Below are positions 1-64,000 of a DNA stretch of 64,000 nucleotides, one piece after another (the stretch's first letter is position 1; each line of letters begins with the position of its first letter). The notes beneath the pieces are model-generated. The model saw only the letters and a list, made by a program, of their open reading frames with translations. It was not told the DNA's origin and did not search any database. The stretch comes from Convolutriloba macropyga (lineage: Eukaryota), in contig NC_134471.1 in NCBI RefSeq assembly GCF_964194025.1, positions 13,702,001 to 13,766,000 of the forward strand. Reading direction: 5' to 3'. A program made the position numbers and the translations under genes.

Positions 1-722
1 CATAATAGCTAAAGTCTACATTATTCTTTTTAACTAAACCCTTTTGCACAATAATTCTATTGTCATTACTAGGATCAATACTAGGCACACACCACGATAT
101 ATCTCTGATATCAATATTACCACCATTACCAACTGCATCAGCACCAGCATTAACTCTAAATAGAGCTCTATCATTATTATTTCTTTTTATTATTATTTTA
201 AATCCTAAACCACATGTAATCTTTTCTAAATCATTTACGAAACCAAATATATATCACTCATCTTAATCATCCTATACAAATGACCTCGTTCTGCAGCAAA
301 ATGGTCACCTTTAAGTCAACTATCTCTATTACCTTGATTTGATTTCTAACAAAACCACTCTCATATTCATCATCAGTACTAGTTAATAACTTATACATCA
401 ATAGATTAGGATGGCAATGATCTATATATTCAATAGTCCTACCACCACTAGTTTCAAGCTTAAGTGAACTAAATAATGCCATTTTACCATAATTAACTAA
501 TCTGATATTAGCATTATCAGCAAATACACCACCAGCATCATCTGATACAACAAACTCTATCTCTAGATATGAATCACGCAAATTTAAATGATTCTCTTCT
601 ATATTGAGTATGATATTAACATTAGTATTTATTGTTTCTAGACTATTTGGTTAGTGCTTTATAATCTTACTTTTGTGTATATCATTTTTATAGCCATAAG
701 TTGTGTCCAAATTAAATTCCAT
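1..722 (-). pseudogene. Polinton major capsid protein, copy 1 (N-terminal part, runs off the window)
   Basis: ATG at 722; DSYLEIEFVV..NYGKMALFSSLKLETSGGRTIEYID; reverse complement of 8855-9569; stop and frameshifts. Confidence 0.8.
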
Positions 723-738
723 TTTTGTAAGTCAAAAA

Positions 739-1613
739 CTGTCCGATAACTTAATTCTAAATGAACTACAAAAGATACATGAAGCGCTAACCAAAACTAA
801 AGAAGAACATACACTTAACTTTAGAATGTGAAAGCCAACAAAAAAATTTAACTTTAGCGAACCTATACTTAACTGGTCAAAATTAGGTTTAATTAGATTA
901 TCTGTTATAATTCGGTGTTTAATGTGGATAGAGGGAACAATCAGTTCTTATATGATACAAAAGGTGAAACATGGTCAGATACCCATATTTTAGCTGTTAT
1001 ACCAGGTGCATATGAATCAATCAAAATAGCAGAATTAATAAAAGAAGAAATTAATGGTAATGTTATAATAGAACCTGATAAGAATACAATGAAAAATTTA
1101 ATGGAAATAAAACAAGGTGCAATTAACTTTGACATAGAAAATTCAATAGCCCCATTACTAGGATTTAGAAAAATAGTTTATAAAAAAGGTAACTATACAT
1201 CTCAGAAAATTGTTGATATTATGGGTTTTAGTACTATTAACATTCATTGTAATCTCATATCTGGTGTTAAAGATAATGGGAATAACACAGACATGCTATA
1301 TATTTTACTCTAACAGAACCACCAGGTTACTTGATAAATATTATACCAACTAATATCTTGTATCAAAATGTAACTAAAGATAGAATAGAATATATAGAGT
1401 TTCATATTAAAGATGAACATGGAAGACCTATAGATTTTAATGGGGATGTATTAAGTGGCGATGTACTTGATAAACATTATACCAACTATTATCTTGAATC
1501 AAAATGTAACTAAAGATAGAATAGAATATATAGAGTTTCATATTAAAGATGAGCATGGAAGACCAATAGATTTTAATGGCGATGTATTAAGTTTTACTTT
1601 ACATTTGATATAA
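739..1613 (+). pseudogene. Polinton minor capsid (penton) protein, copy 1
   Basis: Penton-type C-terminal motifs NIHCNLISG..PPGYLINIIP..IKDEHGRPIDFNGDVLSFTLHLI; start codon is CTG; frameshifts; internal duplication 1328-1456/1464-1592. Confidence 0.8.
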
Positions 1614-1697
1614 ACATAAATATAAATATAAATATAACTATGAATATAACTATAGATATAGATTGATCAATTTGAATTAATATTTCTCCCATAAAAT

Positions 1698-1983
1698 ATG
1701 ATTAGTACTAAATGTGATAGTTGTAAAAATAAACCATGGAGTCAATGTTGTGATTGGTGTTTGGGTAAACCATTCCACTGTTTTATATGTAATAAAAGTG
1801 TAAGAAAAACAAGAACACATGCAATATCATTATTATGATAAAGCGGAGGACATGCTCTGCCATCTGTCAATTTGAAAACGAGTGAAGCTCTTGGTTAACC
1901 AAACAACTTCGTTTAGCAGTTTCACTGATCCTAATTACACATGTAAATCATGTACAAATTATAATAGAAACCCACCACTATAG
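1698..1983 (+). pseudogene. Small Cys-rich / C2H2 zinc-finger protein of the Polinton, copy 1
   Basis: MISTKCDSCKNKPWSQCCDWC..HCFICNKSVR, then after a frameshift KQEHMQYH..TCKSC; mirrored at 7696-7980. Confidence 0.55.
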
Positions 1984-2092
1984 TTATAATTAATTATAAT
2001 TAGATATAATTAGTTACATATATAACATTAGCATAATATTCAATTGCAATCTGTTTTTAAATAGTAGCTTAGTTATTCTCATTTAATTTATA

Positions 2093-3244
2093 CTACAAAA
2101 CTATCCGATCCCAATTAATTCTTAGTTTACCATTAATATTTTTATCTTTAGTTATATCAATGACAATACAATTATAAGGCTATTTCCATACCTTATTACA
2201 TATATTAGCAAAATCATTATAACTAAGTTCAATTTTAATAAAGATATCTTGATGTATCGATGCTAGGACTTTACTTCTCTGTTCAAATAAAAAAAATAGA
2301 TTACAGTTCCCTCTAAAACTCTGCCCATCCAGAGAGAACAGGTTTTGATTAAGATAGATCATATTGCAATTATTATGTCTACCTCTACAAAAGTATTAGT
2401 TAATAACTGGTTCTTTGGCTCTAACATCATCGAATATCATTAGTTTCTTTAAGTCTTTGGATAGTTTATCAGGAGATGGTAAATCTTTTATATCTTTAAT
2501 AAAAATTTAATAACAAATTATCTTTTTAATTGCTTTTGGGTTTTTTCTTTCTAATCCATTGTATTGATCACCACTAGATCCAATGATGTATAGTTTATCA
2601 AAATAAATACTAGCTAGAATTAGTTTTTTTTGATAAAAATGTCTTACCACATTCACCAGGACCAGATATTATACATCTAAATTTATCTGGGAATTCAGCT
2701 TCAGTAATTATATCATCATCATTTAGCCATGATTGTAGATTTTCATTTCTGTTTACATAGATATTGTTACTATGACCTTCTTTGGTGTTAGATTTACCCC
2801 ATTGATAATTTTCATCAAAAAAGTATAAAAAATTATCATTAAAATTATCATTATCATTAACATTAACATTATCATTAACATTATCATTATCATTAACATT
2901 ATCATTATCATTAACATTATCATTACCATTATCATTATCAATATCATTAACATTAACATTGTCATTATCTTTATCATTAACTTTATCTTTAACACTATCA
3001 TTATCTTTATCATTAACATTATCTTTAACAGTATCATTATCTTTATCATTATCATTATAATTATCATTAACATTTTCTTTAACATTATCATTATCAAAAA
3101 CTTTATTAGCAAAACTACTTCGTAGATCATTAACATTATCATTATCATTATCTTTACTACAACCTAAAAAAAACACTCATTATACATCCCCTGATATTTA
3201 CATTGATTAAGTAGAATATTTAAAGCACTTTTATTTCTAAATCT
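2093..3244 (-). pseudogene. Packaging ATPase (A32/FtsK-HerA-like) with upstream in-frame Asp/Asn linker, copy A
   Basis: Walker A GPGECGKT, Walker B LMIFDD, RGRH motif, IYLNQ and NCNLFFLF; frameshifted. Confidence 0.88.
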
Positions 3245-3250
3245 AGGCTC

Positions 3251-6200
3251 TAATGAAAGAAAACAACAACATTATGAACCTTTTTGTGGGGCTTATTGTT
3301 TATACATGATCTGTCTTAATGATAGAGGATTTAGAAATAAAAGTGATTTAAATATTCTAGTTAATCAATGTAAATATCAGGGGATATATAATGAGTGTTT
3401 TTGTTTAGGTTGTAGAAAAGATTTAATGATAATGATAATGTTAATGATCTACGAAGTAGCTTTGCTAATAAAATTATTGATAATGATAAAGTTAATGAAA
3501 ATGTTAAGGATAATTATAATGATTATGATAAAGATAATGATAGTGTTAATGATAATGATAATGCTAATGATAATGATAATGTTAATGATAAAGATAATGT
3601 TAATGATAATGATAATGTTAATGATAATGTTAATGATAATGATAAAGTTAATGATAATGATATTGTTAATGATAATGATAATTTTAAGGATAATGAAAGA
3701 AAACAACAATATTATGAACATTTTTGTGGGGCTTATTGTTTATACATGATCTGTCTTATTGATAGAGAATTTAGAAATAAAAGTGATTTAAATATTCTTG
3801 TTAATCAATGTAAAAATCAGGGGATATATAATGAGTGTTTTTGTTTAGGTTGTAGTAAAGATTTAATGATAATGATAATGTTGATGATCCACGAAGTAGC
3901 TTTGCTAATAAAATTATTTATAATGATAATGTTAATGAAAATGTTAAGGATAATTATAATGTTAATGATAAAGATAATGATAATGTTAATGATAATGATA
4001 ATGATAATGATAAAGATAATGATTTTGTTAAAGATAAAGTTAATGATAATGCTAATGATAATGATAATGTTAATGATAAAGAAAATGTTAATGATAACGA
4101 TAATGTTAATGATAATGTTAATGATAATGATAATGTTAATGATAATGATAATGTTAATGATAATGATAATTTTAATGATAATTTTATATATCTATTTGAT
4201 GAAAAACATCAATGGGGTAAACCTAACAACAAAGAATGTCTTAGTAACAATATCTATGTAAACAAAAATGAAAATCTACAACCATGGCTAAATGATAGTG
4301 ATATAATTACTGAAGCTGAATTCCCAGATAACTTTAGATGTATAATATCTGGTCCTGGTGAATGTGGTAAGACATTTTTATTAAAAAAACTTAAATTAGC
4401 TAGTATATATTTTGATAAACTATACATCATTGGATCTAGTGGTGATCAATACAATGGATTAGAAAGAATAAACCCAAAAGCAATTATAGAAAGATAAATT
4501 TTTATTAAATTTTTATTAAAGATATAAAAGATTTATCATCTCCTGATAAACTAACCAAAGACTTCAAGAAACTAATGATATTCGATGATGTTAGAGCCAA
4601 AGAAACAGTTATTAATGAAAACTTTTGTAGAGGTAGACATAATAATTGCACTATGATCTATCTTAATCAAAACCTGTTCTCTCTGGATGGGCAGAGTTTT
4701 AGAGAGAACTGTAATCTAATTTTTTTTATTTGAACAGAGAGGTAAAGTCCTAGCATCAATATATCAAGATATCTTTAATAATATTGAACTTAGTTATAAT
4801 GATTTTGCTAATATATGTAATAAGGTATGGAAAGAGCCTTATAATTATATTATCATTGATATAACTAAAAATAAAAATATTAATGATAAACTAAAAATTA
4901 ATTGGGATCGGAGAGTTTTGTAGTATAAATTAAATGAGAATAACTAAGCTACTATTTAAAAACAGATTGCAATTAATTATTATGCTAATGTTATATATGT
5001 AACTAATTAATATAGGATTTAGAAATAAAAGTGATTTAAATATTCTAGTTAACAAAATCATTATCTTTATCATTATCATTATCATTATCATTAACATTAT
5101 CATTATCTTTATCATTAACATTATAATCATCCTTAACATTTTCATTAACATTATCATTATCAATAATTTTATTAGCAAAGCTACTTCGTAGATCATTAAC
5201 ATTATCATTATCATTATCTTTACTACAACCTAAACAAAAACACTCATTATACATCCCCTGATATTTACATTGATTAAGTAGAATATTTAAAGCACTTTTA
5301 TTTCTAAATCTAGGCTCTAATGAAAGAAAACAACAATATTATGAACCTTTTTGTGGGGCTTATTGTTTATACATGATCTGTCTTAATGATAGAGGATTTA
5401 GAAATAAAAGTGATTTAAATATTCTAGTTAATCAATGTAAAAATCAGGGGATATATAATGAGTGTTTTTGTTTAGGTTGTAGTAAAGATTTAATGATAAT
5501 GATAATGTTGATGATCTACGAAGTAGTTTTGCTAATAAATTTATTGATAATGATAATGTTAATGAAAATGTTAAGGATAATTATAATGGTAATGATAAAG
5601 ATAATGATAATGTTAATGATAATGATAATGATAATGATAAAGATAATGATTTTATTAAAGATAAAGTTAATGATAAAGATAATGATAATGTTAATGCTAA
5701 TGATAATGCTAATGATAATGATAATGTTAATGATAAAGATAATGTAAATGACAATGATAATGTTAATGATAATGTTAATGATAATGATAAAGTTAATGAT
5801 AATGATATTGTTAATGATAATGATAATTGTAAGGATAATGAAAGAAAACAACAATATTATGAACATTTTTGTGGGGCTTATTGTTTATACATGATCTGTC
5901 TTATTGATAGAGAATTTAGAAATAAAAGTGATTTAAATATTCTAGTTAATCAACGTAAAAATCAGGGGATATATAATGAGTGTTTTTGTTTAGGTTGTAG
6001 TAAAGATTTAATGATAATGATAATGTTGATGATCTACGAAGTAGTTTTGCTAATAAATTTATTGATAATGATAATGTTAATGAAAATGTTAAGGATAATT
6101 ATAATGGTAATGATAAAGATAATGATAATGTTAATGATAATGATAATGATAATGATAAAGATAATGATTTTATTAAAGATAAAGTTAATGATAAAGATAA

Positions 6201-6850
6201 TGATAATGTTAATGCTAATGATAATGCTAATGATAATGATAATGTTAATGATAAAGATAATGTAAATGACAATGATAATGTTAATGATAATGTTAATGAT
6301 AATGATAAAGTTAATGATAATGATATTGTTAATGATAATGATAATTGTAAGGATAATGAAAGAAAACAACAATATTATGAACATTTTTGTGGGGCTTATT
6401 GTTTATACATGATCTGTCTTATTGATAGAGAATTTAGAAATAAAAGTGATTTAAATATTCTAGTTAATCAACGTAAAAATCAGGGGATATATAATGAGTG
6501 TTTTTGTTTAGGTTGTAGTAAAGATTTAATGATAATGATAATGTTGATGATCTACGAAGTAGTTTTGCTAATAAATTTATTGATAATGATAATGTTAATG
6601 AAAATGTTAAGGATAATTATAATGGTAATGATAAAGATAATGATAATGTTAATGATAATGATAATGATAATGATAAAGATAATGATTTTGTTAAAGATAA
6701 AGTTAATGATAATGCTAATGATAATGATAATGTTAATGATAAAGAAAATGTTAATGATAACGATAATGTTAATGATAATGTTAATGATAATGATAATGTT
6801 AATGATAATGATAATGTTAATGATAATGATAATTTTAATGATAATTTTAT
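3251..6850 (+). repeat. Tandem and inverted amplification of a protease-C-terminus + (GATAAT)n unit
   Basis: Unit starts TAATGAAAGAAAACAAC at 3251, 3691, 5318, 5836 and 6354 (periods 440 and 518 bp); inverted piece at about 5048-5311. Confidence 0.9.
3691..4923 (+). pseudogene. Adenain protease C-terminus - DN linker - packaging ATPase, copy B
   Basis: QQYYEHFCGAYCLYMI (C5 protease Gln/Cys motif), then DN repeats, GPGECGKT, LMIFDD, RGRH; stop at 4921-4923; frameshifts. Confidence 0.85.
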
Positions 6851-7586
6851 ATATCTATTTGATGAAAAACATCAATGGGGTAAACCTAACAACAAAGAAT
6901 GTCTTAGTAACAATATCTATGTAAACAAAAATGAAAATCTACAACCATGGCTAAATGATAGTGATATAATTACTGAAGCTGAATTCCCAGATAACTTTAG
7001 ATGTATAATATCTGGTCTTGGTGAATGTGGTAAGACATTTTTATTAAAAAAACTTAAATTAGCTAGTATATATTTTGATAAACTATACATCATTGGATCT
7101 AGTGGTGATCAATACAATGGATTAGAAAGAATAAACCCAAAAGCAATTATAGAAAGATAAATTTTTATTAAATTTTTATTAAAGATATAAAAGATTTATC
7201 GTCTCCTGATAAACTAACCAAGGCTTCAAGAAACTAATGATATTCGATGATGTTAGAGCCAAAGAACCAGTTATTAATGAATACTTTTGTAGAGGTAGAC
7301 ATAATAATTGCAATATGATCTATCTTAATCAAAACCTGTTCTCTCTGGATGGGCAGAGTTTTAGAGAGAACGGTAACCTAATTTTTTTTTATTTGAACAG
7401 AGAGGTAAAGTCCTAGCATCGATATATCAAGATATCTTTATTAATATTAAACTTAGTTATAATGATTTTGCTAATATATGTAATAAGGTATGGAAAGAGC
7501 CTTATAATTATATTATCATTGATATAACTAAAAATAAAAATTTTAATGATAAACTCAGAATTAATTGGGATCGGAGAGTTTTGTAG
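6354..7586 (+). pseudogene. Adenain protease C-terminus - DN linker - packaging ATPase, copy C
   Basis: Near-duplicate of copy B; Walker A reads GLGECGKT. Confidence 0.85.
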
Positions 7587-7695
7587 TATAAATTAAAAGA
7601 GAATAACTAAGCTACTATTTAAAAACAGATTGCAATTAATTATTATGCTAATGTTATATATGTAACTATTTAAATCTAATTATAATTAATTATAA

Positions 7696-7980
7696 CTATA
7701 GTGGGGGGTTTCTATTATATTTTGTACATGATTTAAATGTATAATTAGGATCAGTGAAACTGCTAAACGAAGTTGTTTGGTTAAACACGAGCTTCACTCG
7801 TTTTCAAATTGGCAGATGGCAGAGCATGTCCTCCGCTTTATAATAATAATGATATTGCATGTGTTCTTGTTTTTCTTACACTTTTGTTACATATAAAACA
7901 GTGGAATGGTTTACCCAAACACCAATCACAACATTGACTCCATGGTTTTTTTTACAACTATCACATTTAGTACTAAACTT
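7696..7980 (-). pseudogene. Small Cys-rich / zinc-finger protein, copy 2
   Basis: Reverse complement of 1698-1983; start codon mutated. Confidence 0.5.
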
Positions 7981-8039
7981 ATTTTATGGGAGAAATATTA
8001 TTTCGAATTGATCAATCTATATCTTTAGTTATAATTATA

Positions 8040-8105
8040 GTTATATTTATATTAATATTTATATTTATATTTATATTTATATTTATATTTATATTTATAT
8101 TTATA
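8040..8105. repeat. (TATATT)n hexamer microsatellite between converging Polinton genes
   Basis: Directly visible; longer than its mirror at about 1610-1650. Confidence 0.9.
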
Positions 8106-8838
8106 TCAAATGTAAAGTAAAACTTAATACATCGCCATTAAAATCTATAGGTCTTCCATGCTCATCTTTAATATGAAACTCTATATATTCTATTCTATCT
8201 CTAGTTACATTTTGATACAAGATATTAGTTGGTATAATATTTATCAAGTAACCTGGTGGTTCAGTTAGAGTAAAATATATAGTATGTCTGTGTTATTCCC
8301 ATTATCTTTAACACCAGATGTCACATTACATTGAATGTTAATAGTAATAAAACCGATAATATCGACATATTTCTGATATGTATATTTATCTTTTTTATAA
8401 ACTATTTTTCTAAATCCTAGTAATGGGGCTATTGAATTTTCTATGTCAAATTAATTGCACCTTCTTTTATTTCTATTAAACTCTTCATTGTATTCTTATC
8501 AGGTTCTTTTATAGCATTACCATTAGTTTTTTCTTTTAAAAATTCTGCTATTTCGATTAATTCATATGCACCTGGTATAACAGCTAAAATATGGGTATCT
8601 GACCATGTTTCATCTTGTGTATCATATAAGTAATGATTGTTCCTTCTATTTACATTAAACAGCGAATTATAAACAGATAATCTAATTAAACCTAATTTTG
8701 AGGATTTAAGTATAGGTTTGCTAAAGTTAAATTTTTTGTTGGCTTTCACATTTTAAAGTTAAGTGTATGTTCTTCTTTAGTTTTAGATAGCGTTTCATGT
8801 ATCTTTTGTAGTTCATATAGAATTAAGTTATCGGACAT
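8101..8838 (-). pseudogene. Polinton minor capsid (penton) protein, copy 2
   Basis: ATG at 8838 (MSDNLIL); ORF 8441-8749; C-terminal GRPIDFNGDVLSFTLHLI; disrupted. Confidence 0.8.
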
Positions 8839-8854
8839 TTTTTGACTTACAAAA

Positions 8855-10084
8855 TTGGAATTTAATTTGGACACAACTTATGGCTATAATAATGATATAA
8901 ACAAAAGTAAGATTATAAAGTACAAACCAAATAGTCTAGCAACAATGAGTCTTAATATTAATATCATACTCAATGGAGAACAGAATCATTTAAATTTGCT
9001 TGATTCATATCTAGAGATAGAGTTTGTATTATCAGATGATGCTGGTGGTGTATTTGCTGATAATGCTAATATCAGATTAGTTAATTATGGTATGATGGCA
9101 TTATTTAGTTCACTTAAGCTTGAAACTAGTGGTGGTAGGACTATTGAATATATAGATCATTGCCATCCTAATCTATTGATGTATAATATATTAATTAGTA
9201 CTGATAATGATTATGAGAGTGGTTTTGTTAGAAATCAAGGTAATAGAGATAGTCGACTTAAAGGTGACCATTTTATTGCAGAACGAGTTCATATGTATAT
9301 GATGATTAAGATGAGTGATCTATTTGGAATCGTAAATGATTTAGAAAACATTACATGTGGTTTAGGATTTAAACTAATATTAAAAAGAAATAATAATGAT
9401 AGAGCTCTATTTAGAGTTAATTCTGGTGCTGATGCAGTTGGTAATGATGGTAATATTGATATCAGAGATATATCGTGGTGTGTTCCTAGTATTGATCCTA
9501 GTAATGACAATAGAATTATTGTGCAAAAGAGTTTAGTTAAAAAGAATAATGTAGATTTTAGCTATTATGAAAGAAAGACATTTTATAAGAATGTACCCAA
9601 TGCTACTAACTTCTTGTTTAATCTAGGTATGTAAAGTGGTATGGAAATACCATAATATATAATAGTTGGTTTTGAAAATAATAATGTTAATGAACAAACT
9701 CATGAACAATTTCATATAATGAATGTCACTGAATGTTATTGTAAGATTGGTAGTGAATTTTATCCCGAGGATAGAATGAATATTAATTATGGTACTAATA
9801 TTTATAATGAGGCTTTCAAAGAGATTGATAGCTTTAATAAAGATTATAATGGGTTACCACATAATATAAAACCGTATATAAATCATAGAACAATCAAAAT
9901 TAGTTATAGAATATATGTATTCGATACTAGATATCAAAGTGATCATATAGGACCACAACCAATACAACTTAATTTTAATTTTAGTGCTGCAGTTGCAGAT
10001 GTTATATGTCATGCATTAGTACTAACTAGAAAGGTTATTGGTGTTAATAGTGATGGTAATAATATGTTTGATATAGCCTTGTAG
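8855..10084 (+). pseudogene. Polinton major capsid protein (double jelly-roll), copy 2, full span
   Basis: ORFs 8855-9634 and 9719-10084 are in the same frame, separated by in-frame stops; CKIGSEFYP and RIYVFDTRYQ motifs; about 410 codons; start is TTG. Confidence 0.82.
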
Positions 10085-10141
10085 AAACTAATAACCGAAG
10101 GTCTATAATATCATAATTATAATTAGCCCTAGTCATTATAA

Positions 10142-10309
10142 CTATTTCTTATTTGTCTTAACAAAACCTTTAGCAAAAATAATATCTAGTTTTTTTTTAT
10201 TCTAAAGAGCTAAGCCTCCAGCTTCAAGCTTATTCTTAGTCTTAAGCCTAACCTTAGGCTTAGGCTTAGGTTTAATAACAATAAAGGGATTATACTTTTT
10301 AACTTCCAT
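10142..10309 (-). pseudogene. Small basic protein (KPKPKP..LEAGG), possible virion core protein
   Basis: MEVKKYNPFIVIKPKPKPKVRLKTKNKLEAGGLAL read directly; premature stop; function is inference. Confidence 0.35.
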
Positions 10310-10327
10310 TATTTTTTATTTATAGAA

Positions 10328-10753
10328 ATGATTCTTTTAAACAAGTTCAAAACTAATTCTTATTGTGTTGGAGGCAGACATTATAGTGGTACTATTATTA
10401 TAAGTGGAGCTATTACTTCAAAAAGTACTAAAATGTTAAGAGGATCCTGCACTAAATGTGGAAGGAATAAATCAATGCCAGTATCTGATGCAACAATAGA
10501 AGCAGAGGGAATGAACGATTTCTTTAAAAGTGTTGGCAGAGCTACAGTTAACTTCTGAAAGAAAGTTGCTAATAATCCAGTCAGTGCATTAGAAATAGCA
10601 AGTAAAATAGGAGCTGCAGCTGCATCTAGAAACCCTAGAGCTGCTTTATCAGCCACACCTGATTTAGTTAAATTTGCAACTACTGGTGAAGGTATAAAGG
10701 TAGTACAAAAAAAAGAGGGTTATACTTAGGTACTAAGAAGAATAATTATTTGA
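10328..10753 (+). pseudogene. Zinc-ribbon (DUF5679-like) plus amphipathic-helix protein, putative core protein
   Basis: YCVGGRH..KMLRGSCTKCGRNKS, then EGMNDFFKSVGRATVNF*KKVANNP..; one in-frame stop at 10556-10558. Confidence 0.55.
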
Positions 10754-10889
10754 TTATGATTATGATTATATTATGTATTTGATTATGATTATATTATTTT
10801 TATGATTATGATTACGATTATGATTATATTTATGTTATGTTTATGATTAATATTACTAAACATACTATTATTACTAAACACTATTAACT

Positions 10890-11474
10890 TTAGTTTGAAA
10901 AAATAATCAGTTTGTTTTTCTTGTTCCTCTTATAATCCTCACATACCTTAACTAATTCCTTATACTCATCATTATCTGTTTTATTATCTTTCATTGATTT
11001 AGTATATAGTCTATTAAACTTGTCAGTAAACTGTTTACTTAAAACATACATTTGTGAATACTTTATAATTTTTTTTCAATTTTAGTGATAATTGTTTTTG
11101 ATAATTATTCACAAACAGTTGCCGTAGCAACAGCTGTTGGTATAGAATAAAGTAATCCTATACCTGTTAATGCAACTGATGTTGTTGTTGCAGTTGTTGC
11201 TATAGATGATAAAACTATTTCTGTTATCTCAGCTATGTTAATATAATTTTTATATCTACTTAACTTCTTATTATATTTATTAATTTCAGTTTCATAATAA
11301 TTTCTAATATCTTTTATAATATTAATATTGTTGTTAAATTTATTATTGGCAGAAATCTTTTCATTTATGTATTGTTCATTAACGGTTTACAAGTTGGGAT
11401 ATAGTAATCTCTCACTCGCGCCTCGGTGCTGTTGGTTGACTCATGGACTCCGTCATAGCTTTACTTATTTTCAT
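10890..11474 (-). pseudogene. Coiled-coil plus hydrophobic-hairpin membrane protein of the Polinton
   Basis: IKDIRNYYETEINKYNKKLSRYK..IVLSSIATTATTTSVALTGIGLLYSIPTAVATA..SMKDNKTDNDEY; stops and frameshifts. Confidence 0.55.
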
Positions 11475-11475
11475 T

Positions 11476-12177
11476 AGTAAAAAAACTTTCTATCTCTTTC
11501 GTTATATCTACTTGGCTACTTGTTTAAAACCATAATGCTCCTCAAGTCTTGCTTGCTCTTTATTATCAACTAACGTACTTCGTAAAAAATATAGCAATTG
11601 TATATTGTCCTATTGTCCTTTTATTCTTTATAAGTGCTTCATCAACGGCAGAATTAGTCTATTTTATTAATTTCTTTAAATTCTTTTAGACCCGTAGTAA
11701 ACATATCATCTAGTTGTATGTTAGTGATATTCTGATTAAACTTGTTATTATCAAATTCTTGTTTTAGTTGAGTATCTTACAGATAGTATCAGCAGCAATT
11801 TTATTACAAAATTTAACAGTATTTGTGACATCATTTGCCGATTTAATAAATTCTTTAATTAATTCTTCATTAACTTGTGTTTCATTTAGTTGTAATGTTT
11901 TAGTTGTAACTTTATCAAAGTCAATCTTTCTTAGTTCAGTTACGTTTCTACTTAAAATGTCTTTTTTATTAGAAGAGGATAACAAGTTATTGTCACAATA
12001 CTCTTCATTAACAACATCTTTTTCATCTGTAGGAGGATTTACATTCGTAATTTTATAGGTATCCTTCGTATCAATATTATCATTATCTTCTAGGAATAAC
12101 CCATGAGCCCTACTTAGTGTTAAGTTGTTTCCATTCCCCATATGATGTTTTGCATGGTTAAATCTATTTCCTGTCAT
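11476..12177 (-). pseudogene. Fibre/spike-like protein
   Basis: KITNVNPPTDEKDVVNEEYCDN resembles the trimeric fibre neck repeat (I.NV..P....D..NK.Y.D); ORF 11764-12177 plus disrupted continuation. Confidence 0.5.
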
Positions 12178-12211
12178 TATTTATATTAAGAAATAAATCC
12201 GGCTTGCCTGG

Positions 12212-13095
12212 TTAGGACCGTAGGTCTATATTTAATGACTCTATAACTTTATTATTAGATTCAAAGTCAAACTCGGATTTTAATAGTTCCTGTTCGTAGT
12301 ATTTACCTTCTATTATCTTTCCATTAATATCTTCTATTTTATATGTTGGTGGTTGAGTTTTTAGATATTCATTAACTTTAAACAATTCTCTCTTCCAATT
12401 AGAAGTGTAACCTTTAGAGAAGATATTACGTTTATCTGCATTTCTAACATAATCACCAACTTTAAATTTTGGTGTTGCTTTGGTAGATTTAATCTGCGAC
12501 GCAGTTTCACTGATATAGTATTTAAACTTATCGGGATTATTAGAAGCATCAACTGGTGTGGTATTAATTGTTGAATGAATGTTTTTGTTATATGTTATGA
12601 CTGCATCATTTAGTATATTTACCCAATTACCATCGCCAATGATTAACATTGGTTTATTTATTGTGTGTAATATTGTTCTATTAAATCTCTCTATAAATAC
12701 AGCCTTTGAGTCGCTATAAGTAGAATGTAGTTTTCTTTCATATTCTTTAAGTAAAGATTTAAATGTTTTATTGTAAAACTCACTACCTCTATCTACCCAT
12801 AACTTTTCTGGTTTTCTGCTTTCACCTAATACTGTTTTAAAAATATTATTTATAGATAAACATGATTTTTTCTTTTATGGAATAGCCCATGCTTATTTTG
12901 TGAATATATCTATAACAGTTAATATAAACTTATAATTATTATTGTATTTACTTAGAGATAACTTATCAATTAAATCAGCTGACCATGTTTCATCTTTATA
13001 TAATGGTATTATTCTTTCGCTTCTAAATTTGTTATTTGAGGACTGAATACTTCTTTTGCTAATAGTTGCTGTTGTTGTTGTTGTTTTTCAATCAT
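12212..13095 (-). pseudogene. Polinton retroviral-like (DDE) integrase
   Basis: WSADL..LTVIDIFTK..LWVDRGSEFYN..IERFNRT..YNKNIHSTI..FKVGDYVR..FSKGYTSNW..YYEQEL; stops in the N-terminal half. Confidence 0.92.
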
Positions 13096-13098
13096 TAG

Positions 13099-14107
13099 TT
13101 ATTTACCATAGTTAAGAACAAAATTATCTAGTTGCTCTTGATTAATATTATTCATAGATAACAGTTGCTTAGATACATCTAGCATTTCATCATATAATCC
13201 ATCATGACCAGCTTTTGTTTCTAGTATTAATAATTCTAATCTTTCTATTAAACTATTTGGATCTGCGATCAGACTCCGTCTATGGTTATCCAATGAACAT
13301 TGTTCGTGGGAAGCCAAGCAGTTTCCCTGATCGGGAGTGCTAATTAATCCACTACCATATATATCATCTTTCACCCCTATTATACGTTTTATTGCTCTAT
13401 ATCCAGCATTTTTCTTATCCCCTTTTCCTAAATCATATCCAATATTAAATAAAAACCATTTAATTTTGTTTTCATCTTCCTCGATTTCACCATATTTTCG
13501 ATTTGGGTTAGTAAGAAAGTTTATAAACACATCTGAAAATTCATATATATTATCCTTAACAATAAATGCATTTTCTTGATAAATTATTTTAACACCATTC
13601 ATTTCAAATTTAGCGATATCTAAATTTCCGAACTTTAACTTTAATTGAGTTTAGATTGAACTGATCAAACTGTTCAGATTAAATTAATAATTTGAGCTGT
13701 GTCTTTATCTACTAAAAGTCCTGGTTTATCTCCAGCTCCCTCTACAGTTTTGCCATTGGACTTCATTAAAATTTCATTAAACTGGGAGCCAGCTTGCTAG
13801 ATCATCTTAGTTTTTTATCTAACTCTTAATTTTGCCAATCTATTGCCCTTAATGTTTGTTCAATTAATACTAGATTGTGTTCACTGTTCGCATATAAAGT
13901 TTTAGTTAAAGGATCAAAATCTTTAATATTATTTATCAGCGGAGCTGGTTCCCAGATTAAGGCTTCCAATGATTCTTTACTTACATCTAGCCCTAATTTT
14001 ACTATTAGCTCTAAAGTTGTATTATTAATCAGGAAACCTGCTTGGCTTGCCACAGATGAAGTCCGTTCGCAGATTTTATTTAGTAGATCTCTTTTGAAAA
14101 GATACAT
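13099..14107 (-). pseudogene. Conserved Polinton hypothetical protein (C-terminal DPNxLxxRL motif)
   Basis: DPNSLIERLELLILETKAGHDGLYDEM motif typical of Polinton ORFs; split into ORFs 13826-14107 and 13099-13602; the 5' part may be a pPolB C-terminal extension. Confidence 0.55.
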
Positions 14108-14115
14108 GTTTTCAT

Positions 14116-17100
14116 CTAGGGGATAATTTTTATATTATTTACATAAAGTCTTTTATCATCAAAATTACTTAAACTTCTTTTACTTATCTTAATTGTGATC
14201 ATACAACTTCCTACTTTTTGAATCGTGCTTTCCTCTACTATCCTTTCCTTATTATCTTTTAGAGCTCTATAATATTCGTTGTGCTTCCCATTACTTTCTT
14301 TCTTTATTCCTTTCTCTTTTGCCCCATAGTTCTTTATACTATGTTTTGGGTTTCAATACCACGAATTCTTCTATAGCCTTACTACCTAATTCGTGTTTGA
14401 ATTTGCCCGGTACCTTATTATTACTTTTTATTGGTTTATCTAGATTACTCAGATCCATGTGCTCATTGTCGACATTGCCCTCGCTAAAACTTACCACGAA
14501 GCCATCCGTATCCATGTAACATTAGATTTTTAAGCGAGGGATTTAATACAATGTAAAAGAATTTATACATATAAAGCTTACTGAGCTCTAGTACTGTAGA
14601 TCCTAAATAAATTGGCTTATCATATTGTATTTCGTTTTTATAGAATTCTATTAGAGTATAGTTTTCATATCTAATTACATCTTTACATGTTGGTTTACTA
14701 ACAGCTTTAAGTATTTCATAATCATCGGTTAGAATCTTAGCTTCTAGATACTTTAATGGATTCTCACCAATTTTACCAAACAATGAATTATTTATTAACT
14801 TAAATATATCTTTCTCAGGTTCAGTTTTAGCTTCAGCTCTCATTTTAGTATTAATCTCAATGTAATCTCTAATTATATAAACTTGTTTAAATTTAATTAT
14901 TCTATGGACTTTAGTAACCTTTATACCCATTTTAACAACAAACTTTAATATCCGAAAGTGTATTGGGTATCCATATTTATTATTATGGTCTAATATTATT
15001 TTCTTGCTTTTTGATGAAGTTGAGGGTCTTTGTTTGTATCCCAGATCAATATTCTCTACTTCTCTTCCATGGGGTAGTAGTTGAAAGTTTCTAGTTCTCT
15101 CTTTACATTCATTAGTATATTCTAAATCACAGATAAGCCAATAGCCATAATCACTATAATTTGAAGTATGTAACACTTCATCCAGAGTTGTATTGGAGTA
15201 CTCAAAATCTTTATATGGTAGCGTTTGCATTAGTGCATAACCGTAAAAGTTATTGGCATCGATGTACCAGATAGACTTTCCGTCATGCTCTGCCATCTGC
15301 GAAGCAGGTTCCCTGATGGATCTTTGACTCTGACTCTTATTCTGACTTCTAATATACCTATCACCCATAACACCACATATGCCGCCTCTCATTTAACTAA
15401 TGAAGTCTTTTAGTATTTGCTCATCTTGTATTGTGTCTAATTCAACTTTACTTAGTTTAAGGAAACAATCCAAGCTGTAGCTTGGTAGACTAATATAATG
15501 TAGAGGATTGAGTTTATATGTATTCATGTTTAACTTAACAAATAGATTGAAGCAATGTCCTAATATGATTATATCTTTTTCCATATATTCTAATGTTAAT
15601 TCTTTACCTGTTTTATTACTATTAGAAATATTGAAATCATCTACTTCATCTTGAGTTGGTAACTTCGTTGTTGGTGATTATCTAATGTCTTGAATTGATA
15701 GATTACCTAGTTTATTATTATAGCTTTTCTCATCCTTAAAGTATTCATAAGGATATAATGTTTTTTTTATGTTGTAAACCTGTGCTGTTTTATCAAGAGA
15801 CATTGTCAAGACAATGTAACTATCTATAAACTATAATATGCGTACTCTAAACATTCTAGCTTTGCCATTAGTACTAGGCAAGATATCAATTCTTCTCCTG
15901 CTATTATTTTGTTTAAATATCTCATTAAATAATAGATTGAAGTCATAGCCTTTTCCATTATGAAATATTACTGGAATGAAGTTTTGATGTTTATAGTTTA
16001 AATTACGAATATTACATTCTGGGCCTCTATATCTACCTGTTTGCTGACAGTGTTCTCTAACTTTATTAAAACTGTTTTTATTACAAAAGTGACATATATC
16101 ATTAGCATCATGATACAATTTATCTTCTTCTGTGAATAGCATTGCTTTGTTTATCTTAATACTATGTTTTGTTTCTATTTCTAATAAATCTCTAACATAA
16201 TCTTTGATGCAGTCTGGACCAAAGTATGATCTGTTAAGTACTTCATCTTTGCTAAGCACTTCATCTTTGCTATGCCAACTGTAGCCAATAGCAATAAGTA
16301 CATGTTCAGATATCTTATATGTATTGCTAGCAATCTTTTCATCTTTTTTTTGTCATGTAGCATTCAATATCCTTAAATATAACATTATTCACTTCTTGTT
16401 GTTTATGTTGATTCTTGAAATTAATTTGTTTCAACTTAGGACAAACAATCTTTCGTTTGATTTGGACACAGCATTCATGACTTTCATATTTATGTTGAGA
16501 ACTAAACCAATAGGTACAATTATAACAAAACCAGAACTTGGCATGTTTGATGTTAGGTCTTTCTAGTAATAATTCTACATTTTTAATTAGGGCACAGTGT
16601 TCTTCCCTGACTAGGATTCTAACATTTTGTCTATCTTTTACAAAGTTAGAACATTTCTCTAAGCGTTCTACTTTGGCTATGTTACTATCTTGAGCAGGCC
16701 TGTAAAACCAAATGTTGGTATTATATTTATTTTTGATTTTTGTTATATAATCATATGCAGTTTCATTATATTCCCAGTCATCGACTAGATTATTAATATA
16801 CTTATTTTTTCTAGTTGCTTGTTCAGTTACAGGACGCAATCCAGCTGTAATACATAATCGTAGACAGTTAAATTTATTACTTCTAATATTTAAAATCGCT
16901 TTTGGTTTATCTCTTAGACCTGTTGGCAGTTCAGTATAAGATCCTAATGATGGTTTAGTCCTTTCTATCTTTATTTGCATGTCTGTTATTCCAATAAACT
17001 CATAATCGTGGCCGTAACCCTCATACGTTTCTCTAACATGATCAAGCCATTGATTTGAATTCAGTCGATGATCTTTATCCATATATCATCGGTTCCAAAG

Positions 17101-17669
17101 TTTATAATAGTAGTCTTTTCTTCTTCTTAGTCTCTCTTCCTATAGAAGCAATTGGCAGTAACTTTATATTTATATGATTTAAATGGTTCAAACTCGTCTA
17201 ATATGTAATCTACTGGTTCATTAATATCTTTGATAAAACTACCATTAGGTTTAGTAATATATAACTGCCTTTGATTAAAACTTGATTTAATGTTATAATT
17301 ATCGTTTAAGACAACGTTTTCTCTCGAGTGTTTATTCATGTGAGTTTGTAGACCTATCTGATTTTTAAACTTGTCGCCACAAACCCAGCATGGTTCAGTT
17401 TTCGTTTCAATTTCAATTTCAGTTTTAATAATATCCTTAGTTTTAAAGTTATCCTTAGTTTTGGTCTTGGTTTTAAAAATATAATCATTTTCATCTGAGT
17501 TATACACCTTCTCCAAGATTTCTTCTTCTTCAGACTCAAACATTTTCTCCAATAGTTCCTTAGGTTTGAGATCGTATCATTGATACCTGTATAAATTCTT
17601 CTTTGATTCAAAGGATAAATTTCAGACATCGCAGAAGTTTATGACACTAGTATTAGTTGATTGAGACAT
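14116..17669 (-). pseudogene. Protein-primed family B DNA polymerase, copy 1 (full span)
   Basis: N-terminal C2H2 fingers, OTU-like NCLRLCI/EHCALIK, exonuclease DIEC and FHNGKGYD, Endo VII-like C..C..VREHC..TGRYRG, pol motifs YIDANNFYG, KLINNSLFGK, DTDG, KGI, FDDKR. Confidence 0.93.
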
Positions 17670-17949
17670 GATGTATTTATTTAGGGAAAATGTTGGAAAA
17701 AATAATTTTTCGAAAGTGAAAAATGAAGTGAGATAAGTGTAAAAATAAGTCATGGAAAGAATGTTGTAATAATTGTAAAGAATTAGAATATTCTTGTTGT
17801 GTTCATATTTTTACATACACAACAAGAATATTCTAATTTTTTCTAATTATTACAACATTCTTTCCATGACTTATTTTTACACTTATAACACTTCATTTTT
17901 CACTTTCGAAAATTTATTTTTTCTAACATTTTCGCTAAATAAATACATC

Positions 17950-20900
17950 ATGTCTCAATCAACTAATACTAGTGTCATAAACTTCTGTGATGCCTGTAAT
18001 TTATCTTTTGAATCAAAGAAGACTTTATACAGGTATCAATCATACGATGTCAAACATAATGAACTATTGGAGAAAATGTTTGAGTCTGAAGAAGAAGAAA
18101 TCTTGGAGAAGGTGTATAATTCAGATGCAGATGATTATATTATTAAAACTAAGACCAAAACTAAGGATATTATTAAAACTAAGGATATTATTAAAACTGA
18201 ATTGGAAACTGAAACTAAAACTGAACCATGCTGGGTTTGTGGCGACAAGTTTAAAAATCAGATAGGTCCACAAACTCACATGAATTAACACCGGAGAGAA
18301 AACGTTGTCTTAAACGATAATTATAACATTAAATCAAGTTTTAATCAAAGGCAGTTATATATTACTAAATCTAATGGTAATTTTATCAAAGATATTAATG
18401 AATCAGTAGATTACATATTAGATGAGGTTAAACCATTTAAATCATATAAATATAAAGTTACTGCCAATTGCTTATATAAGAAGAGAGACTAAGAAGAAGA
18501 AAAGACTACTAATATAAACTTTAGAACCAATGAATATATGGATAAAGATCATTGACTGAATCCAAACCAATGGCTTGATCATGTTAGAGAAAAGTATGAG
18601 GGTTACGTCCACAATTATGAGTTTATTGGAATAACAGACATGCAAATAAATATAGAAAGGACTAAACCATCAATAGAATCTTATACTGAACTGCCACCAG
18701 TTCTAAGAGATAAAACAAAAGCGATTTTAAATATTAGAAGTAATAAATTTAACTGTCTGCGATTATGTATTACAGCTGCATTGCGTCCTGTAACTGAACA
18801 TGCAACTAGAGAAAATAAGTATATTAATAATCTAGTCGATGACTGGGAATATAATGAAACTGCATATGATTATATAACAAAAATCCAAAAAAAATATATT
18901 ATCAATATTTGGTTTTACAGGCCTGCTCAAGAAAGTAACATAGCCAAAGAAGAACAAAATAGACAAAATGTTAGGACCCTAGTCAGGGACGAACACTGAC
19001 TGTGCCCTAATTAAAAATGTAGAAATATTACTAGAAAGACCTAACACCAAACATGCCAAGTTCTGGTTTTGTCATAATTGTACCTATTGGTTTAGTTCTC
19101 AAAATAAATATGAAAGTCATGAATGCTGTGTCCAAATCAAACCAAAGATTGTTTGTCCTAAGTTGAAACAAATTAAATTCAAGAATCAACATAAACAACA
19201 AGAAGTGAATAATGTTATATTTAGTGATATTGAATGCTACATGAAGGAAACAGATGAAAAGATTGCTAGCGATACATATAAGATGGCATAGCAAAAATGA
19301 AGTGCTTAGCAAAGATGAAGTACATAACAGATCATACTTTGGTCCAGACTGCATCAAAGATTATGTTAAAGATTTATTAGAAATAGAAAAAAAAACATAG
19401 TATTAAGATAAACAAAGCAATGCTATTAACAGAAGAAGATAAATTGTATCATGATGCTAATGATCTATGTCACATTTGTAATAAAAACTGTGTTAATAAA
19501 GTTAGAGATCACTGTCAGCAAACAGGTAGATATAGAGGCCCAGCATGTAATATTTGTAATTTAAACTATAAACATCGAAACTTCATTCCAGTAATATTTC
19601 ATAATGGAAAAGGCTATGACTTCAATCTATTATTTAATGAAATATTTAAACAGAAGAATAGCAGGAGAAGAATTTATATCTTGCCTTGTACTAATGGCAA
19701 AGCTAGAATGTTTAGAGTAGGCGTATTATAGTTTATAGATAGTTACATTGTCTTGACAATGTCTCTTGATAAAATAGGAAATGTTTACAACATAAAAAAT
19801 AAAACATTTTATCCTTATGAATACTTTAAGGATGGGAATAGCCATAATAATAAACTAGGTAATCTATCAATTCAAGACTTTAGATCATCACTAACAACTA
19901 AGTTACCAACTCAAGATGAAGTAGATGATTTTAATATTTCTAATAGTAATAAAACAGGTAAAGAATTAACATTAGAATATATGGAAAATGATATATTCAT
20001 ATTAGGACATTGCTTCAGTCTATTTGTTAAGTTAAACATGAATACATATAATCTCAATCCTCTACATTATATTAGTCTACCAAGCTACAGCTTGGATTGT
20101 TTCCTTAAACTAAGCAAAGTTGAATTAGACACAATACAAGATGAGCAAATACTAAAAGACTTCATTAGTTAAATGAGAGTTGGCATATGTGGTGTTATGG
20201 GTGATAGGTATATTAGAAGTCAGAGTCAGAGTCAGAGTCAAAGATCCATCAGGGAACCTGCTTCGCAGATGGCAGAGCATGACGGAAAGTCTATCTGGTA
20301 CATCGATGCCAATAACTTATACGGTTATGCACTAATGCAAACGCTGCCATATAAAGATTTTGAGTACTCCAATACAACTCTGGATGAAGTGTTAAATACT
20401 TCAGATGATAGTGATTAAGGCTATTGGCTTATCTGTGATTTAGAATATACTAATGAATGTAAAGAGAGAACTAGCAACTTTCAACTACTACCCCATGGAA
20501 GAGAAGTAGAGAATATTGATCTGGGATACAAACAAAGACCCTCAACTCTATCAAAAAGCAAGAAACTAATATTAGACCATAATAATAAATATGGATACCC
20601 AATAAACTGTCGGATGTTAAAGTTTGTTGTTAAGATGGGTATAAAGGTTACTAAAGTCCATAGAATAATTAAATTTAAACAAGTTTGTATAATTAGAGAC
20701 TACAATGATCTTAATACTAAAATGAGAGCTGAAGCTAAAACTGAACCTGAAAAAGATATATTTAAGTTAATGAATATTTGATTGTTTGGTAAAAGTTGTG
20801 AGAATCCATTAAAGTATCTAGAAGCTAAGATTCTAACCGATGATTATGAAATACTTAAAGCTGTTAGAAAACCAACATGTAAAGATGTAATTAGATATGA

Positions 20901-21136
20901 AAACTATACTCTAATAGAATTCTATAAAAAGGAAATACAATATGATAAGCCAATTTATTTAGGATCTACAGTACTAGAGCTCAATAAGCTTCAGATGTAA
21001 AAATTCTTTTATAATGTTTTAAATCCCTCGCTTAAAGATCTAATGTTACACTACATGGATACGGGTAGCTTCGTGATAAGTTTTAGCGATGGCAATGTCG
21101 ACAATGAGCACATGGATCTGAGTAGTCTAGATAAAC
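17950..21136 (+). pseudogene. Protein-primed family B DNA polymerase, copy 2 (3'-truncated mirror image)
   Basis: Reverse complement of about 14440-17669; YIDANNLYG, YMDTGS; breaks off at about 21136. Confidence 0.92.
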
Positions 21137-21316
21137 AAATTCTTTGGTTTGCGCAGAGTGAAATTGTCATCTTGCAGGTTAATTGTGATATTTAAATCCC
21201 GGATTTAAGATAAAATATGAAATTCGTTACCTTATGTATTTTAAAGAAAAAGTGACATTTAACTAAAATTAGTATTACTAATACAGAAGTTTCATTAATG
21301 CTCAAAGGATGTCAGC

Positions 21317-21653
21317 TGTTTATGCTTTTCGGCCTAAATCTTGCATACCAAGATAACTTTTCATTAATATTTGTATTTCTGAAATTCACAACCATGGTAG
21401 CAAGTCAAGCTCTATAAATACATCATAATTCGCGCCATTGGCACACAAGTTGTGCTTAAAAACGGGAAATCCCTTACTATAAATAATATTGAAAGTGAAT
21501 GTCAACCACTTCTGACTTCTTCAATAAAATCAACTTAAATAAATAGCTTTAATGGAAATAGGTTGGGGGAATGGAAATCAGGAAATGAATGGGTTTTGGA
21601 GGACGAAAGTGTAGGTGGTGGAGGAAAATATAAAGGAACTTGGTTCCTTTACA
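21317..21653 (-). repeat. 3' LTR of left Bel/Pao copy
   Basis: 337 bp, preceded on the element strand by CCGGGAG; matches 27638-27980 and 36575-36911. Confidence 0.92.
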
Positions 21654-21745
21654 CTCCCGGCAAGAAAAGGCAACATTTGAAATGAAAATGTAGACACAAT
21701 AAAATAAAGCACAAAAAAGTTTCTTTCTGATATTGAGTTTTTGTT

Positions 21746-21784
<39 letters not shown>

Positions 21785-24700
21785 CAATGATCTTGTTTAA
21801 GTGACCCTCCGGCGCACCTGACAATTGTGGGAATGCACAAGTTAAAGTTACTGCTGATCTCTGTACCATTCCCGTAGACCTCTGGATTTCGAAGCTTCGG
21901 CTATTCCGTCTGAACTTCTGTGTGCTCTCACAATCTTCCTGAGAGGCCAGATGCCTCTGGGTGTGAAGTCCTTGAGCACCCACACAATGTCACCCTCATC
22001 CAGCTCATCATTTGACCTTTGCCACTTCGTTCTCTTGTTGAGCTCGGGAATATATTCCTTCATCAACCTGTTCCAGTAGTGATCAAGTAGTGTCTGCGTC
22101 AACTTGAAATCCTTAGTGGAGAACCGCTGGTTGCTGTTCGCAAGAGGTTTCAAACACATGTGAGGTCTGCGAAGGCGGAAGTGATTCGGAGTAAGTGGTC
22201 CCTCATCTGAGATGCTGCAGCCCACATGAGTTAAAGGTCTGCAGTTCAAAATTGCCTTGGCCTCTGCCACAAATGTCTGGAAAACTGAGAGTGTTAGTTT
22301 CCGACTGCCCAGCACTGTTAGTAGACTCCTTTTCGCGGTCTGTGTCAGCCTCTCCCAGACTCCTCCGAAGTTTGGTGCCAATGGAGGGTTGAAAGTCCAC
22401 TGAATGTTCTGTTGAGCCAATTGCAGTCTGATGTAATCGTTGTCTGGCTTGCAGCTTCTCTGGAACTTAACACTCATTGCTTGGTTGGCTCCAATGAAGT
22501 TTTTGCCATTGTCACTCACAATCAGGTCAGGGTATCCACGTCATGATACAAATCTGAGGATGGTCATGAGAAGACAATCGGTTGAGAGGTCATGGCATAC
22601 TTCTAGGTGGACAGCTCTGGTGACCAGGCATGTGAACAAGCAGACGTAGTGCATCTGGGTGCCCTCTCTCTTGTCCTCAATCTAGACTGGTCCAAACATG
22701 TCCATTCTTGTGTTGACGAAGGGGTACTGCTTGTTTGCATCTGGAAATCTGAATTCAAGAGGATCGGCCATCTTCGGTCTCACATTGTCTGCCCTCCATC
22801 GTCTGCAAATAAAACAGTATTTCCCCAGACTTTGCAGCACTTTTCTCAATCCAATCATCAGGAAAATTTGTTGCAGGTGAGCCTTCACATGTTCAACGCC
22901 CTGATGGACACAGTCATGGTGCGCCTTTTCAATCAACAGTCTTGCCATTTTGCTCCTGCTATGGAGAACAAGAGGATGTTTCACACTGTAGGTAAGAGGT
23001 GCCTTGTTGAGTCTTCCTCCTGCCCTCAAGAGTCCGTCGTCATCTAGAAAGGGTGTGAAGGGCATCAGCTTGTCTCCTTTCTCAAGATTGTCTCCCTTCA
23101 ACAGTGCAGAAATTGTTCCTGAGAACAACTCGTTTGGGGACATTTTGATGAGGTAGTTCCTTGCCCTTTTCTCATCTGATGCAAGAATGTCATTGTTTGA
23201 GGTCTCAGGTGATTTGTTTTGTCTTCTAGTTCGGACTTTTTCTTGAAGCGTCTTATTGCCTGGAACAACATTCTAGTAGAGTTGAGTAGTCGACTCCATG
23301 TTGAAAATTTTTCAACCTCAATGACTGGCGTCTGAAGTTGTGTCGCTTGTGTAGCGCATATGTGGGGATCACTGTTTTCGGCAAAAACCCAGGAGTCTTG
23401 AGGTGTGCTCAGAAAGTCCGGTGGTTGAAGCCACGGCTTTGGTATGTCTGATGGGTTGAGGCGTCGTGTGCCGTGGTCAGCGGGATTCATCTTTCTAGGG
23501 ATGTGTCTCCAATTGTCCGGGTTGGAATTCTCGTGAATTTTGGTCCATCTGTTAGCAATATAAATCTTCTGTTTCTGCTTTGATTGAATTCATCCAAGTG
23601 TTGCGGTGCTGTCTGTCCAAAAGTGCTTTGAACTTATGGTTGTTGTCATCTCGCTCTCACAGAATCCAGCTAGCTCTGCTCCAAGTGTTGCCGCTTCCAA
23701 TTCCAGTTTTGGAATGCTCAGCTGCTTGATTGGCGCCACTTTTGTTTTACTGATCACATATCGTGATGTGGAAGATCCATCGGCTTTGGTTGTCCTCACA
23801 TAAACTATGGCAGCAATTGCACTCATTGAGGCGTCAGTGAACGTGCGTAGTTGATGGGTTCCATTGATGCTGGGAATCAAGCATCTTGGAATTTCGATTG
23901 AAGTCATGCTGTCGAAACCATCCATCCACTCCTGTAGTTCCTGTTGGTAGCATTTTGGCACAGGTTGATCCCCATTTTTTCCCTTTTTAATGATTCTTTG
24001 CAGAATGCATCTAATTCTGATGGCAAATGGTGAAATTATTCCGCCTGGATCGAACAGAGAAGCTGCCAATGATAGCACCTTTCTTTGAGTCATCTGTTGT
24101 CCTGTGTAGAGAAGCTTCGGTTCTGCAAACATCAACTTGTCAGTTTTGGGGTCCCACGCCTGACCAAGGATTCTTTGGGCTTTCATCTCCGCCTTGTCTT
24201 TCTCCAGTAGGTTATCTAATGCGGCTGGTCTGTTGCTCAGGAACTTTGTCAGATTGAATCCTCCTGTATGCAAAACAGTTTTGATCTCATCTGCACTTCT
24301 GCGGGCCTCCTCCTCAGAAGGTTAAGTCTGCATGAAATCATCCATGTAGAACTGCTGCATGATTGATGGGTAGGCTGGATGTTCTTGTTTGTAGTCATTT
24401 GCACACTTCTGCAGAACAAAAATTGCACAAGAAGGTGAGCATGTGGCTCCAAAAATGAGTCGATTGCATTTGAAGACAATTTCATTGCCATTTTGTGTCT
24501 ACAGAAAACGGATATAGTCCTGGTCTTGTGATTGGATGCCAATCTGCATAAACAATGCCTCGATGTCAGCTGTGATTGCCACTGAGTACTGTCTGAAGCG
24601 GAGAAGAAGGCCATGCAGGTTGCAGAGTAGATCCGGCCCTGTCAGCAGTGCATCATTTAGTGAGGTACCCTTATATTTGGAAGCAGCCTTTAAGACTCTG

Positions 24701-27637
24701 CGGACTTTGTCTGGTTTCTGTTTGTTGATCACTGGGTGATGGGGAAGGCACCAGACAGAGTGTCTGCAGCTGGCGTCGGCAGTTGTGATGTATTTTTCAT
24801 CCAAATCTTTTTTGATCATTTCATCGTAGCGTTCTCTCAAATTTGTGTCCCGCTCCAGTCTCTGCTGCAGAGCATTCCACTGAACTTTGGCCATGAAGTA
24901 GTTGTTAGGAAGTTTGATGTCTTTTTTCCATGGAGGTCCAATCTGATATCTGTCGCCAATGTGTTTTATGGTATCATTGAGGATGAACAGAGCTTCTTTG
25001 TCATCTGAAGACTGTCCCTTTGAAGAGCACTGATTGAAGTTCACTCCTTCAATTGTCCAGAAGTGTTGGAGAAGATCTTCATCTGGATCGTCTTGTCGTC
25101 TCCTGATATGATTGAAAAGTGTTTTGCTTGTGCTGTTTGACTGTCCGACCCTCATCTGTGTGTACCTCTGAGGAATGGGCCCTGTCAGTCTCCAGCCAAG
25201 CAGAGTGTTGACTCCGTATGAGGTGCCAGTGGGTCCTGTTGTGAACTGTCTGGGAACCGTTGCTGTTAATGCATCTGCTCCAATCAGAATTTTGATCCGG
25301 TTGTCTCTGATTGCTGGAAATCTTATGTTCTGGAGGTGAGAATGGTCTCTGCAGATCTCATTCGACATTTCAATTTGAACTTTTGGCATTCGAAACTCCA
25401 CCATTGCTGTTGCGTACACAGGGATTCTGATCAGGGGACAACTGCTGCACAAATCTCCTATGCCGATCATGACATCTGCTGTTTTAACTGAGTGTTCACC
25501 GTGAAGTGAAGCTAGTGGTAGAGTTATGTCTTTCGGTTGCTGACATTGAAGTGTATCAGCAACTTTCTGTGTCGTTTGAGTGTTGTCACTGCCACTGTCT
25601 AACAAGGCGTAGGTTTAAATGCAAAGATCTCTGTTGAAAAGTGTTACTGGTATCGCCTGCAATTGTATCTGCGGTCTGGTTCATGAAGTTTCCTGTTGAT
25701 TGCTGCAAGTTTAGTTTTGTTGCGGAGTGGTTGCCTGCTGTTGGGCTACAGTGCGTTGATTGTTACTCTGCTGTCTGCTGACGTTCTTCTGCGCAAACCG
25801 CTTTTGTTCCAGTTGCCCCTCTGTGAAGTGCTGCTATTAGATCCACTTTTCCTGTTCTGGTTTCCATTCTGTTGGTTGTAGTTTGAACTCGTCTGCTGCT
25901 TTTGGTTTTCATTATTATAGTTACGTCCATAGCTTGACTGGTTTTGGTTTGTTTGGTTTCTGAAGACATTGTTTTGTGAGTTTTGATTCCCGTTCCAATT
26001 TGGTTGTGCATTTTGTTGCTGTTGACTTGCATCTGTCATATGGAGCGTTGAGTGATGGAAGCCATCGCGTCTGTCCACAAGGCACCTTGTTTTCGATTGG
26101 CAGAGAATTTTTTCCTGAGCTCTTAGACAATTAGGGCAGAGATTGAACCTCCTCACACAACCCTGTCGGAGATACACTGACTTTTCCAAGTATTCGGGAC
26201 AACGACCAGGGTTGTGGTTTTGTGAGCAGAGCTGACATAAAACATCTGAAGGCCACCTTCTAGAAATTGTGTTCACTCTGGTTCTCTGGTTCCGTTGTGG
26301 GGAGATATCTTCGCACGCCTCTGCGTATGAGTCAATCCATTCAGCAAAGTGGGTAAGAATAGGTTGCAGCAAGCCGTGGCTTCTTGTGTGTTGATTCCAT
26401 CTGATTATCATTATAGGGTTCAATTTGTCTCTGGCCATTCTCAAGACAGCTTTTGCTCTCTGTTTGCATTTCAGCATGGTTATGTTTCTTTCGGCAGATT
26501 CATTAGCAAATGTTATCAACTCTTCACTTGACAGCTGTAGCTTCATGAGTTCATTGCAACTTCTGTCTAACTGCTCTTTTTGAGACCTCAAGAGTTCCAA
26601 AGTTTCACGTAGTATGCTTAGAACTTCGTTACTATTGCTTTGTTCTTCGAAGAGGTCTTTTACTGCGTTCCACTCTATCACTTTCAACTGAAGATGTTGC
26701 TTTAGGCTGTTCTTTGCTGCTGATGATGCTTTGGACTTGTTTGGAATATTGACTGTTTTAGAAGTTTTTTCTTATTTTACAAAGTTTATACTGCACTGTT
26801 ACTGCACTATGTTTCCTTATAACAGCCCTATTCTTTCTTTTGTTTTGTTAAAACCTATACTTTAAATGAGGCTGTTGCTTACTGTGCTTAGCTAATAATT
26901 TTCGCTTAATGTTTGTTTGCTATGTTTTGGCTTGTCGCAATCACTAATCAGTGAAATTTGATGAAGCTTCATTAATAAGTTGTATAGAGTTAAACCTTTT
27001 CACTAATCAGTGAAAATCTTACAAACGTAGACAATTATAATTTTTTGTCCGGTTGCCTATTTGTTTTTCGAGCGCGACAGAAAGAACCCTAACCTGTGGT
27101 GGCTAACTTTCGACTAATGTGTGTTTCTACTGACACTGGTGGGGGGACAACTTCACGTTCCTATAAACCTTAATGTAGCAAGGGCATACCAGGCCTTGTA
27201 ACTAATCCTAAATCAATGTGTGTGTTAGTGATGCTTTTAAATTTCACCTAGAGGAGGACCTACTCCTTTCAGAACTAATGCCGAAAGATACTATATTGAT
27301 CCAACGATAACTAGACGCCCATTAAAATCCAGCTTTCGAAATGAAAATTTTCAATTCTGCAAGTAAGGCTAGCCCATCTGTCGTGACTAGGCATCCCACG
27401 CAAGCATCCTTCTCAGGAGAACTCTCAAATCTGTATTCACTTCTTGAGCCAGACTAAAAATATGTTGGATTTTTTGTGATTGTGATGTTTTTGATTAAAA
27501 CTTGTGAAGTTATCAAACCAGAGTTTAAATGTGCTATGTGTCAAATGCCTAAGTTCCCCCTATAAATTCAAAAATTCCCCAGTCTGAGTCGAGCAAATTT
27601 TGAGACGTACTTTTTTGACCCTAGGATACGCCAGAAA

Positions 27638-27980
27638 TGTTTATACTCATCGGCCTAAGTCTTGCATACCAAGACAACTTTTCATTAATATTTGTATTTC
27701 TGAAATTCACAACCATGGTAGCAAGTCAAGTTTTATAAATACATCATAACTCGCGCCATTGGCACACAAGTTGTGCTTAAAAACGGGAAACCCCTTACTA
27801 TAAATAATATTGAAAGTGAATGTCAACCACTTCTGACTTCTTCAATAAAATCAACTTAAACAAATAGCTTCAATGGAAATAGGTTGGGTTGGGGGAATGG
27901 AAATCAGGAAATGAATGGGTTTTGGAGGACGAAAGTGTAGGTGGGGGGAGGAAAATATAAAGGAACTTGGTTCCTTTACA
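27638..27980 (-). repeat. 5' LTR of left Bel/Pao copy
   Basis: TGTAAAGG...ATAAACA, followed on the element strand by TTTCTGGCGTATCC. Confidence 0.92.
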
Positions 27981-28095
27981 TCAGCGCTTCTCCGGAGCTG
28001 TTTTCTGGTTCAATCATAAAAATATTTTACTAGACCAGACTGTGCCAAACGATGCGTAATCTTTCAATCGTTATTTTAAAAGGAGAATTCTCGAT

Positions 28096-29210
28096 AGTAG
28101 TAGTAGTAGGAAAAAGTGCTATTCCGCCACTTCCTAATCGGAAGATGACTAAATACCACCTTTTGCCCACTACTCTATATATCTACTACTTGCTTATACC
28201 CCTAATTTATTCACTACTATATATTATCTTGTTTTATCCACTACTACAAGTTACCTTTATATTCACTCAAAATCTATCATTTCTTGTCTCACTCAGTGCA
28301 AACCACTAGTTTCGAGTTAAGCTGGTAACTAACTGTTGTCAGACAGATAGTTCGGGTTCTATCGGTGAAACTGCTTCGCAGATCCCTACTGACTCCAGTG
28401 GACGTATGCCAGATACTAGTATAAAACTAGTGAGACCGTGTAAAAAGCACGTAAAACTAACTTGCGAAAGTTGATGTAACCACTTCGTGGATAACCTGAA
28501 TAAAGAAACCAGCTTAACTCTATAATTTTTAAACTTTTTATAATATTTTGCGAATCACTCTTTAAGAGCGATTCACTCTTATTCGGGTTGATCCCCCAGT
28601 AGAAAGATCGCTCTTTTTCGCTCTTGAAGAGTGATTCCCTCTTTTCTGATATTTATTTTATTTATTTAAACTTTTTTTTCAAATTATCACCACTCTTCAA
28701 TAAGTTTATATTTTCTTTTACTTTTTCTATATTTAACCCATTATTAATAAGAAATGATACAAAATTATAATATTTACACGAACAACTTTCCTCAATTTGG
28801 CTATTAACTGAAGGACTCACAGTCTTGCTTTGTCAACTAGTATTAATTGTTTTCTGACTCAAATCAGTGTAAGGATCTTCGGTCTTGGTTCCCCAACTGC
28901 TTGGCTTGCCACGGACGTCGTCCATTCGCAGATTTCTACTAAATACTAAATCCTCTAGTTAATTCTACATCTGGATGTTGTTTCTTTACATGAGCCCGTA
29001 TTTCATAATATCTCACAACAGAAGTACAATATGGACAATTAACTTTAGCTGAAGTACAACTTCTACAAGTATCCTTACTCTCATCAAAATCAGTTACTGG
29101 TTTTACATAATTACATTTATTACAACTTCTAATAAAGACTTCTGGGTTAAGATTAGGGTTAGGGTTAGGCTTAAGTTTAAGGTTAGGGTTAAGGTTAGGG
29201 TTAGGGTTAG
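28096..29210 (+). mobile_element. Polinton terminus (terminal repeat region and adjacent zinc-finger ORF), left arm
   Basis: Begins AGTAGTAGTAGTAG, the typical Polinton 5' end; shares the 23-bp hairpin motif with the internal Polinton genes. Confidence 0.8.
28650..29210 (-). pseudogene. Zinc-finger protein with N-terminal (Asn-Pro)n tract, left copy
   Basis: NPNPNLNP..RSCNKC..TCRSC..NCPYC..HVKKQH; true N-terminus lost at the fold-back. Confidence 0.6.
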
Positions 29211-29305
29211 CCCTTAACCCAACCCTAACCTTAACCCTAACCCTAACCCTAACCTTAACCATAACCCTAACCTTAACCTTAAGCCTAACCCTAACCCTAA
29301 TCTTA
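29146..29305. repeat. Head-to-head telomere-like tract (TTAGGG)n then (CCCTAA)n
   Basis: About 11 degenerate TTAGGG/TTAAGG units up to 29210, then about 15 CCCTAA/CCTTAA units. Confidence 0.9.
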
Positions 29306-30346
29306 AACCAGAAGTCTTTATTAGAAGTTGTAATAAATGTAATTATGTAAAACCACTAACTGATTTTGATGAGAATAGGTATACATGTAGACGTTGTACT
29401 TCAGCTAAAGTTAATTGTCCATATTGTACTTCTGTTGTGAGATATTATGGAATACGGGCTCATGTAAAGAAACAACATCCAGATGTATAAATAACTAGAG
29501 GATTTAGTAGAAATCTGCGAACGGACGAAATTCGTGCAAAGCCAAGCAGTTGGGGAACCAAGACCAAATGTCCTTACACTGATTTGAGTCAGAAAACAAT
29601 TAATACTAGTTGACAAAGCAAGACTGTAAGTCCTTTAGTTATTAGCCAAACTGAGGAAAGTTGTTCGTGTAAATATTATAATTTTGTATCATTTCCTATT
29701 AATAATGGTTTAAATATAGAAAAAGTAAAAGAAAATATAAATTTATTGAAGAGTAGAGATAATTTGAAATAAAAGTATAAAAAAATAAAACAAATATCAG
29801 AAGAGAGGGAATCACTCTTCAAGAGCGAAAGAGAGCAATCTTTCTACTGGGGGATCAGCCCGAATAAGAGTGAATCGCTCTTAAAGAGTGATTCGCAAAA
29901 TATTAGAAAAAATTTAAAAATTATAGAGTTAAGCTGGTTTTTTTTTCAGGTTATCCACGAAGTGGTTACATCAACTTTCGCAAGTTGGTTTTACGTGATT
30001 GTTACACGGTCTCACTAGTTTTATACTAGTATCTGGGATACGTCCACTGGAGTCAGTAGGGATCTGCGAAGCAGTTTCACTGATAGAACCCGAACTATCT
30101 GTCTGACAACAGTTAGTTACCAGCTTAACTCGAAACTAGTGGTTTGCACTAAGTGAATCAAGAATTGATAGATTTTGAGTGAATATAAAGGTAATTTGTA
30201 GTAGTGGATAAAACAAGCTAATATATAGTAGTGAATAAATTAGGGGTATAAGCAAGTAGTAGATATATAGAGTAGTGGGCAAAAGGTGGTATTTAGTCAT
30301 CTTCCGATTAGGAAGTGGCGGAATAGCACTTTTTCCAACTACTACT
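29211..30346 (-). mobile_element. Polinton terminus, right arm (mirror)
   Basis: Ends ..CCAACTACTACT at 30346; reverse complement of 28096-29210. Confidence 0.8.
29221..29772 (+). pseudogene. Zinc-finger protein with (Asn-Pro)n tract, right copy
   Basis: Same reading as the left copy, with in-frame stops. Confidence 0.55.
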
Positions 30347-30461
30347 ATTGAAAATTCTCCTTTTAAGATAAAGATTGAAAGATTACGCCTCGTTTCGCAC
30401 AGTCTGGTCTAGTAAAATATTTTTATGTTTGAACCAGAAAACAGCTCCGGAGAAGCGCTGA

Positions 30462-33400
30462 TGTAAAGGAACCAAGTTCCTTTATATTTTCCTCCCCCCA
30501 CCTACACTTTCGTCCTCCAAAACCCATTCATTTCTCGGTTTCCATTCCCCCAACCCAACCTATTTCCATTGAAGCTATTTATTTAGGTTGATTTTATTGA
30601 AGAAGTCAGAAGTGGCTGACATTCACTTTCAATATTATTTATAGTAAGGGATTTCCCGTTTTTGTTGTCCCCCACCTGAAGTTGTCCCCCCACCAGTGTC
30701 AGTAGACACACACATTAGTCGAAAGTTAGCCACCACAGGTTAGGATTCTTTCTGTCGCGCTCGAAAAACAAATAGGCAACCGGACAAAAAATTATAATTG
30801 TCTACGTTTGTAAGATTTTCACTGATTAGTGAAAAGGTTTAACTCTATACAACTTATTAATGAAGCTTCATCAAATTTCACTGATTAGTGATTGCGACAA
30901 GCCAAAACATAGCAAACAAACATTAAGCGAAAATTATTAGCTAAGCACAGTAAGCAACAGCCTCATTTAAAGTATAGGTTTTAACAAAACAAAAGAAAGA
31001 ATAGGGCTGTTACAAGGAAACATAGTGCAGTAACAGTGCAGTATAAACTTTGTAAAATAAGAAAAAACTTCTAAAGCAGTCAATATTCCAAACAAGTCCA
31101 AAGCATCATCAGCAGCAAAGAACAGCCTAAAGCAACATCTTCAGTTGAAAGTGATAGAGTGGAACGCAGTAAAAGACCTCTTCGAAGAACAAAGCAATAG
31201 TAACGAAGTTCTAAGCATACTACGTGAAACTTTGGAAATCTTGAGGTCTCAAAAAGAGCAGTTAGACAGAAGTTGCAATGAACTCATGAAGCTACAGCTG
31301 TCAAGTGAAGAGTTGACAACACTTGCTAATGAATCTGCTGAAAGAAACACAACCATGCTGAAATGCAAACAGAGAGCAAAAGCACACAGAACAGATGCAA
31401 GTGACACTGAATCGGCTTTTAATACATCAGCAGCGCCTTCCCCTAATCTATTGAGAAAACAGTACCCTTTACGCAATAGAGCAATGAAACATCATTTTGC
31501 AAGCCGCAACAATCAGGAAAGTAACAACGCTGACTCGTCCGACTCGGAAGACCCCGATAATTCTCAACCCGTTCTGAACATTGAAGAGAGAGGAAGAAAC
31601 CGGGAATTTCTCACAGGGGCACTGAGAACAGATAAACGAATGAGAGAAGAGAACAATGTTCAAGGGCAGAGCCGACATGAGGGTGAGGACAGCAGAGCAG
31701 GGCATTTGCAACAAAAATGTTCTTTTCACAACAATAACCAGGCTGCTCCGACCATGAGCCATAGGTACACACCGTTAACCAATCAATCAACTACCAGTGA
31801 ACAATTTCAGCTGACCTGATGGACACAATAACAACGGCTATAACAACAACTTATACAATGGCTTTCCGAGTTTCCCACCAGACTGGATGCAACACCAAGC
31901 ACTGATGATACAGAACACATCGAGTTTGTCTAAGATTTCAATTGACAATTTCACTGGTGATCCTCTGAGATGGCATCAGTGGTTCAGTTTCTTCAAACCA
32001 ACCATTCACAACAACATTGGCCTCTCAGACGTCCAAAAAACGACATACCTCCAAAACTCAGTAACTCACAAAGCAAGAGAGTCCATAAGTGGATACTCCT
32101 ACAATGGGGATTACTACCACAAAGCCATCGGTGAATTGACCAGAAAGTTTGGCAAACTACAGCATATTGTCGCTGCATACATGGATCAATTGGAGAAGTG
32201 GCCAAAACCCAGATTAGACGAACCAAACGCTTTTGTGAGCTTCTCATCTTTCTTGAGGAGACTTTTACAAACCTTCCGACTCCACAACTTTGAAGCTGAT
32301 CTGAAGTCTTCAGCTGTCTTGAGAATGGCCAGAGACAAATTGAACCCTAAAATGATAATCAGATGGAATCAACACACAAGAAGCCACGGCTTGCTGCAAC
32401 CTATTCTTACCCACTTTGCTGAATGGATTGACTCATACGCAGAGGCGTGCAAACATATCTCCCCACAACAGAACCAGAGAACCAGAGTGAACACGTTTTC
32501 TAGAAGGGGGCCCTCAGATGTTTCATGTCAGCTCTGCTCACAAAACCACAACCCTGGTCGTTGTCCCGAATACTTGGAAAAGTCAGTGTATGACCGACAG
32601 GGTTGTGTGAGGAGGTTCAATCTCTGCCCTAACTGTCTAAGAGCTCACGAAAAAATTCTCTGCCAATCGAAAACAAGGTGCCTTGTGGACAGACGCAATG
32701 GCTTCCATCACTCAATGCTCCATAGGACAGATGCAAGGCAACAGCAACAAAATGCACAACCAATCTGGAACGGGAATCAAAACTCACAAAACAATGTCTT
32801 CAGAAACCAAACAAACCAAAACCAGTCAAGCTATGGACGTAACTTTAATAATGAAAACCAAAGGCAGCAGACGAGTTCAAACTACAACCAACAGAATGAA
32901 AACCAGAACAGGCAAAGTGGATCTAATAGCAGCACTCCACAGAGGGGCAACTGGAACAAAAGCGGTTTTCACCCTCAGCCTATGAACGCGCAGAACAACG
33001 TCAGCAGACAGCAGACGATACCAGTAACACTTTTCAACAGAGTTCTTTGCATTTAAACCTACGCCTTGTTAGACAGTGGCAGTGACAACACTCAAATGAC
33101 ACAGAAAGTTGCTGATACACTTCAATGTCAGCAACCGAAAGACATAACTCTACCACTAGCTTCACTTCACGGTGAACACTCAGTTAAAACAGCAGATGTC
33201 AAGATCGGCATAGGAGATTTGTGCAGCAGTTGTCCCGTGATCAGAATCCCTGCGTACGCAACAGCAATGGTGGAGTTTCGAGTGCCAAGAGTTCAAATTG
33301 AAAGTTGAATGAGATCTGCAGAGACCATTCTCACCTCCAGAACAAAAGATTTCCAGCAATCAGAGACAACCGGATCAAAATTCTGATTGGAGCAGATGCA

Positions 33401-36400
33401 TTAGAGAACGCTACGATGAAACCATCAAAAAAGATTTGGATGAAAACTACATCACAACTGCCGACGCCAATTGCAGACACTCTGTCTGGTACCTTCCCCA
33501 TCACCCAGTGATCAACAAACAGAAACCAGACAAAATCCGCAGAGTCACAAATGCTGCTTCCAAATATAAAGGTACCTCACTCAATGATGCACTGCTGACA
33601 GGGCCTGATCTACTCTGCAACCTGCATGGCCTTCTTCTCCGCTTCAGACAGTACTCAGTGGCAATCACAGCTGACATCGAGGCAATGTTCATGCAGATTG
33701 GCATCCAACCACAAAACTAGGACTATCTCCGTTTTTTGTAGACACAGAATGGCAATGAAAAGGTCTTCAAATGCAATCGACTCAATTTCGGAGCCTCATG
33801 ATCACCTTTTTGTGCGATTTTTGTTCTGCAAAAGTGTGCAAATGACCACAAACAAGAAGATCCAGAGGCCTGCACATCAATCATGCAGCAGTTCTACATG
33901 GATGATTTCATGCAGACTTAACCTTCTGAGGAGGAGGCCCGCAGAAGTGCAGATGAGATCAAAACTGTTTTGCATACAGGAGGATTCAATCTGACAAAGT
34001 TCCTGAGCAACAGACGAGCCGCATTAGATAACCTTCTGGAAGACGACAAGGCGGAGATGAAAGCTCAAAGAATCCTTGGTCAGGCGTGGGACCCCAAAAA
34101 TGACAAGTTGATGTTTGCAAAACCGAAGCTTCTCTACACAGGACAACAGATGACTCAAAGAAATGTGCTATCAATGGCAGCTTCTCTGTTCGATCCAGGC
34201 GGAATGATTTCACCATTTGCCATCAGAATTAGATGCATTCTGCAAAGAATCATTAAAAAGGGAAGAAATTGGGATCAACCTGTGTCGGAATGCTACCAAC
34301 AGGAACTACAGGAGTAGATGGATGGTTTCGACAGCATGACTTCAATCAAAATTTCTAGATGTTTGATTCCCAGCATCAATGGAACCTATCAACTACGCAC
34401 GTTCACTGACGGCTCAATGAGTGCAATTGCTGCCATAGTTTATGTGAGGACAACCAAAGCCGATGGATCTTCCACATCACGATATGTGATCAGTAAAACA
34501 AAAGTGGCGCCAATCAAGCAGCTGAGCATTCCAAAACTGGAATTGGAAGCGGCAACACTTGGAGCAGAGCTAGCTGGATTCTGTGAGAGCGAGATGACAA
34601 CAACCATAAGTTCAAAACACTTTTGGACAGACAGCACCGCAACACTTGGATGAATTCAATCAAAGCAGAAACAGAAGATGTATATTGCTAACAGATGGAC
34701 CAAAATTCACGAGAATTCCAACCCGGACAATTGGAGACACATCCCTAGAAAGATGAATCCCGCTGACCACGGCACACGAGGCCTCAACCCATCAGACATA
34801 CCAAAGCTGTGGCTTCAACCACCGGACTTTCTGAGCACACCTCAAGACTCCTGGGTTTTTGCCGAAAACAGTAATCCCCACATATGCGCTACACAAGCGA
34901 CACAACTTCAGACGCCAGTCATTGAGGTTGAAAAATTTTCAACATGGATTCGACTACTCAACTCTACTAGAATGGTGTTCCAGGCAATAACACGCTTCAA
35001 GAAAAAGTCCGAATTAGAAGACAAAACAAATCACCTGAGAACTCAAACAATGACATTCTTGCATCAGATGAGAAAAGGGCAAGGAACTACCTCATCAAAA
35101 TGTCCCCAAACGAGTTGTTGTCAGGAACAATTTCTGCACTGTTGAAGGGAGACAATCTTGAGAAAGGAGACAAGCTGATGCCCTTCACACCTTTTCTAGA
35201 TGACGACGGACTCTTGAGGGCAGGAGGAAGACTCAACAAGGCACCTCTAACCTACAGTGTGAAACATCCTCTTGTTCTCCATAGCAGGAGCAAAATTGCA
35301 TGACTGTTGATTGAAAAGGCGCACCATGACTGTGTCCATCAGGGCGTGGAACATGTGAAGGCTCACCTGCAAAAATTTTTCATGATGATTGGATTGAGAA
35401 AAGTGCTGCAAAGTCTGGGGAAGTACTGTTTCATTTGCAGACGATGGAGGGCAGACATTGTGAGACCGAAGATGGCCGATCTTCTTGAATTCAGATTTCC
35501 AGATGCAAACAAGCAGTACCCCTTCGTCAACACAAGAATGGACATGTTTGGACCAATCTAGATTGAGGACAAGAGAGAGAGGGCACCCAGATGCACTACG
35601 TCTGCTTGTTCACATGCCTGTACAACAGAGCTGTCCACCTAGAAGTATGCCATGACCTCTCAACCGATTGTCTTCTCATGACCATCCGCAGATTTGTATC
35701 GCGACGTGGATACCCTGACCTGATTGTGAGTGACAAAAGCAAAAACTTCATTCGAGCCAACCAAGCAATGAGGTTTAATTTCCAGAGAAGCTACAAGCCA
35801 GACAACGAGTACATCAGACTGCAATTGGCTCAACAGAACATTCAGTGGACTTTCAACCCTCCATTGGCACCAAACTTTGGAGGAGTCTGGGAGAGGCTGA
35901 CACAGACTGCGAAGGGGAGTCTACTAACAGTGCTGGGCAGTCTGAAACTAACACTCTCAGTTTTCCAGACATTTGTGGCAGAGGCCGAGGCAATTTTGAA
36001 CTCCAGACCATTAACTCATGTGGGCTGCAGCATCTCAGATGAGGGACCACTTACTTCGAATCACTTCCGCCTTCGCAGACCTCAAATGTGTTTGAAACCT
36101 CTTGCGAACAGCAACCAGCGGTTCTCCACTAAGGATTTCAAGTTGACGCAGACACTACTTGATCACCACTTGAACAGGTTGATGAAGGAATATATTCCCA
36201 AGCTCAACAAGAGAACGAAGTGGCAAAGGTCAAATGATGAGCTGGATGAGGGTGACATTGTTTGGAAGCTCAAGGACTTCACACCCAGAGGCATCTGGCC
36301 TCTCAGGAAGATTGTGAAAGCACACAGAAGTTCAGGCGGAATAGCCAGGAGCTTCGACATCCAGACTTCTACAGGAATGGTACAGAGACCAGCAGTAACC

Positions 36401-36911
36401 TTAAGTCGTGTATTCCCACAATTGTCAGGTGCGCCGGAGGGTCACCGAAACAAGTTCCTTGAAACACACACACACACACACAAACCAAAAACTCAATATC
36501 AGAAGAAACTTTTTTGTGCTTTATTTTATTGTGTCTACATTTTCATTTCAAATGTTGCCTTTTCTTGCCGGGAGTGTAAAGGAACCAAGTTCCTTTATAT
36601 TTTCCTCCACCACCTACACTTTCGTCCTCCAAAACCCATTCATTTCCTGATTTCCATTCCCCCAACCTATTTCCATTAAAGCTATTTATTTAAGTTGATT
36701 TTATTGAAGAAGTCAGAAGTGGTTGACATTCACTTTCAATATTATTTATAGTAAGGGATTTCCCGTTTTTAAGCACAACTTGTGTGCCAATGGCGCGAAT
36801 TATGATGTATTTATAGAGCTTGACTTGCTACCATGGTTGTGAATTTCAGAAATACAAATATTAATGAAAAGTTATCTTGGTATGCAAGATTTAGGCCGAA
36901 AAGCATAAACA
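30462..36911 (+). mobile_element. Bel/Pao LTR retrotransposon, right copy
   Basis: TSD GCTGA at 30457-30461 and 36912-36916; 5' LTR 30462 to about 30663, truncated by a deletion that also removes the PBS; 3' LTR 36575-36911; gag (FTGDPLRW..QKTTYL, zinc knuckles), PR, RT, RNase H and IN with many stops; about 0.4-kb deletion at 33403. Confidence 0.95.
36575..36911 (+). repeat. 3' LTR of right Bel/Pao copy
   Basis: TGTAAAGG..GCATAAACA, preceded by CCGGGAG. Confidence 0.92.
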
Positions 36912-38094
36912 GCTGACATCCTTTGAGCATTAATGAACCTTCTGTATTAGTAATACTAATTTTAGTTAAATGTCACTTTTTCTGTAAAATACTTAAGGTA
37001 ACGAGTTTCATATTTTATCTTAAATCCGGGAAATTAAATATCACAATTAACCTGCAAGATGACAATTTCACTCTGCGCAAACAAAAGAATTTGTGGGATA
37101 TGCTAATGAACTGATTAACAAAAATCGAACACAAATTTTTTGTTTATTGGTTTGCGTATACTCAATATTTATATCAACATCATGATACTACCATACGAAA
37201 TTGACAACCAGGATCTCTATTTTAAGTTTCATGTCTGAACACTTTTTGTTTCATTGTATCAAAAATACCAGAATTGTGAAATCTAAAAAAAAACAATTCT
37301 AAAAGTATTCTACTAAAAAAGAACCTAATTTTGGCGAGTAGGTTTGCTCGAAAATGTCTCCATTTTTGAAAATTCGAGTCAAACAGTTTAGTTTTAACCT
37401 TATGTGGACAACAGTGATATTGAGGAGAAGCATTTGATATCTACGATTACTAATTTTGCATTTGATATCTACGATTACTAATTTTAAACAAGTGTCACAT
37501 CAGTGCCACGTCAATCCTCGCCGTGTCCCTAGTCGAGACCTGGAATCATTAAAAGACAGTCCTCGACAGATTTAAGGTATGAAAAGACTGTCCTCGGCAG
37601 ATATTGGGTATGAAAAGAATTTTTCTGGACCTAATGTGATGTCCTGGACTTTGGCTGGAACTAAAACAACCATCCTTGAATTTGGCTTGAACTTAAACAT
37701 ACGTCCTGGAATTTGGCTGGACAAAAGTGATCTAGAATTTGGCTGGATCGATATCAGTTGTTCTGGAATTTGCAAGCTCTTTTTTTTGGAAACAAAAAGA
37801 AATTAAATTGTCACTGAAACACAGAAACGTTTGATGGAGTATTGAACTTGTGAATTTGAGGACATGCTACAACAAACATTTGGTCAATCAAAAATTTGTC
37901 AACGCTAAAAAGTGCTAAGAGATGTAAGATTAGCGGTGAATTTGAATCAATGATTTGCGCTAAATGCAATGAATGTGGTGAAAAAAAATTCACCGCTAAA
38001 AATAGCAATTCTTACAAAAATTCACCACTAAATTCACCGCTAATCTTTCATCATTTAATGTAAAAGAAACCAATTTGTCAAATTAAAATTACTT

Positions 38095-38895
38095 CCAATA
38101 CTTAAAACAAACGTTTTCGAACTTTACGTTCATCGTCAGGTTAAAACTGTTTTACAAATTGTTAAAAGATAAAATGAATATATATTTACATTTGTCTGAG
38201 ATGACAATTAAAACAATTCTAGGAAACATTATAAAAAATTCAATCGAAAATTTTTCCTTATATACAATATTTAGCCTATTTACAACACATATTTACATCT
38301 GTTATCGATTTACTTAAAAACATTCCTATTCCGGATTTTTCGATTTTGTCCATGTTCTTGTATTTTTAGGGTTATTCCGAATTTGCCCTAACCATAAGTA
38401 TCTCTCTTGTGGAGGTTTTGCAAATTTCGTTTTGTCATGCACAAAATGTTTTTTGCCCTATGCATTCTCATTTAGTCAAAAATATGATTTGAACTAATAT
38501 TTTAGCGTGAGTTCCCTCCCCCTATATTCGTCGCGTGTGTTTAGTGCCGGCTTCAGCTTGCTGATATATATAGCTTCGATTATCATTAGTTTTTCTACTG
38601 ACCGACAGGCGTCCAGAATTCTCCATTCAATGTCATTCGTGGCGCCACGACATTCAACTAGTGACCCACCTGTGAATCCTTCTTTTGATGTTCTGTTATC
38701 CTTGTGGTAACATGCCGGCTTGTTTGCCCAACATAGATGGATCCGCATCCATTACATTTAATTTCATATACCACGTGGGATTTCAGATCTCTATCAAAGG
38801 ATGATTTCAAGGTGGGGAGGCACGATCTTAATTTTCGCGTTGTAAAAACTACTTGCAATTCGCATAGTTTCTTCAATTTGCTTGCGAAGTTTTCA
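38095..38895 (-). mobile_element. 5'-truncated Penelope-like element (GIY-YIG endonuclease and 3' tail)
   Basis: VVYEIKCNGCGSIYVGQTSRHVTTRITEH..LMIIEAIYISKLKPALN across a frameshift (ORFs 38658-38876 and 38494-38748). Confidence 0.85.
38101..38148 (-). ncRNA. Minimal hammerhead ribozyme-like motif at the Penelope 3' end
   Basis: Minus strand ..UUAAC CUGACGA U GAAC-GUAAA-GUUC GAAA ACGU UU GUUUUAA: both conserved boxes, stem II, palindromic stem III; stem I imperfect. Confidence 0.65.
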
Positions 38896-39699
38896 TCATT
38901 TAATCAAATTTTCATCATTTGAAAAGTTGTATTAAAGACATGCAAGAATAGCGCTGAATAATCAGCAACCTCGTAATACTAAAAAAGATTAATTACTATA
39001 CTACTTTTTAATTCATTATTTACCTCCGCCTCCTACTTGGAATTATTAGGTCTTTTCATAAATTCCAGGTCTCGACTAGGGGTGCGTTGTCACATTGTCA
39101 CCCCTGTCGGCTATTAGAATCGCTAACCTCCAATATCTGGCAAACGTTTGAGTTAGAAAAAAAAATGAATGACATACTAATTGATAATTATCTGAATAAA
39201 ATCCTCTCGTGACAATAGTTTTGGACAATCGTAGCGAACTCCAGGTACGAATCAGTACTGGGCACACATAAACGCAGGTCTTTAAACAAAACAGTACTGA
39301 TTCATTACAATATCAATTGTATAAGACTTGAATAGCACTTGTTAAGTTGATTCCGAAGTCAGAACGCATGCCACGATAGTAGCATGCCACGATTCCATGA
39401 TTAATTTTAGTCACTTTACCGGGTTGCTTCTAAATCAACCCTCAGTTACCAAAACGGTCAATTAGCACTGCGTGTGTAAAAGGCGACTCACTACTGCGTT
39501 TTTAATCTGTTTGCAATCCTTTTAAACAGGTTTCAACAAAAAAGCATCAAAGTAGCCAAAATCGGAGAACTTTTGTAACTTTTAGATACAATCAAAATTC
39601 GAGCGTATCCAGCCGTGCGGAAATTGTTGAAAAAAGGAACACAGTGAGGGTACCCTTGTAGGAACTAGGTCACATAATCTCAAATAGAGTCTGTGTCGA

Positions 39700-42600
39700 C
39701 CCACTTTTGTTCAGAACGTTGATAGGACCGGAATTCAGCAACAACATCAATTCATCCAAAATTTCCAAATCAAGCCTATGCCTCAAATCGGACTGGTCTG
39801 GTAGATTTTGAACTTTGTTCTACGGTTTCTTTGGTGTTCTCGGTATTTTTTCTGTTTATTGCTATGACGCCAAAAACTTCAAATCATAGTCAGATTTATC
39901 TGTAAAAAATTACACTGACCAGTAAAACTTGTAAAAGCCCAAGCTGCCCTCACTTAGTTCTAGTGTATTATAATTATACTAGGTGTAACCAAATTATTTC
40001 AGTCTTCTTTGGGTTATAATCGATTTAGTGAGTTAAAATCAATAATTGATACTATCTGGGGGCCAACACTCGCTTTTCTTAATTTCGTGGAAACGTTTGT
40101 CAATTGGCGGAAAAGTTTGTGAAAAAAGATCGTCACGTATGTATTTGAAGATGATTTAACGGGCAAATAAGTGAGCTATGTCCAGTCCCGACTGGTTACA
40201 TTGGTCAGAATTAATTTTTTGGCATCGGTACCCCTGGAAAATACTATATGCTTGGGGCTCGTTCTCCAAGAAATTTTCTAGAGTCATAGGACACTCATTT
40301 TTCAATACGACTTAACTTATGATCTCTTCTGGTTAATTAAACTATTCCGGCGTAGTTTGATTCAGATTTTGACCAGCTTTTGAAACAAGTTCTTCGTTTT
40401 CTTTGATTTTGATTCTTTTTTGCCTAAAAACCTTAAATCAGTGTCAATTTGGTCTAAGGATACCGATATTATCTCGTTTGCTTAAAAAATCACTTTTGGT
40501 CCATTTTTTCAAATACAATGCTCATGTTTCTGAGTTGTGTTCTCGTTTTTTAATTACTTTATTCTTTATGACCTCAAAAAATTAATTTAAATTCGACTTG
40601 CTTTAGAAAAGTTATACTATCAAGTTTGGGTCAAGAACAAAAAAATATTCTGATGTCTTTAATTTCCTTCAAATAAGATGCTAATAGGTTTTTTTGGTGT
40701 TCTCGAAAATTTTGTCTATTTCTTGCTATGACGCCAAAAACTTCAAATCATAGTCAGATTTATCTGTAAAAAATTGCACTATCGTGTTTGGGGTCAAAAA
40801 CGCAAAAAAAAAACAGTTCTGAAGTCTTTATTTTTACGTGTTCTCGTTTATTTAGCGTTTTGACCGAAAAAGCTTAAACCATAGCTGATTTGATTTCAGA
40901 AAATTTAAATTATCTAGCTTGGGGTCAAAAAAAGAAAAAAAATAATTCTGATACTTTTATATTTTCATACGATGCCCTTATGCTTCTTGCTTTCAATTTG
41001 GTTTTTATTTTACCATTTTGGTCAATTGCAACAGGATGCGTATTGACGGAACCTAAATTTCAGTTAAATTTTAAACTGAATGACGGATTTTTTTCGCTGC
41101 TTTTGACTTTTTTGGAACTTTTTGAGAGTAAAAAATAAGAATTCACTCAATCTGGGAAGTAAAACAAAATTGGTCCTTGATTGAAAAGTAAAGAACAGAA
41201 TTGGCTCCAGTCTGGTCATTAAAAAACTCAGAATTCGCGCCAAACTGACAATTGTGGAATCACTAGTCACACACGGTTGTTATTAAAAATTTAGATATTA
41301 ATCAGTGCGGCAAACCGTACTGAAGAGAAAATGCACTTAAACGAGCCCATTACTGAATCTTTCTTGCAATTTGACTCGGACTAGGAGGAAAACTAGCAAA
41401 TTTTATCCTCATACCTGATGATCGATCCCACAAATAGATTACCGAATGGGGACTAAAAAATTATTTGGGGAAATCAGCATCAGCAGTAATCAATCTAAAA
41501 TTTCCAAATCATGCCATTGTATCAATTCAGCTGGTATGGGAGCCCAAGTTGCGTTCAGCTAATTCTAGTGTGTTATATTTATACAAGATTTTATCAAATA
41601 ATTTCAATCCCATGAGCTATTATCGATTTAATGAGTTATAATCGATAATTTCTAATATCTGTAAGGACAGCATTCGCTTTGCTTCAAATCGTGGGAAAAC
41701 TTGTCATGTAGATAACTAGCTGATTTTATGGGCAATCAATTGAGCTGTGTCCGGTCACAATTAAATTGTTACGTTGTACAGAATTTTGGTTTTTAGCAAC
41801 GGTACACCCAGAAAAATTGATGTCAAAAATTCGTTCTCCAATAACTTTTCTAGTGCACTATGAAACTCATCTTTAAATACGATCTAACTTATGATCTGAA
41901 TCAGATTTCTGAATGAGATTTCGACAAACTATTAGCGAAAAAGCGCCAGGTACCCGATTGTCAGAAAACAAAAAATTCAAATAATATGCCTTTATTTTCA
42001 ATTACGACCCTCAATTTTCTGGAATATCTTTTCTCGGTTTCTGTAAATTTCTCTCATTTTCTCCCAAAAAACGTTAAATCATTGTTAATTTGGTGTCAAA
42101 AAAATAATATTATCTCGATTGGGGCCAAAAACGATTAAAAAATTAGATCTGATACCATTTTCAAACGCCATGCTCATATTTCGGGGGTGTGTTCTGTTTT
42201 TGTCATTATTTTTCGTTATAAACACAAATATTTTAAATCATAGTCAACTTGGTTTAAAATATTACACTATAAACTTTGGGCCAAGAACAAAAAAAACCAT
42301 TCTGACGTCTTTTTTTTCAAATAGGATGCTAATGTTTCTTTTGTATTCTCATTTTTTTCTCCTTTTTGTTATGAACTCTAAAAATTTGTTAAGACTGTTA
42401 ACAAAAGTCAGATTTTTCTGTAAAAAATTATATTGTGTTTAGGTCAAAAACGAAAAAAGTAGTTCTGATGTCTTTATTTTTAAGAACGGCGCTCATGTCT
42501 CCCGGGCGTTTTCTCGTTTTTTACCGTTATGACCCAAAAAGCTTAAACCATAGTTTATTTGATTTTAGAAAACTAACATCATATTGATTGGGATCAAAGA

Positions 42601-43550
42601 ACGAAAAAAAAATCAATTCTGATACCTTTATATATAACCAAAGATTGTCACATAGATAGTTACAGCTGATTGTACAGGCAATCAATTGAGCTATTTCCAA
42701 ACCCAATTAGATTATTACGTTGTTCAGAATTATAAATTTTAGTATCGGTACAACCCGACAAAAAATTATATGCCTGATGCTCGTTCGCCAGTTACTTTTC
42801 TAGAGTACAAAGGGAGCTCATTTTTCAATACGACTTAATTTATGATCTCTTCTGACTAACTTAACTAATCCGGCGTAGTTTTATTCAAATTGTGATAAGT
42901 TATTAGCCGACGAGCGTCAGGTATCCATTTGTCAGAAAACAAAAAAATCAACTATGGCGCCTTTGTTTTCAATTGCAAAGCTCAATTTTTTGAAAAATGT
43001 TTTTCGGTTTCTTTGATTTTGTGTCATTTTTACCCAAAGAACCTTAAAAAACTGTCATTTTGTTAACAAAACCAATATTATCTCGTTTGGTTGAAAATGA
43101 AAAAGAAATCATTTCTGATGCCTTTTTCAAATACAAAATGATGTTTTGGTGTTGTGTTCAGGTTTTTTGAATTACTTTATTCACTAAAGTCTCCAAAATT
43201 TTAAACAATATTTGACTGGATTTTAAAAAATTATACTATCAAGCTCTGCTCAAGAACAAAAAAAAACATTTCTGATGTCTTAATTTCTTTCAATAAGATA
43301 TTATTATGTTTCTTTGGTGTTCTCGATATTTTTTCTGTTTTTTGCAAACTTGAATTCAGAGTCAGATTGATTTGCAAAAACTTACATTAGCGTGTTTGGG
43401 GTCAAAAATGAAAAAAATCCATTCTGATTTTATTTCAGCTTTGTTTGGGTTGTTCGCGTTCTATAGCGTTACCAGCTTAACACATCTTAAATCATAGTTA
43501 ACTTGGGATAAAAAAAATTACATTGTCATGTTTAGGGTCATTTTCTAATA
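39700..43550. repeat. Degenerate A/T-rich repeat family (short units of roughly 130 bp inside larger duplicated blocks)
   Basis: CTATGACGCCAAAAACTTCAAATCATAGTCAGATTTATCTGTAAAAAATT at about 39862 and 40726; AATACGA..TAA.TTATGATCT at about 40304, 41876 and 42827; recurring AAATCATAGT..GGGTCAAAAA units. Confidence 0.65.
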
Positions 43551-46500
43551 CTTTACCTCTGTCCCAAACATAACTCATTTAAACATTTGATCATAAAAAT
43601 ACTAATACCATTTTATATTAGACTTTAGCATATTAATGCATATACACACCGCATATTCCATTCTACAGTGTATGGCTATGCAGAGCATTCAATAGTGACT
43701 GAGAATATTAAGACAGCTAGGAAAATTATTATATCTTAACTGTCAAAGTATTAGTGCAGATAGTTCATGTTATTCTCAACCTTAATAAATTTTAGGAAAA
43801 TATTCAATAATTGTGCAAAAACAAATTCTTTTTTGAAAATTCTAATTGCAGATTTATTGATCTACATGTTTTCAGCTTTCCTTTCATACATAATTTATTT
43901 ATCCACAAATATTACAGAACAGAAGAATATTACAAATATTACAGAACAGAGGGACGTTATATGTTTTGACTGCAGATATACGGTCCAGAGATTTTATTTT
44001 ACTGCCATTTTGGAACTGTTTGCTCCATGCATGATGTATTATTAAAGCTATTACGTGACTCAGTGGTATGCCGAGCAACCATGCAATTGAATATTGTTGT
44101 ATTAAGGGAATTGCATTTCTTTCATGAAACTTTTTACATGTTTTTGCCACTTTGCTAAAACCAAAAAATACATAAATTATGAGCAACGTTGATATCCCCA
44201 TACACTACATTCCTTACATCGGTTTTTAGTTCACTTTTTCATATACTTTTTTTGATTTGGTAAAAGGAAGCGTCGCCTTGTTCTTTTAGTTGCTCAAATA
44301 TCTCCGCCCGCTTTTCCGGCCACGTTTAGAAGAAGCACTTGTAGTAAAGTTTACTTCCGACTGATTGAAAGAATATAAATGTTCAGTAAAACCACTGACT
44401 TCAAAGCTCTGGGATTTATCAATTGACTTGCTTATTAAAAGGAAGCTTTCAACCCCAGCATAGTTTAACCACGGTTTACTTCTCTGTGACGCACGCCATT
44501 GCCGTAACTTTTGAATTTAAGTTCATTTCGAAGAAGTTACTTGTTAGAGAATTCCCAGGCCCATACCATTGAAATGTAGAAGTAGTAACAGTAGCCAAAA
44601 ACACTAAGTTGAATAACAATAAGTCTAACTTGGGAATAAAATTTTAGTGCCTGCTTTTTTGAACGATTGGCGTACCGTACTCAAAAAGTTTTATAAAATC
44701 ATCATAACGAAATGCAAGCCCGGAGCACAAATGAAGGACAATTCTTCTCCCTTCAAGGTTACAGAAATTGAACCTTCCCCTCTTGTCTTGATATCTCCAT
44801 CAAACCAGCGAGCATTAAGTTTTACAGTTGCATCACATTTTGTTTTTGAAGGGCTGTGGAATTGAAAATAGCAAAATTTTTTTGACTGAAAAATTATATG
44901 CCCAGGAAAATTTGTTAACACCACTACATTCTAGCGGATCATGTATTTGCGATTCTCTTCCTTGTGGTCTTTATGAAGAAGAAAGATGAAAATAATTGTC
45001 AACTAGATTTTGAAAATCCAACAAATTTTCAAAATCGCCGAGGAAATTATGAATTTTGTTTCAAATTAAAACAGTTTGTGTTTCCATACTGCACCTGGCA
45101 AATTTAACCAGCCACTAAAAAAATACCTTGCATTGCAAGATGACGATATTTTTTTATTGTTTCAAGCCCGGTTCCAGCACTGTTTACGTCAGCAACTGGT
45201 ACTGATAATCACCCGAGTAATTTTAATTTATCTTAATTACGGTACGTTGAACTGAACATTTCAATACGAGCGAGAATGGCAAGGTGATTAATAATTTGCC
45301 ACTACATGTCTGAACCATTACATCTTTAAAAAATAACTTACTTACCATATCTAAAATTAGAAAACTACAACATGTTCAGTTCAATATTGCAACAATTAAT
45401 TGTCTGAGAAACAGGTTTACAGCTACAACAATTTGGTAGTTAACGATTATCATTGGAATCATTTTTTTCATTGTATCAACCCTTCTCCGATGTGGGGTGG
45501 GTATATAGAGAATTGGTTTGGAAAATGACACATGTTGCTCTAGGTGACCATTGGGAGGAAAGAGATAATTCAAACCATTTATAATTGTCTCCGAGGAGGA
45601 TCTGCAACTCTAACGAATTCAGCATACAGATGATCTAATGAAGAATAATTGGGTTTTAAAGGAAGTTCAATCTGGACAAGCTCTAAGTCCAAGACCCCCG
45701 AGTTATTAAAAAGTGAAAGGCTCTCCAATGAAATTACTTTGTGAACAGTTTGCACTACAGATACAAAGCAATTAATCAGCTAATATGCATCACAATTATT
45801 TTGAACAAAAATGCTGAGGTAACGCAATTTGGTGGCTATTTTTATTAAAGAGGCTCAGTAACCTTAAAAACTTTGTTTTCAGAAAATTTTTGATGAATGT
45901 ATGTTGACTAAAGACTTAATTAACCAAACTAGTTTTGATGTGGCCCATTGAAAGAGGAGCAGTGTCATGTTATGAGTTCTCTAATATTTATTAGTTCATT
46001 CAAGAGGAGCAGTTTCATGTATGAATTCTCTAAGATTTAAGACTATAATTCTCTAGTTTATTTATCAAATGCAGGTCTTGCCAATAGAGGCAAATGTCTT
46101 TTAAATCTCTCAAAATTTAATAGTTCTGATTGGCTAACAAAAGTACTTGAAATATTATAGAACTGACCAAAATCAAGTAAAGACAGTTGTTGAAGAATAG
46201 TAGCTTGAAAGCAGATGAAAAGATGTTAAAGGTTGCACCAAAAGGAAGAAATATCAAAATAATTGAAGTATTTTGAAAGAGATAGGAACAGACCACACAA
46301 AGAACGTTTTTGATTTTGATTTTCTATTGAAGTTGAAAGTTTCTTGGAACTTATACAATGTCATATGTTACACATAAATCATTGACTGGCGCCATAAAGG
46401 CTCGGATATTGTAGTCAGAGGACTTATTAAATTATTATATGGCATTTGGAATCCACATTTGATTCTTTGTGTACGCTAAAAGAATAACTTTGTGGTTTAA

Positions 46501-47076
46501 CTATATTCAGAAATCGAATTTGAGGTTATTTGGAAAATTTTTTCGTGACTATTTTTTATAAATGAGCATTTATAAGTATAAACTGTCTTCAGAGTATGCC
46601 AAATTTCTGTTATCTGTTTGGACTTACTCTTTTATTTAGTGCCCTACTTTGCAAATGATATTGCAAGTTAGGGTCTTTTTTCGAATCGCAATGTGATGCC
46701 GGGGGTATCATATAGGTGATGACCTATCAGATAAAAACAAAAAAAATAAATGGAGAGATATTTTCGAAAAATAGATGTATGATTCTTGGTATTCGTACTA
46801 GGATCAAATGTTTTCTTGGTAATCATACAAGGATCATATATAATTTCTTTGGTTTCATACAAGGATCGTACTAAGAAATCAAGTATGGACAGTATAAAAT
46901 CATGTATGATCCTTGTATGAAATCAAAGAAACTTCAACCCGGTACTCAAAGCATTCGAATACCTGAAAACAAAAAGATTACACTGAGATAACAAATCTGA
47001 TTTCAATTGAATAACCCGTACATAAGATCTGCTACCTTATCAGTTTTGCGATCCTTGTCAGTTTTGTAGATAGAAA

Positions 47077-47196
47077 ATGAGCGGAGAAGCGAATGTGAAG
47101 CAGTTTCTGAATGAATGGCTAGTGAAGCAAAAATTGTCACCCAATTATGATGTGCGCCCGATTGCTAATAAAAAGCGGATGCGTTTTATATGTGAA
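47077..47196 (+). CDS. DHX9: DHX9 / RNA helicase A / maleless, coding exon 1 (dsRBD1, first half)
   Basis: MSGEANVKQFLNEWLVKQKLSPNYDVRPIANKKRMRFICE then GTAAGA donor; parallels the DHX9 N-terminus (VKNFLYAW..PSYEIR..FMCE). Confidence 0.85.
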
Positions 47197-47435
47197 GTAA
47201 GATACTGAACATGTTTTAATCAGTTGTATATAATTTTCGGGATATCTTCGTGGGCTTATGTCTGTTACGACCCCCCCAGGCGCACAAACTATTTTTTTAC
47301 ATTGTAACGTGCTATATAACAACATATAAATTGTAACGGGGGGAGTAAAAAAAAACAATGGGGGGTACAGACTAGATCCAATTTTGGATAATTTGTTCTT
47401 AATTTCGATGATTTATGGATATTGATATTTTTTAG

Positions 47436-47576
47436 CTCCGTGTTCCTGGATTCACTTACGTGGCGATCGGTAATTCAACCAGCAAAAAAGATGCGCAAAC
47501 ACATGCAGCTCGAGATTTCCTAAATTTTTGTGTGAGGTCTGGGAGACTGCAACAACATGAGGTGCCGGAGTTTAAT
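47436..47576 (+). CDS. DHX9: DHX9 coding exon 2 (dsRBD1, second half)
   Basis: TTTTTTAG acceptor, LRVPGFTYVAIGNSTSKKDAQTHAARDFLNFCVRSG..EVPEFN, GTAAGT donor; GNSTxKKDAQxxAARDF is the DHX9 dsRBD1 signature. Confidence 0.9.
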
Positions 47577-47748
47577 GTAAGTACCTTAGGGTTTATTTGG
47601 AGCATTGAAACGTTATTATGGCCGAACTCTGATTCCTAATTGCCGAGGAAAATGTCTGCCAATTAATGTTTTACTTAGCTGCCTGATGCTTATTTTGCTT
47701 ATATTTGGCACACGCTTGAGTTTCTTAGAAAATCAATATTGTTTCAAG

Positions 47749-47955
47749 TTGGAAGCGGAACTGGAGACGGCTCAAGCACATCTTCAGCAACCCCCGCCTC
47801 CAGTGTTTCCAGCGCCTGGTAGTGGACGCTTCTCAGACGACACGAGTCATCCAAAGTCTACCGGAGATTTCAGAATGAACGCCTACGTGGGAGTTGGTGG
47901 TCACAGACCGATGGATCCAAATTTGATTTTGCAACAGCGAGCTGATGTTGAGAGT
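47749..47955 (+). CDS. DHX9: DHX9 coding exon 3 (Pro/Gly-rich inter-dsRBD linker)
   Basis: TTTCAAG acceptor, open phase-0 frame LEAELETAQ..QQRADVES, GTAAGC donor. Confidence 0.7.

Positions 47956-64000: not shown

Follow-up and report, generated by a model that had tools for sequence, protein, structure and literature searches.

Fold-back inverted duplications carry a single-copy loop between their arms, and inverted microhomology where they turn is short or scarce; they are accompanied by loss of adjacent sequence and a join that rescues the far end (Hermetz 2014, PMC3907307; Al-Zain 2023, PMC10622511). In local n-jump clusters (Li 2020, PMC7025897) and in the eroded inverted triplications of ODIRA (Brewer 2024, PMC10766186), inverted junctions link several duplications and a loss within a single derivative chromosome, and the palindrome centre is later rearranged. 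Maize possesses inverted duplications of damaged transposon genes that could be read through into hairpin RNA, namely Mu killer (PMC3440606) and Ac-silencing insertions (10.1101/2020.01.07.897926). Polinton/Maverick elements encode a protein-primed DNA polymerase B (pPolB), an integrase-like frame, a packaging ATPase, a protease, a double jelly-roll capsid protein and a gene in the penton position (PMC4028283; 10.1101/2023.08.22.554363), and Polinton remnants occur at a rearranged animal locus, eri-6/7 of C. elegans (10.1101/2024.01.15.575659).

Several of the features named above recur at a locus of Convolutriloba macropyga. The window that we analyzed is a stretch of 64,000 nt (GCF_964194025.1, contig NC_134471.1, 13,702,001-13,766,000, forward strand).

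Results

Architecture of the Locus

Self-BLAST and exact-word diagonals recovered all three fold-back palindromes that the initial annotation had placed here (E = 0): P1 pairs 1-3242 with 9569-6432, P2 pairs 14430-17802 with 21136-17817, and P3 pairs 21135-29210 with 37095-29211. Positions 1-37095 are free of N (the sole N run of the window is 62515-62660), and 63% of this stretch is Polinton DNA. Each of the three palindromes has a head-to-head arrangement, with genes directed outward from the centre. The arms are 3-8 kb long, the three turns are packed into 26 kb, and the single-copy spacers at turns 1, 2 and 3 are 88, 14 and ~32 nt, respectively. Rfam gave zero matches across the window. 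The annotation had also claimed that every turn lies in Polinton DNA, which holds for the three fold-backs, but a fourth junction at 21135-21136 joins pPolB to host DNA; further, the pattern comes from one locus, so the turns are not independent events. The four primary junctions are all internal to the element or in host DNA, and none is at a transposon terminus.

The double jelly-roll major capsid gene (8855-10081, plus strand) contains two in-frame stops and is 82% identical to a natural family protein. The capsid profile PF21738 matched 9656-10081 (E = 6e-7) and a relative, P0005 (E = 7e-25). The middle of the Polinton (9570-14429), which is single in the window, contains a broken integrase-like frame on the minus strand (12212-12874), with integrase-like motifs recognized by eye and a PF00665 (rve) match of E = 0.21 on 12215-12874. 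The packaging ATPase is putative, being based on a Walker A motif and on weak P-loop matches in relatives. It is preceded by a putative protease, so named from a sequence motif (Pfam C39 match, E = 0.15). Protease, ND linker and ATPase form one reading frame, and both motifs were present in 62 of 120 relatives. Polintons have terminal inverted repeats at both ends and target duplications of 5-8 bp. One Polinton end lies in the window (28098, mirrored at 30349), which contains no partner end. An AG start is typical of Polinton ends. The family is very large, with 941 capsid clusters.

The left arm of P1 (1-3242, minus strand), which leaves the window, carries the protease C-part, the ND linker, the packaging ATPase, penton and the start of the major capsid gene in inverted orientation. 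The right arm (6432-9569, plus strand) carries a broken ATPase, penton (minus strand) and the 5' part of the major capsid gene. Fold-back 1 (3242-3330) turns at 3242/3243 inside the fused protease-ATPase gene and has an 88-nt single-copy loop. The arms pair as annotated, but there is no 3.2-kb spacer between them, and 3243-6431 is a later tandem duplication. This begins with a later copy of the protease C-part/ND units and ATPase (3243-5009, plus strand), 1.9% different from 6846-7672 and 5.7% from the left arm. A templated insertion of ~40 nt, copied from the protease C-part (5010-5048, plus strand), marks the tandem-duplication junction. It is followed by a second copy of fold-back 1 (5049-5630; inverted piece 5049-5309, turn 5309/5310), with 17/532 differences from the first copy, and by tandem 518-nt units of protease C-part and ND repeat (5310-6431, plus strand).

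The inverted 92-nt piece of the duplicated turn is identical to the end of the left arm and differs from the forward units at 4-5 of 92 positions. Pairwise differences among the three ATPase copies (L-M 47/823, L-R 51/822, M-R 16/826) gave a nested tree; four rare residues were common to all three copies and three to the two forward copies only. Thus, turn 1 was re-duplicated later, the third ATPase copy being 1.9% from its neighbour, which is beyond what a read chimera can produce. Three of seven rare capsid residues of the left arm were also found in the right arm. At the protein level, the left capsid piece was no nearer the right arm than the best family copies (up to 90%).

In P2, a broken pPolB gene (14430-17802, minus strand) meets a truncated copy of itself (17817-21136, plus strand) at fold-back 2, a 14-nt loop (17803-17816) that precedes the likely start of pPolB by ~135 nt. 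PF03175 (DNA_pol_B_2) matched 19732-20169 above the cut-off (E = 8e-8), and the gene is broken in both copies. The junction of pPolB with host DNA (21135-21136) has 2 bp of microhomology. Judging from where family matches start, inverted microhomology at turn 1 would not exceed ~3 nt, and turn 2 would have ~1 nt. Among the rows listed, 14 of 38 right-arm sites that deviate from nearly all family contigs had the same base in the left arm (the count covers 38 of the 40 rows listed, and 278 further rows lay beyond the listing).

P3 starts with 182 nt of host DNA (21135-21316, minus strand) mirroring 36912-37095 (plus strand), the outer end of the right arm, beyond which ordinary host DNA follows. 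The left arm continues through a Bel/Pao retrotransposon (21317-27980, minus strand; LTRs 21317-21653 and 27638-27980), 117 nt of host DNA between the Bel 5' LTR and the Polinton end (27981-28097), and the Polinton terminus (AGT-repeat start at 28098) with a zinc-finger gene (28098-29210, minus strand). Fold-back 3 (29144-29300) consists of head-to-head telomere-like hexamer arrays, asymmetric by ~32 nt, which are a native Asn-Pro coding repeat. The right arm returns through the zinc-finger gene, lacking its 5' part, and the Polinton terminus (29211-30349, plus strand) to the right Bel/Pao copy (30462-36911, plus strand) with a 5-bp target duplication (30457-30461 / 36912-36916). Two TG..CA LTRs, the target duplication, DUF1759, Pao peptidase A17 and DUF5641 were all present, and the Bel 3' LTR at 21317-21653 points into P2. 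The annotated path from host through Bel/Pao to the Polinton end needed correction, in that Bel lies in host DNA, 117 bp beyond the end of the Polinton, where it made the target duplication. The right arm lacks 430, 71, 91 and 519 nt and the left arm 931 nt. A 433-nt run identical across the arms (21291-21723), covering the 3' LTR, is a candidate tract of arm-to-arm conversion.

Arm Divergence and Shared Damage

The arms were said to differ by a few percent with independent deletions, and this was borne out: differences in whole alignments were 6.9, 5.0 and 3.8% for P1, P2 and P3, and deletions are present on both sides of P3. Substitutions numbered 218, 166 and 264, and gaps 14, 8 and 19. CpG decay was rejected as the source of the arm differences, accounting for only 9, 11 and 34 of the substitutions. 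In Polinton DNA only, the differences were 145/2509 (5.8%), 159/3210 (5.0%) and 49/1008 (4.9%), which are statistically equal (Fisher p = 0.17 for P1 vs P2, and 1.0 and 0.33 for the remaining pairs); a misaligned 136-nt tandem repeat had been removed from the P1-vs-P2 test (p = 0.01 with the repeat). Among 1454 Polinton codons, a total in which ~126 capsid codons enter twice, differences at codon positions 1, 2 and 3 numbered 95, 76 and 79 (p = 0.29); among 1336 Bel codons they numbered 56, 51 and 50 (p = 0.82). The synonymous to non-synonymous ratios were 33:179 and 29:100, respectively. The arms have drifted like neutral DNA since the duplication. Divergence in the Bel portion of P3 (155/4350, 3.6%) is lower than in P2 (p = 0.003), and P3 differences are patchy (variance/mean 3.3). 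The lower Bel divergence and the patchiness require conversion or composition-dependent rates; a pair of alleles would give the same picture.

Five of six stops checked were common to both arms: two in pPolB (20170-20172 = 15395-15393; 19729-19731), two in Bel (33054-33056 = 25617-25615; 34651-34653) and one in the ATPase (7158-7160). Such stops had been read as damage that preceded the duplication. Their sharing in pPolB and Bel was confirmed, whereas the Bel stop at 33054 may be either damage or the natural end of gag. Because private damage is common to both, the arms are, as their sequences indicate, copies of one insertion that was already decayed when it was duplicated.

Survey of the Polinton Family and Public Runs

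A screen for mirror pieces in family proteins, which detects only turns within open frames and which caught the window's own protein as a control, gave 0 of 161 other capsid proteins and 0 of 142 capsid representatives with a match (150 given). One of 63 zinc-finger and one of 120 protease-ATPase proteins were flagged, and both were low-complexity or weak matches elsewhere, not mirrors. The mirror junction was found in 0 of 23 informative zinc-finger proteins of the family, and enrichment of fold-backs in Polintons is thus without support here. There was no strand change among the 15 family-contig joints listed (50 further joints lay outside this listing), and no related loci were found among those viral and JGI metagenome contigs that encode a capsid protein of the family. 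A literature search that covered a minority of subscription papers found no report of fold-back palindromes inside Polintons.

Four public runs of one study and two samples contained 28-33% of the words of 17820-27600 and are possibly the assembly's own source; no RNA runs containing locus words were among the runs listed. Among the contigs listed for runs X1-X4 on 17690-21735 (13,374 further pieces were outside the listing), none bridged 17810 or 21135. Each of these runs had a 700-nt contig that led from the host piece into more host-side sequence, not into pPolB. Run contigs drop rare forms beside high-copy repeats, so that this absence is no test of the two junctions. Both versions of the 182-nt host piece occurred among contigs of one sample: X4 had the six substitutions and one insertion of the right arm, and X2 and X3 were without the insertion and had three differences.

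Discussion

Origin of the Locus

We consider it probable that the host's break repair, in one burst in the germline, generated the three fold-backs and the microhomology join in a decayed Polinton and its flank, and that neutral drift followed. Serial template switching or breakage-fusion-bridge repair in a damaged element, as first proposed, is supported by the equal ages of the arms, the 2-bp microhomology and the shared private sites of P2. The further proposal, that a hairpin-rich provirus seeded the events, was not upheld, since family sequences have no mirror at the turns, inverted microhomology at turns 1 and 2 would be at most ~1-3 nt, and none of the 23 informative zinc-finger proteins has the mirror junction. 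The anatomy of loops with apparently short microhomology agrees with published fold-backs (Hermetz 2014, PMC3907307), and the locus also agrees with the clustered local jumps described by Li 2020 (PMC7025897).

In this break-repair history, a member of the very high-copy family inserted and started to decay, as the shared private changes show, with ~1.5% of decay probably preceding the duplication. A Bel/Pao element then landed in host DNA, where it is seen directly, 117 bp beyond the Polinton end. Next, a stretch with gene starts would have been deleted when the Polinton suffered an internal break or stalled fork (the protease-ATPase gene and the zinc-finger gene have both lost their 5' parts here), and priming from the short-loop fold-backs (88, 14 and ~32 nt) with one long-range join would have produced the order A' A B B' Y' Y. 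Later changes were tandem duplications spanning turn 1 (~2%), deletions that arose independently and, probably, conversion at one or two patches. The A' A B B' Y' Y structure is observed in the DNA, and template switching and breakage-fusion-bridge cycles are inseparable as its cause. If the zinc-finger end natively adjoins the protease gene, four strand switches would suffice without a further junction, and this path predicts that the DNA left of the window mirrors 9570-17816 and ends in the other terminal repeat. Other paths are compatible with the structure, depending on how the genes were natively ordered and on what lies left of the window; a tandem duplication followed by inversion and loss of the centre would likewise yield B B' Y' Y.

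An assembly or library artefact, with two alleles or amplification fold-back chimeras joined by the assembler, is unlikely. Amplified long-read libraries are rich in palindromic chimeras (PMC6218980), the patchiness of P3 and the two host-piece versions in one sample would also suit two alleles, and the assembly may be imperfect elsewhere, as two identical 911-nt tandem copies at 58001-59826 suggest. However, chimera arms derive from one template, so that 5% substitutions and kb-scale deletions are unexpected, and the differences are mostly substitutions. Further, turn 1 is present twice with its own later divergence, the three ATPase copies are nested, and the 21135 junction demands a rearranged molecule regardless. 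We regard as quite unlikely an action of the element's own enzymes, whether by snap-back while the element replicated through protein-primed strand displacement or by integrase-driven alternative transposition. All three turns are internal to the element and close to gene starts, and Polintons reshuffle host loci, as at eri-6/7 (10.1101/2024.01.15.575659), but beyond the terminus the P3 arms take in 117 nt of host DNA, then 6.4 kb of Bel, then another 182 nt of host DNA. Arms that extend 7 kb past the element's end were copied while in the chromosome, and this extension, together with the absence of a turn at the terminal repeat, makes replication by the element or its integrase an unlikely cause. 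Moreover, the terminal repeats carry no junction, the copy was broken beforehand (polymerase stops common to both arms), and the other family proteins screened are without mirror pieces. Two particular forms were rejected. A composite insertion by alternative transposition requires terminus junctions with target duplications, whereas each of the four junctions lies within the element or in host DNA. A snap-back virus genome that integrated as such was rejected in view of the P3 host flanks and the absence of a junction at the terminal repeat.

The centre of P3, in which G-rich hexamers are followed by C-rich ones with the G-rich strand directed at the break, resembles a telomere fusion, in which a telomerase-healed break and head-to-head fusion of sister ends would have started breakage-fusion-bridge cycles. 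Such a fusion requires non-native repeats added by telomerase, whereas the repeat is the family's native Asn-Pro coding tract, with at least three units in 23 of 63 other family zinc-finger proteins at similar length; the array is also codon-like degenerate and mirrored unit for unit, without an added run of perfect repeats. We therefore rejected this origin as very unlikely. Independent head-to-head insertions of different family copies are hardly credible. The hundreds of family copies, and the P1 capsid piece being equally near other copies and its partner, would fit, but this origin is refuted for P2 and P3 by private sites and stops common to the arms and by the Bel insertion site and the host flank, which are identical in both P3 arms. 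Further, third-position bias is absent, and the turns are mid-gene without termini.

Possible Hairpin RNA

Killer loci have been demonstrated mainly in maize. That the present locus acts as one, with read-through (e.g., from the Bel 3' LTR at 21317-21653) giving a multi-kb hairpin RNA that is diced and silences the Polinton and Bel families, is in our assessment rather doubtful. Complementarity between the arms is 94-96% along 3-7 kb, the loops measure 14-88 nt, and the arms span polymerase, ATPase, capsid and a whole retrotransposon; 400-nt centre windows folded as RNA at -214 to -276 kcal/mol, which is trivial for any palindrome. The anatomy equals that of Mu killer (PMC3440606) and the Ac-silencing composite insertions (10.1101/2020.01.07.897926), and the very large Polinton family is a potential target. 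Against this, the arms decay neutrally, P3 pairing is down 2.1 kb through independent deletions, all genes and 5' LTRs are directed away from the centres, and an extra source of dsRNA may add little to hundreds of genomic copies. Equally doubtful is the full "Polinton killer" account, in which a repair accident would have made three stacked hairpin templates out of a dead endogenous DNA virus, read-through from the adjacent LTR would yield small RNAs silencing the family with its hundreds of genomic copies, the palindromes, with their unusually short loops, would be retained in the germline as useful, and Polintons would be fold-back hot spots. Were the locus a source of small RNAs directed at the family, it would bear on how animals first recognize and silence Polintons, and enrichment of fold-backs in Polintons, if true, would raise its importance. 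A killer role is compatible with a break-repair origin.

Comparison with Known Systems

The locus probably belongs to a known class of mechanism, that of fold-back inverted duplications and local n-jumps, and is a neat case with no new mechanism. As a fossil of complex break repair in the germline it is well preserved: multi-kb palindromes with short loops have lasted to 5% arm divergence, one centre has since been eroded, and conversion has probably left a patch. Its loops are 14-88 nt, whereas those of the human fold-back cases are 766-70,466 bp (PMC3907307); compared with described fold-back inverted duplications (PMC3907307; PMC10622511), it has three turns, is interstitial and, at 5% arm divergence, is old. 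Local n-jump and ODIRA events are somatic or recent (PMC7025897; PMC10766186), whereas this one is germline, inherited and decayed, and B B' Y' Y is no simple inverted triplication of the ODIRA type (PMC10766186). In contrast to Polinton/Maverick elements described previously (PMC4028283; 10.1101/2023.08.22.554363), protease, ND and ATPase are fused in one frame and the copy is broken and rearranged. At eri-6/7, the terminal repeats of several insertions invert a host gene (10.1101/2024.01.15.575659), whereas here one insertion is folded internally. The Ac cases arose at transposon ends via alternative transposition (10.1101/2020.01.07.897926), unlike the internal turns of this locus, and both Mu killer and the Ac killer are transcribed, diced and silencing (PMC3440606; 10.1101/2020.01.07.897926), whereas silencing RNA from the present palindromes is hypothetical.

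Layout and elements of the palindromes

Self-comparison of the window recovered three inverted duplications at the places described in the initial annotation. In P1, positions 1–3242 pair with 6432–9569 and the match continues past the left edge of the window; in P2, 14430–17802 pair with 17817–21136; and in P3, 21135–29210 pair with 29211–37095. These matches are kilobases long with 93–99% identity, far above chance, and the window sequence contains no N letters within the palindrome region. Whole-arm alignments showed 218 substitutions in 3130 positions and 14 gaps in P1, 166 in 3310 and 8 gaps in P2, and 264 in 6914 and 19 gaps in P3. Further, the right arm of P3 lacks segments of 430, 71, 91 and 519 nt, and the left arm lacks 931 nt, in agreement with the few-percent differences and independent deletions claimed earlier. 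A 136-nt tandem duplication (1328–1592) is present only in the left arm of P1.

Positions 1–21136 and 28098–30349 represent one Polinton-type element with a double jelly-roll capsid and pPolB (Pfam matches), a weakly matching integrase-like frame, and a single fused protease-ND-ATPase frame, whose protease label is putative and based on a motif. The element belongs to a very large family, with 941 capsid clusters at ~80% identity, and among the 120 capsid clusters listed all were on ENA contigs except the window's own. In family proteins P0377–P0496, one frame of ~490–550 residues encodes the protease, the packaging ATPase and, between them, a long linker of Asn-Asp repeats; a Walker A motif was found in 62 of 120 family protease-ATPase matches. 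Internal deletions are numerous among family copies, and family contig depth over the 5' end of pPolB (17690–18229) was several times that over most of the pPolB body, as if many deleted derivatives retain that part. A Bel/Pao retrotransposon (Bel; Pfam) is inserted in the host sequence, flanked by a 5-bp target duplication and separated from the Polinton end by 117 bp.

The Polinton share of 1–37095 is 63%; because this is a single locus, enrichment of fold-backs at Polintons cannot be shown. The turns (fold-back centres) did not recur in family proteins in a screen covering junctions inside open frames.

Junctions

Turn 1 (3242/3243) lies inside the protease part and has an 88-nt loop. The apparent gap of ~3.2 kb between the P1 arms proved to be a later tandem duplication at this turn, including a forward ATPase copy (4183–5009, + strand), a 40-nt templated insertion (5010–5048), a second copy of turn 1 (5309/5310) and tandem units of 440–518 nt within the apparent spacer. 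In family proteins the sequence continues upstream of the cysteine motif for a median of 114 residues, and the mirrored letters were absent there from all 120. The loop of turn 2, at the P2 centre, is 14 nt long. The match to family contigs begins at ~17804 and runs rightwards, with different letters to the left, indicating that the mirror is not native. The junction between pPolB and host DNA, at 21135–21136, shows a 2-bp microhomology.

Turn 3, at the P3 centre, consists of head-to-head telomere-like hexamers. We rejected this array as a non-native repeat, because the Asn-Pro tract occurs unmirrored in other family proteins and is thus native coding sequence. Among the 63 other zinc-finger proteins of the family, 23 had at least three Asn-Pro units; in 23, natural sequence is retained ahead of the tract, and the mirrored letters were seen there in none. 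In the terminal zinc-finger gene (29211–29500 in the window; family proteins P0164–P0226) the tract is encoded by the telomere-like hexamers, and in relatives a poly-serine run precedes it. Hundreds of copies of this gene would scatter interstitial telomere-like arrays across the genome.

Authenticity and age of the palindromes

Nested ages, the substitution pattern and host-piece variants support the view that the triple palindrome is, as judged from sequence, biological. The ATPase copies of the P1 left arm (L), the middle tandem copy (M) and the P1 right arm (R) differ at 47/823 (L-M), 51/822 (L-R) and 16/826 (M-R) positions; by their rare residues, M and R form a pair with L outside it, and four of these residues are common to all three. 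The second copy of turn 1 differs from the first at 17 of 532 positions, and the 92-nt inverted piece that it contains matches the end of the left arm at every position. Turn 1 was re-duplicated and then mutated, which cannot happen to a read chimera. The arm differences are substitutions rather than indels of the read-error type and are spread evenly over codon positions 1/2/3 (Polinton, 95/76/79; Bel, 56/51/50). Further, the 182-nt host piece (21135–21316, mirrored at 36912–37095) was found with the six substitutions and one insertion of the right arm in one contig set of public runs (X4), and without the insertion and with 2–3 differences in three others (X1–X3); these runs come from a single study with no more than two samples and may be the assembly's own source. 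As the pattern would also be expected from two alleles, the contigs show only that both variants are real DNA.

In the comparison with family contigs, we used 38 of 40 listed differing sites, dropping one with a split family and one in the LTR. The two P2 arms agreed at 14 of these sites and differed at 24, indicating that the element decayed before duplication, probably for about one third of its age. The pPolB stop at 20170–20172, cited in the initial annotation as damage preceding duplication, is indeed in both P2 arms and is absent from family contigs. The LTRs of one Bel copy differ at 12 of 337 positions, and thus the Bel insertion was not much older than the duplication.

The Polinton parts of P1, P2 and P3 are equally diverged (5.8, 5.0 and 4.9%; p = 0.17–1.0), whereas the Bel part is less diverged (3.6%; p = 0.003 vs P2). 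A run of 433 nt without differences between the P3 arms (21291–21723 / 36505–36938) covers the 3' LTR, a length reached in 0 of 5000 permutations, and a second identical run spans 267 nt (26820–27086). The low Bel divergence and identical runs likely reflect arm-to-arm conversion, known for sex-chromosome palindromes, or an assembly effect.

Surrounding sequence

The remaining non-Polinton 27 kb of the window contains tandem duplications and, by self-comparison, no long inverted duplications. A DHX9/RNA helicase A-like exon encoding the first dsRNA-binding domain (47436–47636, + strand; PDB match E=8e-13) lies 10 kb from the palindromes. DHX9 resolves inverted-repeat dsRNA; the proximity is probably a coincidence. 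Together with the types of element present, this exon suggests that the host is an animal. Directly after the DHX9-like exons, a ~2.6-kb tandem duplication (47758–50348 / 50356–53187, ~2% diverged) contains reverse-transcriptase remnants. A 911-nt tandem pair (58001–59826) in a gypsy-like gag-protease region, with no substitutions and one 2-nt gap, is either a very recent duplication or an assembly slip. Three old copies of a ~1-kb non-coding unit, 66–76% identical, occupy 39824–43417, and a GIY-YIG-bearing fragment (38494–38903, - strand; Pfam E=1.6e-4) is presumably Penelope-like.

Origin and possible function

The derivative order is A' A B B' Y' Y, the successive arms of P1, P2 and P3. The equal ages, the short loops with minimal microhomology, and the lost gene starts fit a single episode of break repair primed by fold-backs, yielding a local multi-jump cluster of three palindromes and one microhomology join, with later erosion of one palindrome centre. 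The structure is compatible with either template switching or bridge cycles as the fold-back route. That the element's own enzymes made the fold-backs is unlikely, because the P3 arms reach 6.7 kb beyond the Polinton terminus and no junction lies at a terminal repeat. Should the zinc-finger end natively lie beside the protease gene, then turns 1 and 3 would be two sides of one break; four strand switches would suffice, the path closing without more junctions, and a mirror of 9570–17816 with the other terminus is predicted left of the window. If it is natively beside pPolB, turns 2 and 3 would flank the break, with one more switch further left. With this repair burst as its probable origin, the locus is a genuine and old scar of three fold-backs that looks neutral.

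The genes and the 5' LTRs are all directed away from the palindrome centres; the left Bel 3' LTR is directed into P2 and could be a putative driver of read-through. Neutral decay and the loss of 2.1 kb of pairing give no sign of upkeep, and a hairpin function would tolerate both. We consider it improbable that the locus is a killer-type source of hairpin RNA silencing the Polinton family. Its anatomy matches maize killer loci (PMC3440606; 10.1101/2020.01.07.897926). The proposed fold-back priming resembles that of Hermetz 2014 (PMC3907307) and Al-Zain 2023 (PMC10622511); likewise, the local multi-jump cluster is similar to that of Li 2020 (PMC7025897) and the later centre erosion to that of Brewer 2024 (PMC10766186).

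What the first reader, a model, noticed from the sequence alone, without database searches (positions are those of the whole stretch)
2093..3420. Apparent natural fusion: adenain protease - Asp/Asn linker - packaging ATPase
Seen: plus-strand units read QQYYEHFCGAYCLYMICLIDREFRNKSDLNILVNQCKNQGIYNECFCLGCSK without a stop. The minus-strand copies (ORFs 2610-3176 and 5045-5254) continue LGCSK-DNDNDN in frame, and 2610-3176 runs through about 110 D/N/V/K residues to Walker A GPGECGKT with no internal Met. The plus copies carry a TT insertion (AAAGATTTAAT) that shifts this frame. Known: the C5 maturation protease and the A32-like ATPase are usually separate Polinton genes. Inference: this family encodes one polypeptide coupling maturation and packaging through a variable-length acidic linker, possibly self-cleaved. 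Caveat: the protease N-terminal half (His/Asp) is not in the window.
Basis: partly seen in the sequence, partly recalled or inferred. Interest (0 to 1): 0.7.

Follow-up and report, generated by a model that had tools for sequence, protein, structure and literature searches.

The report
Polinton protease fused to packaging motor
These are broken, reshuffled copies of a gene from a virus-like Polinton element in a eukaryotic genome; intact relatives show that this family makes its capsid-maturation protease and its DNA-packaging ATPase, normally separate proteins, as one chain joined by a long flexible spacer.

Summary
Window 1-21140 is a decayed, fold-back-rearranged Polinton/Maverick (pPolB, DJR capsid, probable integrase) with seven partial copies of the gene, none with protease residues 1-97. 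Searches found 29 full-length single ORFs (440-548 aa) among 206 fetched relatives. Each has a ~156-aa His-Asp-Gln-Cys protease, a 74-174-aa Asp/Asn linker and a ~210-aa A32-type ATPase; the largest cluster has 63 members. Of 210 relatives reaching the protease end, 179 continue in the Asp/Asn frame and 18 stop early at scattered places. Divergent members have 38-54-aa non-repetitive linkers, so the repeat looks secondary. Self-cleavage is not supported: 0 of 29 carry an adenain site. A four-cysteine cluster caps the protease. No fused form appeared outside the family in the top 150 of 2397 profile hits or in nine paper searches. Best reading: an uncut, tethered protease-ATPase whose spacer sequence hardly matters. 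Adenain identity rests on motifs and language-model features; Pfam and the low-confidence folds did not confirm it. New variant of a known kind; interest 0.5.

The parts
2096..2741 (-). A32-type ATPase domain, minus copy; frame broken just after Walker A (about 2625-2638) and again further on
   Evidence: tblastn of P0127 ATPase domain, 79-85% identity; ORFs 2610-3176, 2507-2668 and 2180-2395
2742..3152 (-). Asp/Asn hexamer-repeat linker plus the non-repetitive linker part, in frame with LGCSK and with Walker A
   Evidence: 166 codons with no stop and no Met from LGCSK to Walker A; 6-bp tandem array 2832-3096
3153..3242 (-). Last ~30 codons of the protease; frame broken in the T-run near 3173-3180; begins at a fold-back junction
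3234..3419 (+). Protease C-terminal fragment (residues ~98-157, with Gln and catalytic Cys at 3285); linker out of frame after it
   Evidence: 72% identity to P0127
3420..3691 (+). Truncated Asp/Asn linker, joined by a tandem-duplication junction to the next protease fragment
   Evidence: ORF 3416-4261; 440-bp tandem repeat 3251-4135
3692..3859 (+).
   Evidence: 74% identity to P0127; query
3860..4272 (+). Full-length linker, 2 nt out of frame with the protease fragment, in frame with the ATPase
   Evidence: distance LGCSK to Walker A 500 nt
4273..4923 (+). A32-type ATPase domain (Walker A at 4360), broken near 4495-4512 and near 4730
   Evidence: Pox_A32 E 0.0095 on 4509-4730; query
5045..5309 (-). 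Only copy in frame across the protease-linker junction (FRNK...LGCSK-DNDN); lacks the catalytic Cys, cut within the linker
   Evidence: ORF 5045-5338
5301..6354 (+). Two tandem units of protease fragment plus truncated linker (CGAYC at 5352 and 5870)
   Evidence: neighbouring units 99% alike
6355..7586 (+). Protease fragment (6355-6522), linker, ATPase (6936-7586, several breaks); this copy adjoins the rest of the element
8101..8752 (-). Broken ORF in the position of a minor capsid (penton) gene; identity not confirmed
   Evidence: ORFs; no Pfam hit; inference from position and size
8846..10084 (+). Double-jelly-roll major capsid gene, broken (an inverted partial copy lies at 2-650)
   Evidence: PF21738 29.3 bits on 9656-10081, above the 27 cut-off; 17.8 bits on 8846-9631
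12212..12874 (-). Probable retroviral-type integrase fragment
   Evidence: rve only E 0.21; DxGSEF and ERFNRT motifs, read as rve from recall
14116..17085 (-). [quoted passage not shown]
   Evidence: PF03175 32 bits on 19732-20169, above the 25.8 cut-off

Best explanation
The window holds dead, rearranged remnants of one gene of a high-copy Polinton/Maverick family in a eukaryotic genome. In intact family members the gene is one ORF: adenain/Ulp1-type cysteine protease (~156 aa, closed by a four-Cys cluster, probably a zinc site), then a disordered acidic spacer (38-174 aa or more), then the A32/FtsK-type packaging ATPase (~210 aa). SHOWN: single ORF, intact catalytic motifs, no conserved stop, start or adenain site between the domains, free variation of spacer length and sequence. 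INFERRED: the protein is made and used uncut. The ATPase oligomerises and docks at a capsid vertex as A32-type motors are held to do (recalled), so each subunit carries a protease on a long leash to the assembling particle at fixed 1:1 ratio. The spacer only keeps the domains out of each other's way; its Asp/Asn repeat grew later by slippage of a stop-free hexamer. The fusion probably arose by joining of two adjacent co-oriented morphogenesis genes.
For: 29 full-length fused ORFs among 206 fetched proteins; 61 of the 114 hits to a protease-only query also contain ATPase sequence. The largest cluster among the 114 (P0062, 63 members) is the full fusion. 179 of 210 proteins that reach the protease end go on in the Asp/Asn frame, 9 in other sequence, 4 in the Met/Ile frame, and 18 stop within 8 residues at varied places. 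His67, Asp83, Gln108, Cys114, Walker A Gly/Gly/Lys, Walker B Asp-Asp and two Arg are invariant: 11 of 13 key residues against 126 of 353 other columns, P 5.5e-4; same-letter control 39 of 110, P 8.7e-4. Linker 74-174 aa, 45% Asn+Asp, net charge -5 to -31, while the domains stay 89-90% identical. Short non-repetitive linkers of 54, 38 and 54 aa in P0213, P0219 and P0324. No adenain motif in 29 of 29 (motif as given in passages of PMC7464072 and 10.1101/341131). The fourth Cys sits at one place in 143 of 171 proteins, two residues later in 21, at both in 1 and at neither in 6; the C-x-C-x2-C trio is whole in 147 of 163. Protease domain scores 0.96 to Peptidase_C5 clusters in the ESM Atlas. The ATPase aligns with relatives of which 10 of 15 pass the Pox_A32 cut-off.
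Against: All support for the ORF comes from gene calls on genomic contigs; no RNA or protein data, so splicing or processing is not excluded. Cluster P0097 (152 aa, protease only, 52 members) could be a real unfused or stop-carrying subfamily; its members could not be listed. The relatives are closely related (89-90%) and mostly differ by private changes (260 singleton against 84 shared variants), so counts are not independent, and choosing full-length ORFs favours young copies. Pfam gives no Peptidase_C5 hit (0 of 29); Peptidase_C48 is only E 0.027 in 2 of 4 protease-only proteins. The specificity of this divergent protease is unknown, so lack of the adenain motif does not prove lack of cleavage; 10 of 29 linkers contain a GG. 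The window's own capsid ORFs show no canonical adenain site either, so there is no internal positive control except one weak candidate in ORF 13099-13650. The shifted Cys may be a single inherited event. Vertex docking and tethered action were not tested.
Confidence: 0.55

Rival explanations
1. Polyprotein: one ORF, but the protease (or a host protease) cuts it at a non-canonical site near the start of the linker, releasing free protease and ATPase. The fusion would only fix the ratio and timing of the two enzymes.
For: The N-terminal domain is an endopeptidase with intact catalytic residues. Polinton pPolB is proposed to be cut by its own vOTU domain (passages of PMC11161782). One subfamily has SRGG right after the Cys cluster, and 10 of 29 linkers contain GG. 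Distant ATPases P0289, P0320 and P0342 are joined to a downstream domain through Gly-rich stretches.
Against: 19 of 29 linkers have no GG and none has an adenain motif. The residues after the Cys cluster vary freely. No conserved candidate site is shared by long- and short-linker members apart from an IY(L/Q)F..E-K-type core (129 of 159), which has no Gly.
Confidence: 0.22
2. Tolerated accident: two adjacent genes became joined, the former intergenic DNA became a stop-free microsatellite, and the tether has no role in assembly. The element may move mostly as a transposon.
For: The AATGAT-type hexamer is open in two of three frames and slips in steps of six, so length change keeps frame without selection. 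ATPase and protease genes are neighbours in mavirus-type virophages (passage of PMC8547959). The same short peptide words that fill the linker also sit as in-frame inserts inside both enzyme domains.
Against: Catalytic residues of both domains are more conserved than the rest. The fusion is kept in divergent members with non-repetitive linkers, and the element keeps capsid genes. This rival differs from the best reading only in whether the tether matters.
Confidence: 0.15
3. Two products from one genomic ORF: the linker is wholly or partly an intron, or a sizeable subfamily ends the protease with a stop and makes the ATPase separately.
For: Eukaryotic host; no RNA seen. P0097 (protease only) stands for 52 members, P0059 for 16 and P0084 for 12. 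40 of 206 fetched proteins are ATPase-only gene calls.
Against: The 18 early ends fall at many different positions, as expected from decay in a T-rich run. The ATPase-only calls start at scattered points inside the linker, many of them where full-length relatives have Leu or other residues (reading these as alternative-start calls is inference). There is no Met in the ATPase frame over 166 codons in 3 of 3 window copies. 61 of 114 hits keep one frame from protease into ATPase despite decay.
Confidence: 0.06
4. The apparent fusion is a local product of the window's rearrangements or of assembly error.
For: The region is full of fold-backs and tandem duplications, and no single window copy holds both the catalytic Cys and Walker A in one frame.
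Against: 29 full-length natural ORFs, from different database clusters, have the same order and junction. The arms differ mostly by substitutions rather than by indels.
Confidence: 0.02

Closest known systems
Polinton/Maverick (adintovirus; Polintoviricetes) morphogenesis module: PRO/adenain (vUlp1) and A32/FtsK packaging ATPase
   Same: Same two enzymes, in an element with pPolB, DJR major capsid and a probable rve integrase. Protease motif order His-Asp-Gln-Cys; ATPase with Walker A/B and the RGRH and YxxQ motifs shared with Pox_A32-positive relatives.
   Different: In the passages read, PRO and ATPase are separate genes: on opposite strands in vertebrate Mavericks (PMC8097293), and with separate length cut-offs of 110 and 190 aa in nematodes (PMC10748475). 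Here they are one 440-548-aa ORF. The nearest outside ATPase, P0237 (48% identity, 200 aa), stands alone with its own Met.
Adenovirus protease (adenain, Peptidase_C5)
   Same: Catalytic residue order, size and language-model features (0.96; clusters of 143-163 aa with 12-62% of members carrying PF00770).
   Different: No Pfam C5 hit. Adenain is a free protein activated by a thiol bond to the pVIc peptide (passage of PMC7464072). This one ends in its own four-Cys cluster and is tied to an ATPase.
Mavirus-type virophage gene order MV14-ATPase-PRO-PEN-MCP
   Same: ATPase and protease genes are direct neighbours (passage of PMC8547959).
   Different: Separate genes, in the opposite order (ATPase first).
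Hexain (hexon-adenain) and Cahain fusions of Buck et al. 2024 (PMC11071296)
   Same: A papain-like maturation protease joined to another virion protein (passages; Hexain entries in supplement file 2).
   Different: The partner is a capsid protein, not the packaging ATPase; Hexain is described as potential and linked to frameshifting.

Membership tests
Polinton/Maverick element | [quoted passage not shown] | tested here: met
   PF03175 32 bits, cut-off 25.8, on 19732-20169; gene broken
Polinton/Maverick element | [quoted passage not shown] | tested here: met
   PF21738 29.3 bits, cut-off 27, on 9656-10081; gene broken
Polinton/Maverick element | Retroviral-type (rve) integrase | tested here: inconclusive
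   rve E 0.21, far below cut-off; motifs in ORF 12212-12874 fit from recall
Polinton/Maverick element | Minor capsid (penton) gene | tested here: inconclusive
   Candidate ORFs at 8101-8752 and 897-1613 have no relevant Pfam hit
Polinton/Maverick element | Terminal inverted repeats and 6-bp target duplication | not testable with these tools
   One end is outside the window or lost, the other is cut within pPolB at about 21140; no DNA of intact relatives could be fetched
Adenain / Peptidase_C5 (clan CE) | His...Asp...Gln-x5-Cys catalytic set in this order | tested here: met
   His67, Asp83, Gln108, Cys114 invariant in 29 of 29 full-length relatives; the window itself holds only Gln and Cys
Adenain / Peptidase_C5 (clan CE) | Score above the Pfam PF00770 cut-off | tested here: not met
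   0 of 29 at E up to 0.1; 0 of 4 protease-only proteins at E up to 10. So it is filed as adenain-like, not as a PF00770 member; ESM Atlas neighbours are clusters in which only 12-62% of members carry PF00770
Adenain / Peptidase_C5 (clan CE) | Adenain/Ulp1 fold | tested here: inconclusive
   Both models are of low confidence (mean pLDDT 39.6 and 37.8)
Adenain / Peptidase_C5 (clan CE) | Cleavage at (M/I/L)xGG-x or (M/I/L)xGx-G | not testable with these tools
   Needs an assay; no such site in the fusion itself
A32/FtsK-type packaging ATPase (Pox_A32) | Walker A, Walker B, conserved Arg and Gln motifs | tested here: met
   GxxxxGK and DD and two Arg invariant in 29 of 29, Gln in 27 of 29; the two invariant columns of the 28-sequence alignment with distant relatives are Arg
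A32/FtsK-type packaging ATPase (Pox_A32) | Score above the Pfam PF04665 cut-off | tested here: met
   Family member P0157 28.6 bits, cut-off 22.8. Most members fall short: 10 of 29 at E up to 0.1. 10 of 15 distant relatives pass. ESM Atlas 0.85, a lead only. Best Foldseek hit a Klosneuvirus packaging ATPase, E 7.9e-4, from a poor model
Self-cleaving viral polyprotein | Conserved cleavage site between the domains | tested here: not met
   0 of 29 with an adenain motif, 10 of 29 with any GG in the linker; non-canonical sites not testable

The most novel reading that the evidence does not exclude
In this Polinton family the packaging motor physically carries the maturation protease: each ATPase subunit at the packaging vertex holds a protease on an acidic leash. 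The acidic linker may act as a DNA mimic that holds the protease back until DNA is pumped in, and the four-Cys cap may replace the external activating peptide used by adenovirus. That would be a single-chain package-and-mature machine not found in the papers searched for any jelly-roll DNA virus.
Probability: 0.25. Interest if true: 0.72.

Novelty: new variant of a known kind. Interest (0 to 1): 0.5.

Why it matters
How Polintons and related jelly-roll DNA viruses coordinate genome packaging with proteolytic maturation is open; passages read state that Maverick-Polinton virions have not been observed (10.64898/2026.06.19.733378; PMC10748475). A natural, high-copy family that keeps both enzymes on one chain implies that they can work in the same place or are released from one precursor. 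It supplies one natural protein in which cleavage, activation by DNA and ATPase oligomerisation can be assayed together. It also warns annotators: Pfam misses the protease entirely and mostly misses the ATPase, so such genes look like low-complexity junk. The window locus itself is only a fossil.

Tried and rejected
Structure. AlphaFold2 of the full fusion (29 rows) gave mean pLDDT 39.6 and of the protease alone (110 rows) 37.8. VIA-align found nothing at Z 8 or more, and Foldseek on the protease model nothing at E 0.001 or better. These say nothing for or against the fold. Sequence searches of the PDB gave no relevant hit for the fusion or the protease and only P-loop matches for the ATPase. 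PHROGs gave only weak terminase/ATPase matches. The bacterial and archaeal genome collection holds no relative (615 pattern matches, none confirmed). A search with the divergent member P0315 returned 3 proteins of 37 candidates, all family. A protease-domain tree of 33 rows was mostly unresolved (6 of 29 inner branches well supported), so it cannot show that short linkers came first; it does place the protease-only P0097 among fused members (97/89, with P0088 and P0127). Assembly-chimera origin of the fold-backs was considered and rejected on the substitution pattern. A general hairpin enrichment is slight (2 observed against 0.06 expected in 11.4 kb). Literature: nine searches and term searches inside 15 papers found no protease-ATPase fusion. 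Only passages were seen, not whole texts: PMC11161782, PMC3671162, PMC8502044, 10.64898/2026.10.13.758929, 10.64898/2026.06.19.733378, PMC11957031, PMC10748475, PMC8097293, 10.1101/341131, PMC11131425, PMC12220804, PMC12721341, PMC8547959, PMC11071296, PMC7464072. Supplements of PMC11071296 (6 files searched, at least one cut, 3 too large to read) and of PMC8502044 (1 file) had no such label or family motif. bioRxiv supplements, Repbase, the original 2006-2007 Polinton papers and the mavirus protease paper (PMC6048507) were not seen and may bear on novelty. Left unchecked: the make-up of the clusters behind P0062 and P0097, the 2247 lower-ranking profile hits, the 105 unlisted hits, and viral and metagenome contig collections.
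Full report
Setting. Window 1-21140 is AT-rich (21-32% GC) and holds a decayed Polinton/Maverick: pPolB (PF03175 above cut-off), a double-jelly-roll capsid gene (PF21738 above cut-off), a probable integrase (rve E 0.21) and the gene in question. The rest of the window carries BEL/Pao-, LINE- and Gypsy-like retroelement remains (class names partly from recall), so the host is a eukaryote, probably an animal; it was not identified. The region is rearranged by fold-backs and tandem duplications: 1-3242 mirrors 6432-9569, and 14430-21140 is a palindrome. The arms differ by 4-8%, mostly substitutions with few indels, which fits real duplication and decay.

Check of the observation. Five plus copies carry the protease C-terminal third with CGAYC, and all five are 2 nt longer than the two minus copies right after LGCSK/LGCRK, so their linker is out of frame. 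The only copy in frame across the junction (5045-5338) is cut within the linker. Protease residues 1-97 are absent from the whole window. The window alone therefore gives only a composite hint.

Relatives settle the fusion. The 56-residue protease fragment found 114 longer proteins among 116 candidates, and 61 of the 114 also contain ATPase sequence. The ATPase piece found 225, of which 120 were listed. Of the 206 fetched, 113 have both domains, 53 protease only and 40 ATPase only; 29 cover more than 90% of both domains in one ORF of 440-548 aa. The largest cluster among the 114, P0062 with 63 members, is such a full fusion. After the profile search, 210 of 343 fetched proteins reach the end of the protease. 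Of these, 179 continue in the Asp/Asn frame, 9 in other sequence, 4 in the Met/Ile frame seen in the window's plus copies, and 18 stop within 8 residues at varied positions. The plus copies thus carry the minority state. Against this: the protease-only P0097 stands for 52 members, P0059 for 16 and P0084 for 12, and those clusters could not be opened. P0097 groups with fused members in the tree. All records are gene calls on genomic contigs and are close kin, so the counts are not independent.

Anatomy. Protease, about 156 aa: His67, Asp83, Gln108 and Cys114 are invariant in 29 of 29. Pfam gives no Peptidase_C5 hit, but ESM Atlas features place it at 0.96 beside 143-163-aa Preplasmiviricota clusters in which 12-62% of members carry PF00770. 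It ends in C-x-C-x2-C, whole in 147 of 163 proteins. A fourth Cys lies either nine residues before the trio (143 of 171) or two residues further on (21), almost never at both (1) or neither (6). I read this as a zinc-binding cap; that is inference, and the shift may be one event. ATPase, about 210 aa: Walker A, Walker B and the Arg and Gln motifs are kept. One member passes the Pox_A32 cut-off, as do 10 of 15 distant relatives. Key residues are more often invariant than others (11 of 13 against 126 of 353, P 5.5e-4), which suggests that the family was under selection while fused, though 260 of 344 variants are private, as in post-insertion decay. Linker: 74-174 aa, 45% Asn+Asp, net charge -5 to -31, Met in only 6 of 29. 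P0213, P0219 and P0324 have 54-, 38- and 54-aa linkers without the repeat, and P0315 runs about 25 residues from the protease to a Walker-A-like stretch. An IY(L/Q)F..E-K-type core is found in 129 of 159 proteins that reach the ATPase start. So the fusion does not need the repeat. That the short form is older is likely but was not shown by the tree.

Mechanism. No full-length member has an adenain site, [MIL]xGG or [MIL]xGxG (motif from passages of PMC7464072 and 10.1101/341131), and 19 of 29 linkers lack even GG. I therefore favour an uncut two-domain protein (0.55): the ATPase oligomer at the packaging vertex (recalled property of A32-type motors) carries the protease on a flexible leash at 1:1 ratio, and the spacer's sequence matters little. 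Rivals: cutting at a non-canonical site (0.22), a tolerated accident without functional coupling (0.15), splicing or a separate-gene subfamily (0.06), local artefact (0.02). The claim that the family encodes a single ORF, apart from how it works, I put at about 0.92. The two structure models were too poor to help; the best Foldseek hit of the full model was a viral packaging ATPase at E 7.9e-4.

Range and novelty. The profile of the fusion hit 2397 of 1.84 billion representatives; the best 150 were listed. Fourteen carry both domains, all of this family. The 15 outside relatives under 45% identity are ATPases with no protease signal, and the nearest outside ATPase, P0237, stands alone. The ESM Atlas showed only 219-309-aa clusters for the whole protein, but it covers only clusters of 50 or more. 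Nine paper searches and term searches in 15 papers and two supplement sets found no protease-ATPase fusion. The closest precedents are adjacent ATPase and PRO genes in mavirus and hexon-adenain fusions. Repbase and several supplements were not seen.

Verdict. A real, apparently undescribed and lineage-restricted rearrangement of the known Polinton morphogenesis module, seen here only as a fossil: new variant of a known kind, interest 0.5. The boldest reading not excluded, a single-chain machine in which the motor carries and perhaps gates the protease, has probability about 0.25 and would merit about 0.72.

Noticed in passing
window 1-9569, 2867-3695, 5049-5658, 14430-21140, 21135-37094, 27779-30663: Dense nested fold-back (inverted) duplications at 84-96% arm identity, cutting across the Polinton and a BEL/Pao element alike; the junctions near 3246 and 5314 are the same, so one was copied from the other. 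Suggests a host process such as template switching or breakage-fusion-bridge.
   Followed up: partly
window 6552, 15299, 13302, 28375-30068; relatives P0021, P0084, P0087, P0157: Short words (LRSSFAN, QGTCFAD, PASQ, ASHEQ, QRSG) recur as in-frame inserts in the linker, inside the protease and ATPase of relatives, and in the window's pPolB and other ORFs; some carry a C-GAA-G mini-hairpin. They may be tiny mobile palindromic inserts tolerated in coding DNA.
   Followed up: partly
P0289, P0320, P0342 (distant hits); window 13099-13650: In other lineages the packaging ATPase is joined at its C-terminus, after a Gly-rich stretch, to a small domain that resembles the end of window ORF 13099-13650 (33% over 48 aa, E 1e-4 with P0289; not significant with P0342). 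ATPase fusions may recur among Polintons; single records, could be read-through calls.
   Followed up: partly
P0330, P0341: A32-type ATPases joined to C2H2 zinc fingers.
   Followed up: no
window 15831-16352 and 19387-19731: An Endonuclease VII-like domain (30.5 bits, cut-off 23.6) lies within the N-terminal part of the pPolB gene.
   Followed up: no
window 28939-29490: A palindromic unit with a GGGTTA/TAACCC telomere-like repeat inside an ORF that ends in zinc-finger-like Cys/His motifs.
   Followed up: no
window 58001-59826: A 913-bp direct duplication in a Gypsy-like element with no substitutions and one 2-nt indel; very recent or an assembly duplicate.
   Followed up: no
window 3691, 5836, 6354: Tandem-duplication junctions join the linker repeat to the protease at a shared TAATGA stretch, suggesting that the linker repeat promotes the rearrangements.
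   Followed up: partly
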